A DNA stretch of 64,000 bases from Antedon mediterranea (Eukaryota; Animalia; Echinodermata): contig NC_092678.1 in NCBI RefSeq assembly GCF_964355755.1, positions 14,100,371 to 14,164,370 of the forward strand, written 5' to 3'. Position numbers and translations under genes: made by a program. Each line of letters begins with the position of its first letter. Within the stretch, counting starts at the first letter, position 1. Positions 1 to 64,000 of the stretch are shown one piece after another. The notes beneath the pieces were generated by a model. That model did not search any database. It worked only from the letters and a program-made list of their open reading frames with translations, and was not told where the DNA came from.

Positions 1-2020
1 GATTGTTTAACTTTTCAATGGGTATTCGTTCGATGTACATAATGCATTGGGACATTAAACATTTATGCAAAACTCATCTTCAAGACTTTCTTCACCAAGG
101 GCAGTACACGTTTATTGTTAAAGTATTCAACATGTGGTGTCACGCATAACGTTCGTTCGATAATGTTTTAGAAAAATCAATCACAATGCGTGTTTAAAAC
201 ACCGGGTCATACAAAATGAGAGAAATAAAAAGTATATATATTTAAACTGGACATATTATTTATTTAAAGAAAAAAAAACATATTCATTCAATCCAACGAT
301 ATAACAACGTGCATCATTGTCTGGCATGCTATAATACAAACGATTACTTCGACCTCAATGACAGTGTGCGTCAATGTTTAAGCATTCAGTTTACACACAA
401 GAGAGAACATACATCCCCTTATACAAAATATGTTCATAACCTTCTAGATCATTCCTTATACGGTACTTCTCACTCAATATTATCAATTCATTATCCCTTT
501 ATCCTCCCGGGCCCTTTATCAATTCATTATCCCTTTATCGACAACATCGCGTTACAGAACTTCTATAATAAAACTAAAATATACCCATTTAGAAACAAAG
601 TATAACTAGATTTAATTCGTCACTATGACGAATTATAGGTTATATGCATTGATTTAAAAAAAGATAATTGATTTGTAAAAGATATATTGATTGATTGATT
701 TTCTCAGAATCTTTAATTATTTATAATATATGATAGGACCTTGCTAACGCGAACACCATAGCCGGTATCACAATCCGATCAAAGATCCATATGCGTATAA
801 TGTCATAAACCACATTTGTTGTTACATAATAATAAAGACATAAGTTAATTTTTATCTAGATTTCATTATAAATCATGTGTATAATCTATACACTAAGAAA
901 TAAATTTGAACAAACAATACGGATAATAAAAAAAAAAAATCTTATTTCGTTTCCCAAGGTGAGACTCGATCTCGGTACCTTGAATGCCATAGACACGAGC
1001 ACAGACCACCGAGCCGTACACAACTGACTAAAAGTTGTAGAAAAATTCCTCCGTGTATTTACTATGCAGTAACCACTTTGATGCAAATAGATTATTACAT
1101 ACCGAAATGAATTATAATTTTTTACTATGATGACATCTTTAAAATGTATACAAATGATGCACTGTCAAACTACATACTTTTAACTTTAATATATGAATTT
1201 TTGAAGGAAGAAAGTTAATGTTAAGTTTGTTATTTTGGCCTAAGAAAATGTCATAATTTGTTTGATTGTCGAAATTATGTTTTTTTAATTTAATATGCAA
1301 TTAATGATGACTTAATCAACTTTTGTTCTCTTAATTTGATAATAAATCATACATGTGATACATACACTTCAAGAAAATGAAATAAAAAATAGGTGTTCCC
1401 CTGCATTCTGACGATATATATTAATTTTAAAATTTAGCATATTTTCACCATTTTGTTAACTTATACGTGCGTAGCCAGTCACTTTTAACGTGCTCGTATA
1501 ACGCAATTTCGAGTTGAAACCTGAATCAAATATGATGATATTATTAAAGAAAGATTGTAAAACAGAAATCGGGCAAAAAGAGTGCGCATTAACGTTTAAC
1601 GCGCAGTGCGCGTGCAAAAATCTGCGCACTCATGGCAATTTTTTAAACGCTTAAAATTGCCTGAAACGTACTCTAATTTCATCGAAAATAAATTTTGACA
1701 ATTTTGAACATTTTAAGCGCGCGTACGCAAGCGTTATATGCGCTACGCACGTAATTTAATTGCCATATGATGAAATATGACCTGAAATTTATGAGTACCA
1801 AATTTTGTTTAATTGTGATTCACGCTTGTGAAGATATGATTACAAACGTGATTTCGTAAAATCGCGCGTAGACCGCGTAATTTTTGATTACGCATCGTGA
1901 AAATATAACCACATCGATTCCTGGCCATAAGGAATATACTCTGAAAAATTGACTTAGCTAGATTAAACTGATGCCAAGATAATGCACGGACAAAATAGTG
2001 CTAAGGAAAGAATAAATAAA

Positions 2021-5000
2021 CTAGAACTTAAACTCGTCACTTGAGGACGAGTTTGGTTATCCGCCAGCAACAAAGCGTATCTTGCGTATTCAAGTACTTC
2101 CAAGTTATGACTTTTCCAAAAAAAGTAGGCTATTCAAAATTAAAACTGCCCTCTCAGTGTAATAACCAACTAAACCCTTTTAATTAATTGTTTTCCCGTG
2201 ACGGGACTCGAACCCGGTACCTCTGATACCAAAGTCGGTTGCATTACACATCGAGCCATATGACCACCTGCTGACGAAAATCCTAAGAAAGAGTCCTCGT
2301 TCATTCGGTATGTCGTGAACCCCCTCGATGCAAGTTGATTATTACATATCAAACTTAAATCATAAATTTTACTATGATGAAATCTTCAAAAATTTTAAAC
2401 GCTGATATTTTATGAAAGTACATACTTTCAAGTTTTATATATTAACATGTAAAGAAAAAAGATAAATGTTATGTTTATTGTTTTGCTCTTTGAATAAGTT
2501 TATGTTTGTTTGATGATAAATATTTCAAAAATTATATTTAATATGCAAATAATGTAGCCATCAAACACGTTTTAGCATTCAACACTATAATAAATCAGAC
2601 CTATGATTCATACACTGCAAGAAATTAAAATAAAAAATGGGGGTAACCTTGCATTCTGATGAACTGTGTCATTTTTAAAAGTAGACATATTTTGGAACAT
2701 TTTCACAATTTGTTGACGTTTTCGTGCGCAACCTGTCATGTTTAACGTGCTCGTAGAACGCCATTTCAAGTTGAAAAGTGAATAAAATAACGTAAAATTG
2801 TTAACAGAAGATTTAAAAACACAAATCGTGTAAAAGAAATGCTCATACCTGTTCCCTGCGCCGTGCGCGCGTAAAAATGTGCGCACCAGTGGCAATTTTT
2901 TAAACGCTTAAAATGACCTGAATCGTGCTCTAATTTAATCAGAAATTGATTTGAAGCATTTTAAAATTTCAAACGCCATTTACGCGCGCACTTTCTAATG
3001 TTACAAATTGCGATAGCGTTAAAAAAGTTAACTATTGATGTGAAGCAAACGTGGCTGAAAATGACGTTAAAAAATATTCATTTGTTTCGAAGTTATAACC
3101 AATTTAAGATTTTCAGAAAATCACGCGTAACTTACGCTACGCGGCTCTGACATCGTCAAAAAGCTTGGCTGGACAACTTCAGTAAAATGTCTATATGTTG
3201 AACAAGTTACAAAATGTTATGTTAACGCGTTACAGAGAAACAGCGTGCACAAATTAGGAGCATTTTAAAATTTCAAACGCAGTTTACGCGCAGACTTTCT
3301 AGTGTTCAAAAATTTGCTGAAGAGCGAAAAAGTTAGCCATTGATGTGAAGAAAACGTGGCTGAAAATTTCGTTAAAAAATATTTATCGGTTTCGAAGTTA
3401 TGACCGATTTAAGATTTTCAGAAAATCGCGCGTAACTTACGCTACGCGGATCTGACATTGTCAAAAAGCTTCGCAGTACATCTTCAGTTAATTGTCTATA
3501 TGTTGACCAAGTTACAAAATGTTATGTTAACACGTTCAAGAGAAAACGCGTACACAAAATCGGAGAAAGAAAGAAGAATAACTAGAACTTAAACTCGTCA
3601 CTTGAGGACGAGTTTGGTTATCCGCCAGCAACAAAGCGTATCTTGCGTATTCAAGTACTTCCAAGTTATGACTTTTCCAAAAAAAGTAGGCTATTCAAAA
3701 TTAAAACTGCCCTCTCAGTGTAATAACCAACTAAACCCTTTTAATTAATTGTTTTCCCGTGACGGGACTCGAACCCGGTACCTCTGATACCAAAGTCGGT
3801 TGCATTACACATCGAGCCATATGACCACCTGCTGACGAAAATCCGAAGAAAGAGTCCTCGTTCATTCGGTATGTCGTGAACCCCCTCGATGCAAGTTGAT
3901 TATTACATATCAAACTTAAATCATAAATTTTACTATGATGAAATCTTCAAAAATTTTAAACGCTGATATTTTATGAAAGTACATACTTTCAAGTTTTATA
4001 TATTAACATGTAAAGAAAAAAGATAAATGTTATGTTTATTGTTTTGCTCTTTAAATAAGTTTATGTTTGTTTGATGATAAATATTTCAAAAATTATATTT
4101 AATATGCAAATAATGTAGCCATCAAACACGTTTTAGCATTCAACACTATAATAAATCAGACCTATGATTCATACACTGCAAGAAATTAAAATAAAAAATG
4201 GGGGTAACCTTGCATTCTGATGAACTGTGTCATTTTTAAAAGTAGACATATTTTGGAACATTTTCACAATTTGTTGACGTTTTCGTGCGCAACCTGTCAT
4301 GTTTAACGTGCTCGTAGAACGCCATTTCAAGTTGAAAAGTGAATAAAATAACGTAAAATTGTTAACAGAAGATTTAAAAACACAAATCGTGTAAAAGAAA
4401 TGCTCATACCTGTTCCCTGCGCCGTGCGCGCGTAAAAATGTGCGCACCAGTGGCAATTTTTTAAACGCTTAAAATGACCTGAATCGTGCTCTAATTTAAT
4501 CAGAAATTGATTTGAAGCATTTTAAAATTTCAAACGCCATTTACGCGCGCACTTTCTAATGTTACAAATTGCGATAGCGTTAAAAAGGTTAACTATTGAT
4601 GTGAAGCAAACGTGGCTGAAAATGACGTTAAAAAATATTCATTTGTTTCGAAGTTATAACCAATTTAAGATTTTCAGAAAATCACGCGTAACTTACGCTA
4701 CGCGGCTCTGACATCGTCAAAAAGCTTGGCTGGACAACTTCAGTAAAATGTCTATATGTTGAACAAGTTACAAAATGTTATGTTAACGCGTTACAGAGAA
4801 ACAGCGTGCACAAATTAGGAGCATTTTAAAATTTCAAACGCAGTTTACGCGCAGACTTTCTAGTGTTCAAAAATTTGCTGAAGAGCGAAAAAGTTAGCCA
4901 TTGATGTGAAGAAAACGTGGCTGAAAATTTCGTTAAAAAATATTTATCGGTTTCGAAGTTATGACCGATTTAAGATTTTCAGAAAATCGCGCGTAACTTA

Positions 5001-5140
5001 CGCTACGCGGATCTGACATTGTCAAAAAGCTTCGCAGTACATCTTCAGTTAATTGTCTATATGTTGACCAAGTTACAAAATGTTATGTTAACACGTTCAA
5101 GAGAAAACGCGTACACAAAATCGGAGAAAGAAAGAAGAAT
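2021..5140. repeat. Near-identical tandem duplication, period 1561 bp, each unit with an internal ~300-bp duplication
   Basis: CTAGAACTTAAACTCGTCAC starts at 2021 and 3582. The spurious ORFs repeat at +1561 (2170/3731, 2608/4169). Only a few substitutions are visible. Confidence 0.95.
2192..2268 (-). other. tRNA-derived (Pol III A/B box) segment inside the HINE; copy at ~3753-3829, diverged copy at ~950-1020
   Basis: Minus strand reads GGTCATATGGCTCGATGTGTAA...CCGGGTTCGAGTCCCGTCACGGGAA. It has A-box-like TGGCTCGATGTG and B-box GGTTCGAGTCC, but the acceptor stem does not pair, so it is not called a tRNA. Confidence 0.65.
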
Positions 5141-5271
5141 AATAAAAAAAAAAAGTAACACTACAATAACAAAGGTTATCCGCTTGAGGCGGATAACCAA
5201 TAAATAAATAAATAAATAAAGATTTTGACAGAATCAAGAGGTTATATGCATATCATGCATATAACCTAATT

Positions 5272-5900
5272 ATTGTCTGTCACGCGGCGTGTAACGCAGG
5301 TATATTATCTGCCAATAGAGGGCGCACTACTTATTGTATTCGTTATCAGGACTACAAAATACTATACAAGCCGTTTAAATTATAATAATATCAATTCATT
5401 ATCCCTTCAATCGATAACAAACACTTTGTCTTCTATTAATATACCGTTTAGTATAACTTCGAATACACTTTTGTTAGTTTTTTTAATCAGGGTTCATTAT
5501 CGAATACATCGTGTTAGAGAACAACTATAAGTTAGTAAATACAGTATATATTTTCTGTCACGACGTTTAATATCATAATACAGTCATATTATCTGTCAAT
5601 AGAGGGCGCAATACTTATTTCTTTCGTTATCTGGACTACAATTAGTACTACACGGCGTTTAATTCATTATCCCTTTATCGACAACAAACACGCCGTCTTC
5701 TACGTTTAGTAAAACTTCGAATACACTTTTAATTCTGTATACTGTTTAGTTTACAAATTACACATTTTATTATCAATTCATTATCCCTTTATCGCGAGAA
5801 CATCGTGTTAGAGAACAACACGCCGTCGTTTATATTAAAAGCATACATACCCGTTTAGATTACCAAATGCACTTTATTGTTATCGAATAGATCGTACTAT
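5272..5900. repeat. Degenerate ~280-bp repeat region with AATTCATTATCCCTTTATCG units, also present at 480-560 on the far side of the HINEs
   Basis: The motif occurs at ~485, 521, 5393, 5661 and 5775. The block TATTATCTGYCAATAGAGGGCGCA...GGACTACAA is duplicated at ~5303 and ~5587. Confidence 0.75.
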
Positions 5901-6344
5901 AGATTCTGTTAATTTCTTTTATTATTGATTAATGAGTGTTAGCAAGAAACAAAACAAAACAAAAACAGCACAGATTTTATAAGATAAGATTATTGTATTC
6001 ATCAACATCACATGTATCTAAGTGATCAACTAACTGAACATGTTCTATGAAATTAAACTCTTTCAGACAACGAGGACATTGTAATAATTCATCCAAATTA
6101 CTTACCGTCTTCTACAGCTGCATAATCATCACAAACTAATTCAGGAATATCGGGAGTATTAGAAGATTATAAGATTGTTCAAGTGACGCATACGTCTCTT
6201 GATATTGACCAATTATTTTATCAAGTCTGTTATTGTGTTTAGTCAATTCAATTCGCATGTCTTTCCCAAATCTGTTGCCAAACTAAGAACAGCAGCATCG
6301 ATTTTTTTTTTCGTTTCTCTGTTTGCATCCGCTCAAGTTCAGCA

Positions 6345-6790
6345 AAGATTCTTGTATGTCCAGATATCGGTCTACGTCGTGGAGAATTGGAGAATATGAG
6401 AAAGGCAAATGATATATTTTACAGACTTTAGAAACGAGATTTGTTGTAACAAAAAAAAAAGTTAGGATTGCTTATAGAACTGTTTGAGTTGATAGGACAT
6501 GGGTGTATGGCTGCTAAAATAAAACAGTATGCAACAACAACAGATTACGTCTCACCTTACAAAAAAAAAATCTTTCTCGTTTACCCCACAGACGTATGAC
6601 AATTCATATTGCATCTGAAATGGGAGAGAGTGACATGAATATTTTAAAGCGGTTTCTAAAAGCCGAATTACCAACAGCAGAACTTTTTTGAGAATTCAAT
6701 TGAGCTGTTTAGTGTGATGGAGAAAATGGGATACATCTTTTCTCGAAAAAATTGGAAAGGAATAAAACAATTATCATATAATATCAGCAG
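6345..6790 (+). pseudogene. Decayed paralog of the tandem-DED (vFLIP-like) gene
   Basis: From 6366 the frame reads IGLRRGELENMRKANDIFYRL*KRDLL*QKKKLGLLIELFELIGH...YVSPY. An acceptor CCACAG|ACGTATG then gives RMTIHIASEMGESDMNILKRFL..., and after a frameshift ENSIELFSVMEKMGYI. It aligns with the gene at 7286, including the same splice junction. Confidence 0.75.
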
Positions 6791-7043
6791 TGACCGGGTT
6801 TAGACGAACTTTGTCACATGGTCTATGTTTTGGCCAGTCTACACCCAACTTTGAGACAATGCTATTGTTTTTAGCTTTTCTCATCTTGCTTTTCACACCT
6901 ATCAGAAACACTTCACTATTGTTCATGAGAAACAGCCAGTTTCAATCCCTCCCATTGTGTGAACTTGCCATTGTTTCTGGCTTTCACACCAGTCCCACCC
7001 TTTCCACTTATATTCCAAGTTTCCTCGACTTTCTGCATTCTCA

Positions 7044-7083
7044 CTCCTGAAGACGATCAAAGCATATTGATCGAAACGTCGAG
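7044..7083 (+). ncRNA. Minimal type I hammerhead ribozyme (Penelope-like element type)
   Basis: CTC-CTGAAGA-C-GATCAA-agcata-TTGATC-GAAAC-GTC-GAG: CUGAnGA core, 6-bp stem II, GAAAC, palindromic mini stem III with GUC cleavage triplet, short CTC/GAG stem I. Confidence 0.75.
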
Positions 7084-7285
7084 AAACTCAACAGTTCTTT
7101 TCAGAACTAATACATCGAATACAACCGTTTTGTCATAACTTTCGTCATCGATCACAAAGGATTCGTCATAGCTTTCGTCATCACAAACAGTATACAAACG
7201 AAAACAATGACAACTGCAGCTGCTATGGCCACTTTCGACTACTTAAGAGAGAGAGAGAAAATCATTCAGTTTATATTTGTTCACC

Positions 7286-7971
7286 ATGGGTGCAGGTAAC
7301 GATAGCAAGACATTTACTGACGCAACCTATAGCAAATTGATTGTCGAACTAGACAGTGCACTGACAAAAACTGATGTCTGTAAACTCAAATACTTATGTC
7401 TCGATAAAACGATCGGTCTTCGCTATGAAGAATTTGATGAAATCTCTTCATTCATTGAATTAGTTTCTCGTCTTGAAGGCATGAAGAAAGTATCAAAAAT
7501 GAACTTAAACTTACTCGAAGAACTGCTGGGTAATATAGGCGAGATTGAAATGGCGTGTAGAGTAGAACGATACTTGCAGAAAAAAGCGATGCCTATCATC
7601 TCACGGTATAGGTAAGTTTAATATTGATATTTGTTTTTTTTTTTCTTTTGTTTTTGTTTTGTTTTTTTAATATGGTCAGCAGAATCTTATTATTATTATT
7701 TTATCTATTTTCATCTAGACGTATGCTTGTTGATATTGCTTCAAATATTGATAAAGAGCAAGTGAATGAATTGAAGAATCTTCTGAAAAGCTACATGCCA
7801 AGAAAACACATAAAACGGATAAACAATTCGTTTGAGCTCTTTATCGAGTTGGAACATCTAGATTTCATATCAGAAAATAACGTAAATTTGATAGGCTCAA
7901 TTGGAGATTTGTTGAACGATATGTATATAACTATCGCCATTATTGCCTATGGCGGATCACGATGTTGGTAG
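7286..7971 (+). CDS. Two-DED protein (vFLIP/cFLIP-short-like), spliced: join(7286..7611,7719..7971), ~192 aa
   Basis: Kozak CACCATGG. Donor AG|GTAAGT at 7612 and pyrimidine-tract TAG acceptor at 7718 restore ISRYRRMLVDIASNID. DED hallmarks LKYLC, FIELVSRLE, NLNLLEELL and SFELFIELEHLDFISENN. No caspase domain. Confidence 0.85.
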
Positions 7972-8267
7972 TATAGTAATAAAAAAAAAAGTTTAAAAAA
8001 TTGGTGTTTCTATGTTATCATTGCAAGTAATGACGACGACGACGACGATGAGAGATATTATATTGTACATAATATTTATTATTGAAATATGAACAACAAC
8101 AACAGAGATAAACATAATATTTTCGATGAAATGTTATAACCGGAGGAGGAGGTGGATGACGCACCACGCAGTTGGTCAGACGAGTGTATAGAGGTATTCG
8201 TTGCTGCTGCTGCTGTAGTGGTGGTGGTGGTAGGTATGTCGATGATGCACGAATAAGCATCCTGCAC

Positions 8268-9939
8268 TTAGTATAATGCCTTGTTTATGTACAGAGCGGC
8301 TATGACACCGGTTATAGAATTACTTTCTTCGTCTACCTTTCCGACAATCACTGTAGTCGCATTCTTTGTAGTTGAAACGGTGTTGAACTCGTCGGTGGGT
8401 AACTTTTCTTCTTGTATGTAACCGGAGAACTTACATCGAACGTACAGTCTATTTCTGTAAACTTCAACATACGCCCATGTATTCGTGATGTACTGTTGCG
8501 TGCTTATAATCTGAACACGAAGGCCGGAAGGTGATTTGAATATAACGTGTAGATAATTGTCAACGAGTCGCGCGTTAAAATTTGTCGTATCACTCTGATA
8601 GCTTAAAATGTTGCCGGAATTTCTTAGCGATATAAAGTAAAAAGAGACTGACGCTTTATCGATCATCAACAGCGGTGTTGTAAGCTTGACGCAGTCTGTT
8701 TGATTCAAAAAGAAACTTTTCGATGACGACGGTTTGTACCATAATTGATAGTCTATCCTGGTGTCTACGTCGCGTAAAATCATATTCTCTGGCTCAATTT
8801 TGTCAACGACGACCGGGCCGTCGTTGCAATCAGTGCGAAGATTCAAAGAATCCATCGTCCATCCGTTGATGGTGAAATCGGCGATAGTTCCATCGATCGA
8901 CGGTAAACGATTGTTTGCGCCAATTATAAACACACCATCCTGTCGGTAAGGAGACTTAAATTCAGACGGTAGCCGTTGCCATCGACTAACCACCTTCGAG
9001 TTTGAAGACAAGCGTACAAACCCCATGACCAATTCGAGAGTGTATTGATACCAAGTACCCTGCGTCATTCGTCCGATGTTTTTGATGACAGTCATACGCG
9101 ACAAAGACACAAAACTGAACTTCAATCGTCCTCCCGGTACGACAACAATTGACATTCGTACGTCGGCACTGTATTCATACAGTAGTATTTGTCGTTTTTC
9201 GTCCACCGTATCCAGTTTAATGTAGAATTCGATGACCATTGTGTTTTCTAAACGATTCAAAGTGGGAACGGTGAAGGAACGACAAGATTTCTTTTTCAAG
9301 TCAATTCTGAATGCAGACTCGAGTGGCGGTGCAGACGGTGTCGTCATGAACGTAACCTCGTCGACGACATCATCATCGTGTGTACACGTTTCGGCTATAC
9401 TCGGTTGTAATTGAAGATTGTTTACTTTCAACATTGTCACTGTACCTACAATCGACTTTAAAGTATCACTTGCGCCCACCTTAAGCGTTGTCACCACATC
9501 GTTGGGCGTAAACCTTTTCATCACTTGTGCCCATTCGTCGAAGGCCGTATTCAACGACAAGTACACTTGATTTCCTTTTCGTTTTATCAACACCTGGTAC
9601 CATTCTCGTATCGCAAGTTTTTCAATGCTGCTAAGTCGAGCCGTTTTCGACTTTGCTGTTGCCGAAGAGCTGCGGCTACGCAACTCTACGACTAAATGGC
9701 CGTCTTCTATCAAGACGGACGGTCCGAACGCTTCGGCGTTGTTCACCACGTTGGAATACATGATTTGTCCGTCTTCTTTTTTCGTGAGTTTCAACAAGAA
9801 TTTTACGTTCACCGTTTCATTGAACGTGTACAGGTCGTACGGATCGATATCGAATGCATAACAAGAATCGTTCGTCAACTTCATCTTCCAATCGCCGATC
9901 AATGAAACCGTATGATCTGCTGTCGTTGCCCGTGCGTTT

Positions 9940-9970
<31 letters not shown>

Positions 9971-11276
9971 CATCATTTTCGTTGAATGTGCAGTCTGTAA
10001 CCGTGTTGGGTTGCAGTAACCATCCGTTAAACTGAAAGGATGCTATGCAACCGGTTATCGACTGTGTTCTATTGGTACTGCCCAAATGAAATGTACCGTT
10101 CAAATCTAGGCTGGTACCGCCCATCGTATCGTTCAGCTTTGTCCAACCACCGACGTTGAAATCCGAATCAATTCTAGCCTGATTACCGATTCTGGAAACG
10201 TCGAAATGATACCAATTTTCGACAACGAGCACATGATCGCTGACAACTGTCAGCGATCCAGAACCCATGTTAAATGTAGCGTTCAATCGACCGTCGACGA
10301 TACCCAAAAACATATAATCCTCGTTGCCACTGCTGTACAGAATCTGTCCATCGGCGTCTTTGTTTAGTTTTATGTAAAACGATAAGAACACTCTGTCCTG
10401 ATAGTCGACGTCACTAGGCCATTGAAAAGTAGTAGAAACGGCGTGAGATAAGTGAAATGCACGTTCACCCTTTAGTAAATTTGCCCTGCTAACAGATTGC
10501 GTTGCAGTAGCGCCACGTTCTCGTTGCTGCTGCTGATGCTCAGTTACTTTGCACGTCTTCAGATTCTGCGGTAAGAGGCGTTTACCGTTGAACTGGAACA
10601 AAGCGAGACACGCGCTCACCGATGGGAACGTATCGGACGCACCTATGCCGTACAGATTGTTTGTGTCGAGGCGAGTGTAGTTTCCGTGTACACTCGACCA
10701 AGGTCCGAACAGACCGTTTGTTACGATTCTGGCCCACGATCCAACTCGTTTAACGGTGAAATGATACCATTTTCCAACTAAAACGTTCTCTCGACTCACC
10801 ACCGTCAACGGTTTCGAGCCAAGATCAAATGTGGCAGCCAGTCGACTGTCCAAAATTCGTATAAACATGTAATCTTTGTCACTGTTGCTGTACAGAATTT
10901 GCCCATCTCTCGATTCGTTCAATTTAATGTAAAACGACGCAGACATCTGATGTCGATAGTCGACCTTGCTTTTGTTTGCAGACAAATCAAATTCCAGTCT
11001 AGTGTTAAGGTCCACGTTGAACGTCGACTCATCGTCAAATAAAACGGTAACGTTACTTTGTCTGTCGGTTGTTATCATGTCCAGCACCTCGTATTCTCCC
11101 TCCGAGTTTGGACACGCAAACTCTCCGTTTCGTTCTATGTTAAACATACTCTCGCTTGAACATATCAGCGTTCTGTTACCGTTCGCAAGTTGACCGTATG
11201 GCTTTCCGTGACGTATCACCTTGCCATCGCAATTTAAAAAAAATAGAAACATAAACAACAACATCATCATCATCAT
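8268..11276 (-). CDS. Secreted protein with 4-5 laminin-G-like domains
   Basis: N-terminal signal peptide. Repeated units of SFYIKL..DGQILYS...DYMF..I.DGRL.A.F..GS....V.S......WYH..V.R.G, each ending ...GC.A.FQFNG. No obvious C-terminal TM. Confidence 0.85.
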
Positions 11277-11376
11277 CGTTTGTTAATTGTTAAAGACATG
11301 TCGTTTAAACGTTAATAACTTTTTTCTTTTCGTGCATTGACGTGATCCACGTGGAAAAAAAAAAGAGGAAGAGAAG

Positions 11377-12072
11377 ATGATTTCCCACCAGCGACAAATG
11401 CGTACCATATGCAATAGAATAGAAGAACGAAAGCGCCATTCGTTTGGATTATGCGTCCTGAAACCATTGAGTGAATGCGTTGCCGACAATAATGCAGCAA
11501 CGGCGGACATGGACAAAAAATGTCTAACGTTCGTAAGCAACGTCAAGTCAACTCTAGAGTTTCTGTGTCGCCAAAGTAACATACGATTAGAGCCGTTTCA
11601 GAAGGAAATGTGTAACGCTGTCATAGCTGGACGATTCAACAAATTGTTTGGAGATCGAGCGTCGAAGCTGAGAATTCCATCACTTTGCATACTCGGCGTA
11701 CTGTCCGACGAGGAGGCACAGTCGATGACCGAACCGGCTCGATGGCATCCGGCCGTACGACATTCTGCCGCTAGAAAGATAGACGAATTCAATAGAAAGT
11801 TTACGGTTGTCAGAGTGCCTCGACGTAGCGGCAAGAATCGCGCCGGTCAACTTGTGGTGGCATCTCTTCTTGTACACGAAAATAGTATATCCGTCGTTAA
11901 CTGGGCTCAGGATTTGAACTGCGCGCGTACCAATCGAGAAGACGTCATTCGTCTATTGGAGATGGCTCAACGACGATACGCGTTCACGTTCAAAGGTGTT
12001 CCGGATGGAGTACAAGTGTTGCAGTCTACGGGCACGACGGCAAACTTTAGAAGTAAAGCAAACACGGCAAAC
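11377..12072 (+). CDS. DNA packaging terminase ATPase/nuclease subunit (UL15/UL89 family), exon 1
   Basis: LEPFQK adenine-binding motif and Walker A VRVPRRSGKN (herpes PRRHGKT). Ends FRSKANTAN at a phase-0 donor AAC|GTGAGT (12073). Confidence 0.9.
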
Positions 12073-12104
12073 GTGAGTATTGTTGTTCTTATTTTTTTTG
12101 CATC

Positions 12105-13202
12105 ATGAGTCGCTCCGAGGCCTATCCAACGTTCCTTGCCGGTTTAACGTACATTTTCAAAAACACGTCCATCACCACCACCAGCCATCACGTGAAACTT
12201 GTCAATTTGATAGGCGCGTGCATTGACACAGCATCAAAAACATCGTACAAAAATAAACTGGAACGATGCAACGAGCAACAGCGACGTCATTTCGATGCGG
12301 CCGTATCTATCGGTGGTGGTGGTGGTGATGATGATGATAGCATGACGCCCAAAACGGCGTTCGTCTACTATTTTCTCGATACACTCGCTCGGCCGTATCA
12401 CAGACACATTGCTGCCTACATAACAAATTTTGATGAGTTAATGCAATGGATGCAAGCTGATCGTCGTCGCCGACGCAACAACCACCACCACCACCACCAC
12501 CACCAGACGCGAAAACGGTCATCATTTGTGGTGCCCTTAACCGACAGAATACACGATTCGGCCATTCTCAAATGCATTCTGTTCCAATTGAATCATGTGA
12601 AAAGAAAACCGTTGCATCCGATGATGAAAACAATTTTGGAGTTTACAAAGTCCAGTTGGCCGTTCAATCTAATGTTTGCCATACCGAATCGATCAAATGC
12701 ACTGGTAGAATGCGTTCTACTTTTAAACAAAACGCGCAATGAGAAATACTCTGTTTCGCTCATAACTCAAGCGCTGTCGTTATTAAGCAAAGATGAACTA
12801 TCCGAGATGAAGAGCATAATGTTTGTTCAGAAACGATGCTCTCAGATAGAATTCTTTTACGATCACAATCCAGCGGCATTTGGATCAGAATCGATTGTTT
12901 TTTGTCGCTACTGTTATATAATTTTAACTTACGTAGATCTGAAGAACAGGCCACCGACAAAAGGGATGTATATCGACGAGAATTCTCTCTTACCCACCTG
13001 TTACAACTGTCATTCGAGAAGATTGGCTTCTCTGTCGTTGGACGGTGCCGGTGTACGATTGACAGTTAAACAGCCCGATTTGGCAATGATGCGTTCGTGC
13101 CCTACTTGCAGTGAGATAACTTCTCGAACAATGTGCGTAACGTGTAAACGTATACAAGAAGAAGAAGAAGAAGAAGAAGAAGAAGACAAATTTGTTCTTT
13201 AG
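12105..13202 (+). CDS. Cys-rich Zn-finger protein, possibly UL49/ORF66-like late transcription factor
   Basis: 365-aa ORF with four C-terminal CxxC pairs (FCRYC, CYNCHS, CPTC, CVTC). Lies in terminase intron 1. The family call is by pattern only. Confidence 0.45.
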   Translation: MSRSEAYPTFLAGLTYIFKNTSITTTSHHVKLVNLIGACIDTASKTSYKNKLERCNEQQRRHFDAAVSIGGGGGDDDDSMTPKTAFVYYFLDTLARPYHRHIAAYITNFDELMQWMQADRRRRRNNHHHHHHHQTRKRSSFVVPLTDRIHDSAILKCILFQLNHVKRKPLHPMMKTILEFTKSSWPFNLMFAIPNRSNALVECVLLLNKTRNEKYSVSLITQALSLLSKDELSEMKSIMFVQKRCSQIEFFYDHNPAAFGSESIVFCRYCYIILTYVDLKNRPPTKGMYIDENSLLPTCYNCHSRRLASLSLDGAGVRLTVKQPDLAMMRSCPTCSEITSRTMCVTCKRIQEEEEEEEEEDKFVL

Positions 13203-13224
13203 ATATATTTTTTTTTTATTATTA

Positions 13225-13797
13225 TCAAGAAGGTACTTTTGAGCGATTAGGTGGTTCGGGCAAGTTGACAAGTTTATTACAAATCTCTCGGTCGACGAGC
13301 TCACGTGCCAATGTATTGTCATCATCATTCAATTCGTCCTCATCGCTGCTATCATCATCATCATCATCGTCCAACAATCCTCGAATTGAATCCATTGCAG
13401 TATTGTGTCTAAGTCGTCTGTTGTTAACGCTTCCTAAAAGTGAACATATCCTATTGGGATTCATGCTCTTCTCTGATTTTCTGAGAGAGTAATCTTCCTC
13501 CTTGAGTCGATCGTATTGCAGCCTGTCAAACGTTCGTAATTTAGACGAAAGTGCATCTTTCTCCAACTTTAACATGGCGTTCTGAGACGTGGTCAACATT
13601 CGTTCATAATTCGACTTTCGTCTGATCAACGACGACAGCATTTTCGCATCAATTCCATTCTTCAAACCTGACTGTATACTTTCTTGCATTTGCATCGTCT
13701 TTTCGTCGAATGTGTGTTGCATGGCGGCAATGTTGCGCATAGATTCTACTCGTTTTTGTTCAATGGCTTCGCCTCTTCTTTTTCTTTTACCAAACAT
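13225..13797 (-). CDS. Snf7/ESCRT-III-like protein
   Basis: ~190 aa, basic N-half and acidic C-half, helical. LIRRKSNYERMLTTSQNAMLKLE resembles the Snf7 alpha2 motif. DEDEL...LARELV..LPEPP tail resembles the CHMP4/6 MIM2-like region. Confidence 0.65.
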   Translation of the reverse strand: MFGKRKRRGEAIEQKRVESMRNIAAMQHTFDEKTMQMQESIQSGLKNGIDAKMLSSLIRRKSNYERMLTTSQNAMLKLEKDALSSKLRTFDRLQYDRLKEEDYSLRKSEKSMNPNRICSLLGSVNNRRLRHNTAMDSIRGLLDDDDDDDSSDEDELNDDDNTLARELVDREICNKLVNLPEPPNRSKVPS

Positions 13798-13834
13798 GTT
13801 TGCGTGCTGATGCAATAAGGCAGTATAGCGCACA

Positions 13835-14236
13835 ATGAAACCATTTGCGCCGTTAATAGTGACTTTTACGATATTCGTCGTTGTTCTGTACAGTCTTACG
13901 TCGAAATACAACTGGCAAGGGAATACGTACGATAAGGAGAAGATAAGCTACAAGCAACTGTTGACGTCCAATATAATTCTGTTTGCCATAACGTTCTACA
14001 GTGGACTGAAATATCTTCTCATCAGATACTATTCGAGTTACTACGGCGGTGGCCGGGGTAGACTCATGTTCATGACAGAGACTTTACTTCGCATGACGGT
14101 AATGATGGGAATCGATTACAGAGTGCAGAACATTATCGTGTCGCAAATGTCATCGCGTCTGGCCATCATGTTTGGGGATATCATGTCGATCGTCATCGAA
14201 GCCAGTATGGAACAGTACACGCCTCACAGTGGGTGA
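13835..14236 (+). CDS. Small membrane protein
   Basis: ATG start, two or more hydrophobic segments, fits between neighbouring genes. Confidence 0.55.
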   Translation: MKPFAPLIVTFTIFVVVLYSLTSKYNWQGNTYDKEKISYKQLLTSNIILFAITFYSGLKYLLIRYYSSYYGGGRGRLMFMTETLLRMTVMMGIDYRVQNIIVSQMSSRLAIMFGDIMSIVIEASMEQYTPHSG

Positions 14237-14965
14237 ATTCATCGATAGCGTACCGTATCGTATCCAGGCCACGCATGACTCTACAGCACGTTCATAGGTG
14301 AAATTGAGTACACGATCAGCGCGTTTAACAAGAAAACGTCTGTCATCGTAAAGAAAACAAAGTCCGTCTGCGCTTGGCATTCCGTCAAGATCGCATCGAT
14401 GGATCGTTAACGGACCACCTCCCGATACGGGCATGGACGAGAACATGTGCCAAATTAATAAACATTTGTACATGCTTGTAACTTGATCATCTTTATTTAT
14501 TTCTGTTGTCGGTGTCATTTTCTTCAATCCATTCACGTAGTCACAGACTCTTTCCACGTCCACGTCACACGCCTCCATCCATTTCCTGAACGCCGTTTCG
14601 TGTCCAATGATTGCCGGATCAACCACCGTACTTGGATCGACAACGAGACGAAAAAATGTACACGTTGCCGCTCTGCGTTCATCGTGTCTGTCTGGATTCG
14701 CCAACATACACTCGAGCAGGTTCCTACTCCAAACATCAAGATTACAATGCTCGAAACACGCGTACTGCTTGGACGCCATGCACCGACGGCGTTCGGCAAA
14801 ACACAACAGTTTTGCAATCGATGCCGTACACTCGAGACTAATTGTTTTTGGCAACAACGTATAGCTAACGCACGATTCTACATATCGAATTTCTTTCTCG
14901 ATTTCAATTCTAAGTTTTTCAACGGCATTCTTGACTCGTTTATCGATGCGTTTGGCAAAACTCAT
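14150..14965 (-). CDS. Hypothetical viral protein (Cys/His-containing)
   Basis: Complex ~270-aa region starting MSFAKRID. The upstream poly-His extension is a microsatellite artefact. Confidence 0.65.
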   Translation of the reverse strand: MSFAKRIDKRVKNAVEKLRIEIEKEIRYVESCVSYTLLPKTISLECTASIAKLLCFAERRRCMASKQYACFEHCNLDVWSRNLLECMLANPDRHDERRAATCTFFRLVVDPSTVVDPAIIGHETAFRKWMEACDVDVERVCDYVNGLKKMTPTTEINKDDQVTSMYKCLLIWHMFSSMPVSGGGPLTIHRCDLDGMPSADGLCFLYDDRRFLVKRADRVLNFTYERAVESCVAWIRYGTLSMNSPTVRRVLFHTGFDDDRHDIPKHDGQTR

Positions 14966-14986
14966 CGTAATAATTTGATGTTGATA

Positions 14987-15034
<48 letters not shown>

Positions 15035-15623
15035 ATGATGATGCTGGAAGTGGAAATACAACGAGTGATGTCTCTTTTTTTTTTGCTGTTTGTTCTGTTG
15101 TTTCGCTGAATACGGTAGTGACAAGATGATGACACTCATCTGTAAGGTTTTCATCTTTAATTCTACACCAAAAACATTTGTAGCCGACAATGGGACAGCA
15201 TCCGATCGGCATTGCCGGTATGGTTCCCATTACAGTCACAAATCTCCAAATTGTTGATAATCTTTCGAGAATTTTGAAAGAGTGCACATTGGTCCAGGCA
15301 AAGAGAACATTGCGTTTCAATATACTGTCCATGTCGGCCATTGTACAACACTCGGACGTTATCGTGGTTGTGTCGAACAAGAGACGTTCGATGAGCGCAA
15401 TGCATCGTGCGTAATAGAGAACATCTTGTTCATCGCCTTTTTTGGTACATATACTCTCCAAATTTCCTTTGAATTCCTTTAACAATTCTTTCAAGTAAGC
15501 GTTGTCTTCTTCTTCTTCTTCCTCGTCGTCGTCGTCGTGATGATGATGATGATGATGATGAGACCATTCTATCCATCTACGTTCAACGCGTGACTCTAAA
15601 CTTTTCCATAAATCAAACGACAT
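14940..15623 (-). CDS. Hypothetical viral protein with C-terminal Cys/His cluster
   Basis: 227-aa ATG ORF with GCCP..YKCFWC..ECHH. Confidence 0.6.
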
Positions 15624-15733
15624 AATCTAAAATATGGAGGTAATCAGTTGTCTCTCCTCTTCCTTCTTCTCCTTCTTCTGCTCATGTCGACGAGTATTCG
15701 CTATTAGATTGGTCAAGAGAAGATTGATTAGGA

Positions 15734-18700
15734 TTAGAAAGTTATCGGAGCTGGTAACTGGATCGTCTGTTGGGTCAAACATGGTGCTGCAGTGATTACC
15801 TTTGGATTGTGTCTAAGATTGTTTTCGAGAATACGTCCGACCAATTGTACATACCAATCTTTCTCCGACCAATCTATACGCATATCCTTGCCAAAAATTA
15901 CGTATCGTGCATCACCTCTACGGCGATACTTGCACGAATTGTCTGACGCAAGAAAACAAATGGGAACGCTACTTTGACTCGGTTTCACCAATGTCACGCC
16001 CGGTATCTTTCCCATGAACGAAATCACTTTCATTACAGTTCTATCGCCTTCGGTTACATCGCCTTTGCGTACGACCATAGGCGCAAAATATGTCGAGCCA
16101 CATCTGTCGGTCAATTTTGCTGCTGCTTCTACTGTTGATACATCTTCATCATCGGTGGAATTGATGTAATGTCTTGCTTGATTAATCACTTCGTTGAAAG
16201 TAAACTCTCCGGTTCCGAATAACTGATGATAGGACGTATTACTTGGACTGTAATCGACAACAAATTGTATTTTGTATTCATCATCATCCTCATTGCCACC
16301 ATTATGCTCATTATCATCATCATGTTCATCACCGTAATAGTCATGATTGTACTCAGCTTCATCGTATATCTCTTCCTCCTCCACTTTATCCTCTTCATCT
16401 TCATCATGATGTAACGTATATAACGAATGCGACGTACGTTTTTTATTGAAAAGTTTCCGTTGTAAGTTTGCAACCTGTCGTTCTCGTTCGCTGTTTGCAG
16501 TTTCAACTTTACTAGTTAAAAATTTAACATCAGACTTCAAATGTGCAATCTGTCCATCTTTATATAGATTTTGGCGCTTTTCTTGCTCCAATGACGCTTC
16601 GATATCTTTCATTCTTTCATGTAACACATCAGATCCACCATCTCCTCCTCCTCCACCGCCTCCGTCGCTTTGATTCTTTATGAATTCAGACAGTTTCAGA
16701 TAGGATTCGGATACTTTTCGCTGCGAATGTTCCAATTCCTTTTCGAGACTTTCGATGCGCTTTTGTGCAGTCAAGCTGTGATTTTTTAAAATAATTACCT
16801 GAGCGGCAAGAGAGGATATTTCTGTATTCTTGTCGTCGGATAACCGATGTGTTTCAGCTAAACTTTTTTCCTTGGCAGTAAACTTCTCTTGAAGTTTAGC
16901 GTTTTGCGTACACAACGAGTCACGAGCTTTTCGCGCTTCTTCTAGATCACGTATTGTCGACTTCAATTCTGTTTTGTGATTGCTCGACGCGTTCGCTGCC
17001 GACGTCAACTGTCGCTGTATAGCAGTGCTGTGTTCTTTTGCGACACGTTTCATCTCTGCGTCGTGTTTCTGTCCTAGTTTAGTTACTTCAGATTTCAGTT
17101 GTTTTTCGAGTCGATCACGTTCCTCGTCACGTTCCCGCGTGTGCTGTTTCTCGGCCTGTGTCAACATGTCGAGCATCTTCTTTTCAGTATCTTTCTTCGT
17201 GCTCTGTTTAGCTTCCGACACGTACTCGGCGTGTGTCTCGATTGACTTTTTCAGTCGCTCTTCTAAACGTTTTCGAGTGAAATTGTCCTCTGCAGCTTTG
17301 CTCGTCAACTCTCGAACCTGTCTTTCCAACAGGACACGATGTTGAGCTGCTTTGTCACGCTCCATCTTCACTTCTTCAACACGTTTCTTCCATTCATCTG
17401 TTTTTTCGTCGCCATCTCGTTTCAGTTGCGCTACCTTCTGTTCGGTCTCGACAAGAGTTTGTTTCAAATCATCTAGATTCTTTTCGTGTTGAACCGCATC
17501 TAGATTCTTTTCGTGTTGAACCGAGTTTTGCCTCTTGTCCTGTTCTTCAATCTCCCTTCTCATTTCGTCCAGCTTGATGGTGAACGTCGTGTTTGCGTTC
17601 ATCAGTTTATTGTTGAGTTGTTCTCTTTGCAGATGCGCCGAATCGGTGGTCTGTTGCAAGTCACGACCGAGTTTCTGTACGTTTTTCTTCTCGTTTTGCA
17701 GCTCATTGTTCAATTTTCTCAGATCGGTCAAATACGCCTGCTCTCGAGATTTTAACATGTTCTCTGCATCATGTTTTAACGAAGCAGAGTTTATTTTTTT
17801 GGCATCAAGTTGCGACGCCAAATCGTCAACATGTCGGCTCATCAACTGTTCATTTTTTTGTACGCTCGACTGATACAATCTGCTCTTTTCTTCGTACGTT
17901 TGCAAATCAGTTTCCAACTGTTGAATTCGCTGCCTGTACGTTGTCTCCGAAAGCGTGTTGGCCGTGTCCAATCTTCTGTTCAACACGCGCAATTCACCAA
18001 CTTCGTTTGTGAGTGCTTCGATGCGACGACTCGTCTGCTCGTCAACGTGTTCTTTTGACGATATCAATTCGGATTGCTTGCGCTTCAAAATCAATTCATG
18101 TGCGCGTGCTTCGTCCGTCTTTTTGTTAAGCAAGGCTTTTAGAGTGTCTGACTCGTCGACATTTTGCATTTCGGTGTCGTGAAGTTGTTGCTTCATTTCG
18201 TCCACCAAACGTTTACTGTTTCGCAGTTCGCCTTCGGTCTTGTCCAGTTTCGTTTCCAACTCTTTAATTTTTGCGTCGCTCACTCGCGTCTTTTTTTCAT
18301 TTTCTCTCGTCGACTCTGCATTCCTGGTGGCCATGGTCTTCTTGAACTCTTCGTGTTCTACTCGTTGAGTCTCGAGCGTGTTCAAAGCCGTCCGTCGTTC
18401 TTCTTCGGCTTTTGCTTTTGTCCATTGCATGACTTCAATCTGCGATTGGGATTCGGCATTAGAATCGGGCTGAGATGATATCCAATCTTCAATATCGTAG
18501 AGTTTTACGTGCATTGTACTATTGTGAGCGTTCACATCGTCCGAGATTTCACGCAATCTTTGAACGGTGTCTTCGTCCAAGATGGGCAAATCGTCGTTTG
18601 TTGAAGGTAAGATGCTGTTGGCCGTGTTCACGTAAGGAGCGAGCAGTTGACCGATGCTAGGTAAATCATCATCACCGTCACCTTCTTTTTCTTCTTCTTC

Positions 18701-20827
18701 TTCTTCTTCTTCGTGTACAATTGCGGTGTTCACCGGCATGCTTGCTATGGCAATAGATTTGAGCACAGAAATTGTATCATCGGTGTGTGTACGCGTTTCG
18801 CTGTTCATCACCGCCGGCGTCGTACCCGATTCGAGCACAGAAAGTGTGTCTTGGGTGGTGTTTGCCGGCATGCTTGCTATGTCAATAGATTCGAGCACAG
18901 AAATTGCATCATCGGTGTGAGTAGTAAGCGCGTCAGCAGTTTCGGTTTTCATCACCGCCGGCGTCGTACCAGATTCGAGCACAGAAAGTGTGTCTTGGGT
19001 GGTATTTGCCGGCATACCTTCCATGATGACCAGAGGTTCGAGAACAGAAAGCGTATCTGATGCGTTTGTAGTACGCGCCTCGTCGTCAACAGTTTCGGTG
19101 TTCACCTGCTGCTGCACCACCGACATATTATCAGCAGATTCTGTGTTCATCACCGGCATACGAGATTCAGAATCGGTAGTAGTGATGTTGGCGGCACGTT
19201 CACGCGCTTTAGCCTCCAAACTTAGCAGATGTTGGTAACTGAGTTGCGTTATTTCGAACCGACTTTGTTCGACCATTGCCATGCCTTCGGTGGCCGTGTC
19301 GAGTGAAATCTTGCGCGTTGATTCAGGAGATCTAACCGGTATATTGCAAAGAGCGTTGAGTAGAATAGCACATACGTTCGCCTCGTAATGGCAACAGTCT
19401 CTCCATGGCATGTCATCTTGTGCAGTGGGCGTTCCGAACGGAGGTCGTTCACATTGAAACGGTTTAAGTTCGTCGATCGTTCCAGTAACGAGTGCATGAT
19501 CTCTTAGACGAATCTTGAGAAATTCGTGTTTTTTAATGTACGACACGAGCGCACCAAACAAATGGTCAAAGTCAATGTCCAAAGCATTTCTTTCGTATGG
19601 CGCAAAGTCCTCTTGTATCTTTTTTGCCAACTTCCTGATCCATTCGACGGTGGGACGTTCCGCCGAGTCAACGGTCAACCACGGAGCATGTGCCGCGTTC
19701 CGTTTACTCTCAGCTGCCGTGATTTCCGCGTCGATTCTTTCAAAGTTCCAACTGTTTGTGATCTCTTCACTCTGTCCCAACACGAGATTCCACATGTCGG
19801 CTCTGGCGAGCAGTGTAGCATCGCCGATGTGATGAACTATGCGATGTAGTACGAGGCAAGCGAAAATCATGTACAGATTCGGTCTTTTGTCGAACAGCGC
19901 GCACACGTATTTCATCAATCGAAACGTGGTTCCGATTTCCACGTTTTGAATGTGCGTACATGCTTTCAACAATCTCTCGAAATCATCTTTACTTAATCCG
20001 GTTTTGTTGAAGAGAGCATCACGATCGCTGGAATTGTTACCTTGCGTAGATGTGTAGTGTTTCAGAAAAAAATCTTTCATTGTCAGTCTATTGCCGGCCT
20101 GAAACTTTCCCAGCTGTAGAAACGATTTCTCTTTTCCTGCGCCGCCACCGCCTATTACAGGCGACTGTGAATGTATACCTGGAACGGCAGTCATTGTCTT
20201 GAGATGTTTTGCAAAGTGTATCTTTTGTTGTATTAGATTACCGTCTTTGATGACGATTGAGACCCGAACTTGTTTCGAATTTAGAAAGCTACCGCCGAGA
20301 AACAAACTGTCGCACAATTTACGCGTTCTCTCTTTCATGTCAGCATGTTTGTTGATTTCTGTGATGATTTCAATCATTTTGATTATTTCACACAGACTTT
20401 CGTACAAGCTTTTAAGATTCTTTGCGTCGACAACAACTATGTGACCAGAAACGAACGCGTTTGAAAACTGTTTTGAAAAGCCGTCCATTCGAAGTAGCTG
20501 CGCTTTTAGACCCAGCATGGATCCATCTGGAGGGTAGCCGGATCTGTAAGCAGTCGATACCATTCTCATGAGCGTCGTTGTTGTGAGCGTCGGGTCTGCG
20601 AGTTCGTCAAGAACTCGTCCAAGATACGGCGTCATTTTTTTTGACTGTTTGCCAACCTCTTTATTATCGTCCCGTCCTTTTCTCTTTGTCGGCCTCTGTC
20701 TAACAGCCGTCGTGTCCATCAAAGTTTCGGTCTGTGATGATGTATACATGATGATGATGATGATTGTCTTCGAATTTACCATTATGTCATTAATGACATG
20801 TTGCGCATAATATGCGCAACATGTCAC
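15734..20827 (-). CDS. Very large coiled-coil protein (tegument or structural candidate)
   Basis: 1697-aa ORF: globular N-terminus, Thr/Ser-rich repeats, ~700-aa coiled coil, acidic linker and globular C-terminus. No Walker motif seen. Confidence 0.8.
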   Translation of the reverse strand: MTCCAYYAQHVINDIMVNSKTIIIIIMYTSSQTETLMDTTAVRQRPTKRKGRDDNKEVGKQSKKMTPYLGRVLDELADPTLTTTTLMRMVSTAYRSGYPPDGSMLGLKAQLLRMDGFSKQFSNAFVSGHIVVVDAKNLKSLYESLCEIIKMIEIITEINKHADMKERTRKLCDSLFLGGSFLNSKQVRVSIVIKDGNLIQQKIHFAKHLKTMTAVPGIHSQSPVIGGGGAGKEKSFLQLGKFQAGNRLTMKDFFLKHYTSTQGNNSSDRDALFNKTGLSKDDFERLLKACTHIQNVEIGTTFRLMKYVCALFDKRPNLYMIFACLVLHRIVHHIGDATLLARADMWNLVLGQSEEITNSWNFERIDAEITAAESKRNAAHAPWLTVDSAERPTVEWIRKLAKKIQEDFAPYERNALDIDFDHLFGALVSYIKKHEFLKIRLRDHALVTGTIDELKPFQCERPPFGTPTAQDDMPWRDCCHYEANVCAILLNALCNIPVRSPESTRKISLDTATEGMAMVEQSRFEITQLSYQHLLSLEAKARERAANITTTDSESRMPVMNTESADNMSVVQQQVNTETVDDEARTTNASDTLSVLEPLVIMEGMPANTTQDTLSVLESGTTPAVMKTETADALTTHTDDAISVLESIDIASMPANTTQDTLSVLESGTTPAVMNSETRTHTDDTISVLKSIAIASMPVNTAIVHEEEEEEEEKEGDGDDDLPSIGQLLAPYVNTANSILPSTNDDLPILDEDTVQRLREISDDVNAHNSTMHVKLYDIEDWISSQPDSNAESQSQIEVMQWTKAKAEEERRTALNTLETQRVEHEEFKKTMATRNAESTRENEKKTRVSDAKIKELETKLDKTEGELRNSKRLVDEMKQQLHDTEMQNVDESDTLKALLNKKTDEARAHELILKRKQSELISSKEHVDEQTSRRIEALTNEVGELRVLNRRLDTANTLSETTYRQRIQQLETDLQTYEEKSRLYQSSVQKNEQLMSRHVDDLASQLDAKKINSASLKHDAENMLKSREQAYLTDLRKLNNELQNEKKNVQKLGRDLQQTTDSAHLQREQLNNKLMNANTTFTIKLDEMRREIEEQDKRQNSVQHEKNLDAVQHEKNLDDLKQTLVETEQKVAQLKRDGDEKTDEWKKRVEEVKMERDKAAQHRVLLERQVRELTSKAAEDNFTRKRLEERLKKSIETHAEYVSEAKQSTKKDTEKKMLDMLTQAEKQHTRERDEERDRLEKQLKSEVTKLGQKHDAEMKRVAKEHSTAIQRQLTSAANASSNHKTELKSTIRDLEEARKARDSLCTQNAKLQEKFTAKEKSLAETHRLSDDKNTEISSLAAQVIILKNHSLTAQKRIESLEKELEHSQRKVSESYLKLSEFIKNQSDGGGGGGGDGGSDVLHERMKDIEASLEQEKRQNLYKDGQIAHLKSDVKFLTSKVETANSERERQVANLQRKLFNKKRTSHSLYTLHHDEDEEDKVEEEEIYDEAEYNHDYYGDEHDDDNEHNGGNEDDDEYKIQFVVDYSPSNTSYHQLFGTGEFTFNEVINQARHYINSTDDEDVSTVEAAAKLTDRCGSTYFAPMVVRKGDVTEGDRTVMKVISFMGKIPGVTLVKPSQSSVPICFLASDNSCKYRRRGDARYVIFGKDMRIDWSEKDWYVQLVGRILENNLRHNPKVITAAPCLTQQTIQLPAPITF
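18722..19070. repeat. In-frame tandem repeats within the large ORF
   Basis: Repeated MPANTTQDTLSVLESGTTPAVM and THTDDxISVL units. Confidence 0.85.
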
Positions 20828-21083
20828 GACGTACGTATATTATACGTACGTCGTGTGAAGAAGAAGAAGAAGAAGAACGAGAAAATGTCATGGCGTCGAT
20901 CGGCCGATGAACTAATTCAACGTAATTTCTGGTACATGACCACATCAACTGTAAATTCATCATCATCATCAACACCACCAACAACAACAACAACAACAAC
21001 GACACAATCATCATCATCATCATCAAAATCGTTGTTGAAGAAAGAAAACGTAATCAAGAAGAAAAAACACAAACGAAAACGTA

Positions 21084-21980
21084 CTAAGATTCTCGATTTA
21101 ATTTTGCCAAATGATAACGACAAATCTTTTCATTCGCCATGCTCTGTAACAACCTCGAGCACGCTGTCAGTTGAGAGGTCGACACCTGAAATATCGGAAA
21201 CATCAACCGATCACCTGGCATGGGTTTCAGTTGAGGAAAGCGTGGTTTTAGAATGACGCTTTCCGCCGAACGAATACCATTCAACGTGCTCTTTAGTAAG
21301 TACACGACCGTTTCGTGACCGTTGCTGAGTAGAAAGTCTTTCTTGGAATATTGTAACGTCGAGTAGTACATAAACACAGACATAACGTCGAAAATAAAGT
21401 CTACCACGTCGTCCAGCATGTTTTCCTCTGGAAGCGCTGTATCCGGTAATCTGTTTGCTGATACGTATTTTAGAAAGGTGTATCTGATTACGGACACGAT
21501 GTTCTGTTTGCCCATGTTCTCCAAAATCATTTCACAGGCCTTGTGTTCAAAGAAATTTACGTTGTTGTACTTGCATCGTTTTTTTCGATCGTACAATCGT
21601 TCCAGAACCTGACGTACGGTTGTGCCGAAACGAAACATTTTATCGTGTTTATTTCGCGTCGTTGTCGTCTTTCTAACCTCTTGCATGTTGTCGTATAGCG
21701 GCGTATCGAGTCCAACGACAATCGGTTCATATTCGTCTGTATAGAATTCTTTACCAGTCAATGCGCATCTTCGAGTGTTGTGATCTAAATTTTCCATGAC
21801 GCAGTCTGCCGACAATGAACAGGTGTGCGTGCGTAGCGACGACATGCACACGAAATTCTCACCGTCTTGCATGGGTTGCACGAACGTACATCTATTCGGT
21901 ACACATTCGTGAAGTTCGTCCACGTGATATATGTCGAAACGATTTGCTTGTAGATACGCGTTCAGAGCAGCTGTTGTCAT
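21084..21980 (-). CDS. UL92/ORF31-like (poxvirus A1/VLTF2-related) late transcription factor candidate
   Basis: HECVPNRC...FVCMSSLRTHTCSLSADC...RRCALTG fits the H.C..C / y.C....H.C....C / VC..TG pattern of the UL92 family. It lies antisense in the terminase intron next to exon 2. Confidence 0.65.
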   Translation of the reverse strand: MTTAALNAYLQANRFDIYHVDELHECVPNRCTFVQPMQDGENFVCMSSLRTHTCSLSADCVMENLDHNTRRCALTGKEFYTDEYEPIVVGLDTPLYDNMQEVRKTTTTRNKHDKMFRFGTTVRQVLERLYDRKKRCKYNNVNFFEHKACEMILENMGKQNIVSVIRYTFLKYVSANRLPDTALPEENMLDDVVDFIFDVMSVFMYYSTLQYSKKDFLLSNGHETVVYLLKSTLNGIRSAESVILKPRFPQLKPMPGDRLMFPIFQVSTSQLTACSRLLQSMANEKICRYHLAKLNRES

Positions 21981-21998
21981 CTTTATTTTTGTTTTCAG

Positions 21999-22565
21999 GC
22001 TTCAAGAGGAACCGGTTGTGATATGGGATGGATGGACGAGTATCCGTGGATAAAGCAAACGGCTATGCTATCAACTCTGCCAATCTTTCAACCTAAGAAC
22101 GTGTCGGTTCTTTTAACATCGTCGATGACTTCGAGTGATCACTGGTCGCAAGAGTTTGTGAATATTAAACACGATGGACGTGCACTGGTTAAATACATTA
22201 CTCAGTCGTACCTGTGCGATGCGTGCTTCGAGAAAGGAACGCGAACAGTGTGCGCTCACAGGCGACATTTGGTACCGGAACACATTGATGGAAACGACGG
22301 TAATGTCGTTCAGCAGATGATGAACCTCATAGCCACCGGAAGCTATGAACTAGAGTGTATGGGCATTCCCGTCTGTTCACCGTCTTTACTCGCCGAGCGA
22401 CTTTTTTCCGGTAAATTGCTAACCAAACTGTTTTCAGACGAAAGAAGATCCACCACAAGATCTGGCTTCTCATCGGGTCTGTTGATTGCCGTCGATCCAA
22501 CTCCGTCGGACGTGTCCGGCATTGGATTGGTTGCCGGTGTGTTAACGACGTCGGACGTTAGGCAG
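21999..22565 (+). CDS. Terminase exon 2
   Basis: Acceptor TTTTGTTTTCAG| gives ASRGTGCDMGWMDEY (equivalent to GIRGQDFNLLFVDEA, Walker B), then LLTSS coupling motif, Cys/His Zn motif and nuclease LIAVDPT..SGIG. Phase-0 donor CAG|GTAAGT at 22566. Confidence 0.9.
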
Positions 22566-23236
22566 GTAAGTCGAACGGATGGTATTTTGCACGCGGCGCC
22601 TCTTCTCTCCATAATTCTTCGAAGCGCGTACGTAGCGTGCCCTGGGAGCCCGGCCCGAATCGTAGACAGACCACCACAACAACTGGTATTCTGTACTCGA
22701 TTTCGAATCGTTGCAACGGCCACGGCCAACGGTGATCCGCATCCGACGGAATGCCACATTGGTTGATCGTACGTGTTGGTCAACAGCTGTACGATGATAT
22801 TGCGAATGCTATCTATTATCCAATGTTTATCGGTTGGCGTTGATGCTCTGTACTCACGTTCTACATCTGGTAAAAATGTCAAATTGAACATTTCTATTGC
22901 CTGTAAGAGAAACGTGTTCAATTGCGATATCTCTCGTTCTCGACCCAATTCAAATTGCGTGGCGGCCATCATTGCCGTTCTTGTGTAAGCCAGAATCGAT
23001 TGTTTTTGTCGTTGTTCGACCATATCTTGTACGGTTGCATCATTCATTTCCACCAACAACACTGTCTCTCTACCACACGTTCTCACAATCTTTTCGACAA
23101 TAGGTAATGCGGATGCGTTAATCTCGTCCGTTATAGCCGCCTTGTCTATAGCGCTCTTCCATTCGAAAAACATTCTTTGTCGTTCTTGTAGAAATTCCAG
23201 ATTGCAATACACGGGATGAAATGCATTCGTCAACAT
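22343..23236 (-). CDS. Hypothetical protein in terminase intron 2, overlapping exon 2 antisense
   Basis: 297-aa ATG ORF filling intron 2. The last ~70 codons overlap exon 2. Confidence 0.6.
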   Translation of the reverse strand: MLTNAFHPVYCNLEFLQERQRMFFEWKSAIDKAAITDEINASALPIVEKIVRTCGRETVLLVEMNDATVQDMVEQRQKQSILAYTRTAMMAATQFELGREREISQLNTFLLQAIEMFNLTFLPDVEREYRASTPTDKHWIIDSIRNIIVQLLTNTYDQPMWHSVGCGSPLAVAVATIRNRVQNTSCCGGLSTIRAGLPGHATYALRRIMERRGAACKIPSVRLTCLTSDVVNTPATNPMPDTSDGVGSTAINRPDEKPDLVVDLLSSENSLVSNLPEKSRSASKDGEQTGMPIHSSS

Positions 23237-23273
23237 TACGCTACCAATTGATTCTCTTTTTCCTTTTCTTTTT

Positions 23274-23276
<3 letters not shown>

Positions 23277-23337
<61 letters not shown>
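23277..23337. repeat. (TA)n microsatellite
   Basis: About 30 TA units, followed by a CT-rich run. Confidence 0.95.
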
Positions 23338-23338
<1 letters not shown>

Positions 23339-23455
23339 CTTTTTTGATACAGTTTCTCTCTCTCACTCTCTCTCTCTCTCCCTACTATACGTTGAGACGA
23401 ACAAAAGAAAAGAAAAGCATTTATTAATCGTAATAACCTTTATTTTACTACGCAG

Positions 23456-23989
23456 ATACTTGCTTTGAAACACCACGTTGCACATATGGATCGTATGGAT
23501 TCTTTACTGGACATGCACGCCCAACTAATAATAGACACGGTGAACAGGACATTGGCTACGTACAATCAGTTGACATTCATGCCAGTTCGTGTGTACGTAG
23601 AACGTAATACATCGCACGCACACGCCGCTCGCATGGCCAAGCAAGTAACGGATCGTTTTGCCGGTACGTCAGTAGACATATCTTTCGAAAAGGAGAGACG
23701 TCGAACGGACGGGCGTAGGTGTGTCGGAATTTGGACAAGAGACAAAGGAAATCTGGTACATTTGTCACAAATGTTGCTGGAGAACGATCGAGTCGTGTTT
23801 GCACAAGACATCGATGACGGACAGATGAGCATTTTACAGGATCAACTGTGTAACTTCAGAAGACTCGTAAAATCAGACGGTAAAATCACGATAAGTGGAA
23901 AGACGGCTGGTGTTCGTGATGATCTTGCCATGACGTTTATTTTGTGGTTGGCGTGGACTTGCTTTCTTTCTAATAAAGTTTATCAATAA
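23456..23989 (+). CDS. Terminase exon 3 (RNase H-like nuclease C-terminus)
   Basis: Acceptor TTTTACTACGCAG| gives ILALKH (cf. FALEH), then VYVERN (cf. AVEGN) and ISGKTAGVRDDLAM (cf. FSGK..DDL). AATAAA follows. Confidence 0.9.
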   Translation: MLALKHHVAHMDRMDSLLDMHAQLIIDTVNRTLATYNQLTFMPVRVYVERNTSHAHAARMAKQVTDRFAGTSVDISFEKERRRTDGRRCVGIWTRDKGNLVHLSQMLLENDRVVFAQDIDDGQMSILQDQLCNFRRLVKSDGKITISGKTAGVRDDLAMTFILWLAWTCFLSNKVYQ

Positions 23990-24069
23990 AAAAAAAAAAA
24001 AAAAACAGTTTCAACTTCCTTTCTTTTGTCTACTTCTCGAGTCTATTTGCTTTTAAAATCGATACATGT

Positions 24070-24726
24070 CTATGTTCGATATTTCAAGAAGCCGATTCCA
24101 GCCACAAACACAATTATCATCATCTTAATCATCAATTTCGATCGTACTCGTCGTGCTGAGGAGAAGGACGACGACGAGGAGGAGGTGGAGGACGTTCGTC
24201 GTTCGCGCACATTTACTGCAACAAACAGCTCAATACCTTTCTCCGTTAATCTTGGTGCAATAATCAACTTTTGAAAGTTGACGCCAAACTTTTTACGTAA
24301 CTTTGAGATTATGGCTGGTAACCAGAAAGAAGTGTGAACATAGAATTTATAATGTATAGTTTCTGGCGTTTCGTACGTACACTCGGCCATCTCTAATTCT
24401 TTAGTACCGTTCACACCCATCACCACCTCCTCTTCCTCCTCCTCCTCCTCATCGTCGTCATCGTCTTCTTCTTCTTCTTCTTCTTTTGAAGGTTCGATAT
24501 ATAAAATATATTTGATTTTCTTGTTTGTACTTTTTGGCATGGATACGTTAATCGAAATTCCAGCCGATTTGGTGACGGCATACAATTGCGTGAGATCGAT
24601 CTCTGTTCGACCGTCACCCGTCAGCGTTGCACCCCACAAGTCGTCCGTTATCAAGATAGGCTTTGACTTTTCGACAAGTCCACTAGGCAGACTATCCGTA
24701 AATCTTTTCCAATCATCAATCAACAT
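24070..24726 (-). CDS. Tail-anchored membrane protein
   Basis: Beta-rich domain, Ser linker, then one C-terminal hydrophobic helix (MMIIVFVAGIGFL) followed by KYRT. Confidence 0.6.
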   Translation of the reverse strand: MLIDDWKRFTDSLPSGLVEKSKPILITDDLWGATLTGDGRTEIDLTQLYAVTKSAGISINVSMPKSTNKKIKYILYIEPSKEEEEEEDDDDDEEEEEEEEVVMGVNGTKELEMAECTYETPETIHYKFYVHTSFWLPAIISKLRKKFGVNFQKLIIAPRLTEKGIELFVAVNVRERRTSSTSSSSSSFSSARRVRSKLMIKMMIIVFVAGIGFLKYRT

Positions 24727-24854
24727 TTTTGTGACCGCTGCTGCTGCTGCTGCTGCTGCTTCTGAAATGTGTGGTTATCGGCAACGAATACTCAAAGTAG
24801 TCAATTGTTTGAAAGTGAATCGAATCGGTGGAAATCACATCACCTCTGGCCAAA

Positions 24855-26341
24855 ATGAATCTTCTGGGCGGGAAAGTAATGCCTCTGACTACGGTCGATA
24901 GTAACGTGACCAAAAAGACTGTTGACAGCATTAGAGCATCCATTGATTCAGAGACTCGAGACGCTAACATGTTCCTCGACGCAAAAGACTATGCACAACA
25001 TGTGTTTGAAAAACGCAAAACATGCATGACGGCCGTCAATGAAGAGTTTAAGAACAAAACGTTTTATCTACTCGACGAAGAGCACGCCAAACTATTGCGT
25101 CGAACGTTCGATCAGTTGCCAATGTGCATGTGTATACTCAATAGACTGTGTGCATCCATCTCGGTAAAATCAATGTTTGAACATGGAATGCGTGCTAGTG
25201 CCGAAGCGATCGTTAGAACGCAGTGCACAACCGTCGAAATACCATCGCCGACTTCATGTACAGTTGCCGTCTTTTGTCAAACGTACAAGGAATCCATCGA
25301 ACGTTTCATACGCGACACCATTCGATGTATATGGATCTATGGATTTGTGGTGACGACGTGTGTCGATGGTCGTCCGGTTGCCGTCGACATGGACGAATGT
25401 TTAGTATTCAGAGACGACGAAGGTGATCTGTATGCTAGATCGATTAAAAGCCAATCTCGTTTGCGTGTCGTTGTCGTTCATCGGCCAGGCGTTGACGGTA
25501 GAATGCACAGCGCTCTATCAAATCTGCTCGCCAGCTGTGAAAACGTACGTCTCTTGACCGAATATCATTTGGCGGCCGTGCGCAATTCGGCCACGAACAT
25601 TATTGTGACCGGTCCTAAAATTCAATCGAAATCTAACGGCATGAATGATGGCGAAGATGACAACAACAACAACAACAACAACACAGAAGACTTGGTTACC
25701 GGAGCAGCCGTAGCGAATCTGATCAAAGCCAGAACCATGGGCGTTCCAATGGCAACTTCTCTACTGGACGACGTTAACAAAACGAGCACAGTAGACAAAA
25801 AAGAGAAACTTATCGGCGATCTAGTCAGATGCAGAAAGGAGAAGGAAAAGTTGAGAAAGAGTTTTCTTTTCGATAAAAGACGTGAACGACACTTGTTACC
25901 GGTTATGACGACCGAGGATGTTGGTGACGAGAGAAGTATGTTTGCGTCCAGATTGGATGTAAAAACTCAATCGGGACTCGAACAGGCATCCGCCTCTCTC
26001 GATGTTCTCGTCAGAAACGTTCTATTGGGATCAATACCGGTGTCAGGGGGAGGCGCCGGCAACGTTGCACGCCACGGAACAACGTCTGCGCTTCCAGCGA
26101 AAATGTTACAGCAGATTGTCAGCGATTGTTTGGCATCGTGGCAAGATTTCATCGTCAGTTCACTGCTCGACGATTGGTTGAAAGAATACGGCGTACCGCT
26201 GAAACCGTGGACAAAGAGAGCGTTTGAGGACATTGAAATGATGATGCCTCTTCTGCCCTACTTTCGATCAGGCTGTGGACGGCGTATGCTCGCCGAAATG
26301 CTCGACGTTTCTGAACATGATTTCACGTCAACTTTTCAGCT

Positions 26342-26381
<40 letters not shown>

Positions 26382-26390
26382 TCTTCTTGA
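24855..26390 (+). CDS. Putative portal protein
   Basis: ~510 aa next to the terminase. FIRDTIRCIWIYGFVV and RPGVDGRMHSALSNLL resemble portal wing/stem motifs, followed by long helices. Inference only. Confidence 0.45.
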
Positions 26391-27710
26391 TCGTCGAAAG
26401 AGAGAGAATCTGTGTTGTTTCTTTGTGGAATTCAAAACGGATGCATGCAGCACTGTCGGTCGCACTGTACCATCGGAAAAGAGAAGCGGTGCGCACGCAA
26501 CAATAGTACCGTGCTCGAGTTTTATTTTTCTGTTGACAATCTGTATTCGAAATTCGTCGACAGCAGCAGAAGAAGCAGCAGCAGCAGCAACAGACTGTTG
26601 GAAAACAAAAGTGTCTACAACGCCGTTACAGCCGATGCGTTGAACAGTGTTTTCGTGTTTCACCTCGCCTATCCATTCACCGGGCGTAGGATGCAATGGT
26701 GCCGTTGTTTTCACGAACCTTCCCGACGGTACGTGTACAGTGATGACGGTGTTGCCGTGGAACGCTACAATCGTGTTTGCGTCAAAGAACGAATGCACAC
26801 TGGTACGTTTCACATTCTTTTGCTTTTCGTTTTCGTCCATGGAAATTGGATGTCTGAGTAGGACGTTCCACGTTGTTCGGGTACGTCGCAACATCACCAG
26901 AAGATGATCACCCGCTTGATCCACGTACCATGCGCATAGGTCGCGGCCGTGTTGACACGTTGCGTGCGACGTGTACAATTCACCGCCGACGCCCGTATCC
27001 AATGACTGTTCCACGCTCCACGCACCACTATCCAAATCGAACGTTTCAAATTCTTTAGCTCCACCACCGCTTAGTATCAACAAATCTTTGTTCATTCTCG
27101 TCAGGCATACCGATTCGTCTGTACGCTTCGTTGTAGAGTTTTGCAATCTTACGAACGTTCCAACGATGGCATTGTATCGATGAAGACGCATCGTCGCGTT
27201 CTCCTCGTCTGCTGGAGATACTGTGTACGCCAGATTCCGAACTACGGTAGTTCGATAGAACGGTGCCGTCATGAACGAAGCGGTAACGTGTACGTATTCT
27301 TCCAGCTGCTGTTGTGGTATTGATGGTGGTGGAGGTGGCGTTGTTGTTCCGAAAGTGGCAATTTGTCGATGACTGTGACGAACACCCAACGCCGATTGCT
27401 CGTTCAATCGATGATGATGAAACACTTGTTTTACATAATGTCTCAAATCTTGAACCAGTTGATTGATGGAGGAGAGACGTACAAACGCGATTCTGTACAG
27501 CATTTCCGAATCGTTCAGTAATCTGCCTCGTATGAGTTTAACGAGAGCGTGTTGTTTTCTTGGATGTTCCGTTTTGCCGTTTTTGTTAATCCATGTGTGC
27601 ACAAGATGCCAAAGATACGATTCTGGCATATAGTACACACTGTCGTGCGATTTACTTCTGTCGGCTGATCGTGTCTGGCCGTATCCAGCCAGGTCATCAA
27701 CTCTTCCCAC
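26328..27710 (-). CDS. Hypothetical protein, beta-rich C-terminal region
   Basis: 460-aa ATG ORF. Confidence 0.7.
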
Positions 27711-28207
27711 TTGAGTTCCTGTTCGTGCAGTTTAATTTTGCCAAACGTTCTGCAAATGGCCGAGTCGACGACATTCGTCAACGACCAAGATGAAATTCTG
27801 TCGGCGGTTCTTCTGGCTTTCAGCAGATCGTGCATGCACATCTCGTACACGGCAGACGTAAACACGCAGATGGTGTCCTTGCAGCCAATCTTCTCGGCTA
27901 TACTCAAGCAAGAGATTCGATCCTGATAGGAAAGAGTGGCGACAAAGTATGAGTTTCTATTCGTGTTCATGAACGTCAACAACGCGTCAACAAGTTGATC
28001 GTTTGCCATTCCAATAATGTTTACGCACCCTTTAGGCTTTTTACTCTCATACGTGGGTATTATCCAAACCATAATCGTTTTGTCTTTCGATGTACATACT
28101 CGAATCTGTTCAGATCCTTTGTAGCCCAACGTTCTCGGTCGTTGACCGACGTATGCTAGATCTTCACGCGCTTTGTGATGATTGACAAGCAAACGTTTCT
28201 CTTCCAT
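27515..28207 (-). CDS. Hypothetical viral protein
   Basis: ORF from MEEKRLL, ~230 aa, overlapping the start of the next gene. Confidence 0.6.
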   Translation of the reverse strand: MEEKRLLVNHHKAREDLAYVGQRPRTLGYKGSEQIRVCTSKDKTIMVWIIPTYESKKPKGCVNIIGMANDQLVDALLTFMNTNRNSYFVATLSYQDRISCLSIAEKIGCKDTICVFTSAVYEMCMHDLLKARRTADRISSWSLTNVVDSAICRTFGKIKLHEQELKWEELMTWLDTARHDQPTEVNRTTVCTICQNRIFGILCTHGLTKTAKRNIQENNTLSLNSYEADY

Positions 28208-28271
28208 CTTGTTGTTAACGTCCCGGTTTTCTTTGTTTGTTTTCGTAAAACGCACACACACACAAATAATA

Positions 28272-29258
28272 ATGGTATCACGATTCCATCCTTACGCCGC
28301 CGGTGATGGTATTAGATGGTACACGGGCATACAGCCAAATTCACCGATCAAAGCGACAGAACGTCGTGGCGAGTACAGACTCGATGAGACAGACATGACG
28401 GCCGGTACGTCGCGTATACCAAATTTCGGCGATAGAAGAAACTTTATGTATCCAACGTCAACTCACGCACAAAAGGATACGGACGGTGTTCGTGACATAA
28501 CAACGTATCACGAATTCTTCAACAGATCCATTCAATTCAATCGAGGCGATATGCTGTTTCTTTACAACGGTCAAAGGAAAATGTCTACTGCAACACCGGC
28601 TCCTGTAAACTGTTACGCGTTACCCGAACCCAGTTTTAAAGCGAGTACGGACAAGGCAACGGTGCCGTTGCCTCACCTCCAAAACATCATCAAAGAAGAG
28701 GTTACACTCGACATCAACGACTGTTTCGATCGCGACGTGCCGCACAACGAATACATCAAAACGGTGTGTCAACGACGTGGATTCGACAGCTTTGGAGCCG
28801 TACTGGCACGCATGAAAACTCCTAGAGATTTCCTCTCTTACTTTCAGCCTATCGGCTATCAGCTTTCTTTCGGTGGCAATCAATGGTTTACGAACGAATC
28901 GTATCCGTGCATAACAACGCAACATTTCGGTAAGATGATTACAACACTGTCTGGAGTTCACGAATCGTGTCGATTGAATGCAAAAGCGGGTACTAAACTG
29001 TACTTGGCCGTAGGCATGCTACCCGGAGTAACCGACGCTCTTAACTATCCATATCCTTCGCTGTTTTTTAGCAACGATCATTATATTCCCAATCAACTAA
29101 AGTCTATGGGATTTGTTTGTCGATCGAGAAACGGTTGTGTGACGCCGTGTATGGTGAAAGCCATCGGAGAGTTTGCTACCGATTTCTACGGTAACGTTCG
29201 CAGTCCCAAGATTGAACTGTTTATGAACAGATACTTTCGACCGTATCACTTTTCTTGA
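28272..29258 (+). CDS. Putative capsid triplex subunit 1
   Basis: ~330 aa. RGDMLFLY, ITTQHFGK, AGTKLYLAV and KAIGEF resemble beta-tulip triplex motifs. Inference. Confidence 0.4.
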   Translation: MVSRFHPYAAGDGIRWYTGIQPNSPIKATERRGEYRLDETDMTAGTSRIPNFGDRRNFMYPTSTHAQKDTDGVRDITTYHEFFNRSIQFNRGDMLFLYNGQRKMSTATPAPVNCYALPEPSFKASTDKATVPLPHLQNIIKEEVTLDINDCFDRDVPHNEYIKTVCQRRGFDSFGAVLARMKTPRDFLSYFQPIGYQLSFGGNQWFTNESYPCITTQHFGKMITTLSGVHESCRLNAKAGTKLYLAVGMLPGVTDALNYPYPSLFFSNDHYIPNQLKSMGFVCRSRNGCVTPCMVKAIGEFATDFYGNVRSPKIELFMNRYFRPYHFS

Positions 29259-29336
29259 CGCGACACACACACACACACACACACACAATATAATAACGTG
29301 TCAGAGCAAAAAAAAAATCATTCAGATTCGTTCGGT

Positions 29337-29978
29337 ATGGGAAAGTCAAAGGATATGATTGCGGAATTGAAACAGGAACTTGAAGCTATGCAAGTTGATA
29401 AGTTGAGTATGTTACAAGAACAAGATCGACTGAGAGGAAGAGTAATCGCTGCCGAAAAGTACGCCAACTCGTTACCGCAAAACATGTACAAAGACTTGAC
29501 ACATGCCGCCATGGACGCGCATAGGGATGTGGTAAAGGAGGAGACACAACGATACGAGATAGACAGCCTAAAGGCAAGACTCGCTGAAATGACTGTGAAG
29601 TATGAACAGTTGCGAAGGAAACTGCCCGAAACTTTGGAATTATGTTCCAAATACAAGGGGGCGACCGAGATGATCAAACTTTTAAAAATTCAATGTGAAA
29701 TCAACAAACAAGACTTTATGAAGGAGCAAGCGGATCGTCAAATGTTGGCCAGAAGAGCAAACTTACCGTACAAACAAACCGTTACAGAAGTCATACGAAA
29801 GCTGAATCTATTGATCGGACAGGATTATGTTGATAGTGATCTTGAAACAGACTGTGCCGACGTCAATCAAATAGAAGCAAATGTTTGTCATGCAATTGAA
29901 CCGGTGCAGTTTCCTGAAGATCCATTACTAGACACGTGCGATCAACTGATGGCCGAATACGGAGCAACGGTGGTGTGA
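29337..29978 (+). CDS. Coiled-coil protein
   Basis: Heptad-rich ~210-aa ORF with AATAAA downstream. Confidence 0.65.
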   Translation: MGKSKDMIAELKQELEAMQVDKLSMLQEQDRLRGRVIAAEKYANSLPQNMYKDLTHAAMDAHRDVVKEETQRYEIDSLKARLAEMTVKYEQLRRKLPETLELCSKYKGATEMIKLLKIQCEINKQDFMKEQADRQMLARRANLPYKQTVTEVIRKLNLLIGQDYVDSDLETDCADVNQIEANVCHAIEPVQFPEDPLLDTCDQLMAEYGATVV

Positions 29979-30364
29979 AACAATTGTGTAAAATGTCATG
30001 TATAACATAAGAAAGTAAAAATAAATGCACCACAAACCTTAATGTCCTCTTCTTATTTCATTACTGTGCGCGTGTGTTTGTAATATCGATGACAGCTAGT
30101 AGTACTGTAAACGATACAAATAACAACGGCCAGAGAAGCAAAAACGTAAATTATCTGAGTGGACGTTGATGATGGTAACAAACTATGTAATACACATGAC
30201 CGACAAAAACGTAAGTGGTATTAAAAAAAAACCAGTAGTAACTACCGAATACTTAGTTGGTGCTCAAATACCGATGATGATGATGATAATAATTATAAAG
30301 AATTGGTTGAGGCACATACCAATTAAAAAATACACAACAATTGGTCTGCGTTTTCTCTTCACCT

Positions 30365-30727
30365 TTATTTTGAACGGTTTGTTTGTTGGCCTTCACTACA
30401 CTTAACTACAGTTAAAGCCGCTGATGAGCCCGCGACGACGTTGTTTCTTTCCAACGTAAGCAAACTCGTGAAACTGTGCTGCCGTGAGTTAACAAAATCT
30501 GCCCCATGTCGAATGGATTTTAATTTTCTGGTAGTTAGAACAACGATCGAATTGATCCAAGACGGATATCTGGATGGTTTTAGATGTTCAGTGCGTACAA
30601 ATTCATTTCCTTCACAACAGAGAAAAAATAAAACGATTTCAACTAACGTGCTTTCTGCATCTCGAGTACATTTTATTATGCGGTAGATTGTCTGTGTATG
30701 AATACAATGAATGTATATCGAACTCAT
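30365..30727 (-). CDS. Small hypothetical protein
   Basis: 120-aa ATG ORF in tandem with the upstream gene, ending near a minus-strand AATAAA. Confidence 0.4.
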   Translation of the reverse strand: MSSIYIHCIHTQTIYRIIKCTRDAESTLVEIVLFFLCCEGNEFVRTEHLKPSRYPSWINSIVVLTTRKLKSIRHGADFVNSRQHSFTSLLTLERNNVVAGSSAALTVVKCSEGQQTNRSK

Positions 30728-30752
30728 AGTATTGCAAGTGCTCGTGTGTAAA

Positions 30753-31199
30753 TTAAGCGTTTATTTGCTCAATCTCTTTGGCAAGTTTTTGTGTATCCTG
30801 ACACACGGTTCTATACGTTTTAAAATCACTCGGTGACGGTACTTCGTCTTCCATCATCACCGTATCCGCCATGAATCTCTTTAAACGTCTGCAAATCAAC
30901 AATTGCTCTTCACACACTCGACGATAGCTGGGTATAATGTGCTGATCGAAATGAAGACGAACCTCGTCCAACGTGATATCGTTCATTGATGTGTCTATTG
31001 TAGCTATGCTGGTTGTGATACTCTGAAGGATCTCTTTTTGATTTCTACCGCCGTACTTTTCGAATATGTGCTCACCGTGCAACACGGGATGATAGTTTTG
31101 TGAACTAGGATCATTGTTGCAAAATTGTCTCTGCTTACTGTCAACGTCATACGAGCACAGTCTACACCCTGCTGCCATCACGGATGTTTCATCATACAT
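30753..31199 (-). CDS. Small CxxC...HxxxH Zn-binding helical protein
   Basis: CRLC near the N-terminus and EVRLHFDQH, followed by helices. Confidence 0.6.
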   Translation of the reverse strand: MYDETSVMAAGCRLCSYDVDSKQRQFCNNDPSSQNYHPVLHGEHIFEKYGGRNQKEILQSITTSIATIDTSMNDITLDEVRLHFDQHIIPSYRRVCEEQLLICRRLKRFMADTVMMEDEVPSPSDFKTYRTVCQDTQKLAKEIEQINA

Positions 31200-31280
31200 A
31201 CACACACGCACACACACACACATATATAGTATGTATATTTTATTTTTGTCAAGCAAAACACTATGAAGGACCTATCGATA

Positions 31281-31500
31281 GATTTTCTTTTTTGCTACGA
31301 AGATCCGCACGGTCTTCTCGAGTTCGAGGACGATTTTCTTTTTTGCAACGAGGATGCGCACGGTCTTCTCGAGTTCGAGGACGATTTTCTTTTTTGCTAC
31401 GAGGATCCGCACGGTCTTCTTGAGTTCGAAGACGAATTTCTTTTTTGCTACGAGGATCCGCATTGTTTAGGGTACGAGGACGAATTTTCTATTTTGTTAC
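31281..31500. repeat. 51-bp tandem repeat, ~4 copies; may encode (DFLFCYEDPHGLLEFED)n in ORF 31263..31517
   Basis: GATTTTCTTTTTTGCTACGAGGATCCGCACGGTCTTCTCGAGTTCGAGGAC units at 31281, 31332, 31383 and 31434. Confidence 0.9.
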
Positions 31501-31519
31501 GAGGAGGCTATTTGTAGTA

Positions 31520-32841
31520 CAGTCAACTCTCCCAATACCGGACACCCTTGGGCGGGCATATATTTTCCGGTTTTTCGAAAGTCCGGTTTCCTGAAAACAT
31601 TTTTAAAGTCATCACGTTGTCACTGAAAATGCTTTGAATCACCGGTCCGAATGCTGCCCGGTACGGTCTCCTAGCGTAGGGAAGGCCTAGGCTATGATTG
31701 TGTCAATCTAGTTTTAATTAAATAAATACTGATAGGCCTAGGCCTACTTTATTAATATTAAGCTAATTCAATTTACCTTTTTTAAAAGTTACATTATTTA
31801 CTGTACAAATAAAACATGTTACAATAGTAAATTATTGTTTCTCAATGTGTTTTTAACGGCAAAAAGGCCTACGTACGTACGTACGGTGAACATATTTTAA
31901 ATCTGTTTATTGTTTTTCGTGAGCTACAGTAGCTAGCAGCAGCATGGTGGTGGGTGATAAGGGCTTTGATTGATGCGCATGTGCAGAGGTGTCATAACCA
32001 AATAAAAACGCCCACACCTAGACCACATGTTTTTTAAGCTCCTTTATTTTGACGTAATTTGATAGCAATGATGAAAATTGATTAGGTAAACGAGCCAAGC
32101 AATAATGACACAATAATTAATTGGTAACATTTCAAAGTTTATTAACACTAGTTAAGTCAAGTTCATTCCGTTTACGTTTTGCCATAATGATTTCCAAATT
32201 TATAATGATGCACATTTTTAGTGAAACATTCCTTTTTAAAGTCCTATTGCAATTGTGAATTTAACAATAATTTAAACAAAACAAAGACACAAAGTGGAAT
32301 GTAAATTGAACTTTATTAAAAAACAATTCATATGCTAAAAAACAGGGAGTTGTTAACAACTCCCTGCTAAAAACAATAGACATTAAGACATAGCGCTTCG
32401 ATGTGAAAAAGCCCACCGCAGTTCGATACGCAACAAAGCAATTGCCGCCTCGTGGGTTAACAATGAACTGACCCGTCAATCACAGTGTAGTGCTCCATGG
32501 CAACATTATTTGATCGTACCGCGAAACGTTGCGCACTTCATGCATGGTGAGGGTATGGTTAAAAGCTTTTGTACATTGTGAATGTATTGAATCCGAGTCA
32601 GCGACGACGATGTTGCGTTGTTTTCGTAAATATTTGGAGTTTTTTAACTGTCAGTCCGGTTTTCAGACGCTAATTTTCGTGTTTTGTACTTCATAATTTG
32701 TCCGGATTCCGGAATTGGGTATTCCGGTTTTCATAATAAATTACAGTACATTTAGAATAGGGACAAATTGGGCCCTCCAAAAAAGTCCGGTTTTTCGTGA
32801 ATTCCGGTTTTGGGAGAGTCCGGTATTGGGAGAGTTGACTG
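31520..32841. mobile_element. Non-autonomous Tc1/mariner-superfamily (pogo/Tigger-like) MITE, 1322 bp
   Basis: Perfect 24-bp TIRs CAGTCAACTCTCCCAATACCGGAC, TA duplication on both sides (31518-19, 32842-43), subterminal TCCGG repeats, AT-rich interior without a transposase ORF. Confidence 0.92.
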
Positions 32842-32900
32842 TACTTAAAAAGAGGCAATGAGATGACATTAGTTAGTTGATTACGCATCGTCGTATAGAG

Positions 32901-33620
32901 ATGCTGTTCGTTTGGGAGAGAAATATGGCAGAATTAACAGATCTCTTTCAATGCGAATATTGTTTACGGACATGGGAAGGAAACGGTCAATGTCCTTGTT
33001 GCAACTATATAGTGACTGAAATGCAGTACGACGCTGGTGATGAAGAAAGTTTACATGCCGGGGAATGTCATGATGATGATGGTGAGATGACAAGAAGATT
33101 GTACAATATTGATTTGCCAATTGATAACGATAGTATAAAGGTGCTGTTCGTTGAGGAAGAGAAGAAAAATAGCTATATGGCAGAATTGACAGATCTCTTT
33201 CAATGCGAATATTGTTTACAGGCATGGGACGGAAACGGTCAATGTCCTTGTTGGTACACGCGCAACGATACAGTGACTGAAATACAATACGAAAACGATC
33301 CAGTGTTGCAGTACAATAATGAAGAATGTTTACATGCCGACAACGCCCGGGAATATCATGATGATGATGATGACATCGTTGATCATGAGATAACAAGAAA
33401 GTTGAACCATATCGATTTGGATCCAATGTTATGCGAAGAAACGTATAGTAGTAATACATCGAATGACCAATCGATTACCGATTCGCCAATAATCTTTGTT
33501 GATTCACCACAATCGTCAGCGACGGTGGTAAGCGACAAAGAAGACCATTTGATTACGTGTGACGCGTGCATGAACGTATGGGATGGATTCTCTCAGTGTC
33601 CGTGTCTACCTACTACCTAG
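32901..33620 (+). CDS. Acidic protein with three CxxCxxxW(D/E)GxxQCPC repeats
   Basis: CEYCLRTWEGNGQCPC, CEYCLQAWDGNGQCPC and CDACMNVWDGFSQCPC. The first two lie in a DNA-level duplication. Confidence 0.75.
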   Translation: MLFVWERNMAELTDLFQCEYCLRTWEGNGQCPCCNYIVTEMQYDAGDEESLHAGECHDDDGEMTRRLYNIDLPIDNDSIKVLFVEEEKKNSYMAELTDLFQCEYCLQAWDGNGQCPCWYTRNDTVTEIQYENDPVLQYNNEECLHADNAREYHDDDDDIVDHEITRKLNHIDLDPMLCEETYSSNTSNDQSITDSPIIFVDSPQSSATVVSDKEDHLITCDACMNVWDGFSQCPCLPTT

Positions 33621-33905
33621 CACGTTTAAACTTACTGTTGCATTTACACAATAGAACTACGAACATGTTTGCCGTTACGACGACTGTGTTACTCAATAGT
33701 TGGTACGTATATTGGAATCATCGATGTGCTGCTGTTTGTTTTTTTTTTTTTTATATATAGTGATTGTGAAGAATTGATAACGGGTATAAACGCTAGAGAT
33801 CTTGAAACTGTGTTTTCATGATCTATCTATTACACATGTTGTTTATCGGATTGTTTACTTTGATTCATGAAATGAAACAAATCTTTTACCATAATCTAAA
33901 TTAAA

Positions 33906-33906
<1 letters not shown>

Positions 33907-33953
<47 letters not shown>
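33907..33953. repeat. (TAG)n microsatellite
   Basis: About 15 units, intergenic. Confidence 0.95.
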
Positions 33954-33955
<2 letters not shown>

Positions 33956-34060
33956 ACAAATAAAACCAAAAGCAAAGACGTGCGTTACATTGTGTTTTTT
34001 TTTTTATAATGACTCTTGGACGAACAAAATAAATTTAAAAAAAAGCTACAATAAATCGTT

Positions 34061-34999
34061 TTATATATTTTTTTTAATAATTCTTCTCATGATTCTCTTA
34101 GACAATAATGAATTACACGACCGCGTGAAGCACGAGGTGAGGCCTCTATCGATCGTTTCTCCATTCTTCTCAATGTGTATCACCGAAATGAGTGAAATGA
34201 GAAGATTTATTGGAATACGTTCGATGGGTACTCGTCTGTCGAAAAACATGCAGCACGTCCACTTTAACCGTTCATCTTCACGTTCGTAAAGTACAAGTTG
34301 ATCGTGTTGCTTCAATCGACAATCGTTCCAATTGAATGTCCACGAAATAGGCTCCGATTGAATTGTGACGACGTTCCTTTTTGTCTTGACCGTTCGGTTA
34401 TAGATTCCACATGATCGTCGAAACGACTGCACGATACCCGTCTCTGCTTCGGTCTCAAGAACCAACGGTTTCAGTAACGCTTTAACAAACTCGTCGGCTC
34501 TACCACCTTTTCCTCAATCTCTCAACACTATTCCCACTAGCGTTATACTCGTTCGTATGCGTGCGTTATACGTTGACTGTGCGACGTTGAACAAATGCAT
34601 GTGGATGGCTGGTACGAAGGAGACAAAGAGACGATCGAAACACTTTATCGACGCCAAGTTATGTTTGTGTGCATGACTTCTAAAATCGGTGAGTACACGA
34701 ACGCGATCGTTCAGTCTGTTCCATAGACGATTCATAACGACAGATTCCAGGAACGGATAGGGATCGTAGCCGACTCTTTCTATTTCTCTTGCTCTTCGAA
34801 CTACTCCATCGCTCGTCTGGAACGTTGGAAATTTAATCCAATTGAGTCGTGGTGGTGTTGGTAAAAGTACAGGCACCGTTTGAAATGTGACTAAAGACTC
34901 GTAAACGTACACCATATCGTTACGTTTGCAAGCGACGATTCTGTGCTGGTAATATTCGCGTTCTATTGCATCCGCGTCCAGATAGTATTCTGACAGCAT
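34061..34999 (-). pseudogene. Probable single gene broken by one in-frame TGA (34514-34516)
   Basis: ORFs 34514..34999 and 34061..34465 share a frame and the gap is open: IVLRD*GKGGRADEFVKALLKPLVLETE. The downstream part has no ATG start. Confidence 0.55.
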
Positions 35000-35510
35000 G
35001 TCGTTAGAAAAGTACTTGGAGTGGAGACGCTACTGGACGTTTGACAGTGACTTTTCTGACGCCTGCGATCGTGACGAGAATGTAATCGATAGAGTCGATG
35101 TTCGTGGTTATATGGCCATGCAGGATGAATTCGACGTACTATGCAAAAGATCAACGTGCGAAGCTTGGCGAATTGCCAGTGAACATTGCGACTACACGTT
35201 TCACATTATTCGCGACAAGGTAGTTGCGGAGGAATTGGTAACAGACGGTGGTGGTGGTGGTGGTGGTGGTGGTATAGTAGACGTTCCTCTTCTTCTCTAT
35301 CCAAGATTTGAATTTGGAGGAGGAGTAGGAGGAGGAGGAGGTTCACATGTAGACCACATACTCGTTCCTAGGGCTCTTATAAAACAGTTGCGAAAGGCAT
35401 GGATCATGATCAATTTAGATTTGATTATAGAGTACAATATACTGGCAAAAGAGAGCAGTGTGAAAATAGCAAAATTTATTTATGGACTACAGTTGTTACC
35501 AGGACACTGA
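34998..35510 (+). CDS. Hypothetical protein
   Basis: 170-aa ATG ORF, divergent from the neighbouring gene and sharing a CATG with it. Confidence 0.6.
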   Translation: MSLEKYLEWRRYWTFDSDFSDACDRDENVIDRVDVRGYMAMQDEFDVLCKRSTCEAWRIASEHCDYTFHIIRDKVVAEELVTDGGGGGGGGGIVDVPLLLYPRFEFGGGVGGGGGSHVDHILVPRALIKQLRKAWIMINLDLIIEYNILAKESSVKIAKFIYGLQLLPGH

Positions 35511-36651
35511 TGATGATGATACGATCGTCGATCGCTTCACTCATCAGAACGGCATTCAACAGCGTATCGTCAACTATTACAACACAGATCGATTCGCATC
35601 CGTCGGTCTGCTGGCCAGTCACGCTAAACTTCCTCGTGCCTATACCGTGGCACAGACGTACGCCCGGTGTCAACCTCCTCCAGCCAGTAGGGACGTTGGA
35701 GCGTGGACTTGTTTCGCTCTCGATGTACCTAGACGCATATCCGTGTTGGCATCTCAGATGTGCCAAGCGGGCAGCGGCAGTAGAAGTTTTGTGGTTGCGT
35801 CACCGACCGCACTAGAGCGTAGTATTCAATCATGCCCCGTGTCGTCGTACAGCGAAGTGTTTAACGAAAACCACCACATTCACAACATACCGATCGACAT
35901 CGACGATGCAAACAGACCTCAGTGCAGCGATGAATCTGCCCTGAGAACGGCCGAAAGCATCAAGCGTGCACTTTCGGCCGAGCTCGGCCATTTGCCCGAC
36001 AATCCACACGTATACTCGAGCCAAGGAAGCGACAAGTTTTCTTTACACGTATACCAACGTTTACCGAGACCGATTGAAAACATTGACGTTCTCTCGTCCA
36101 TGATGACAGCTTTGTGCAAAGTCTATCCGGAGATGAGATGCGTCGATCTGTTCATTTACGCCGGTGGTAGATCGTTGCGTTTGCCGGGATGTTACAAAAT
36201 CTCATCGAAACCTATTAAACTTTTGCGTCGTGTAGGCAGCAGCAGCAGCGAAGGCGTCGATGTTCGTCGAGCATTGGCGCACTACTGCTCCGACAGCGTT
36301 TGTCAAACACCATACGATCTGTCACATTTGGTAAAAAAGCCAAAGAAAGATGTATCAACAACAACAACCACCACCGAAGAAGTTTTGTCCGAAGAGCAGT
36401 TGAGAAATATTGTGGACGACGTGCAACGTGTCACCGGCATGGAAATAACGCGAACGACGAGACGAGGCAATCGTTTCTTCTTTGACACCAATGAAAGTTT
36501 CTGCCAAATGTCAGGTCGATGTCATCGTTCATCCAGACAGAAATTGCAATATACCTTGCGTTCAGGTTATGTGAGAAGGGAATGTTGGTCGTCGAAATGT
36601 GCTCACAAATTCTTGGACGTTGTCTGCGACACGACACGACCGTCAACGTAG
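35482..36651 (+). CDS. AEP-family primase (PrimPol / herpes UL52-like) with C-terminal Zn finger
   Basis: YSEVF..IPIDIDD (motif I), KFSLHVY (SxH motif II), VDLFIYAGGRSLRLPGCYK (motif III) and C..SGRCHRS...CWSSKC Zn finger. Confidence 0.88.
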   Translation: MDYSCYQDTDDDDTIVDRFTHQNGIQQRIVNYYNTDRFASVGLLASHAKLPRAYTVAQTYARCQPPPASRDVGAWTCFALDVPRRISVLASQMCQAGSGSRSFVVASPTALERSIQSCPVSSYSEVFNENHHIHNIPIDIDDANRPQCSDESALRTAESIKRALSAELGHLPDNPHVYSSQGSDKFSLHVYQRLPRPIENIDVLSSMMTALCKVYPEMRCVDLFIYAGGRSLRLPGCYKISSKPIKLLRRVGSSSSEGVDVRRALAHYCSDSVCQTPYDLSHLVKKPKKDVSTTTTTTEEVLSEEQLRNIVDDVQRVTGMEITRTTRRGNRFFFDTNESFCQMSGRCHRSSRQKLQYTLRSGYVRRECWSSKCAHKFLDVVCDTTRPST

Positions 36652-37310
36652 ATCATCGAATCGTTTGAAAACCTGTGTCCGTAATCGTTTGGCACCGGTG
36701 GATATCCAATGCTTATCTTGCCACTGTCCAAGTCTGTGCGCATGTAGATGGGTACTTGGTCGTCGTCAGCGTCGTAACCGGGTCCTTGCACCAGTATAAC
36801 ATTACCGCTATCTGTGTCGTTGAACAATGTGAACACGTACGCGTTTTTTGTTGAGTACAATGACATTTTAGAAATGCACGTGAACTGTTGATGATCATCT
36901 TCGGATCCTCGACATGGTTCGGAAGGCATCCACGTTCGATCGATGGAGCGCATCAGAAGCGATTGCCCTTCGTCCGACACGATTCGATATCCCGTGTCCG
37001 AGGTGACGACAACGTCGCCAAAGTTCAGTCTACATTTGTGATCATCCAACGAGCGATAGGCACGTTTCAGATGAACGTGAATCGTGCACACGAGAATTAT
37101 GAGCACGATTTGGATGCCGCAGAGGAGTAGGCAAAACTTGTCGTTACGTCTATCATCATGATGGATGTCACTCCTAACTTTGCTTCTATCGGACCTACGA
37201 GTAGTGATTCTGCCAGCCAACCGACCCTTCTTCTTTTCACTGGAGCCGATCGACTCGGTGTCGTCGCCGCTGTACAGATCACTGCGAGTAACGGATTGTC
37301 TTCCCTCCAT
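36603..37310 (-). CDS. Type II membrane (glyco)protein
   Basis: Basic N-terminal tail, TM (LLLCGIQIVLIILVCTI), Cys-containing ectodomain with NxS/T sites. Confidence 0.65.
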   Translation of the reverse strand: MEGRQSVTRSDLYSGDDTESIGSSEKKKGRLAGRITTRRSDRSKVRSDIHHDDRRNDKFCLLLCGIQIVLIILVCTIHVHLKRAYRSLDDHKCRLNFGDVVVTSDTGYRIVSDEGQSLLMRSIDRTWMPSEPCRGSEDDHQQFTCISKMSLYSTKNAYVFTLFNDTDSGNVILVQGPGYDADDDQVPIYMRTDLDSGKISIGYPPVPNDYGHRFSNDSMIYVDGRVVSQTTSKNL

Positions 37311-37474
37311 CCGTCTTCGTAGTATAAGATATTCGCGCTGGTTCTGTCACTAAAGTCTTTTACGAGCAAATCGTCTATCGATGACAATTTCTTAAAGCCA
37401 ACGCGTATGTCGTGCACGAGAATAGACAAACACGATAATAGAAGGATTGAAAAAAGGGCGACAGAAACGTACAT
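37097..37474 (-). CDS. Small membrane protein
   Basis: Hydrophobic N-terminus; overlaps the previous gene. Confidence 0.35.
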   Translation of the reverse strand: MYVSVALFSILLLSCLSILVHDIRVGFKKLSSIDDLLVKDFSDRTSANILYYEDGWREDNPLLAVICTAATTPSRSAPVKRRRVGWLAESLLVGPIEAKLGVTSIMMIDVTTSFAYSSAASKSCS

Positions 37475-37860
37475 GTCATCATCACCACCAGCAGCACCGT
37501 TGCCTACGTTAACGTTGTTTACATTGTCGTTAAAGAAACAACCATGATCGTAGAGACTGTTACCGCACCATTTAAGGTACTTTCAAAGACATGTCAATGT
37601 GTCTGTTATATAAAATGGTTTGTAGTGTGTGTGGTCATGATACTCGTCGCTTTATGGGTCGTAAACTTCATCAAACCTTTCATGTGACCAACGCAGTTTT
37701 TTTTTTTAGCATTCCATCCTAAACTCATGGAAAACGTATGTTCTCGTTATTCTTCGATGAAAGAACCGTCGTTGAAGCAACGAATACCGTGCAGTGACTC
37801 AATTGTGTGTGAAGAGTCATAAAAAGGTGTGTGAGTGCATTTCAGGTTTCATTCGGTAAC

Positions 37861-38796
37861 ATGAAAAGAAACGTTGACGATCAAGATGGTGCTTTTGCGC
37901 CAATAATTCAGAGAGAACGAAAAGAGCGAAAGATATGTTTTGCTGCTCAAAAGACAGACTCGACTTGTCACGCGGCGAGTCGCAGTGCAGGCACAAGATT
38001 TAGACAGAGAATGAACGCCGGTGGTAACGTGTCTTTGGTTCAGTCTACGTGCGATATAAAACAGATTGTCGACGAACTTAAAAGGACCAGAGGTGAGTCA
38101 GACATTCTCACAAAAAGCGTACACGAATATCAGAAAGAAGAAGAAGAAGAAGAAGAAGAAGAAGAAGAAGGACCAACATCAGAAATGTACGAGTTGAATT
38201 TACGACGAGTACTCAAGCAACTGAAAGTTCATGAACACTTTCTAGATCGTGTACGCAACGTACCGAACGAATCACTCGTTCCAGATCAGTGGACGATAGA
38301 CATGCTCAATTTCAACGGGTACGAACACGGATACAGATCGGACGTGCGTGCAAACGTTCGTCGATGCGCTTCAGCCGACTGTGTATCTCGATACGTAAAA
38401 AGTGACGACGGCAACAGTTATACGTTGGGAGAATGCATGAACGTGGACGCAATGAAAACTATTATCATGGGTTGTAATCTAACAGACGTAGGAGCGTCAA
38501 ACTACTACGGACGACCCTATTGTGTATTATGTACCATATCGAATGCTTACCTAACATGTTCAAATCCGTTGGGAGATCGTCGAATTACACTTTGTGACTA
38601 CATCACATCATTCTCTTTTCAAATCATCGACGTGAAAAAAGAGTACGAATTGAAATGTCAGATGACACTGGACGATTCCGATGTACAGTTCGAGTACAGT
38701 TACGTGAACATGGATGCTATCGTTGATGTACTGCAATGGGTGAAAGAAAAAAGTTCAGAATTGCATAGAATTGATTTTTCAAATTTACGTCGATGA
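37861..38796 (+). CDS. Cys-motif viral protein of unknown function
   Basis: RRCASADC...LGECM...PYCVLC; AATAAA follows the stop. Confidence 0.7.
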   Translation: MKRNVDDQDGAFAPIIQRERKERKICFAAQKTDSTCHAASRSAGTRFRQRMNAGGNVSLVQSTCDIKQIVDELKRTRGESDILTKSVHEYQKEEEEEEEEEEEGPTSEMYELNLRRVLKQLKVHEHFLDRVRNVPNESLVPDQWTIDMLNFNGYEHGYRSDVRANVRRCASADCVSRYVKSDDGNSYTLGECMNVDAMKTIIMGCNLTDVGASNYYGRPYCVLCTISNAYLTCSNPLGDRRITLCDYITSFSFQIIDVKKEYELKCQMTLDDSDVQFEYSYVNMDAIVDVLQWVKEKSSELHRIDFSNLRR

Positions 38797-38827
38797 AATA
38801 AAAATTTAAACAAACATATATGTGTTT

Positions 38828-38858
<31 letters not shown>

Positions 38859-39022
38859 TCATGATGACGACGACGACAAATTGCATTTCACGCATACTAT
38901 TTCGTCCATCATAATCAATCGAACCAATCAAGTATCATCTTGGTAACTTGACGCCACGTTACAATAATAATAATTATTATATACGTCAGTCGTAGGTGTA
39001 TTACGCGAGACATAAAATCGCC

Positions 39023-40522
39023 ATGGGGCTCAAGGGAAAATTCTCTGACGTCATTGACAGTAATGCTAAGATTAATCAATCGTTTGGTGAAAACTGTAAC
39101 GATATTGTGGCCGTGATGGTGGACGCTACGCAGACATTTCACAAGATCGTTAAACGTAATATAGGAGTTCGTGTTGAGAAATGTTTTCCAGACCTACAAT
39201 CCTGTATCGAAAACTCGAGCGTTATCGGAAACCTGGAAAGTAAGAATTGGCGCAATACAGACAACGGTGTGGTGAACGTGTATCAACATTTCACCGTTCA
39301 AGATGTGCTAACAGAATTTCTCAAAGACGCACTGGCATGCGCGGATGACGTTTTAAAAGTGCAACGACGGAAAAGTGATAATGTTGCGCTGAAGGCACTG
39401 CTGTTGTTTGTGGACGGCGCAGCTCCGTATGCAAAGTCAGTGGAATTGAAACGTAGACGAAGCGTTAAAAAAAAGGGAGTTCAAAACCAAGTGAACAAAT
39501 TAGGTAGTGTAGACGAGAATCTGTGCGCGATTGCCGCTGAAAAGGGCATGTCTGTTTGTCGACAAGAAGACGGCAGTTACATCGGCAGTATAGAATCGTT
39601 CATCAGTAGCAGAGAAAACAAATCGTGTGTCGTTCAAGCTCTTCGATCAATGTTCGAAAAGGATCGACAATACGACCGCGAATACGCCGTTTACACGGTC
39701 GTCGGAGCCGGTTTTGATGACAGCACGACACGAGACTGGTGTCGTCTGTCCACATGCCTTTCGTCAACGCTGGAAAAGTGGTGCTGTGATTTCGAGAGTT
39801 TTCTGCCCGATCGAAACGTATCATCGGAATCGGACATACTGTTTGGCACATTTCACGATATTCTACGCTTCAACGTACAGATTCCTTCGTCCAACATTCT
39901 AATGGAAACGTGTGACAGTGACTGTTTGTTTACGCTCACCGCCCTTCAATCAGACGCTCTACTGGTACGCAAACTGCCCAGGATCACCTCGTGTTACAGG
40001 CTAGGCAAATGGGCGAGAGACACGCTGTACTGTCCATACGCTAGTCTCAACACTCTGATTTCAGCCTCCTTTCTAGGATCCGATTTTCACACGCATGTCG
40101 TTGGCGTCGGTGTAAAGACGCAAGTTAACATATTCGAGTCAGGATACGCATTTCCATTCATCGAAGTATCGTCGAACGTTGTGAAACCGATATATTCATT
40201 CTGTCGAGAAGATGATACGACATTGACCAAGTGGCACAATTTGTTGGCACAATACAACAACATGTTCTGTTTTCGATACAAAGATTCTCTGATACCGTTC
40301 AGGTACGTTCAGGAGAACATTGCTTCTTATGCAGTAGACATTGTTCAGATGACGGCAAAGTCGTGGAAGGATCGAGTGGAAAAGAACGCTAAAGACCTGG
40401 AGAGTTTGGATCGACATTTGCGGAAAATGTTCTTTTTTATCGAATACATGACCATCACTGATTCCGGAATAGATGATCGTCTACGAAACAACGGTTCACT
40501 TCGAAAAAAATACGGGTTTTAA
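39023..40522 (+). CDS. XPG/FEN1-family nuclease (Rad2 / vhs-like)
   Basis: MGLKG start, VMVDA, FVDGAAPYAKSVELKRRR, ESD, TCDSD and LGSDF give the full set of FEN1/XPG acidic motifs. Confidence 0.85.
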   Translation: MGLKGKFSDVIDSNAKINQSFGENCNDIVAVMVDATQTFHKIVKRNIGVRVEKCFPDLQSCIENSSVIGNLESKNWRNTDNGVVNVYQHFTVQDVLTEFLKDALACADDVLKVQRRKSDNVALKALLLFVDGAAPYAKSVELKRRRSVKKKGVQNQVNKLGSVDENLCAIAAEKGMSVCRQEDGSYIGSIESFISSRENKSCVVQALRSMFEKDRQYDREYAVYTVVGAGFDDSTTRDWCRLSTCLSSTLEKWCCDFESFLPDRNVSSESDILFGTFHDILRFNVQIPSSNILMETCDSDCLFTLTALQSDALLVRKLPRITSCYRLGKWARDTLYCPYASLNTLISASFLGSDFHTHVVGVGVKTQVNIFESGYAFPFIEVSSNVVKPIYSFCREDDTTLTKWHNLLAQYNNMFCFRYKDSLIPFRYVQENIASYAVDIVQMTAKSWKDRVEKNAKDLESLDRHLRKMFFFIEYMTITDSGIDDRLRNNGSLRKKYGF

Positions 40523-40604
40523 GAAATTAGAAAAATAAAGACAAAAGCAAATACCATTTTTGTTTTTCTTTTCTTTTATTTCAATAACGTATAAATGTGT
40601 GTGC

Positions 40605-40636
<32 letters not shown>

Positions 40637-40650
40637 GTAAGCGTGTGAAA

Positions 40651-41985
40651 ATGGCAAATATCGTGATAGGTGATGATGGAGATTACGAAAACATTCGTCG
40701 ACATCATGAAATGTTTCAATTTCAAAACTCATGTTTTGCTAAAATAGACGACGTATCGCGAGACGTTTGTCCTGCAAAGAAACCGGGCGACTATGCCATA
40801 CAAACTGAACTGCATTCCGACTGTCAACCGTCGAGGGCGCTGTTTCCAATCGATGTTGATGCCGGCTGTAGTGTTTGGCGGTTCGATAAGGTGTCGGTGA
40901 CATTGAACGCAGGCACCTTTGATCCGTCAACGCTGTACGGATGGCGATTGATGGTGATCGACAAAAAGACCAGATTAATGACGCCGGCCTTTTGCCAAAA
41001 GGCTGCCATCACATGGGCGGGTACGGCCGACGTAATTCGTCAAAACGTTACGGCCGACAAGACTGTCGAGAAAGGAGTAAGAACGGCATGGAGGGTCGAG
41101 TACCACGGAACGCTGACGGACAAGAAGACTTGCGACGTGGCCGTACCGAGTATGATGAACAAAATCAAGAGTGATAACGTACGTCAAGTGTTTGGCACGT
41201 CTCTAGTAAAACATCTTGTGGAACGAGATTTTCGCGTTGTCATCGATGATTTCCAAAGAGTCGATCACGACACTCAGTCAATCATCATGCCAAAAAGACA
41301 TGAAAACTTTGAAGAATACGCAAAGTACATTCAAGATGACGGTTACGGTATCGACGAAATTAACACGGCACACTTTGAGAACGTTGTTCACGCAGCGCTC
41401 AAGTCAAACGGTCGCTTGTTGATGGCCATCTCGGACAGGAATCATTTTGACAAGGATAACTTCAAGAGTAGTAACAAGAACGAGTACATTGTTCCTTTTC
41501 CGGTCGTACAGTCGCTGGTGAGTGTCACAAAGACTTTACATTCACAGTCGAATTACGTTCTCATGAAAGATAAAAGTCTTGTGCTGGAGCTGGACATCAA
41601 CAACAAGCAAAACAATTGTTTCGGTTCGATAGAGTTTATCTACGAATACGTGTCGGATCCATTTCCTCTGCCCACTGACCGGCCTTTGAGCGTTGATCAG
41701 CTCATCAGAAGTAACGTGTTACAATTCGACAAGACGCTCACCGACGTATTTACCGGGGGACTGTGCGAAAGTAGCGATGATGATGACGACGACGACGAGC
41801 ATAGTGATGAAAAAACACCTGTATTACCTCGTCATCATCAACGTGCTGGTGGTGGCGGTGGTGTTGGGGATCATTCCGGTCGTGGTCTTAGATACAACGC
41901 AAACAATCACAAGCCGAGAACGTTTAACGTTGGTGACCGAGAGCGTTTACCGAAAGGTAGGAGATTCGTTGAGGATACGAGGTAA
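40651..41985 (+). CDS. Hypothetical viral protein
   Basis: ~445-aa ORF with TATAAA upstream (~40590). Confidence 0.75.
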   Translation: MANIVIGDDGDYENIRRHHEMFQFQNSCFAKIDDVSRDVCPAKKPGDYAIQTELHSDCQPSRALFPIDVDAGCSVWRFDKVSVTLNAGTFDPSTLYGWRLMVIDKKTRLMTPAFCQKAAITWAGTADVIRQNVTADKTVEKGVRTAWRVEYHGTLTDKKTCDVAVPSMMNKIKSDNVRQVFGTSLVKHLVERDFRVVIDDFQRVDHDTQSIIMPKRHENFEEYAKYIQDDGYGIDEINTAHFENVVHAALKSNGRLLMAISDRNHFDKDNFKSSNKNEYIVPFPVVQSLVSVTKTLHSQSNYVLMKDKSLVLELDINNKQNNCFGSIEFIYEYVSDPFPLPTDRPLSVDQLIRSNVLQFDKTLTDVFTGGLCESSDDDDDDDEHSDEKTPVLPRHHQRAGGGGGVGDHSGRGLRYNANNHKPRTFNVGDRERLPKGRRFVEDTR

Positions 41986-42211
41986 GCCACCGTCATCGAC
42001 TATGATTCATTGTACGCTTGGCTGTAAAGAACTGCGTACGTTGTTGGGCGTACGGTGCGTACGCGAACCTCCTCCAGTGTGCATAACATACGTTTCGTGT
42101 AGCAACGGATACGATGCAATGTACAACGTTACGTCCAGTCAATGGTCTCTAATCGAGTGTACTGCTGCTGCTAATGTTGGTGAGAAACATCGATTGTTTG
42201 TTGTAATTTGA
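41807..42211 (+). CDS. Small membrane-anchored Cys-rich protein
   Basis: N-terminal TM (LVIINVLVVAVVLGIIPVVVL), several Cys, NVT sequon. Confidence 0.55.
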   Translation: MKKHLYYLVIINVLVVAVVLGIIPVVVLDTTQTITSRERLTLVTESVYRKVGDSLRIRGKPPSSTMIHCTLGCKELRTLLGVRCVREPPPVCITYVSCSNGYDAMYNVTSSQWSLIECTAAANVGEKHRLFVVI

Positions 42212-42361
42212 TGTACTGACCACGCTATACATGTGCCGATCACGATAAGGATGACGATTGTGCACAGAACCTCGTCTCTTTCTGCTACTGATTTTGGAAG
42301 TCCTTCTGACACCCATATGTATTTTGATCGTAATGTAGATGTATCGATGATACTACTGCTG

Positions 42362-42415
<54 letters not shown>

Positions 42416-42552
42416 TTCAGTCCTCTAACACGCGCTAAACGTCCAACAATCTTCCATCCGTGTTTTTCGATCGCGTACATCAGTCTATCGGAAAAGCTGC
42501 TGAGACGAACAAACGGTCGATATTTGCGATGATGTGGCGTGTGTCTAGACAC
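42139..42552 (-). CDS. Small membrane protein
   Basis: ATG ORF with poly-Ser and a TM segment (VLCTIVILIVIGTCIAW). Confidence 0.5.
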
Positions 42553-42707
42553 TATGATTTGGTGCCTGCTGGTGTCTATAACATACGCTCTCCGCGTAAT
42601 GTAAACAGTTATTTTCGGGAAAGGTTACGATCACTGGATTAGCGCCGATCACGTACCACGTGTTATTAAGGTGGAAAATCTCTTGATTCAGCACACCTTG
42701 TTTTGAC

Positions 42708-43496
42708 ATGACAACCGTTCGACCTTCTATCACCGCCACCACCACCATCACCACCGCTGAAAAGAGACGAAACGTTTTGAAAATGTTCTCGTGGATCATG
42801 TCGACGATTTGCAACTGTGGACGATATCGATTGCTAGGAGACGAAAATGATAATGATGAAAACGAAGAAGCAGCGGTGAATAAGGTACAAGATCCGAGTA
42901 AAGTTTGTGAAAAGATAACAGAGTTCCACAGTCGTCTCGAAGAATACGTTCGATTGCTTGACGCCAAAAAGCAAGACACCAAAGACTGTATGCAAAAGAT
43001 TCAATCCGAAATGATATGTCTACGCAATCGTATGTACGACGAAGACATTAGTGCTGAAGATGAATTTGACAAGGAAACCGTAAAGGTTGAGATACGTACA
43101 TTAATGCGAAAAAAAATACAATACGAGCAAATGTTCAGTATGCTAAACTCGATGGACGGTAATCTGAACGATATGAAAATCAAAATAGACACGCACAGTC
43201 TGAGCAATTCTTTACAGTCGACACTGTTGAATCTACCTCCTCACGTCAGCGAAGAGAATTACAAGAAAACGTTGACATTGGCCACAATCTACAACGATAA
43301 AGTCAACGAGATGGCACAGAACGTAAAACTTCCTCTCGACACCGAAACTCTGTGCTCGGAATCAGAATCTTCTCGAGTCGTGGACGATAGAGTGGCGATT
43401 CTGCTTAGTCGAAACGGTGAAACGCAGCATCAACATCATCATCATCATCATCAGATTGAAGACGGTCAACGGCGGTCTTTGGCGTCATCATCGTGA
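42708..43496 (+). CDS. Second Snf7/ESCRT-III-like protein
   Basis: Helical hairpin with IRTLMRKKIQYEQMFSMLNSMDGNLNDMKIKID (Snf7 alpha2-like). N-terminal amphipathic, Cys-containing segment MFSWIMSTICNC. Confidence 0.6.
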   Translation: MTTVRPSITATTTITTAEKRRNVLKMFSWIMSTICNCGRYRLLGDENDNDENEEAAVNKVQDPSKVCEKITEFHSRLEEYVRLLDAKKQDTKDCMQKIQSEMICLRNRMYDEDISAEDEFDKETVKVEIRTLMRKKIQYEQMFSMLNSMDGNLNDMKIKIDTHSLSNSLQSTLLNLPPHVSEENYKKTLTLATIYNDKVNEMAQNVKLPLDTETLCSESESSRVVDDRVAILLSRNGETQHQHHHHHHQIEDGQRRSLASSS

Positions 43497-43880
43497 AGTG
43501 TTCTCTTCTCGTATGACGAGCATTGCAAACGAATCGACAAGATTTCGGAATTTGTCTATGTTTTCATCGTCACGTAGACCGTGCACTATGTCGGCAACAC
43601 CCTGGCGCAAACGCATATCTTTCACGTTGGACTTTGTCGATCCATAACATAGATGAGACGGACGGCAACATCTCGAATGCTCTTCGACGCACAGTTCACA
43701 TCTCATTGGATCGTGTCGTACAACGTGGCGTTCGTTGTTTTTCCCGTCGTGCGAAAACAGCTCTTTTGGTTTAAGTCCGGCATACTTCCACGTGGCCGTC
43801 GTTCTGTAGAAACTCTTACTGGTCGATAACCAACAACCGCTCGTAGGAAACACTCGACACTTTGTCAGCTTCTTTGTCAT
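43488..43880 (-). CDS. HNH / His-Cys-box endonuclease
   Basis: GCWL...VVRH...C...CCRPSHLCYGSTKSNVKD matches the V.H.C..C..P.HL..GT...N..D signature. Confidence 0.8.
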   Translation of the reverse strand: MTKKLTKCRVFPTSGCWLSTSKSFYRTTATWKYAGLKPKELFSHDGKNNERHVVRHDPMRCELCVEEHSRCCRPSHLCYGSTKSNVKDMRLRQGVADIVHGLRDDENIDKFRNLVDSFAMLVIREENTSR

Positions 43881-44576
43881 CTATTTCAACAACTTTTCCG
43901 GCTGTTCACCTGTACGTATTGCAATTGCAGACACGTACATTTTATCGAGTGTTTTGTCGTAGTAACGTTCACCGAAATGTTCGCAAAGAGATTTTTCTAA
44001 CGAAAAGTCATAGTCTGTATACGACATTCTACCACAACCACCATCACCACCAGCACGATAAAAACGACGACTACGACGACGATGTATAGTCCATGATGGG
44101 TTTTCTTCTTCTTCTTTTTCTTCAAATGCGTCACCATTATATTCTTCTTCTCCTGCTTCTCCTCCTCCTCCTCCTCTTTCATCGCAGTCGCCAACGTAAG
44201 CTATGTGCAGTTTAGGATCGAGTATGCGCCACGCAACTCGGTTGCCGGAGACCATACGAACTACAGCATGACATCCATCCATGACGGCTTCTTTAAGACG
44301 AACGTTACATCTAACGGCGTTTCGTTCGTCCAAAACCATGGCATTTTCCGGCCATCGCATATTCAGACGTACATCATCACGATCGGATGGTTTTTCTACC
44401 GCGTAAACAATTTCATTTCGGCCATACAACCCCATTGGAGCGTTGACGGACGACACGTATCGTGAAAACAGCACATTTGGTAACAGCTCTCGTTGTAAAA
44501 ATTTCCGTTGTATATTATAAAAAGGACGTTTTGTGTCACACGAGAGGCCACGCAACTCTGTTCGATTGGACATCAT
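43881..44576 (-). CDS. Hypothetical protein
   Basis: 231-aa ORF whose stop abuts the HNH ATG. Confidence 0.65.
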   Translation of the reverse strand: MMSNRTELRGLSCDTKRPFYNIQRKFLQRELLPNVLFSRYVSSVNAPMGLYGRNEIVYAVEKPSDRDDVRLNMRWPENAMVLDERNAVRCNVRLKEAVMDGCHAVVRMVSGNRVAWRILDPKLHIAYVGDCDERGGGGGEAGEEEYNGDAFEEKEEEENPSWTIHRRRSRRFYRAGGDGGCGRMSYTDYDFSLEKSLCEHFGERYYDKTLDKMYVSAIAIRTGEQPEKLLK

Positions 44577-45399
44577 GAAATCTGAAATTCATAGATGTTA
44601 CGCTCGTCATAATGGCGCTAATACCGTGGACATGAACTATCTGATAGAAAAACGTAAACAAATCTCACAAGAAGATGTCAGTGCCGAAGTTTTCGAATAT
44701 CTATCGGCTGCCTTGCATTGGAATCTCGTCAATTTTTGGGAGATTAGCGGTTACGATCCGAGACAGTTGAACCTTCATCGTGAGTTACAACGATTGAGAA
44801 GTAGTATGTGGGAAATAAGGGGACGTAACACGGCTGCCGATGTTATACGTCGTTTTCTTCGTATCCGAGAGTCCTATCAAGATTACCAAACGTCTTCGTT
44901 GTCCCTCTACTTTGGATACGGCAATTCGGACGTGTTGGACGCACTAAAGAACGTTTTCTATGCCATGCATGAATACGACGACGTACAAACATTTCAGCAA
45001 TGTAACGAGCAACGAAAATTCTCATCGATGGAGGAGCAACAGAATTTGTTGAATCGACACGTCGCTTATTCGTTTCAGACTCTGCTCTATAACGGCGACT
45101 GGACTCATGAGTGTAAAGAACGAGAACAAGGAGAAGTGTTAGATTTTCACGCCGACATCGATGCTTTCCGAAATGAGATATGGACTTCCAGAAATCAATC
45201 GGACGTATACAATTACGTCCGATCGTTTTTTATATTACGACAACGTTATCAGTCGTCGAATAAACAAGGATTCTTTGGACACGGTCAGACGGATGCTATC
45301 GAATGTTTGCGCAATGTTCTATGGAATGTATACAATACTGTAAACGTACATGGACGTCGTCGACGTAATCTTCTTCGTCCTCGTCATTGTCAGAAATAA
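44575..45399 (+). CDS. Helical protein with an internal domain duplication
   Basis: W..R....V.R.F..R..YQ......FG.G..D....L.NV occurs twice. Confidence 0.75.
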   Translation: MKSEIHRCYARHNGANTVDMNYLIEKRKQISQEDVSAEVFEYLSAALHWNLVNFWEISGYDPRQLNLHRELQRLRSSMWEIRGRNTAADVIRRFLRIRESYQDYQTSSLSLYFGYGNSDVLDALKNVFYAMHEYDDVQTFQQCNEQRKFSSMEEQQNLLNRHVAYSFQTLLYNGDWTHECKEREQGEVLDFHADIDAFRNEIWTSRNQSDVYNYVRSFFILRQRYQSSNKQGFFGHGQTDAIECLRNVLWNVYNTVNVHGRRRRNLLRPRHCQK

Positions 45400-45425
45400 A
45401 TAAAAAAAGAAAACAACAATATAGG

Positions 45426-45881
45426 CTATGTTTGATTTATTCTTTTATAAAATCGGCACGATTTCTGTCTTTTTTCGTATTGTGATCGTTTAGATTTTAC
45501 AAAATGTTCAGATAATTTCGTGTCGGTAAATTTAATTAATCTCCATATCTTATGTACTAGTCTATTGTATTCGCTAATTTTGTCCTTTTTCTTATTCCTC
45601 CTCTTATTCTTCTTCTTCTTCTTCTTCTTCTTCTTCTTCTTCTTCTTCTTCATAATCATGCTATATTTCAGCATATCCAACAAGTTCATCAAGTCAAATT
45701 TAAACGATCTTCGAAACGCCTGCAATTGTTCACGGTTTGACTGTATTTCCATGACTCTGGAAAATGATTGAAGCAAGTGAAATATCTCTACACCGTACCG
45801 TAAAGCTTCGTCAAACAACTCCATTCGTCTTTCACGAAGCCAAGCGTATTGCCGATCAGACATTCTTGTGTTTACACGCAA
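45426..45881 (-). CDS. Basic hypothetical protein
   Basis: Helical ORF with a poly-Lys tract. Confidence 0.55.
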   Translation of the reverse strand: MRVNTRMSDRQYAWLRERRMELFDEALRYGVEIFHLLQSFSRVMEIQSNREQLQAFRRSFKFDLMNLLDMLKYSMIMKKKKKKKKKKKKKKNKRRNKKKDKISEYNRLVHKIWRLIKFTDTKLSEHFVKSKRSQYEKRQKSCRFYKRINQT

Positions 45882-47131
45882 TATGTTTTAAAATGCAAAT
45901 GTTCGTTGTAACAGTCACGTATCGACGACGTCGTTTCTACTTTACGTTTTCTCGGCACCTTGACACGCGAACACACTGAAGACTGAATCGATAATGTTCG
46001 ATTGTTTATGTCGTACAATATTTCTTCCATACGATATCTGTACTCACGTTTCCACCTTTCGATCACTTCTACGTCTTTCAATCTGTTAGCAATCGACAGT
46101 GCCAACGTTTCGATATCCATCATTCCACGTTCACCGTCTCTTGTTAGATAACACGAACACAGCAACATCTCAGTCTTTTCTCTCTGATAGACATGCATTA
46201 CTTCGTTGACTTTCACACGTCCAATTTCACCATCACTCAAGCACAATTTATAACCTTTTCGGTAACATCGAGGATGACAATAGTATACATCCACCCAAAT
46301 CGAGTTTGTCTCTGGAAGAGGTACAATTTTCGGTTGAAATCTGCTATGTGTACATGGATATTTGCAAATCACAAACGATTTAATCAGTCGAGGAGAAGGT
46401 GAACGTAGCTGGTACACGGCGTGAATCGTATTCTCGAGTAGTGTAATCAAACGCAAATGCGTTCCCGTACCTTCCCAGACAAATACTGTTTGACAGTACA
46501 CTACTATCGCGTACACATTATTCTCTGTTGCGTCTTCGGTTATGATCTTCCACCAAAGCAGCTTGCATTCCATGTCTCCACTCCTCTGTATATTCCATCC
46601 AAACAACCGTTTACCGTTTACACTAGCCGAGATTGTATGCGAATTCATTTCCATTTCGATACGATTATCAGTAGTATTGGAGGCAAACAACATCGGCTCA
46701 CAATAAGACATCAAACTGTTGGTGTAGTCGATAATCATTTCCGTACACGCGGAAAGATGTTTAGCGAACGTGTTGACGTTCAACACGTCAAAATCATTGA
46801 CGTATCCAAGCACTACACGTTCCACCTGAGCGTAAAGGGCCGTGTACAGTCGATTGCAAAGTAACATGTACGAAGAAAGTATCATCGCGTCAACGTACAT
46901 GGCGGCGTCGCTGTACGCCAATTCCAGTTTACCGTCGCTCTCGATGAACATGAAAAGCCGTTCGGTTACATGCATCGAGACTGGTACTTTGATACTCATT
47001 ATTGCAGTTCGACGAAATCTGTTCCAACCATTTACCATCCCGCATAGCTCAGTCCATTGTAATAGACTCTGTTCTGGCGTAAACAATTGACATTCATCAT
47101 CTTCTGACTTTACGTTGATGATGAAAGCCAT
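45872..47131 (-). CDS. Paralog-family protein with a possible degenerate BTB-like N-terminus
   Basis: Shares W.KI..., C.HS...C...C..KGY.L.L and ..WK..... motifs with 50118..51350. Confidence 0.7.
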   Translation of the reverse strand: MAFIINVKSEDDECQLFTPEQSLLQWTELCGMVNGWNRFRRTAIMSIKVPVSMHVTERLFMFIESDGKLELAYSDAAMYVDAMILSSYMLLCNRLYTALYAQVERVVLGYVNDFDVLNVNTFAKHLSACTEMIIDYTNSLMSYCEPMLFASNTTDNRIEMEMNSHTISASVNGKRLFGWNIQRSGDMECKLLWWKIITEDATENNVYAIVVYCQTVFVWEGTGTHLRLITLLENTIHAVYQLRSPSPRLIKSFVICKYPCTHSRFQPKIVPLPETNSIWVDVYYCHPRCYRKGYKLCLSDGEIGRVKVNEVMHVYQREKTEMLLCSCYLTRDGERGMMDIETLALSIANRLKDVEVIERWKREYRYRMEEILYDINNRTLSIQSSVCSRVKVPRKRKVETTSSIRDCYNEHLHFKTYCV

Positions 47132-47240
47132 GATTTGAACCAAAATTCATAAACATATTTGTATTTATATAATACTTTGTTTGTGTGTGGGTGTGTGTGT
47201 GGGTGTGTGTGTGTGCGCGCGCGCAGGCAACTACGGGACA

Positions 47241-48759
47241 ATGTTTCGACTTTGCCTGATTACTCTACTTTGTAGTGCTACTACACGCGGTACGTTGACA
47301 ATGGACAGAGAGTACGTGGTTGCAAGACCATACACGTCGTTCGAATTGAGATGCACAACGGACAGCAGAAGAGCTTCTCACATACGATGGAATCTACCGA
47401 AGCGTGACGTGGGTATGGTTATCGCCCACATCACGTTGGACATGACATCAAGTATGCTGAAGGTAATGGCCATGACAAAGGATGCCACTGGAACGTACTC
47501 GTGTTACATCGATGAATACAATCGATCGCGTAGAACGTGGACACGAACGCAAAAAGATGCTGTCGTACAAGTCGTCGACGCGTACATCATGCAACCTCGA
47601 GAAGTCGCCACCATCACCATTTCGTCCGGTTCTCGAAACTTTTCAAGCATTCAAGTGTTACGCAATAGCCAAAGGGTTACGTCCGAACCGTCTTCTTCTA
47701 TGTTCGAGACGAGTTATTCACTGGCAATAGCGTCTACAGACAGAAATGTAATTATTGATCAAGTACGCATCTGTGGATACGATACGATATCAGTGAGGAA
47801 GGTTCGATCATGGCCATACGACAGCCTATGTGCACTTTTAGAAACAAAATATTCTGTGTGTTGCATCGTTCCGGATGATCCGTGTAGAAGGGAGGTACCG
47901 GCTCGAATTGCAACGATAACGGTGGACGCCGAAACCGTGGCCATCGGACAAACGTTGAATCTACTATGTCAGTTTCCGAGAGAAACTTTAGTGACGTGGA
48001 TGATACCCGATCCGAAACGTCACGGTACCATGAGAGGTGAACAGTGTAGAACAAACAAAACACATTCGCTTCTACTGGAACAGATCACGGTTCGCGATCA
48101 AGGCTTGTACTCGTGCATAGGATCCAGTGATTATGAATCGATATCTGTACACGTTCGAGTGGTAAACACAATAGAAGAACAGGTGAAACCGTCGTCGTCG
48201 TCGTTGACTATCGGAAACGTGTGTGCAACGACATTGACAGAAGAATTTGGTACCATTAAGAGAATGCCGGCGATACTGTCACCCGCGATACAAATTGTAA
48301 AACCGAAAGGAATGATACTTTTACGTTGCACCACGTCCACGTCCTCAAATAATGTTCTGTGGATACGGAACGGAAAGCAAATTGAACATTCAAGAGCGAT
48401 AGAGGCGTCTTGTAACAACTATCACGAGCATACACTGACAATTATCGATGCCAATCGCTGGGATACGGGAGGTTACGAGTGTATTGTTAACAAAACATAT
48501 TGGGGTAGGGCACACGTGCAGGTTTTAAACGAACCATCTAACCCATCTCTTTTCATCGATCATTTGGTCGACGTGTGTAAAGACTCGAATCCGTGGCAGA
48601 ATACAGGTCCGAAGCAGGTGGATTCAAACAGTTTGCGTTACTGTTATTATTTCAACAAAAGAAACGTGAATTTCAATCGACCGGGAACGTGTTACGATGA
48701 CGGCATGTGTGTAGTGAACATTAAAGACAGATGCGATCATCCGTCACATATTCTCGATT

Positions 48760-48793
<34 letters not shown>

Positions 48794-49667
48794 CGCGACT
48801 CATCCATGCAATCGGGACGCATCAACGATAGGCTCGATTGTAATGTCTAGTCTACATCCGGTACTTGGAGAGTCAGTAACTTTCAATTTTTACTACGAGT
48901 CAGTCATTGCAAAACTGTACAATCTAACTGTAAAATACTTTACAACACAAGAAAATGACAAAGTACTCGTAAACGATAACTTACTAACGATTAGACATTG
49001 CGCTCGAGGCAGAATGGTTACGGTCCGCGTAAACACAAACTATCAAGAATTTTACGATGTCACGACCGATTATTTGTTTCTTCAAGTAATCTTCTCCGCT
49101 AAAAATCTTACCATCTCAAAAGAATTAAAATTGCATAAACAAGACAATGCACCGACCTTTGTCGCCACTGAATTGTGCGCATATAAATTGCCTGTATTAT
49201 GGCATACTGTTGACCATATTGATATCATTTCGTACAATATGCCATCGCGCCTTTCCATCGAGAACATATCGAGTGTACAGCTACTCACCTACAGCGAACA
49301 ATGGAACGTCACAGGTACGTCAAACATCCTGTATCTCATCGGTGTACCAAGTACAGCCAAAGTTGAATGGAAAATCAATGGCGAGAGAATGCGATTGCTT
49401 GTTGACGAATGTAACGTCAACATCGAATCACACGTGTACCACGATCATCGGGTTATTCGCATCTCCTCTAATCATCATCATCATCATCATCATTTAAACG
49501 TAACGGCAGTCGTCAAAGACAAGTCTAGTTTAGCGTTTGTCGGTAGAATGGTTAATGTTGCATTCAAACAACCGATGAAGCCCATAGTATCCGTTCACTA
49601 CTATCATAGCAATAAATATTACGGCATACCGACCGATAGAGTGTATTATTTATCAAACGAGATATAA
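47241..49667 (+). CDS. Secreted multi-Ig-domain glycoprotein
   Basis: Signal peptide. Ig signatures LRC...W...DATGTYSC, LLC...W...DQGLYSC and LRC...W.RNG...DTGGYEC. Many sequons. Confidence 0.85.
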
Positions 49668-49706
49668 CAATAAAGAAAACAACACAAACTAGTTTGTATA
49701 TTCATT

Positions 49707-50051
49707 TTATTTCATATGGTCTACAAGTCGTTGGTTCCAATAGGAAAGACAACGATCTTTGAACATGACAACATCATTTTGCGGTCCATTGTATCCGATA
49801 ATCTTAAGAAAATCTACAAACATGTTGAAAACGTGTACGTGATCAACATCTTCATCGTTTACGTGCAGTGTTGCCATCACAAACGGTGACTCAAACAGTC
49901 CGTAAAAATATTGCATTGTCTGCCGAAATTGAACGATTCCTTTTATACTTTCACCGTTGTAGTTGCATAAGTAGCGCGTTCCACAAAACGATTCCGACAA
50001 CAGCATATGCTTGTCCGAGTTCAATACGACCGCAAACAGATAACACTTCAT
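49707..50051 (-). CDS. Small hypothetical protein
   Basis: 114-aa ATG ORF, convergent with the Ig gene. Confidence 0.5.
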   Translation of the reverse strand: MKCYLFAVVLNSDKHMLLSESFCGTRYLCNYNGESIKGIVQFRQTMQYFYGLFESPFVMATLHVNDEDVDHVHVFNMFVDFLKIIGYNGPQNDVVMFKDRCLSYWNQRLVDHMK

Positions 50052-50117
50052 ACTACGATAACGATTGTTATAATTATATGTTTTTGTTTTGTCTTCTCGT
50101 AGGCCACGTCAAGCGTA

Positions 50118-51350
50118 CTAGAAAAAACAATCTGGTATGTTTTCTTTTTCCTCGTCAATTGCTTTCGCGACAAGTTCACTAAAAATGTCTTCAATACGTA
50201 TCTGCCGAATCGGTTTGTAAGTGAACGAATGGACTGGTATGTGAAACTGACACTCTCTTTCCGCGTTTATGGCATCGTCTGACAATAGGGATTTTTCAAT
50301 TGAATCTATTCTCTTGTCCAATTCCATCTGCGTAGACTTGACACGTTGCTCAAAGTTTGATTTCCATTCGTGAACGTGATGTTCAGACACTTGTTCGGCC
50401 ATAACAGACGCTATGTTCCGAAGACGCTCGTCATATATAGTTTTGTCATACATGTTCGATTCGATCAAATTTCTTCGTTCAATCAACCTCTTCAACTCTA
50501 CATCTTCCCAGTCGGAACGTGGACGTTCAACTCTCGCCTCATCCAGCCACAGTGTGTATCCTTTCTTTGTTGTCTGTTGACAATCTGCGTTGCATGTGCC
50601 ATACTTAATCCGTACCGAATTGGAGTGTTTACAGGTAAATATTTCGGGTTTTGATGATCCGCATACCATTTCACGTTCACAAACCTGATCAATGTGTAAA
50701 ACTTTTGGATATTTACCGAGTTCCAATAGCACGTGGTATAATATCACATCTTTGGCATTTTTATTAAAAGTAAAACGGACGGTTGACAATAAATACAGCC
50801 GTTTCATTGTCTCGTCTCCGTTCAAAATCTTAAACCATATTACTTCGCAATTACTTGCATCGGGTCTAAGCAACTTTCCATCCATTTTCGAAAGGCTCTG
50901 AATAAGTTGGTCGTATACTATCGTCTCATCTGTGTCGTTGAAAGTTTTCGTCAGTAGCTGCTTTAGATTGTCATTGAATAGAAACGGTTGGCATGGTGCG
51001 AGAACCTGTAACCAATATACACCCTGGATTTTTTCCGAATCGTAATGCTTCATGAAACGATCGGCAAAACGGTTCAAATCGAGTATTGCATGTTCACAAC
51101 GGAGCATACGCAACTTCGATTCTACTACCGTTCAAAAGTCATCGGTAATCGTTGGTTTTATGCGCGTGTTGAGCAATATTAAGTCAGCATAATCGCCAAT
51201 GTCCTTTAATTTCAAATCGAAATCACCGCCGTTCAACAAGTAGGAAACAAACCTGCTGATTATGTCTGGAGTGATGGATTCCGATAATATGTCTCTCACG
51301 TAGACTGTGAAATCAATTTTCAGATTAGGATGTATGAACGAAGTAGACAT
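50118..51350 (-). pseudogene. Paralog of 45872..47131 interrupted by an in-frame TGA (51132-51134)
   Basis: ORFs 51132..51350 and 50118..51113 share a frame. ITDDF*TVVESKLRMLRCEHAILDLNRFA aligns with LYTALYAQVERVV...VLNVNTFA of the paralog. Confidence 0.7.
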
Positions 51351-51390
51351 GATATCGAAATGACAGTCAAAGTGAAATTGTTTGTGCTAT

Positions 51391-52329
51391 TTATTCGTTT
51401 TTCTCTAAACAGTCTTTTACAAACGTTGAAAAACTACCGATTATACTCCGTTTAATCTTATGTTCAACAGAACCACGAAATGCAGACGCTGAATGCATTC
51501 GTTTGTACTCGCCTCCGCCGGGAAAACATCTAGGTGGAATGCCAAACATTTTACATAGCCCATGGCCCCATTTCATACGTCTGCCACTGTCCAAAGACAG
51601 AAAGCGTACACTTCCTCGGTTCGTGTGCAACGTTTGCGAGTACCGTTTACCGATCGCAAACGGTGCAATTATTGCATAATATAAACTACCGTCATCGGCA
51701 AATAACTGTACAGTGCCCGGTACAATTGTCTTGTCCGGCGTGTACAGACAAACGCACGCCATAAGCACCCAAACGCTGTCTTCGGTCCAGGTAATCAATG
51801 GAACCGGCAGATCAGACGGTGAGGCGTCCAGAAAATCGGCGACACGAGCGTTGTTTCTCGGCTGATGCGGTACGGTCATGTAAACGTTCTCTCGACCGAC
51901 TTGTTTCAGTCTTTGAATAACTTCACTCTCATTCAATCCGGCCATCAGCGTGTTTTCTACGTGTGAAACAAGCAGACCGCTACCCTCTCTCGGAGAACAC
52001 ACTTTAAAGTACATTTCGTCCTCTTCATAATCCGATTGTTGTATACTGCAACGACGACATGCAATCAGCGTGGGTACGTCATTTGCTCGCCTGTTTTGGT
52101 TTGCAGACATAAAAAGTGCCATCAATTCCAACGATTCTAACACGGATCTTTTTCCTTCTTCGTATAACTTTTTTAGAGGCTCCACGTTGCCTATTACGTC
52201 TACTATCGGTTCCTGTAGTCCCACCATTCTGGGAAGGTTCCTCATCAGCTGTCGATACATTACCTCCTCCTCCAAGCCGTCCATTACTCGCTGGTCGTTG
52301 TGGTGTCGACAGTTTGACGTGCCTAACAA
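51391..52329 (-). CDS. Hypothetical viral protein
   Basis: ~300-aa complex ORF; first ATG at MDGLEEE. Confidence 0.7.
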   Translation of the reverse strand: MLGTSNCRHHNDQRVMDGLEEEVMYRQLMRNLPRMVGLQEPIVDVIGNVEPLKKLYEEGKRSVLESLELMALFMSANQNRRANDVPTLIACRRCSIQQSDYEEDEMYFKVCSPREGSGLLVSHVENTLMAGLNESEVIQRLKQVGRENVYMTVPHQPRNNARVADFLDASPSDLPVPLITWTEDSVWVLMACVCLYTPDKTIVPGTVQLFADDGSLYYAIIAPFAIGKRYSQTLHTNRGSVRFLSLDSGRRMKWGHGLCKMFGIPPRCFPGGGEYKRMHSASAFRGSVEHKIKRSIIGSFSTFVKDCLEKNE

Positions 52330-52369
52330 AGTAAGAAAACATCGTTATTAGTGTCTATATTTGAATCAA

Positions 52370-53293
52370 ATGATGTTGATGATGATGATGATGATGAAGA
52401 CGATGGAAAGTATCAAAGAACCGTCGCTCGAAGGACCTAATCGAGCATTCTATGTCGATCAAGCGTATCTGAGTGCCAACTTTGAAAGGGGCTCGAACGA
52501 CGTACGTGGAAAACTATATCCTCCATCGGACAATACATTGATTCAATCCGGACAGGTATTACTGGGAATATACAGTTTGACATATAATCAAACTGGATTC
52601 GTTCCGGGTCCGAACGGCATAGAAACGCCACATCACAAAGACGTAGACGATGCGGAAAGACAGCGTCTGATTAAGGAGAGTGACATGAAGAAATACATGG
52701 TACTGGGAGTCGCCGGTACAGAGCTTACAGACTGGCCGTCCAATAAACTATTTTCCGTTATCACTCAATCTACCGACTGCAAGTATATCAACACCGGCTC
52801 TCGCACAATACTCGACGGACAAATAGTTTGCGTTCGATATCCAACGCAGAGTGAATGCGACGAGCACATGGCCAGATATAGAACATTAAAATGGGTCACG
52901 TACGGTCTAAATCCGTCATCGGATTCGTCGCGAATTGACAGTATGCTCAGATACATGGCACTGAACAAAGGTACAGCAGAGGCAGCAAACAACGCACAGT
53001 TTGAGATGGCCAGAATGTCTGTTATTGCAATCTGTAAACATGTTAACAAGTTTCAAAAAAATAGGCTGATTCCTGATGATGCACATTGGCCGGAAAACGG
53101 TTACTTGGGCGAAGACGTTGCCGAAGTTTTCACCAACGATCAATCGAAAGATGATCTTGCCGATATGATGGGTCATATGTTACGTGTTGGAGACATTGCA
53201 ACAAGCAAGTTTGGCATGGCCGTGTTAGGATTCGCGTGCGGAGACACGAAACCTTGGCAATCTGGCCGAATAATATTGCAAACAAACGTTTAA
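52370..53293 (+). CDS. Putative capsid triplex subunit 2
   Basis: VLGVAGT...YINTGSRTILDGQIVCVRYP...VLGFACGDTKPWQSGRIIL resembles the beta-tulip motifs of allo-/mirusvirus triplex proteins. Directly upstream of the MCP candidate. Confidence 0.6.
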   Translation: MMLMMMMMMKTMESIKEPSLEGPNRAFYVDQAYLSANFERGSNDVRGKLYPPSDNTLIQSGQVLLGIYSLTYNQTGFVPGPNGIETPHHKDVDDAERQRLIKESDMKKYMVLGVAGTELTDWPSNKLFSVITQSTDCKYINTGSRTILDGQIVCVRYPTQSECDEHMARYRTLKWVTYGLNPSSDSSRIDSMLRYMALNKGTAEAANNAQFEMARMSVIAICKHVNKFQKNRLIPDDAHWPENGYLGEDVAEVFTNDQSKDDLADMMGHMLRVGDIATSKFGMAVLGFACGDTKPWQSGRIILQTNV

Positions 53294-53359
53294 ATACCAT
53301 TAACATCTTTGTGTCATCTGTGTGTGTGTGTGTGTGTGTTTACGACGACGACGACGACG

Positions 53360-55252
53360 ATGATGATGGACACAAAGTACACGATCGCACCGTTTCTCGG
53401 TCGTGCTTGCGTAGATCTCAGAGATGTGGTCAACAATGACAATCTATACCCGATCGATGAGATGCAAGCCATCAGCGGTCATCCTGACTATGTTGGATAC
53501 TCGGACAGAGGAGCGGCCGTGACTGACCGAGATGTATGTTTGATGAAGGATTTACGATTGAAAACGAGAATTTTGATGAATTCCATGTGCACCGAAGATC
53601 CAAACGATCATTCGCTATGGCTATGTCCGCGAGTCATATACAGGGGATTGTCCACGTTCAGTATAACGACAAAAGTGGCAGAGGCCGTGGTGTTGGATCG
53701 ATGCACCGCAGCATCGGACGTGTCGGCGCTGCGTACCAGAACCAGCTGTAGACAGTACAGCGGCAACATGAGAGGAGGTGCAATAGTCATTTCGGCCGAA
53801 GCGATACAGCGCAGCACCGACGAGGCCCTACACAAGCTGTTTATGCTAAAAGAACGACAACTGAGCGCTTCAATGGATGTAACACAAAAACATGACATGT
53901 TCAGTAGCATGATGATGGCGCCAACCATAACGTTTGCGGAATTGTGTAACGTTCAGAACGATCGAATGAGCAAATCGGACATGTTTTACAAGCGTTTTCG
54001 ACAGGACAAGGACGAATTCATGTCTTTCAATCTTCGACGAACCGGTCCACTGGCCACCTTCATCGATCTGGACAAGTCGTTGAGATTCGGAAACACGTCT
54101 ACCATGTGCACACCACCCGACACCATCATCGTACATCCGGCGCTGATGAGTGAATTGCCTTTGAAAAATGCCACTCATCGCCCTACACGACAAGTCTTCT
54201 ATCGTTGCACGAAAGATCAAAAAGAACTCGACGAATCGGACATCAAAGTGTTGACGGGTGCCGAATGTCAGGCACCAGCTCCGAACAAAACGATGCTCGT
54301 CAACGGTTCCGAACGATATGTCATGTCAATGCCAAATGCTTCCATCGACGACGACGGCTGTCGAAGTAACCTCTCCGAAACGACGGCAAGTTTCAAGAGT
54401 TACGTCCTCTCGGGACTGATCCCGTTAAGCCGCGGTCGATCAAGACCCCCGGACTTTGAACGCATCACGAACGTTCCGTGGAACGAGATTCGAGTCACCG
54501 ATCTAGACAAGGGCATAGACGGTACCATTCGACTGTGTGAGGTAATGGAACGAAGTGGATACTATTCACCCGAAACCTATCAAACATCTCGATACCAACG
54601 CATGTTCACCGATACGCCCGCACTGTGTCGCGTCCGAAACCAGATGACGGCGGCAATGTTTGATCGAGACTGTCTGCAGGAACAGAATCTGAGTAATCGA
54701 TCGTGTCTGCTTCGACCCAGTCGGAAGGTTTTCTACAATCCGATCGAGAAAAAGTTTATGCCGGCCATCACGTACGGACACAGTGAGCTTCCCGAATCAC
54801 CGGTTGAAGGTGGTGACGTGACAGCCGGCATGACGTTGATGGCAAAGTTTTTCTCGTCCGAAGATAAATTTGATAAACTCTACGAATGTGGCTTTCAGTA
54901 TCTGCGCAACTGTTTGGCGTTGAAATGGGACGCGCAAACGTGCTTATCGTTGAGGAAAATGGACGAAGATCCGCTAACAATCGATGAAACGCTAAAACAC
55001 GACGTTGAAAAAAACGATGGATTGACGCATTTCGTTAGACATCGATATCTCACGCGCATTCATGACATTTTCCAAACTCAAGCCAAAGAAGATAAACGCA
55101 TATTGGAGACGTGCATTGCCATCGAAAGTGCGCTTTCCATCACTGACCGACTGCACGAGATGATTATGTCGTTGACAAAGAAATGTCCAAACTACACGCA
55201 TTCTTGGTTTTTCTCCAAAGCCGCGCAAGTTTCATGCCGAAGAAATGCTGCT

Positions 55253-55286
<34 letters not shown>

Positions 55287-56632
55287 ATGACGATGACGAT
55301 AGGATTCATTTAAGTCGCGTAAAAGAGATTCTCTTTGATCGTGTGGTACTCAGATTATTGTCGCCACGAATCTACGCCGTCACCAAAACGAATTGGAAAC
55401 CGAAAGTGCACGAAGAGAACGTGACGTTTTGTCACTTTTTATCCGATCACACCAACGTCAACTGTAGACTGATCGGCAATGATGGAACAACGAGCACTTT
55501 TTTCACCACCACCACTCCAAACTGTGTGAATGAAGCGAAAGATGTCACGACACATTTTCCGTATTTTTCGACCGATTGCCCGAGAACGGCACGCGAGTTG
55601 TTTGTGAACAGAAACTATTCGCATCGAGTTGAAACGGTGGTTTCAATGCCGCTGACAAACGGCGTAAAAGCAAGCACGTTGCTGTTTCTGTCAATGTTGC
55701 AGAATCCCACCACCACCAAGATGTTGACAGAGGCAAATGTGTTTCCGAACACAACCTTTTTACTCTTTCGAATGCCCATACAGAAAACGTGCAGCGCCAT
55801 CATGTGCCGTTCGGGACCTAATTATCGATACATGTTTTTGGGTAACGGAAAAATCGGCACGATCGAAACGAACGCCTGTTCCTACAAGACGACGTCACGC
55901 ATCGAAATTACGTACGTGGACACTAGTCCAATCGACAATACACGCGTTCAAAACAATCTAGCGGGAATAGGCTACATGCGCGGCATGGGAAGTTCGATAA
56001 TGAATTTTAAACAGACACACACAAGACAAGGACACGGAGATTTTGTAGCCGTTCCCATTCCGTCCTCGTTCAATCCAGAGTCTACTGACATAATGCAGTT
56101 GAACGGTCGAGCATCTGTCGGCGACGGTAATTCCAACCAGTCTCTGGATCTACTCGACGAAATCACAAACAAGTTCACCACCAATCCATACGCCACGGTC
56201 GGAGCGTCAGAGGCGCACATAACACTCGGTCTTCATCATCCGTTGTGGATGAACGACACCAGCAGAACGACAGGTGTTCACACCACGTTTCTATCCACCA
56301 GAAATCCACCGACACAGTACAAGGCCGACGTGGACGTGTTCATGAAACCCATCAGTCATCACGGTTTACAGGAAGACAGTAACGTTGCAATGCAAGGTCG
56401 ACAGTATTACGACAGTTCACAATTTGAGCCGTGCGCCTTCAAGTCTGTCAACAAGGGATTTTACGGAGAACACGAACACAGTTCGTCTTCGTTTCGTAAT
56501 CTATTGGACGTTTCCACGGCTAGATTTGATGAAGGCATGGTGCTCGTCGATCCCACAACCTGTCTGCCCACAGGTCGTGGAACGGACGATCAACTCATCA
56601 AAACGGGTCTTAGAAAGCGATATAGACCTTAG
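53360..56632 (+). CDS. Putative major capsid protein (HK97 fold with tower insertion)
   Basis: ~1090 aa. N-terminal beta hairpin, RGGAIVISAE strand, spine-like helix and PPDTIIVHP. Size and adjacency to the triplex gene fit. Confidence 0.65.
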
Positions 56633-57292
56633 GAAATTATACCTTTTGTATCCTGCGATCCATTGAAATTCTTTCTCGTCAAAATCCTCGTAGCATTCAC
56701 TGTGCATCTGACCGCCTTTGCATCGAATCAAGACGACTGCCGATGGACGTGTGGATAAAGCGTACGTGTTGGCCATAAACAAAGCGCCCAATTGTGCCTG
56801 AATCTTTGCTCTATCCAAAAGACATGGTTTGAAGCCGACACTACGTTTTCGAGGAGCAAGATCACGTTCTTTTATCAGCTGGGAAACGGTCATGGACGTG
56901 TTTTTAAACTCAACCACCACCGCATCTCCACTCGTACGATTCTGCATCACAAGATCTATGATTGCCACAGACGCATCACCATCGTTATCTACGGTGGCGT
57001 TGGTGACAGCACACTGCGCCTTCATAAACTCCAAGTCTAACTTTTGCAACTCTTTATTCACTTCCTCGTTGGCCATGCAACAAACTTGAGCGTCCATCTG
57101 ACGACCGACTTCCATGGCATTCTCACTGGAAAGCGAAGCTGACCCAATGTGACGCGCTCGCTTTATTTTCCATCGTTTGTCAACGTACAGTCTGTTGCAA
57201 ATCTGTTTTGTTACCGAAATCAGTTTCTTACCGTCAACAGTATACGAGCGACCAGCGCCTCTGCTTATCCTTACACGCCGATTACTTAACAT
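56501..57292 (-). CDS. PD-(D/E)XK nuclease (Cas4 / lambda-exonuclease-like)
   Basis: ISVTKQI, GRQMD, IIDLV..VVVEFKNT and AKIQAQLG motifs. Confidence 0.75.
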   Translation of the reverse strand: MLSNRRVRISRGAGRSYTVDGKKLISVTKQICNRLYVDKRWKIKRARHIGSASLSSENAMEVGRQMDAQVCCMANEEVNKELQKLDLEFMKAQCAVTNATVDNDGDASVAIIDLVMQNRTSGDAVVVEFKNTSMTVSQLIKERDLAPRKRSVGFKPCLLDRAKIQAQLGALFMANTYALSTRPSAVVLIRCKGGQMHSECYEDFDEKEFQWIAGYKRYNFLRSISLSKTRFDELIVRSTTCGQTGCGIDEHHAFIKSSRGNVQ

Positions 57293-57455
57293 GCTTTATG
57301 CTTTTATTTTTCATGCGTTGTACATTTATAATAAAAAAAAATAAAATAAAATAAATAGAATTTGTGTGTGCGTGCGTGTGTTTGTTGGAAACCATTAGTG
57401 TTTTGTTTTTGTTTTTTTATTCCATGTTAATTATAGAGAAGAAATAGATCAAACG

Positions 57456-58208
57456 ATGGGGTACGGAGACGAAATTAGCCTTCGTTCGTTTGGAAATACA
57501 TTGGCCGAGATTCCAAGCGTTTTGACCGATGCCATGCATGAGGTATACTCTCTGAAAGGTATACGAGCATGGCACGATCATTTTGTCTTGCATCTTCAGA
57601 AACTGTTTTACATGTTGGGCGTGTTGATTTCTGCCATATTTCTTGTGAACGAAAGTGAACGAGTTGAACGACATCCAGGTCAGATTGATTTTGTGTTTGT
57701 CAGTCGTCCACTTTTGTACGCCGTTGGAGCAGATGTGTTTACGATCATCGTAAACTTTCTTTATCTCATGACTCGTTTCACGTTGGAGAAACATTTGATC
57801 AGATACAAACAACCGGCCGTATGGGAACGCATGGTGCTGCACACCGTACCAGTTATCGCTGCCGTATTGCTTGGCCTTTTGGCGTACAGTATACCGTACT
57901 GTTACTTGACAACGCAATACATGAACGAACCTTTCTGCAGCTCTTCATTCACGCCAACCACCGACCGCGTTCTACTCATACTCACCGTCGTAGCGTCTGT
58001 ATGCCATATGATATACGGCGTTTATCATCATTGGCGCTCCACCAGTACCGTGCATTCAAAAAATTCTACAGCGATGGATGATGAAAACGATTACGAATAC
58101 TCGAGTCTTCTTAACGTGTCGGACGAGAGACGTTCTACCGGAAGAGGAGGAGGAGGAGGAGGAGGAGGAGGAGGAGGAAGAACGCACAGAAACATGACTC
58201 GACGATAG
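57456..58208 (+). CDS. Multi-pass membrane protein (~4 TM)
   Basis: Four hydrophobic helices and a cytoplasmic tail with acidic and YxxL motifs (DDENDYEYSSLL). Confidence 0.75.
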   Translation: MGYGDEISLRSFGNTLAEIPSVLTDAMHEVYSLKGIRAWHDHFVLHLQKLFYMLGVLISAIFLVNESERVERHPGQIDFVFVSRPLLYAVGADVFTIIVNFLYLMTRFTLEKHLIRYKQPAVWERMVLHTVPVIAAVLLGLLAYSIPYCYLTTQYMNEPFCSSSFTPTTDRVLLILTVVASVCHMIYGVYHHWRSTSTVHSKNSTAMDDENDYEYSSLLNVSDERRSTGRGGGGGGGGGGGRTHRNMTRR

Positions 58209-58266
58209 TATTTAAGTGTATTTGTCTTTAAAAAAAAAAAACAAACAAAAACATTACAAAAAAAAA

Positions 58267-60285
58267 ATGTCAGGTGGACACAAAAGATATCTCACACAGG
58301 CGACGGGCTATCCGTTGGCCGTGAAATCGTCACGATTACGATACGGTGATGTCGCGCGACCGTCTATCGGTGGATACGGACCGTGTTATCCATCCATCAG
58401 CGACAAACATTTGAAAGTGTACCGAGTTGGCAACGATCAGAGAGCCGAATTGCCAATTCTAGAAGATAAAGTTAAAGAGGAGACAATGATGCCGATGCGC
58501 GAATTTATACGTTCACTCGATCACGTGCTGGAAAAAGACTGTATCACAATTAGTCAAATGGTGAGTGTGGCGAAAAATCGCCCAATTGGTGCTGGAATCG
58601 CAGACACGCTATTCAAACTGGTATCTGAACATCAGCAGCGATACACCGTGTACACGCTACGATCGACAGCAAAGATGAAAGCGGCCAATCTGAGAGGAAA
58701 ACTATCGGACGTCGGACACGATCCAAGTTCTTTAGACAAATTCAGTTCAGCAGCCGCTTTCGGCCGTGTTGAATCGGTGGCCATCGCGTCCACTCGAATG
58801 GCCAAACAATACTGGCGTATGCTCAACGAGTACATGGTCAAGAACGGCAAGGCGTTTCCTCTGGCCAGTGCTCGAATGAATCAGATGACGGTGTTGATGT
58901 TGTCGCGGTTGTGCTGCACAATGAAATGTCATATTTTCAAGAGCGAACCAAAGGCCATTGTTCTCATTTCCGAAAACCTCATGTCCACAATAGACTCGGT
59001 GCTCGAAGATCAAGGGCACGGTAACATGAAATTCAGTACATTGACTCGAACGGTGCTAAAACGTTTAGGAATCGGTGGTGGTGGTGGTGGTGGTATCATG
59101 AGATATCTGAGAGAATACGACTGGTATCAGAGATCAGCACGGCTGGTAAGAATCGGTGCCGAAATTTTCGAGAAAGAAATTTGCGCAGATGATCAACCGC
59201 CCGAGCGTCGAACGGTGATTGCAGCCGGCGTAGACGAAGATTCACAACTGCTCGTCATGTTACGTCTGCGTTGTCGGCTCAGAAAGTGCAATCATAGATT
59301 CAAAAACGACTACAATCGTACCAAGCACATGGAACGTGAACACCTTTACACGACGGCCGACATCAAATTAGCCACCGACATTGACACGTCCGACACGAGT
59401 AGACGGTACGAGCTGGTGAACGAACATGCAGTACTTGCACAGTATCCCTTTCTGGAAGATTTATCAGCCGGTGAAATTCATCCGGATTTTGTGAAACGAT
59501 CAAAAGAATTCTGTGAGATACACATTGAAAATCTGTTTCGATTGAACATCATCGAAAACGAATTGAAAATGTGGAATAAAATGAAAGTATTGGACGAGGC
59601 GTGCCGTGCTCAGAAACAATGGCGTTTAGAAACGATGCAAGAGGCCAAACAATTTATCGTTGACGAAGATCGGTACAACTCAATCATGGCCACGTCTACA
59701 ACCATCAGTCGAAGAAGAATCGACGAGAACAGAACGGACACAAACTTTATATTGAACATGAAAAAAACAGTGGACGAGAATCCGATGGTGAAACTAATGC
59801 GAATGAACGAGACCGATTTCAATCATACGGTTGAAAATAACGACGGAGTGGACATGAGCAGCTTAACCAACAAAACGTTGGCATACGACGGCGAGGCATT
59901 ACAGAGCAGCGCCAGACGTCAAATGCTGAACGCAGTTAGATTATCAAGTCGTCAATTGGACCCCGAAGGTGAGATTGCAATTCGAAACGTTACAGAACGA
60001 CTGAAAGCCACCACCGATGCCGTTCACAACAACAGCGATGAAGAAGAAGAAGAAGAAGACAAGGATGATGATGATGAAAAAGAAGACCATCGTTATTGCG
60101 AATTGCGTAGAGGTCGTGGCAACGACGACGACGATGACGACGATAACGAGTCTCATAGTTTAGTGCTCCTGAAACCAACCGAAATCCGTGTGCATAGACT
60201 GGACGCGTTCAAAGAGATTAAAAACATCGTTGACGGTGTCATGGACACTCACAATTTGATCAAGCCACCGCCGCCACCGCCATGA
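58267..60285 (+). CDS. Large protein with one C2H2 zinc finger
   Basis: CRLRKCNHRFKNDYNRTKHMEREH. Confidence 0.75.
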   Translation: MSGGHKRYLTQATGYPLAVKSSRLRYGDVARPSIGGYGPCYPSISDKHLKVYRVGNDQRAELPILEDKVKEETMMPMREFIRSLDHVLEKDCITISQMVSVAKNRPIGAGIADTLFKLVSEHQQRYTVYTLRSTAKMKAANLRGKLSDVGHDPSSLDKFSSAAAFGRVESVAIASTRMAKQYWRMLNEYMVKNGKAFPLASARMNQMTVLMLSRLCCTMKCHIFKSEPKAIVLISENLMSTIDSVLEDQGHGNMKFSTLTRTVLKRLGIGGGGGGGIMRYLREYDWYQRSARLVRIGAEIFEKEICADDQPPERRTVIAAGVDEDSQLLVMLRLRCRLRKCNHRFKNDYNRTKHMEREHLYTTADIKLATDIDTSDTSRRYELVNEHAVLAQYPFLEDLSAGEIHPDFVKRSKEFCEIHIENLFRLNIIENELKMWNKMKVLDEACRAQKQWRLETMQEAKQFIVDEDRYNSIMATSTTISRRRIDENRTDTNFILNMKKTVDENPMVKLMRMNETDFNHTVENNDGVDMSSLTNKTLAYDGEALQSSARRQMLNAVRLSSRQLDPEGEIAIRNVTERLKATTDAVHNNSDEEEEEEDKDDDDEKEDHRYCELRRGRGNDDDDDDDNESHSLVLLKPTEIRVHRLDAFKEIKNIVDGVMDTHNLIKPPPPPP

Positions 60286-61286
60286 ACAATATAGTGAATT
60301 TTACAAGAACAAAGTTTCGACTCAGTGACGCCGGTCAACGAGCCACCTTCAAATACTGCTTTGGTCAATTGCAAAACGTTGCACGACTCGACAAAGAAGA
60401 TGAACGTCGAAAAGCTGTTGTGGCCATATTTGCCGATGTCTTCAAATTCTTCAACTCTAATCAATCTGGTCAACTCAACAGACTGTATGCGAAACGAAAG
60501 TACTCTCGTTTCGATCCGTTCCGAAGAGTTGTCGAGGTGAACGAGTCGGATGCCTACGAAACACCATCCGACAGACAAGCAATTGTAGATATACCACCGT
60601 CCGGTCGGCTATCAATTACCATGGAATACAACGAATCTGACGATAACTCCTCGTCGTACGCGAAAGAAGTTGTGGAATTACAGCGTGAAACCTGTGCCAT
60701 ATGCATGTACGAATATGGATGTCATTCTCTCGAAGCTTTGCCTTGTGCTACAATTGCAAGCGGAGGAGACTTTACAGCATGCAGCACAGTCGATTGGAAC
60801 GGTGCGCACATATTTCACATGTCCTGCATTCGAGAGATGATACGAAATCGTGCCAAAGACACGAGAGCCAACCGAGTTGAATGTCCCACGTGTCGTGTCA
60901 CCATTCACGATGCGGACGCGTTGAACGTGATTAGAATGAAACTTGTTCAAGCAAATTTCGAGGGAGACGTTGACGATTATGATGACGACGTGTTCAATGC
61001 AAAAACTGGACATCATGTTGCCGTAACGTGCCAACAGGATTTAGATCGATTAAAGGACTCTGTGAAGAAATTGTACAAACAAAAGGATATGAGTATAAAT
61101 TGCTCGAGAACTAACGCCAACAACAAACCGTACGAGCTCGGTCTAGTAAACTGGTACTCGGACACGTCTGAAGATGTCACCGAAGATGTTGATTTGTTTA
61201 TTGCTAAACTCGCCACAGAGAATAAGATATCGGATAATCATGAAGCTCAACTACCGTCGTCATTTACTCCAAAAATCATATCTTAA
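60282..61286 (+). CDS. RING-H2 finger protein (E3 ligase candidate)
   Basis: CAIC...C...HIFHMSCI...CPTCR; ATGA overlap with the upstream gene. Confidence 0.8.
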   Translation: MNNIVNFTRTKFRLSDAGQRATFKYCFGQLQNVARLDKEDERRKAVVAIFADVFKFFNSNQSGQLNRLYAKRKYSRFDPFRRVVEVNESDAYETPSDRQAIVDIPPSGRLSITMEYNESDDNSSSYAKEVVELQRETCAICMYEYGCHSLEALPCATIASGGDFTACSTVDWNGAHIFHMSCIREMIRNRAKDTRANRVECPTCRVTIHDADALNVIRMKLVQANFEGDVDDYDDDVFNAKTGHHVAVTCQQDLDRLKDSVKKLYKQKDMSINCSRTNANNKPYELGLVNWYSDTSEDVTEDVDLFIAKLATENKISDNHEAQLPSSFTPKIIS

Positions 61287-61968
61287 ATATTTGTGTCATT
61301 AATCTTATTCACGAATTAAGTTTTAGAAATAAAAGAAATATGAAATAACTGGCTTTATAATTTCTTTCAAGGCAATTAAGATATGATTATCTTAAAAATT
61401 ATCTTATCTTATAGATTACTTCCGATAGATTATCAACAATTAGAAAACAGCCTTTGAAGTTCAGTGGTTCTATTCTATCCACAACACATTCTCCTTGGAT
61501 ACCATTAGTTATTATTAATGGATCTACATTAAATGTTACACACTTGAACAATGAATACGAATAAAGATTACACTTTAATTTCTTTCAATTTTATTATCAT
61601 CTTCATATATAAAATCAACAATTAAAAATGCATAATTATGTTGATTAATGGATTATTTTGAGCACACAATCTGTTAACATAACTCACTTCTACTCTAGAT
61701 CGTGATTAGATTGACTATTCCAACTTTCAAAGCTAATTATAGCAATATAGCTTTTGCGACACAAGGCGACCCATATATTATTATGAAAGTCAAACGTTTG
61801 TTTGTGATTTTTATTTTTATTTTTTTTCTTTCTTCGAGATAATAATATCTTGGTAAACGTTATGCAAAGTCGAGTCTTGACAACACTAAAATTGTTGTAC
61901 TTTTATTGTACACTAGAGAATTCATATTTACGAGATTCAGAAAATTTTCAAAAACAAAAACAAAAACG

Positions 61969-62553
61969 ATGAGAGTGAACGTTATGCAAAGTAATATATC
62001 GAGTCTTGATTTGAGAATTCTACTTGCATCGTGTCCAGATGGCACGCATTGTTGCATCGACTGTTCTCGTCTTGTAGGTGTGGTACGATTCTCTTGTGAA
62101 AGTCAATGCGACTGTGCAATAGCAAAGCTGGGTATACCCTACGATCATCAATCGTTTGGAAACAAAACACATCCGAGCATAGCATTGGTGGCAAAACGCA
62201 CAGCTCCGTTTTGTTCATCGGTCGTGATCGATGATGACGTGGCGGTGTTTATGGACGTCAAACACATAGACTGGTTCACCGTTCAACTGTTGTGCATGTC
62301 TTTCGACATGGAAGCTGTCGTCGATCTGAAAGAGAAAACGTTAACCGTTCAAAACGTTATAATAGAGGAAGATGATAAAACAGATTTGGCACATTTGAAA
62401 ACAGAAAGATACACCTTAGCGATGCGCTACATTAAGAGCAAGGAGAAGAAGAAGAATAAGAAGAAGAGAAATACTAAAAAGAAGAACCGATTGTGGTATG
62501 AAACGTTTCGTTGTCGGATACGTGGTGACAGAAGTGACAGCGGTGGTCGTTGA
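61969..62553 (+). CDS. Hypothetical Cys-rich protein with basic tail
   Basis: ATG ORF overlapping the protease start. Confidence 0.55.
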   Translation: MRVNVMQSNISSLDLRILLASCPDGTHCCIDCSRLVGVVRFSCESQCDCAIAKLGIPYDHQSFGNKTHPSIALVAKRTAPFCSSVVIDDDVAVFMDVKHIDWFTVQLLCMSFDMEAVVDLKEKTLTVQNVIIEEDDKTDLAHLKTERYTLAMRYIKSKEKKKNKKKRNTKKKNRLWYETFRCRIRGDRSDSGGR

Positions 62554-63730
62554 CAAAGAATATGATGTAACGCCTGACGTGATAGATCGATGGAAACTCA
62601 TCGGATTGCCGGTTCGATGGAAACACGTGAAAGCACGTAAGAACGGTGTTGGAATACATTCATCGGGAGGCATCGGTACGGTTCTAGATTGGTGGCGAGA
62701 CAATACACATCCAGACGCACACGAAGAAGGAACAGGTGCAGTGGCCGTTCTTATAGAGATCACGAATGAACCGTTTTTACGCAGTCCATTCTCACAGCAT
62801 CTAAACTGTCTGTCACTCAGCTACAGACGCGCCGATCACACTAAATGCGTTGAAGTTTCTCTCGTGGAGATTGGTCAACGAAAAGGTACAGTGGCCGTGT
62901 TCTGTAGTGACGAGCGCAGCGCCAGACGTACAGCAGAAAAAAGATTTGGATATAAACGTCGTCGCAAAGTAAAAGAGGAAAAAGAAGGTGCAATGTCTGT
63001 GAAGAAGGAAGAAAATTTGCTGGCGGAATTGGAAGTAGTGAAAGATATGGCGAACACGTTACCACCGGAAAAACTCGATGCTCTACTCTCGCTGTTGAAA
63101 GACAAGGAAGAGAGCAACGTAAAAGACAAACAAAAAATCAAGGAAGAGGTGGATCTCTTGCGTGAACAATTCGGTGACTTTATACTCCGTTTGAGAGAAA
63201 CGATGGAGGGAAGACTCGGACCTGAATACAATAAGCAAATGAAAGACTTTAAAGCGGTGACGGATCGATGGGACACGGATCCTGGTATTGACGTTGCCGC
63301 CTCGTTTAAGGCCGCCAATGATCTCATCGATGATGCCACCTTGAACATGGCAAACAAGACCGAATTGGGTGATTTGCTCAAGCGCCGTTTTCCAAAAATG
63401 GAAGATCAAGTGAACGTTACAAACGCTACATCATTGAGCGAAATACTAGACATTCACAAGCGATTGTTGACAAAAAACAACGAGAATACGATTAACGTCT
63501 GCAACGATTACTTCAAAACAGTCGAACAACGAATCAAAAATAATACAATGAACGATCATGGTAATAGAAAACGTAAACACAAAACGAATGAACCGCCAGA
63601 GAAAAAACTTAAAGCCACCGCCGCCGCCGCCGCAGCAGGAGCCACCACCACAGACGATGAATTTGAAAAACGTATAAACAGTCTCGAGAAACTTACAGAA
63701 ATGTTGGGCAAACAACTGCTAAACTGCTAA
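62498..63730 (+). CDS. Capsid maturation protease (assemblin fold) fused to scaffold
   Basis: LPVRWKH (His), GIGTV, CLSLSY (Ser) and VEVSLVEIGQRKGTVAVF (oxyanion loop, cf. HVALCSxGRRxGTxAVY). Coiled-coil C-half ending in an amphipathic helix. Confidence 0.85.
   Translation: MKRFVVGYVVTEVTAVVVDKEYDVTPDVIDRWKLIGLPVRWKHVKARKNGVGIHSSGGIGTVLDWWRDNTHPDAHEEGTGAVAVLIEITNEPFLRSPFSQHLNCLSLSYRRADHTKCVEVSLVEIGQRKGTVAVFCSDERSARRTAEKRFGYKRRRKVKEEKEGAMSVKKEENLLAELEVVKDMANTLPPEKLDALLSLLKDKEESNVKDKQKIKEEVDLLREQFGDFILRLRETMEGRLGPEYNKQMKDFKAVTDRWDTDPGIDVAASFKAANDLIDDATLNMANKTELGDLLKRRFPKMEDQVNVTNATSLSEILDIHKRLLTKNNENTINVCNDYFKTVEQRIKNNTMNDHGNRKRKHKTNEPPEKKLKATAAAAAAGATTTDDEFEKRINSLEKLTEMLGKQLLNC
62951..62956 (+). 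promoter_or_regulatory. Candidate internal TATA box for a nested scaffold ORF (62993..63730)
   Basis: TATAAA begins 42 nt upstream of in-frame ATG 62993, just after the protease domain. Confidence 0.5.
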
Positions 63731-63795
63731 AAAAAAAATAAAATTCAATAATAAATAAACAACTTGTTTGTTTTTTTCTTTGTGGTTTTTTATTC

Positions 63796-64000
63796 TCACA
63801 ATACATTGCAATTACACGAGTAACTTGCGTCCATGTCTTCTACACCGAGTGTAACATTGTCCAACAGTCTACGTCGGCCAATAAACGATGGTGGGTTCAC
63901 GACTTCATCACCGGTACGCAGACAACGTCTAAGTCTGTCTCGTTTGATTTTGTTCTCGTCAATACACAAATCAGCTTCTATCACTGTCAAAACAATGGAA
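63796..64000 (-). CDS. 3' end of a gene entering from beyond the window
   Basis: Open frame to the window edge, convergent with the protease gene across an A/T-rich polyA region. Confidence 0.5.
   Translation of the reverse strand, partial: SIVLTVIEADLCIDENKIKRDRLRRCLRTGDEVVNPPSFIGRRRLLDNVTLGVEDMDASYSCNCNVL

Follow-up and report, generated by a model that had tools for sequence, protein, structure and literature searches.

The 64-kb window (the whole stretch of DNA analysed here) is likely to contain a partial herpes-type virus genome, which likely falls into an unnamed deep branch of the Herpesvirales, is probably integrated into an invertebrate germ line and is largely intact. Its placement in this order is likely and rests on the predicted capsid fold, on size and on gene layout; the lineage is possibly one that has already been glimpsed in starfish and ribbon-worm genomes. 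The initial annotation had described a largely intact, probably endogenous herpes-like member of the Duplodnaviria that fits no recognised family. The major capsid protein (MCP) fold, the protease, the terminase and the ORF array support the viral identity; an internal MITE, flanking repeats and sequencing runs under three organism labels support the endogenous state, and no named relative was found in the sequence searches made. Among 50 chosen ORFs, four matched herpes-specific Pfam families, every match being under its cut-off, and no match was obtained for MCP, triplex, glycoprotein or tegument families. Polymerase and helicase genes are absent from the window, which covers part of the genome. 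The features are summarized in Table 1.

Table 1. Features of the window, with positions counted from its first letter
Feature	Position	Strand	Basis
AT-rich left flank, animal-type repeats	1..7114		GC 31-36%; tandem duplication; short high-copy element with its end near 7114
Two-exon, two-DED gene, vFLIP-like architecture	7286..7971 (exons 7286-7611, 7719-7971)	+	PF01335 E 1e-12 and 5.5e-13
Secreted multi-laminin-G protein, first ORF with virus-like composition	8268..11276	-	PF02210 E 1.4e-33, 4 stretches
Terminase ATPase subunit, predicted exon 1 (Walker A)	11377..12072	+	PF02500 E 0.011, under cut-off; donor GTGAGT
Protein with four CxxC motifs, function unknown, terminase intron 1	12105..13202	+	Motifs
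Second Snf7-like candidate	13225..13797	-	RKKxYE-like and LPEPP motifs
1682-aa protein, long coiled-coil-like region, terminase intron 1	15734..20782	-	Sequence
UL92-like late transcription factor candidate, antisense, terminase intron 1, start beside exon 2	21084..21980	-	PF03048
Terminase, predicted exon 2 (Walker B, Zn-type motif, nuclease domain start)	21999..22565	+	Splice sites, open frame, motifs
Terminase, predicted exon 3 (nuclease domain)	23456..23989	+	PF02499 E 0.0012, under cut-off, profile 187-335 of 349
218-aa protein, C-terminal membrane anchor, adjoins portal candidate; candidate nuclear-egress subunit 2 (UL34-like)	24070..24726	-	Position
Portal protein candidate	24855..26390	+	Atlas features
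Triplex-sized candidate of the initial annotation	28272..29258	+	Size
NEMO CC2-LZ-like coiled coil, ubiquitin-binding motif	29337..29978	+	PF16516 E 9.2e-7, under cut-off
Non-autonomous Tc1/mariner-type MITE, 1322 bp, intergenic	31520..32841		Perfect 24-bp terminal inverted repeats flanked by TA at either end
Reading frame with one in-frame stop	34061..34999	-	Frame inspection
PrimPol/AEP-type primase candidate, 389 aa	35482..36651	+	Motifs only
FEN1/XPG-like 5' nuclease candidate	39023..40522	+	PF03159 XRN_N E 0.0056-0.0077; acidic motifs
Conserved helical protein, Snf7/ESCRT-III-like candidate	42708..43496	+	Homologs P0019 (50%) and in contig L001
Secreted multi-Ig protein	47241..49667	+	PF13927 E 4.5e-19
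Conserved protein directly 5' of MCP, triplex candidate	52370..53293	+	Position; 31% identity to L001 gene, same position
MCP, predicted HK97 floor and herpes-type tower, 1090 aa	53360..56632	+	AlphaFold2, Foldseek, VIA
PD-(D/E)xK nuclease, alkaline-exonuclease-like candidate	56501..57292	-	D..E.K and QxQ motifs
RING-finger protein	60282..61286	+	Weak RING Pfam matches, E 0.001-0.02
194-aa conserved protein adjoining protease, candidate nuclear-egress subunit 1 (UL31-like)	61969..62553	+	Position
Capsid maturation protease, C-terminal scaffold-like tail	62498..63730	+	PF25720, PF00716

Predicted major capsid protein and its relatives

The AlphaFold2 model of the candidate MCP is of low confidence (pLDDT 46.7; residues 1-152 and 817-1090 below 50). 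When this model was compared with BFVD by Foldseek, the best five matches were alloherpesvirus MCPs or unnamed proteins (E 1e-8 to 6e-6) and the abalone herpesvirus MCP followed at rank 9 (E 2.6e-3, 10% identity); against the PDB, every row was a herpesvirus capsid. With VIA the best 39 rows were herpesvirus capsids, 36 of them at Z 15.0-17.9 (rmsd 4.4-8.8, 401-530 residues aligned). The capsids of EBV, HCMV and HSV aligned at Z 15-18, and phage HK97 capsids ranked after the herpesvirus capsids with Z-values of at most 5.2. Residues 225-825 of the model were aligned to herpesvirus residues 225-1069 and thus the tower is included in the match; a region of about 600 residues of this low-confidence model aligns with the herpes tower. 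In the structural alignments the identity was 9-10% to alloherpesvirus MCPs and about 10% to herpesvirus capsids. These data suggest that the protein folds like a herpesvirus MCP with a herpes-sized tower. It had been listed as candidate MCP before, and the fold search, in which a non-HK97 fold would have spoken against the herpes-like reading, matched herpesvirus MCPs instead. Mirusvirus MCP towers have been described as "substantially smaller" than those of herpesviruses (PMC10132985). Set against this published description, the modeled tower does not appear to fit the mirusvirus definition; the fold-library rows held no mirusvirus MCP.

Sequence searches yielded 11 unnamed capsid relatives (22-63% identity), and six MCP homologs were full-length (38-61%). 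In a search of 1.84 billion representatives, 11 of the 12 matches were relatives and the twelfth was an Ig-repeat protein; one of 22 cluster members among those listed carried a name ("hypothetical protein"). No named sequence match was found for the three proteins searched, and none to named MCPs. A syntenic contig (L001) has kept three gene blocks, with 7 of the 50 ORFs matched at E 5e-6 or better. The 11 capsid relatives together with this contig point to a wider family. This family may be the same deep lineage as the printed starfish and ribbon-worm regions and the herpes-like contigs of a peanut worm and a sandworm, a serious possibility that we nevertheless rate below even chances. The available text on the worm viruses describes terminases distinct from those of malacoherpesviruses (PMC6950620), which fits such a common origin; that on starfish and ribbon worm describes divergent Herpesvirales regions in these genomes (10.1101/2025.04.19.649669). 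As far as these texts go, both reports rely on polymerase or terminase trees and say nothing of a capsid family, an exon layout or a gene order, which speaks against equating the lineages. A shared lineage would fit our preferred explanation but would lower the novelty of the region.

Packaging, maturation and candidate egress genes

The terminase gene is predicted to be spliced from three exons and to encode an ATPase-nuclease. All three exons are open, in phase and a multiple of three in length; both donors are within the only 17 perfect GTRAGT sites of the plus strand, and the acceptors rank among the best 1.3% and 8% of the 1270 YAG sites by pyrimidine content. The sequence contains PRRSGK and MGWMDE, which we take to be the Walker A and Walker B motifs, and IAVDP, V..E.N and RDD, which are presumably of RNase-H type. 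Exon 2 alone had no match in database searches. The in-phase open exons and consensus splice sites agree with the three exons proposed initially. Split terminases are common to alloherpesviruses and mirusviruses, in the latter also near Walker B (PMC12768974), and the alloherpesvirus SalHV-1 has a three-exon terminase (PMC13030845). The UL92-like ORF in the first intron matched PF03048 at E 3.8e-4 with 20.8 bits, 0.2 under the cut-off of 21. The same layout, with a terminase of two exons, is found for GP92 of guinea pig cytomegalovirus in the available text (PMC3939465), and match and layout together sustain the beta/gamma-like UL92 gene that had been placed in this intron. Two other proteins encoded in the intron, the CxxC and the coiled-coil-like protein, had no family match in profile searches.

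The protease matched PF25720 (Herpes_ORF28) at E 2.2e-7 as a whole and at E 3.2e-8 with its N-terminal part, and its H, S and GQR motifs are kept in L001. Thus, the assemblin-type protease of the initial annotation was recovered, the match of the N-terminal part to assemblin S21 (PF00716) being weak (E 0.14). The Atlas features of the portal candidate were 0.86-0.88 similar to portal clusters and its best family matches agreed in family or clan (10 of 10); the proposed portal gene keeps its likeness to these clusters but, with a similarity under the 0.9 mark, is a lead only. The candidate triplex gene was not confirmed: in profile searches the triplex-sized ORF had no family and no match to the conserved protein 5' of the MCP, and neither candidate had a family match. 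In alloherpesviruses the NEC1 gene adjoins the protease and egress subunit 2 adjoins the portal (PMC13030845), and two of our ORFs are positional candidates for this pair. The first is 32% identical to an L001 gene in equivalent position and showed a weak RHD match (E 0.003), the second has a hydrophobic segment at 196; no match was found for these candidates in sequence searches.

The three-exon terminase, the BFVD matches, the Herpes_ORF28-type protease and the positions of the egress genes would all suit a very divergent, Teratorn-like member of the Alloherpesviridae that reached an invertebrate or resides in a low-GC vertebrate genome. We regard this as quite improbable since the MCP identity is 9-10%, no named MCP is among the sequence matches, UL92 is nowhere mentioned in the SalHV-1 paper (PMC13030845) and no transposase or integrase family was matched among the 50 ORFs, the right end lying outside the window. 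From the alloherpesvirus core set of 12-13 genes, the protease alone matched an alloherpes-type model in this partial genome.

Left boundary and probable endogenous state

Tightly packed ORFs extend from about 8.0 kb to the end of the window (88% coding). The 50 ORFs make up 87.8% of 8268-63730 (89.9% without the MITE), which bears out the more than 55 kb of packed ORFs noted before. The GC content is 31-36% at 1-8000 and mostly 40-50% beyond about 8 kb, and trinucleotide tracts of at least 4 units number 1 before 7990 vs 65 after. The virus had been taken to start at 7286; the dense array is real, but virus-like composition begins near 8.0 kb and 7286-7971 lies on the low-GC side. The two-DED gene located there has in-phase consensus splice sites and AATAAA after its stop; we liken it to vFLIP, and it may be of host origin or virus-captured. 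The frame with an in-frame stop is possibly the sole broken gene noticed. CpG observed/expected was 1.3-1.7 in the viral part, which gives no hint of prolonged methylation-driven decay; the flank was not depleted either.

The left flank is likely host DNA. It carries a 1.56-kb tandem duplication (1990-5142) with copies 99.2% alike, in runs X1 and X5 the summed contig depth, which is not a copy number, exceeded 10,000 in the bins that cover 6448-7695, and many loose contig ends were seen at 7036 and 7109-7114. The duplication and the high-copy element confirm, for the left side, the animal-type repeats that had been reported beside the virus. The MITE described inside the virus was also found, with its inverted repeats and TA target duplication (2 matches vs 0 in 100 shuffles); its Tc1/mariner assignment is our reading of the TA duplication.

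The sequence was present in 9 runs from 4 studies under 3 organism labels. In the well-covered runs X1 and X5, 57 of 13,980 letters (0.4%) and 279 of 11,696 letters (2.4%), respectively, differed from the window in the pieces among those listed; X1 may be the source sample. Eight X1 contigs among those listed lie at 7857-23247 (depth 91-107), a flank contig at 6346-6683 has a depth of 95.7, and one contig (7857-9931) crosses the GC step. An X5 contig extends 186 letters to each side of 7265, which implies that the high-copy repeat is joined to the DED gene. No contig among those listed spans the whole left junction, which is bridged in pieces. As side observations, X9 (a run of organism A from a different study, perhaps of RNA) gave short viral contigs of depth 2-5 and a deep host repeat, and in X8 the virus was high relative to the repeat.

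Taken together, the internal MITE, the left animal-type repeats and the holders under three organism labels make it probable that the sequence is endogenous. A free or episomal virus of the sequenced animal, mis-joined to host repeats during assembly, would explain why nearly all genes are open, why CpG is not depleted and why the junction runs through repeats; the 99.2% duplication could be an assembly artefact. This scenario is improbable when the MITE with its target duplication is considered, as are the viral contig depth near that of the flank in X1 and X5, the flank pieces 5309-6219 covered under two organism labels, and contigs that link the DED gene to the laminin-G gene and, by implication, to the repeat.

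Candidate replication genes and the proposed mirusvirus share

The primase candidate contains DxD, SxH, D-x3-Y and RxLRLP motifs and C-terminal Cys, which we assign to the PrimPol/AEP family; it had no match in database searches. The acidic motifs of the 5' nuclease candidate are, in our reading, FEN1/XPG-like. The D..E.K and QxQ motifs of the second nuclease candidate, which we take to be PD-(D/E)xK and alkaline-exonuclease-like, are common with its L001 homolog (29% identity), and its PDB search gave no match. The first Snf7-like candidate matched PF03357 at E 0.0047 with a trimmed core only, and three other proteins had no match. Foldseek gave no match at E 0.001, although ESCRT-III-family chains (CdvB2, Vipp1/PspA, CdvB) were frequent among the non-significant rows; by VIA, helical bundles of a generic kind, BAR domains among them, ranked above ESCRT-III. 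The motifs of the second candidate we likened to Snf7, with no Snf7 match at E up to 10. The Snf7 gene claimed initially stays an unconfirmed candidate, with a weak Pfam match and no significant fold match. The short PrimPol-type primase had been called mirus/NCLDV-like; its motifs are present, but alloherpesviruses have a PrimPol-like primase too (SalHV-1 ORF73; PMC13030845).

Snf7 and RING proteins are core functions of mirusviruses (PMC12768974), and among the traits of the gene mix Snf7 alone would be mirus-specific. An animal virus that is a mirusvirus, or a genuine intermediate between mirusviruses and herpesviruses, could draw on the weak Snf7 match, the ESCRT-III-family chains and the terminase split near Walker B. 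The herpes-sized tower, the VIA ranking and the UL92-like gene in betaherpesvirus position render it very unlikely. Thus, the herpesvirus/mirusvirus mixture is weakly supported in the form originally suggested, as the primase type and the split terminase are also alloherpesvirus traits. A combination inside the Herpesvirales, alloherpes-like architecture with a beta/gamma-like UL92 position, is better supported.

Proposed mechanism and comparison with known systems

By analogy with herpesvirus biology, replication would take place in the nucleus. The MCP, the protease-scaffold, the portal and probably triplex proteins would assemble into a procapsid. Host splicing would join the three exons of the terminase, which would package the DNA, and the UL92-like factor may help host RNA polymerase II with late gene transcription. 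Capsids might exit the nucleus via the putative egress pair, perhaps aided by a viral ESCRT-III-like protein. The NEMO-like protein is likely an immune modulator; together with the DED, RING, Ig and laminin-G proteins it may act on pathways of host death, of NF-kB and of the surface.

A more far-reaching reading, which we consider rather unlikely, is a fourth family-level lineage of the Herpesvirales, which would occur widely in invertebrates as intact insertions in the germ line. It would have kept the three-exon terminase and egress layout (alloherpes-type), the UL92 gene in the terminase intron (beta/gamma-type) and Snf7 (mirusvirus-type) as ancestral traits. The insertion would be older than the separation of two host species and would have stayed intact. 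If true, one virus would unite traits that are now scattered across groups and would bridge mirusviruses and vertebrate herpesviruses.

Our preferred assignment, a deep herpes-type branch, shares with the Beta- and Gammaherpesvirinae the antisense UL92 gene in the terminase intron with its start near exon 2, the herpes capsid alignment and a nearby two-DED gene that we take to be vFLIP-like, whereas their terminase has two exons vs three predicted here. Mirusviricota resemble the region in a towered HK97 MCP, a protease and a split terminase, in the portal (a candidate here) and possibly in Snf7 and RING. The region differs by its herpes-sized tower, its animal-type genes and flanks and the lack of TBP, histone, heliorhodopsin, Snf2 and RNA polymerase families among the 50 ORFs of this partial genome; some mirusvirus orders lack several of these as well (PMC12768974). 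According to the available texts, the starfish and ribbon-worm (10.1101/2025.04.19.649669) and peanut worm and sandworm viruses (PMC6950620) are also deep, come from non-mollusc invertebrates and are in part chromosome-embedded; they were placed by polymerase or terminase and are compared here by description only. Malacoherpesviridae and the lancelet BelcheriHV-1 share the invertebrate host type that is likely here. As is probable for the region, BelcheriHV-1 is integrated and repeat-flanked; it has about 45% GC and is less polymorphic than its host, and 27 of its 62 ORFs are homologous to malacoherpesviruses (PMC12373286); in the region, the abalone herpesvirus MCP was a weak fold match and no named sequence matched. 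Compared with the Alloherpesviridae, the MCP is shorter (1090 vs 1224-1439 aa) and about 10% identical, and the region has a UL92-like gene, a much shorter primase, no transposase seen and a likely invertebrate host. Alloherpesviridae (SalHV-1, ranid, cyprinid and sturgeon herpesviruses) are like the region in the herpes-type MCP, the ORF28-type protease-scaffold, the PrimPol-like primase, the three terminase exons and possibly the egress genes beside protease and portal, and the alloherpes-like Teratorn (PMC5822658) is endogenous, the state that we propose here.

Capsid protein and its relatives

The major capsid protein (MCP) has six full-length homologs sharing 38-61% identity. When 1.84 billion representatives were searched exhaustively, 12 matches emerged; 11 of them were relatives, with identities down to 22-26%, and the remaining one was an Ig-repeat protein. 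Among the MCP cluster members listed, one of 22 carried a name, which was 'hypothetical protein'. We modeled the protein with AlphaFold2 on 17 sequences and obtained a low-confidence structure (pLDDT 46.7). When this model was compared by Foldseek with BFVD, a library of predicted viral structures, alloherpes MCPs ranked first (E 1.1e-8 to 5.6e-6, 9-10% identity), orthoherpes MCPs followed and an abalone herpesvirus MCP reached E 2.6e-3. All PDB rows listed for the model were herpes capsids. In structure alignments with VIA, 36 herpes entries scored Z 15.0-17.9 (401-530 residues aligned) and phage HK97 capsids Z 5.2 or less. The initial annotation had tied its reading to an HK97-type fold of this ORF, and the low-confidence model bears this out through its match to herpes capsids. 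Residues 225-825 of the model were placed on herpes residues 225-1069, and thus the modeled tower is herpes-sized; mirusvirus towers have been described as 'substantially smaller' (PMC10132985).

A quick, midpoint-rooted tree of 17 rows (homologs P0014 and P0018 left out) separated at least three subgroups; it contains no named reference, carries a long-branch warning and informs on family structure only. P0015-P0017 and P0021 form a distant capsid subgroup (22-26% identity to the window protein) on contigs of up to 52 kb. P0009 and P0010 are two MCP halves, each on a 9316-bp contig, and likely represent one split or intron-bearing gene of a close relative. Atlas gave no usable MCP match, and IMG/VR scans with MCP and primase returned no relative. 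Against PDB sequences, nothing significant was obtained with the MCP profile, the terminase exons or the protease, primase, Snf7-like, 61969-like, nuclease and FEN1-like queries.

Gene order was compared with L001 (JAAUXV010236395.1), a contig of mostly 53-61% GC that encodes the homolog P0002. It was matched by eight of the 50 window ORFs at E 0.01 or better; seven matches are convincing and the eighth (32 aa, E 0.009) is likely due to chance. Three blocks are kept in changed order, which are 61969-protease, 52370-MCP-nuclease and 41777-42708 (ORFs named by start coordinate). At 1660-3414 of this contig, a BTB-BACK-kelch gene adjoins the viral block, and past this gene, over bases 1-1500, GC falls from ~60% to 38-45%, possibly marking another host-virus junction.

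Gene organization of the viral region

We chose 50 ORFs, which together occupy 87.8% of 8268-63730 (89.9% without the MITE), so that the gene-dense array described initially was borne out. Core genes are open apart from a single frame with an in-frame stop, and CpG is not depleted. Pfam cut-offs were passed by three of the 50 ORFs (DED, laminin G, Ig), and four had herpes-specific matches below cut-off (DNA_pack_N, DNA_pack_C, UL92, Herpes_ORF28). PHROGs (0 of 42) and NCBIfam (0 of 21) yielded no match, and searches of the window with Rfam and for tRNAs (ARAGORN) gave no match. From ~8000 to the window end, GC is mostly 40-50%. Since GC stays at 31-36% over bases 1 to ~8000, a stretch that also holds repeats, a virus start at 7286 was not retained as settled fact. 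Trinucleotide tracts number one before 7990 and 65 after it; such microsatellites are unusually dense inside coding sequence at 8000-64000 and yield poly-D, -E, -H, -S and -G runs.

Features of the window
Feature	Position	Description
Tandem duplication	1990-5142	1.56 kb, 99.2% identity, internal 305-bp repeats; pieces presumably a tRNA-like SINE (ARAGORN: none); recent duplication or assembly artefact
High-copy element	6829-7114	Short, adjoining the DED gene on its upstream side; numerous loose contig ends in four of four runs
Terminase exons	11377-12072, 21999-22565, 23456-23989	Predicted; three, open, in phase
ORF in terminase intron 2	22343-23236	297 aa; overlaps exon 2 antisense by ~220 bases
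Portal candidate	24855-26390	
Small ORF	31230-31514	51-bp tandem repeats; stops just short of the MITE
MITE	31520-32841	1322 bp, between genes; 24-bp terminal inverted repeats, TA duplication
Paralogous pair	45872-47131, 50118-51107	Uncharacterised proteins, 20% identity, E 7e-7
MCP	53360-56632	1090 aa
Intergenic stretch	61287-61968	682 bp, 26% GC, within the virus; may be a host insertion or an origin

Packaging genes and egress candidates

The + strand has 17 perfect GTRAGT sites, both terminase donors among them; for pyrimidine content, the two acceptors score within the top 1.3% and 8% of the 1270 YAG sites. Intron 1 sits eight residues ahead of Walker B, a position that we take to match the HSV register exactly. 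Terminases of mirus-, allo- and orthoherpesviruses are also reported to be split near Walker B (PMC12768974). The predicted exon count equals that of Alloherpesviridae, for which three terminase exons are described (PMC13030845), whereas beta- and gammaherpesviruses have two. Exon 2 matched none of 2454 candidates among longer proteins, which is weak evidence, and exon 3 found no match in phages. In the protease, an ORF28/assemblin domain is followed by a scaffold-like tail. The portal assignment is a lead (Atlas 0.86-0.88), and profile comparison of the triplex candidates 52370 and 28272 gave no match.

In alloherpesviruses, nuclear-egress subunit 1 adjoins the protease and the membrane-anchored subunit 2 adjoins the portal (PMC13030845). 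By analogy, 61969, a neighbour of the protease in L001 as well as in the window, and 24070, which has a C-terminal hydrophobic segment and adjoins the portal candidate, are leads as positional candidates for subunits 1 and 2. Their profiles did not match each other.

UL92, primase and Snf7 candidates

The UL92-like gene, scoring 0.2 bits under its Pfam cut-off, lies antisense in terminase intron 1 with its start adjoining exon 2. The initial placement in a terminase intron was upheld; GP92 of guinea pig cytomegalovirus occupies the same position (PMC3939465), and UL92 function is described in PMC10458407. The primase candidate was identified by motifs only. Its PrimPol type had been read as a mirusvirus or NCLDV sign, but the alloherpes primase also best matches PrimPol (PMC13030845), so this trait is not a mirusvirus marker and the reading was dropped as settled fact.

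Snf7 is regarded as a mirusvirus core function (PMC12768974). The Snf7-like candidate 42708 is conserved in the family and matched PF03357 (E 0.0047) only once trimmed to its core; its two homologs gave no PF03357 match, nor did ORF 13225. Its model is all-helical. Foldseek returned nothing at E 0.001, with ESCRT-III-family chains frequent among the rows, and VIA favours generic bundles.

Evidence for an endogenous state

Bases 52000-60000 occur in nine sequencing runs from four studies under three organism labels, and no RNA run was among those listed. Four runs were compared with 5200-23900. X1, which may be the source sample, differs from the window at 57 of 13,980 letters, and X5 (organism B, separate study) at 279 of 11,696; X5 additionally covers pieces of the flank. 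The eight X1 contigs listed have depths of 91-107, and the flank contig 6346-6683, at 95.7, resembles the viral contigs; these are contig depths, not copy numbers. One X1 contig spans 7857-9931, crossing the GC step. An X5 contig reaches 186 letters each side of 7265, which implies that the DED gene and the high-copy repeat are joined. Little or no X5 cover was seen at 15184-15807 and 22672-23900, and X8 and X9 cover is patchy, holes that prove nothing; both latter runs are shallow and do not match a simple single-copy picture. Stretches 7905-8758 and 13545-14333 are missing from X1 contigs of roughly half depth (50), a hint that a second allele or copy carries deletions.

The viral sequence is probably endogenous. 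For the endogenous, largely intact element proposed initially speak the MITE, confirmed inside the viral part, the runs under three organism labels and the open core genes, but among the pieces listed none spans the whole left junction.

Discussion

To our knowledge, Herpesvirales comprises three named families, with invertebrate members almost exclusively from molluscs and lancelets. We consider it rather probable that the window holds a herpes-type virus of an unnamed deep Herpesvirales branch, probably integrated in an invertebrate germ line and largely intact. The invertebrate host type is suggested by the AT-rich flank, the style of the repeats and the animal-type domains. The element would work like a herpesvirus, and three of the Herpesvirales features tested were found. 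Beside the observed anatomy, splice signals and runs containing the sequence, and a capsid fold predicted to be of herpes type, herpesvirus biology suggests that replication would be nuclear, using host polymerase II and the spliceosome. Procapsids would assemble upon the protease-scaffold, the terminase would package DNA via the portal, and egress would pass through a UL31/UL34-like pair. DED, NEMO-like, RING, Ig and laminin-G proteins may modulate the host. No integration route is visible within the window.

Seeing a separate lineage gene by gene, together with its capsid relatives, of which there are 11 or more and all unnamed, offers a handle on herpesvirus origins. Should the UL92-like gene be homologous, its intron position included, viral late-transcription machinery regarded as restricted to beta- and gammaherpesviruses would be ancestral. 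The transition from mirusviruses to herpesviruses would become testable if the candidates for egress and Snf7 are borne out. That intact and nearly identical copies occur under two or more host labels poses the question of how herpes genomes of this size could reach germ lines, and stay in them, without telomere repeats or a visible transposase.

Among the papers listed by our literature search, none described the window's capsid family or gene layout; the supplements on starfish and ribbon-worm regions may bear on its identity. PMC10827195 left animals out. Precedents are Teratorn (PMC5822658), the lancelet BelcheriHV-1 (PMC12373286), herpes-like contigs of worms (PMC6950620) and the starfish and ribbon-worm regions (10.1101/2025.04.19.649669). 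Membership in Alloherpesviridae or Malacoherpesviridae is not supported by sequence. The initial view that the gene set fits no family stands insofar as no named relative was found in our searches, but its mirusvirus part, already weakened by the primase, is not supported as stated: Mirusviricota have a small MCP tower, whereas that of the window is predicted to be herpes-sized.

Follow-up and report, generated by a model that had tools for sequence, protein, structure and literature searches.

A pair of real, intact genes in the genome of an undescribed herpes-like virus, whose host is probably an animal, encodes what we judge on balance to be divergent ESCRT-III-family proteins that would act where capsids are enveloped. 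In the window (the whole 64-kb stretch of DNA that was analysed) the two genes lie on opposite strands with 29 kb between them, and the coordinates and frames given in a preliminary description of this DNA proved correct: a minus-strand ORF of 190 aa lies at 13225–13797 (ORF-A) and a plus-strand ORF of 262 aa at 42708–43496 (ORF-B). Both had been described as Snf7-like, an identity that language-model features, fold ranking and a shuffle-controlled profile support for ORF-A and that is more weakly supported for ORF-B; we regard ORF-A as likely to be a true ESCRT-III protein, and ORF-B is probably one too. We found no previous account of either the sequences or the genome. The herpes-type markers, all under the curated Pfam cut-offs, are DNA_pack_N, DNA_pack_C, Herpes_ORF28 (E 2e-7) and UL92 (E 4e-4); a major capsid protein was looked for in the window and was not identified. 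ORF-A is antisense, between the first two of three terminase pieces.

11377..12108, plus strand: context, herpes-type terminase piece 1 (DNA_pack_N, E 0.012, below cut-off)
13225..13797, minus strand: ORF-A (P0001), 190 aa, likely Snf7/CHMP4-type ESCRT-III subunit
21954..22766, plus strand: context, terminase piece 2, with a motif that we take to be Walker-B-like right after an AG; no Pfam match
23486..23989, plus strand: context, terminase piece 3 (DNA_pack_C, E 0.0016, below cut-off)
42708..43496, plus strand: ORF-B (P0002), a 262-aa protein with a probable ESCRT-III fold, from a putative viral family that has no name

The case for ORF-A begins with an Asgard Snf7 profile (45 proteins), on which it ranks first among 156 window ORFs (9.4 bits, the next scoring 3.0), in an alignment that is co-linear from end to end (profile 8–170 with residues 1–166). 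This score was reached by none of 1000 residue shuffles, by 2 of 1000 shuffles in 7-residue blocks and 4 of 1000 in 14-residue blocks, and by none of 402 windows of 190 aa taken from the other ORFs, and reversed ORF-A scored 0.6 bits; the signal exceeds that of helix-preserving shuffles and of the window's own long coiled coils. Likewise, hhalign gave 23.3 against Asgard Snf7 compared with 14.0 for the reversed sequence, and none of 100 block nulls reached the score, although the hhalign probabilities are low (5.7% for ORF-A, 2.7% for ORF-B). The remote homology, co-linear over a1–a5, is weak in absolute terms. In Foldseek searches of the PDB with the ORF-A model, 16 of the 22 top rows were ESCRT-III superfamily members, rows that repeat a few proteins and include no E ≤ 0.001, and Asgard ESCRT-IIIB was matched with prob 0.99 and TM 0.52. 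In the ESM Atlas, where the recognition values of both ORFs are under 2300, a Snf7 cluster (0.90) stood at rank 5 for ORF-A and the top three clusters were unnamed. Rigid alignment with VIA-align placed the MICAL bMERB domain (Z 11.1, 140 aligned, 5% identity) above ESCRT-III (Z 9.1–9.6), with generic hairpins tying. Pfam returned no Snf7 or UL51 row at E ≤ 10 for ORF-A or ORF-B, PDB sequence searches gave neither a relevant match nor a UL51 row, and NCBIfam and PHROGs gave nothing beyond weak coiled-coil rows.

The predicted helix pattern of ORF-A fits that of ESCRT-III (a1–a2 hairpin, a2/3 extension, a4 and a5), as judged from a single-sequence AlphaFold2 model with pLDDT 81–87 over residues 11–140.

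13372..13791, minus strand: predicted core helices a1 (residues 3–47), a2/3 (51–110) and a4 (114–142), net charge +14
13321..13371, minus strand: acidic linker, residues 143–159, net charge −13 by charge count
13231..13272, minus strand: MIM2-like tail, residues 176–189, after a predicted helix (160–177)

ORF-A is CHMP-sized and has a basic core and an acidic C-terminal part, as ESCRT-III proteins do (+14 in the core, −13 in the linker), with +9 in its N-terminal and −9 in its C-terminal half; the CHMP-like size and charge asymmetry first attributed to both proteins hold for this one, but ORF-B carries an N-terminal extension and shows −5 and −3 in its halves. The LPEPP tail noted earlier is present in ORF-A (VNLPEPP, residues 177–183), and such a pattern occurs in the last 25 residues of 1 of 66 window ORFs. 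The tail, of the form phi-x-LP-E-x-P after a helix, leaves the VPS and final LP of the CHMP6 type unmatched and agrees with the published viral MIM2 consensus except at the last position (PMC11218997), which makes it a candidate MIM, with VPS4 binding putative. Searches through 177 candidates, through viral and metagenome contigs and through phage records turned up no homologue of ORF-A, and so none in which conservation of the MIM2 could be shown. No RNA dataset is listed that contains positions 11300–21200, which carries no information on expression.

ORF-B, by comparison, belongs to a family of 17 sequences at 18–48% identity, from which its model was built (pLDDT 83–95 over most of the hairpin) and in which R76, L77, N152, L173, P177, T193, D197, L208 and P209 are invariant. 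The family is only putatively viral, as genomic context was looked for around the relatives and none was found. ORF-B and its full-length relatives (232–327 aa) share the N-terminal extension, and the closest relatives start near Met26. Strain differences in ORF-B (run X5) amount to 7 non-synonymous and 3 synonymous codons with no stops, too few to speak of selection.

42771..42836, plus strand: amphipathic helix with Cys35/Cys37, then YRLL; candidate acylated membrane anchor, by analogy with UL51
42894..43409, plus strand: predicted hairpin (residues 63–110 and 119–174), helix 182–204, conserved LPL and helix 222–234

The N-terminal amphipathic segment with cysteines was correctly recognised (C35 and C37; hydrophobic moment 0.48), and by analogy it is a candidate acylated anchor. 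A cysteine lies at most 36 residues before the hairpin in 16 of the 17 family members, which are related to one another and for which no null was computed; a cysteine followed by YxxPhi is found in 3 of the 17, and within the first 50 aa of 4 of 66 window ORFs.

Several comparisons suggest that ORF-B probably shares the ESCRT-III fold. On the Asgard Snf7 profile its family averaged 5.85 bits, a value attained by 0, 0 and 1 of 150 nulls, and the reversed family averaged 4.0; hhalign gave 21.7 against 16.5 reversed (2 of 100 nulls reaching the score). In the ESM Atlas the top three clusters are all Snf7 (0.90, 0.89 and 0.88), and the ten best Foldseek matches in the PDB all belong to the ESCRT-III superfamily (nine Vipp1 chains and one CHMP2A/3), at E-values of 0.008–0.09, none of them significant; here too a few proteins recur among the rows. 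A Megaviridae Snf7 ranks third in BFVD (E 0.012), and the same entry is matched by Pfam-confirmed mirusvirus Snf7 proteins at E 1e-3 to 2e-3 (supplement of PMC12768974). Pfam listed no Snf7 for six relatives of ORF-B, and neither Snf7 nor UL51 among the 25 families shown, out of 28, for the 17 members.

It could nevertheless be that ORF-A alone is an ESCRT-III protein, with ORF-B a helical tegument protein of a different fold class, conserved and anchored in the membrane, or simply a generic hairpin. ORF-B by itself gives no signal on the Snf7 profile (2.6 bits forward, 3.1 reversed), and the reversed control of the family is close. It has neither the basic core with acidic tail nor, in a scan for MIM2-like patterns, a MIM: its helices 1–3 carry a net +2, the hairpin is near neutral, and the MIM2-like pattern is absent from all 17 family tails. 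Rigid alignment, which does not discriminate here, places SNX-BAR and bMERB (Z 10–11) above ESCRT-III (Z 9–9.6). Against this stand the Atlas and Foldseek rankings, the co-linearity of the relatives P0011 and P0013 with the Snf7 profile (positions 27–165), and the excess of forward over reversed scores in 13 of the 17 family members and, reciprocally, in 34 of the 45 Asgard Snf7 proteins; we think this reading unlikely.

By sequence comparison the two proteins are not detectably related. The L.RK..YE motif said to be common to them exists as an approximate likeness (LIRRKSNYE, residues 57–65 of ORF-A; LMRKKIQYE, residues 132–140 of ORF-B), but the literal pattern matches neither; the shared stretch has 6 of 16 identities (E 0.075), and the columns conserved in the ORF-B family do not include Y139 and E140. 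Recent paralogy was considered and rejected, with BLAST giving that same E of 0.075 and hhalign 0.9%, and ORF-A was not within the top 12 of 156 ORFs on the ORF-B family profile.

In light of known systems, recruitment of host ESCRT-III by characterised herpesviruses is not the whole picture: HSV-1 pUL51 is CHMP4B-like and assembles into filaments (PMC7289601), a MIM2-like motif lets HCMV pUL71 bind VPS4A (PMC11218997), and Snf7 counts among the core genes of mirusviruses (PMC12768974). The proteins described here resemble the UL51 family (HSV-1 pUL51, HCMV pUL71 and EBV BSRF1) in three respects: (i) that family too is a virus-encoded, CHMP4B-like helical hairpin; (ii) its N-terminal palmitoylated cysteine with YxxPhi recalls C35/C37–YRLL of ORF-B, a feature of only 3 of 17 family members; and (iii) the helix-plus-extended MIM2 by which pUL71 binds VPS4A recalls the candidate tail of ORF-A. 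They differ in that orthoherpesviruses have one gene where two are found here, one protein bearing the candidate anchor and the other the candidate MIM2, and in that Snf7 can still be detected in the sequence of ORF-A, which keeps the full predicted a1–a5 layout. There is moreover no Pfam or sequence match to UL51; no UL7 partner was recognised in the window (no UL7-family match among 46 ORFs scanned), and BSRF1 is among the fold matches of ORF-A at background level (Z 8.2, rank 44), whereas UL51 itself does not occur in those rows of the fold searches that were displayed.

Mirusvirus Snf7 provides a precedent for ESCRT-III genes in a Duplodnaviria virus. Mirusvirus hosts are unicellular eukaryotes; the present genome, unlike those of mirusviruses, has herpes-type markers together with animal-type domains. 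In the supplement to PMC12768974 there are four Pfam-Snf7 mirusvirus orthogroups with representatives of 612–879 nt, and one genome, MIRUS_G_0012, has two ESCRT-III-like genes. These mirusvirus proteins reach E 1e-12 to 1e-17 on Pfam Snf7, where ORF-A and ORF-B have no match. Among PF03357 members, Snf7/CHMP4 and Asgard ESCRT-IIIB are like ORF-A in size, helix pattern and MIM2-like tail, and the Asgard Snf7 charge medians (+9/−17) have their parallel in its basic core and acidic C-terminal part; CHMP6/Vps20 is like ORF-B in that a lipid-anchor candidate precedes the hairpin, as in myristoylated CHMP6. Identity to solved members is nevertheless about 8–19%, and ORF-B departs from them in its neutral core, N-terminal extension and lack of Gly2 and of a MIM2-like motif. 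The best whole-length TM-scores for ORF-B in BFVD (TM 0.44–0.45, prob 1.00) belong to two uncharacterised proteins of similar length, Ranid herpesvirus 2 ORF81 (Q14W25, 267 aa) and Ranid herpesvirus 4 A0A8F3CIJ6 (257 aa); with E 0.0085–0.031 and 10–13% identity, orthology is a lead only.

These comparisons suggest how the two proteins may work. ORF-B would be the membrane-anchored initiator, kept on the Golgi/endosomal or nuclear membrane by an acylated, cysteine-bearing amphipathic helix, as UL51 or CHMP6 are. ORF-A would be a CHMP4-like polymerising subunit whose basic core would bind acidic lipid and whose helix-plus-MIM2 tail may recruit host VPS4, so that the filament is remodelled and the neck cut. 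What we observed are the ORFs, the conserved ORF-B family, the motifs with their charges and, weakly but under controls, a Snf7 signal in the sequence; the folds are predicted, and it is by inference that we speak of acylation, of polymerisation, of binding to VPS4, of a part in envelopment and of any ORF-A–ORF-B contact. Precedents for this mechanism are given in PMC7289601, PMC11218997 and PMC11381400.

ESCRT-III-derived proteins could alternatively serve as decoys or regulators and not as virion builders, with ORF-A capturing VPS4 or capping host filaments so as to block sorting in endosomes, membrane repair that depends on ESCRT, or cell death. Further genes that look like host mimics are present in the genome (two DEDs, one NEMO-like CC2-LZ and one Rel-homology domain), ORF-A has no detected relatives, as is frequent for accessory genes, and a pUL71 paper is said in PMC11381400 to leave it unclear what VPS4A recruitment leads to. 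A decoy role appears distinctly improbable, however, since the ORF-B family is kept at a level of identity expected of a core morphogenesis gene, and since ORF-A sits amid packaging genes and keeps its whole a1–a5 layout. That the two proteins are helical bundles without kinship to ESCRT-III, such as bMERB-like Rab effectors or tegument proteins of coiled-coil type, and resemble Snf7 by chance, as the best rigid-body match of ORF-A and the absence of significant matches in curated libraries might suggest, is very hard to credit given that Pfam listed no bMERB family, that the ORF-A signal surpasses its nulls and that the MIM2-like tail is at the same place as in ESCRT-III.

Viral ESCRT-III-like proteins are already in print, as mirusvirus Snf7 and as UL51/UL71; what is new here is that two likely ones occur together in a lineage outside the orthoherpesviruses and that one of them can still be recognised as Snf7 by its sequence. 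The pair may connect the mirusvirus genes with the ESCRT-III-shaped UL51 of human herpesviruses. It bears on the way in which the membrane neck is severed when herpesviruses are enveloped and on whether the likeness of UL51 to CHMP4 is by descent or convergence, and for both questions ORF-A, recognisable as Snf7, and the ORF-B family, which points at frog-herpesvirus genes, offer concrete proteins. A survey of structures from a fish herpesvirus, dated 2026, detected no homologue of UL51 or of other tegument proteins and concluded that alloherpesviruses assemble differently (PMC13030845). We propose, very tentatively, that the virus makes an ESCRT-III scission polymer of its own from two subunits, an initiator that is acylated and a filament subunit that recruits VPS4, intermediate between mirusvirus Snf7 and UL51/UL71, and that the ORF-B family, including the distant frog-herpesvirus ORF81, could be the missing UL51 counterpart outside Orthoherpesviridae. 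If this were true, viral ESCRT-III would be ancestral in enveloped Duplodnaviria and not a convergent look-alike.

Two open reading frames, ORF-A and ORF-B, had been put forward in a preliminary description as virus-encoded ESCRT-III-like proteins. Both genes are real, with the extents and strands originally assigned to them:

13225–13797, minus strand: ORF-A, 190 aa
42708–43496, plus strand: ORF-B, 262 aa

In sequencing run X1, possibly the source sample, one contig crosses ORF-A without gaps, and contigs from runs X1 and X5 cover ORF-B with a few substitutions, no listed one of which introduces a stop. The ESCRT-III-like identity claimed for the pair is likely for ORF-A and probable for ORF-B. 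Their common motif is present but looser than described (LIRRKSNYE in ORF-A, LMRKKIQYE in ORF-B), and the CHMP-like charge asymmetry holds for ORF-A but not for ORF-B.

We read the window as belonging to an undescribed herpes-like virus, probably of an animal. Gene density is high from ∼7.3 kb onward, and the DNA at 11300–21200 is present in at least 11 runs from 5 studies. Pfam matches to the N and C parts of the herpes terminase (E 0.012 and 0.0016, respectively) and to the Herpes_ORF28 domain (E 2e-7) lay below cut-off, while DED, laminin-G and Ig domains matched strongly; neither an AAA ATPase nor the UL7 family was among the matches of the 46 ORFs scanned in the 64-kb window. The features concerned are:

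7286–7615 and 7612–7968, plus strand: tandem pair of death-effector domains, with the frames next to each other (E 1e-12 and 2e-13 against Pfam DED)
8268–11276 (minus strand) and 47241–49667 (plus strand): two long ORFs whose products look secreted and carry laminin-G repeats and Ig domains
11377–12108, plus strand: terminase piece 1
21954–22766, plus strand: terminase piece 2
23486–23989, plus strand: terminase piece 3
21084–21980, minus strand: UL92-like ORF (E 4e-4, below cut-off at 20.8 bits vs 21)
29337–29978, plus strand: NEMO CC2-LZ-like ORF (E 9e-7, below cut-off)
61969–62553, plus strand: Rel-homology-like ORF (E 0.003, below cut-off)

The three terminase pieces, spread over 12.6 kb and separated by several genes, are likely spliced; ORF-A lies antisense between pieces 1 and 2, and piece 2 has a Walker-B-like motif. 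The DED arrangement is vFLIP-like, and the pair may be spliced, since no ATG lies early in the second frame. The NEMO- and Rel-like ORFs are possible mimics of the NF-kB pathway, and the laminin-G/Ig proteins are candidate attachment or envelope proteins. UL92 is a late-transcription factor of beta- and gamma-herpesviruses, and such an ORF was not to be expected in a lineage whose protease domain is of the alloherpes type. At 11574–14465, runs X1, X5 and X9 contain, besides the near-identical virus, contigs from a further relative that is more divergent (∼80% alike, colinear from terminase piece 1 to 14465), a potential source of ORF-A orthologues. The flank at 1–7200 has few genes, 33% GC, a CpG ratio like that of the rest of the window and a 305-bp tandem pair repeated at 2955–3565 and 4516–5126; it is either a viral terminal region or host flank.

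A PF03357 (Pfam Snf7) search of 81 Asgard genomes provided a profile, built from the biggest cluster (45 of 78 candidate ORFs from 34 loci). Of the 156 ORFs in the window, ORF-A scored highest on it, with 9.4 bits against 3.0 for the runner-up. This score was reached by none of 1000 residue shuffles, 2 of 1000 7-block shuffles, 4 of 1000 14-block shuffles and none of 402 natural 190-aa stretches of other ORFs; reversed ORF-A scored 0.6. With hhalign the score was 23.3 vs 14.0 reversed (0 of 100 nulls), at a low probability of 5.7%. Starting at residue 1, the alignment keeps its register across the hairpin turn, the a3–a4 proline and the acidic linker. The tail is a helix followed by LVNLPEPP, matching, except at the last position, the viral consensus for MIM2, a VPS4-binding tail motif type, in PMC11218997. 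Curated libraries returned nothing for ORF-A, and the searches run found no relatives. In the ESM Atlas three unnamed clusters (0.91) stood beside a Snf7 cluster (0.90), with a low recognition value. The single-sequence model (mean pLDDT 75, pTM 0.43) has predicted helices at 3–47, 51–110, 114–142 and 160–177, in the model an open ESCRT-III pattern. ESCRT-III-superfamily chains made up 16 of the first 22 Foldseek rows (best E 0.045), and rigid alignment gave Z 9.1–9.6 for ESCRT-III, up to 11.1 for bMERB and 8–9.7 for many generic hairpins. Because bMERB scored above ESCRT-III and generic hairpins came close, fold alone does not decide the matter; we consider ESCRT-III ancestry of ORF-A likely.

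ORF-B has close relatives (47–48% identity) and a wider unnamed family (18–24%). Seventeen of 20 sequences were aligned, leaving out P0005, P0007 and P0021, relatives that cluster with aligned members; nine columns are invariant, and 16 of the 17 members, which are related and were counted with no null set, carry a Cys at most 36 residues ahead of the hairpin. The model (mean pLDDT 67) comprises an N-terminal helix, a long hairpin (63–110 and 119–174) and helices at 182–204 and 222–234. Snf7 supplied the top three ESM Atlas clusters, and the first ten Foldseek PDB rows were Vipp1 (9) and CHMP2A/3 (1), at E 0.008–0.09. In BFVD, a viral structure library, an uncharacterised Yasminevirus protein of 618 aa ranked first, and the leading rows also included a protein from Ranid herpesvirus 4 at E 0.0085 and TM 0.44, Snf7 from a member of the Megaviridae at E 0.012, and ORF81 of Ranid herpesvirus 2 (RaHV-2) at E 0.031 and TM 0.45. 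The two ranid herpesvirus proteins could be ESCRT-III/UL51-like proteins of alloherpesviruses that have gone unrecognised. On the opposing side, VIA-align favoured SNX-BAR and bMERB. On the Snf7 profile ORF-B alone scored 2.6 forward and 3.1 reversed; its family scored 5.85 bits, close to the reversed 4.0, and above block-shuffled nulls (reached by 0, 0 and 1 of 150). Neither a basic core nor a MIM2 pattern was seen in a charge and motif scan of ORF-B, and no relation to ORF-A was detectable. We regard ESCRT-III ancestry of ORF-B as fairly probable. That ORF-A is the only ESCRT-III protein of the two would suit the reversed scores and the VIA-align result, and suits the Atlas clusters and Foldseek rows less well; we think it unlikely.

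Virus-encoded ESCRT-III-like proteins are already in print, and ORF-A and ORF-B are not the first. In orthoherpesviruses, pUL51 carries a palmitoyl group on Cys9, superposes on CHMP4B and assembles into filaments (PMC7289601), and pUL71 binds VPS4A (PMC11218997). PMC12768974 describes Snf7 as a core function of mirusviruses; its supplement contains four orthogroups that match Pfam Snf7, and a single genome in it carries a Vps4-like ATPase together with two ESCRT-III-like genes. ESCRT-III-like proteins are also mentioned for Borgs and nucleocytoviruses. A survey of structures from Salmonid herpesvirus 1 reports that UL51 was not detected (PMC13030845). In the literature covered, which took in a minority of subscription papers, we found no description of Snf7-like genes in any herpesvirus that lies outside the Orthoherpesviridae.

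Whereas orthoherpesviruses unite anchor, core and VPS4-handle features on one protein, here they would be split over two, an anatomy that suggests a division of labour. ORF-B has the makings of an initiator, namely an amphipathic anchor, likely acylated, that precedes the hairpin, and lacks a VPS4 handle; ORF-A has a basic core that would bind lipid and probably a VPS4 handle, and shows no obvious anchor. We lean slightly towards a role in envelopment that ORF-B would initiate, with ORF-A polymerising and recruiting host VPS4; in one hypothetical version the two would co-polymerise directly. That both are decoys, as also proposed earlier, seems improbable. Least credible is a chance likeness, for which the bMERB alignment of ORF-A speaks and against which its shuffle controls do. 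ORF-A and ORF-B may link mirusvirus Snf7 to the UL51 of herpesviruses, a connection that can be tested, and are also a lead to uncharacterised alloherpesvirus genes.

Follow-up and report, generated by a model that had tools for sequence, protein, structure and literature searches.

In HCMV, UL92 occupies the terminase intron close to exon 2, on the opposite strand. In KSHV, ORF30 to ORF33 run antisense between ORF29A and ORF29B, with ORF30 (UL91) facing exon 2 and ORF31 (UL92) in second place (PMC5371899). It has been demonstrated that UL92 is essential for late transcription (PMC4893493), and the gene has been described as a gain made in the lineage ancestral to beta- and gammaherpesviruses (10.1101/423525), while the role of UL92/ORF31 within its complex is described as poorly understood (10.1101/728139). 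What was captured near the KSHV complex included no general transcription factors of the cell, and a functional tie has been reported between KSHV ORF29 (terminase) and late transcription (PMC10138851). UL92-like genes are also found in mirusviruses, in which the UL92/ORF31-like cluster gu_c_584 is a core gene listed for 66.7% of the genomes of that study (PMC10132985 source data) and TBP and UL92-like genes are both carried (PMC10132985). The terminase has been described as the single gene by which the herpesvirus families are clearly connected (PMC3230846, PMC5601938); it has three exons in Alloherpesviridae (ORFs 62, 69 and 71 in IcHV1; PMC3230846), two in Herpesviridae (PMC13595911) and none in malacoherpesviruses (PMC2994540), and mirusvirus terminases are multi-exon or trans-spliced (PMC12768974). 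Within the open-access literature searched, UL92 was not found to be connected with allo- or malacoherpesviruses, with VLTF or with ORF68; subscription papers and supplements may differ in this regard. Here we describe a UL92-like gene that lies directly against a predicted terminase exon in a 64-kb stretch of DNA (the window), the source of which we infer to be a herpes-like (alloherpes-like) virus of an animal.

The UL92-like gene and terminase exon 2

The locus comprises the following features:

11377..12072, + strand: terminase ATPase subunit, predicted exon 1, with a Walker-A-like motif recognised by eye and a GTGAGT donor
20794-20855: two abutting perfect hairpins with 16- and 15-bp arms and AT-rich centres, between the UL92-like gene and a 1682-aa ORF
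21084..21980, - strand: UL92-like gene, very probably of that family, 298 aa, with an N-terminal Cys/His module predicted to bind zinc (residues ~24-80) and a helical domain predicted to be of the cyclin type (~105-290)
21981..21998: 18-nt spacer, with a pyrimidine tract and the intron 1 acceptor AG on the + strand and the A-rich leader of the UL92-like gene on the - strand
21999..22565, + strand: terminase predicted exon 2, from Walker B to the start of the nuclease domain, with a GTAAGT donor
22343..23236, - strand: antisense gene in intron 2, of no family, its 3' end extending 223 nt into exon 2
23456..23989, + strand: terminase predicted exon 3, nuclease domain (Pfam DNA_pack_C, E 0.0012)

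The whole ORF at 21084..21980 matches the Pfam family Herpes_UL92 (PF03048) at E 3.8e-4, with 20.8 bits against a cut-off of 21, and its residues 1-127 reach 21.4 bits, the match lying on residues 41-83; the conserved N-terminal Cys/His cluster of the Pfam family is present in the window protein. The closest relative (P0001), which is 48% identical and has no UL92 match of its own, was combined with the window ORF into a two-sequence search profile, which retrieved nine relatives among 1.84 billion representatives. Three of the nine match Pfam UL92 (P0003 at 2.1e-8, P0004 at 3.7e-8 and P0005 at 5.5e-5; 23.5-34.7 bits), having themselves been found by the profile at E 1.5e-29 to 1.8e-20, and the other six show no UL92 match at all in Pfam. 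In the family alignment C26, C45, H52, C54, C60 and C72 are invariant in 10/10 rows. True UL92 proteins were not retrieved by the two-sequence profile at E 0.001, so that the tie to UL92 is transitive and remote. Taken together, these data make descent from the UL92 family very probable, and they bear out the sequence-only reading in its central claim of a UL92-like ORF lying antisense in the terminase intron. A tree of the 10 family rows, which includes no named references, shows long branches for P0009 and P0010 and was set aside as a guide to placement. As for other searches, a word-index protein search returned only one close relative of the ORF, and its profile version two members of the known family; no relatives were found in viral-contig scans, in one of two metagenome scans or in a genome scan, the ESM Atlas gave no usable match for this ORF or for the intron-1 ORF at 12105, and sequence searches of PHROGs, NCBIfam and the PDB returned nothing or noise. 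An ORF at 20798..21256 (+), which overlaps the 3' end of the UL92-like gene, is Ser/Thr/Lys-rich, shows by eye no match in the annotation of the second virus described below and was treated as spurious.

The terminase exons are predictions from DNA, and the sequencing runs were compared as contigs only. Exon 1 matches Pfam DNA_pack_N at E 0.011, and exon 2, on which Pfam found no match, begins in frame with a Walker-B-like stretch ending MGWMDE, its acceptor consisting of a pyrimidine tract and a CAG ending at 21998, with the frame opening at 21999. All joints are in phase 0 (232+189+177 codons). The 12072/21999 joint was absent among the matches from four runs, of which one, presumed to be RNA, covers the stretch in short pieces only. 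The sequence-only reading had implied a two-exon terminase, which the three predicted exons replace, and had ended the locus at 22023, which is the first in-frame ATG within exon 2 rather than the start of the exon at 21999. On the other hand, its spacing of 18 nt between the ATG at 21980 and exon 2 is exact.

A second virus contig, L001 (10.6 kb), the only one of the nine relatives with DNA context and thus the source of the synteny described here, encodes P0004, which is 29% identical to the window protein. Its gene order (UL92-like gene, exon 2, antisense gene, exon 3) matches that of the window, with the exons on the strand opposite P0004. Exon 2 is 52% identical and has its acceptor and donor at the same codons as in the window, exon 3 is 43% identical and matches DNA_pack_C at 3.9e-6, and a homologue of 22343..23236 stands at the matching place (tblastn E 3e-12), although it ends short of most of exon 2. 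The gap between exon 2 and the first ATG of the UL92-like gene is 69 nt in L001; the head-to-head layout is therefore conserved between the two viruses, whereas the 18-nt length of the gap is not, and neither spacer leaves room for a UL91-like ORF between the UL92-like ATG and exon 2. Beyond the UL92-like gene, L001 continues for ~900 nt (9710-10624) that are AT-rich and without a long ORF, and it contains no exon 1; this AT-rich stretch is perhaps a genome end or a host junction. L001 also carries two tandem paralogous ORFs of 580-600 aa without a Pfam family (441-4198).

No longer hairpins than those at 20794-20855 occur in the window. In three runs ~35 nt of them are missing from the contigs, and the pair is a candidate origin or regulatory element.

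The surrounding viral block and its flank

Viral-type genes form a dense block from ~7.2 kb of the window onward. A Pfam scan of the window proteins recognised the terminase halves together with laminin G, Ig and RING domains, and the capsid protease matched the Herpes_ORF28 family at E 2.2e-7 (30.8 bits, below the cut-off of 40); among the window proteins only the protease matched an alloherpes-numbered Pfam family. Several further genes of the block are of interest:

7286-7971, + strand: vFLIP-like spliced gene with a pair of death effector domains (1e-12 and 1.5e-13 in Pfam)
8268-11276, - strand, and 47241-49667, + strand: genes for secreted or surface-type proteins, in which Pfam recognises four laminin G and several Ig domains
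13225-13797, - strand, and 42708-43496, + strand: helical ORFs, Snf7/ESCRT-III-like by eye
61969-62553, + strand: weak match to a Rel-homology DNA-binding domain (E 0.003), just upstream of the protease gene

In the vFLIP-like gene a short intron (GTAAGT/poly-T) divides the two death effector domains, and the laminin G gene shares with terminase exon 1 a common 100-nt divergent promoter region. Of the two Snf7-like ORFs, only 42708-43496 gives a Pfam Snf7 match (E 0.17); Snf7 has been termed a mirusvirus core function (PMC12768974). The motif TATTAA stands 41-61 nt upstream of both Snf7-like ORFs and of the laminin G gene.

The stretch is present, whole or in part, in nine runs from four studies, none of them listed as RNA, and in two of the four runs compared a single contig covers the UL92-like gene together with the beginning of exon 2 (21038-22334 in run X1 and 21038-22202 in run X5); these observations together indicate that the DNA is not an assembly artefact. 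In X1 and X5, contigs that match 11300-23240 only in short patches also occur beside near-identical ones, which suggests that further related viruses are present in the same samples.

Positions 1-7200 look like animal host DNA: they lack any ATG-started ORF of 80 codons, have a GC content of 0.31-0.35, lower than the rest, and contain a tandem duplication of ~1.56 kb in 305-nt units as well as a repeat (6830-7115) that is very high-copy in all four runs compared. From this host-like character it follows that the virus may be integrated. In run X5 a single contig (7086-7508) connects the end of the repeat with the death effector domain gene. The virus is thus possibly integrated in animal DNA, which contig depths cannot prove.

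Predicted fold, candidate partners and alternative readings

The UL92-like protein was modelled from a 16-row alignment (mean pLDDT 74.7, pTM 0.53); in the model a disordered linker stands between a small beta module and a helical domain. Foldseek gave no match reaching E 0.001. Among the best 50 rows against BFVD, the first is an uncharacterised phage protein, the second black bullhead herpesvirus ORF68 (E 0.038), the fifth wood mouse herpesvirus UL92 (E 0.089, TM 0.17/0.25), the ninth ranid herpesvirus 2 ORF70 and the eleventh a salmonid herpesvirus 2 ORF68 homologue (E 0.30), with viral TFIIBs in seventh and twentieth place; the herpes rows reach TM-scores of no more than 0.17-0.24. When Foldseek's top PDB chains were re-aligned (VIA), a procedure that covers these chains only and may miss folds that Foldseek ranked low, the first 34 rows were all TFIIB/TFB/Brf1 or cyclin (Z 8.6 to 6.1), and the first unrelated row stood at Z 5.3. 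Residues ~105-290 align with the first cyclin repeat of human TFIIB at Z 8.6 (rmsd 2.9 over 100 residues), a value that is modest for a helical domain and in the range which the tool terms a common arrangement. A sequence signal for archaeal TFB was not detected (score 16.1, within the 9.4-24.9 of shuffles). A TFIIB-like fold appears quite probable from the model. Relative to TFIIB/TFB/Brf1 and cyclins, the likeness lies in the helical domain and in a predicted N-terminal metal-binding module, and the differences from TFIIB/TFB/Brf1 lie in the presence of one repeat only, with insertions, and in an identity of 8-11%. The Cys/His pattern presumably differs from that of the TFIIB ribbon.

We lean towards the view that 21084..21980 is a remote UL92-family member, back-to-back with predicted exon 2, which acts as a one-repeat TFIIB-like initiation factor for viral promoters. 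Such a protein would help host RNA polymerase II to start on viral, probably late, promoters, as one of a few viral factors by which the polymerase is positioned there (PMC4893493), and its zinc module and single cyclin-type repeat would replace part of TFIIB. That none of the cell's general transcription factors were captured near the KSHV complex fits such a viral stand-in (PMC10138851), and the late-transcription role is one that we carry over by analogy from UL92/ORF31 of beta- and gammaherpesviruses. As to position, the promoter of the UL92-like gene would lie inside exon 2 coding DNA and the branch point of intron 1 inside the gene's own first codons, with the spacer serving as a pyrimidine tract in one direction and as an A-rich leader in the other. 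Two genes arranged in this way would be physically interlocked and would resist rearrangement, which is the simplest reason we can offer for a linkage kept through long descent; co-ordination of packaging and late transcription, by analogy with KSHV ORF29, may be an additional benefit.

If the protein works with other viral factors, candidates for these may be sought in intron 1:

12105..13202, + strand: 365-aa ORF with four C-terminal CxxC pairs, candidate UL49/ORF66 counterpart
14150..14965, - strand: ORF, no family found in Pfam, PHROGs or NCBIfam
14940..15623, - strand: ORF, no family found in Pfam, PHROGs or NCBIfam
15734..20782, - strand: ORF of 1682 aa immediately downstream of the UL92-like gene, its C-terminal half long and coiled-coil-like by eye
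20366-20455, - strand: weakly TBP-like patch, residues 110-139 of the 1682-aa ORF

The ORF at 12105, which lies on the terminase strand, has its CxxC pairs at residues 267, 299, 332 and 344, and the word-index protein search found one relative, 53% identical, in which the cysteines are kept. KSHV ORF66 has four CxnC motifs, at 295, 341, 393 and 424 (10.1101/728139), so the count is equal whereas the spacing between motif starts is not (32/33/12 against 46/52/31). No UL49 family match was obtained in Pfam, PHROGs or NCBIfam. The model of this ORF from two sequences (pLDDT 35.6) is unusable, which renders its fold search meaningless, and when its residues 140-352 were paired with the UL92-like protein in a predicted complex, the score was 0.00, with alignments unused and the partner fold uncertain, an outcome that speaks neither for nor against an association. 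The patch in the 1682-aa ORF matches Pfam TBP at E 0.12-0.14 (12.5 bits, the cut-off being 22.9), and Pfam lists no other family for the fragment. Profiles from 25 archaeal TBPs gave no significant match among 404 six-frame ORFs and 42 listed window proteins, the patch being the top of the 42 (5.4 bits, next -0.9; 3/200 shuffles as high), and a phmmer search of the PDB returned no TBP; we treat the patch as a lead only. An ORF at 27515..28207, read by eye as TBP, was rejected after Pfam and TBP profile searches.

With respect to late promoters, TATTWAA occurs upstream of 1/42 genes (shuffle mean 2.6) and before none of six genes classed as putatively structural by eye, without recourse to transcript starts; TATTA occurs upstream of 16/42 genes against a shuffle mean of 9.5 (5/200 shuffles as high) and of 1/6 putative structural genes. 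The UL49-like ORF of the sequence-only reading does have four CxxC pairs, while kinship with UL49 found no profile support; the ORFs at 12105..13202, 14150..14965 and 14940..15623 gave no UL49, UL79, UL87 or UL95 match in Pfam, PHROGs or NCBIfam; the late-promoter motif that this reading had asked for did not appear at the putative structural genes; and poxvirus VLTF2 (A1), which it had named as a possible relative of the UL92-like protein, matched neither in the Pfam scans nor among the 50 BFVD rows listed, the fold lead being TFIIB/cyclin instead. Its hint of a viral pre-initiation complex stays a hint: no match to the UL79, UL87, UL91, UL95 or UL49 families was found among the window proteins scanned with Pfam (41 for UL79 and UL95), in a scan whose filters drop weak matches and in a window that is part of a genome.

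A multi-subunit complex nested in intron 1, in which the UL92-like protein, the ORF at 12105 and the TBP-like 1682-aa protein together drive late genes, would account for the four CxxC pairs kept in the relative and matched in number by ORF66 (10.1101/728139), for a TBP-like patch that stands out among the window proteins as a match to TBP and no other Pfam family, and for the co-occurrence of TBP and UL92-like genes in mirusviruses (PMC10132985). We nevertheless regard it as unlikely, given that the CxxC spacing differs from that of ORF66, that none of the five other families was matched by the window proteins scanned, that the patch spans 30 residues, far below the cut-off, and was chosen after the fact, with no TBP in the PDB search, and that the TATT motif is not enriched at putative structural genes. 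The failure to find either a partner or a promoter motif in the window could also be taken to mean that the protein shares its descent with UL92 yet does another job, in general or early transcription or as a cyclin-like protein, and that its place beside exon 2 is an inherited overlap; cyclins align nearly as well as TFIIB (Z 6.1-7.8 against 6.3-8.6), and the protein exceeds the 191 positions of the Pfam model by ~100 residues. We doubt this, too, since the Cys/His module, the helical domain and the UL92 profile match indicate a transcription-factor family, the only tested members of which act in late transcription (PMC4893493).

The positional likeness to beta- and gammaherpesviruses might also be a coincidence, the linkage having arisen in the window lineage alone and ORF68 being unrelated. 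UL91 does intervene in KSHV (PMC5371899), every ORF68 match lies above E 0.001, and in L001 the UL92-like gene is followed by the ORF-free ~900 nt rather than by the rest of the intron block, from which it follows that the block is not fixed. Yet two ORF68-named and two frog herpesvirus proteins appear in the best 50 rows from a BFVD library of all viral families, and by a rough estimate from the 42 listed genes a given gene would stand beside exon 2 by chance about once in 40 cases, so that coincidence seems improbable to us.

Comparison with described viruses

UL92, ORF31, BDLF4 and U63 of beta- and gammaherpesviruses are subunits of the late viral pre-initiation complex. The window protein matches their family profile across the Cys/His module and a portion of the helical domain, and its gene shares the antisense position in the terminase intron near exon 2. 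The differences are that the protein has 298 aa against the 191 positions of the Pfam model, that the gene faces exon 2 directly, with no UL91/ORF30 between, that the terminase has three exons, and that neither the other five subunits of the late complex nor its TATT motif was recovered in the window. The arrangement that the sequence-only reading had called the same as in HCMV and KSHV is thus the same in orientation and in nearness to exon 2, and departs in having no UL91 between the two, where KSHV has ORF30, and in the presence of a second intron.

The three-exon terminase is a trait of Alloherpesviridae that is found here as a prediction, with the exon 2 borders and the start of exon 3 kept in L001. 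From the exon numbering in IcHV1 (62, 69 and 71) it can be deduced that ORF68 neighbours exon 2 (ORF69) by number and that intron 2 holds a single ORF, as it does here. Alloherpesvirus ORF68, the function of which is unannotated in the BFVD rows, resembles the window protein in its weak structure matches (E 0.038 and 0.30) and in adjoining exon 2 by number; black bullhead herpesvirus ORF68 differs in length (405 aa against 298), and homology is not significant. We consider that alloherpesvirus ORF68 is likely to be the same gene in the same slot and that the head-to-head layout probably occurs in fish herpesviruses as well, which would give an unannotated gene of fish herpesviruses that can be cultured a function open to testing.

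A much bolder extension, to which we give little credence at present, is that the UL92-exon 2 unit predates the split of Allo- and Orthoherpesviridae, that ORF68 of fish and frog viruses is an unrecognised UL92, that in the window lineage a minimal late-transcription kit (TFIIB-like UL92, a UL49-like CxxC protein and a TBP-like domain on a giant coiled-coil protein) is nested in the terminase intron, and that alphaherpesviruses lost the system. If this were true, loss by alphaherpesviruses would take the place of a gain by beta- and gammaherpesviruses.

In mirusviruses, the cluster gu_c_584 is alike, by its description, in being a UL92-like gene of a duplodnavirus that is not an orthoherpesvirus, although those viruses have plankton hosts and the window virus carries animal-type genes (the death effector domain pair, Ig and laminin G), and no position beside the terminase is stated in the source-data rows (PMC10132985). 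The idea of a UL92 outside Orthoherpesviridae, put forward in the sequence-only reading, probably holds for the window and is not new as such. What appears to be new is a UL92 relative that is tied to terminase exon 2, in a conserved manner, in an alloherpes-like lineage, together with the ORF68 lead. A UL92 relative against exon 2 would add to the terminase a second shared gene and a shared position across the herpesvirus families, would offer a TFIIB-like reading for UL92/ORF31 and would give an evolutionary side to the tie between terminase and late transcription reported in KSHV (PMC10138851). In conclusion, such an alloherpes-like relative would bridge the UL92-like genes of mirusviruses and those of animal herpesviruses.
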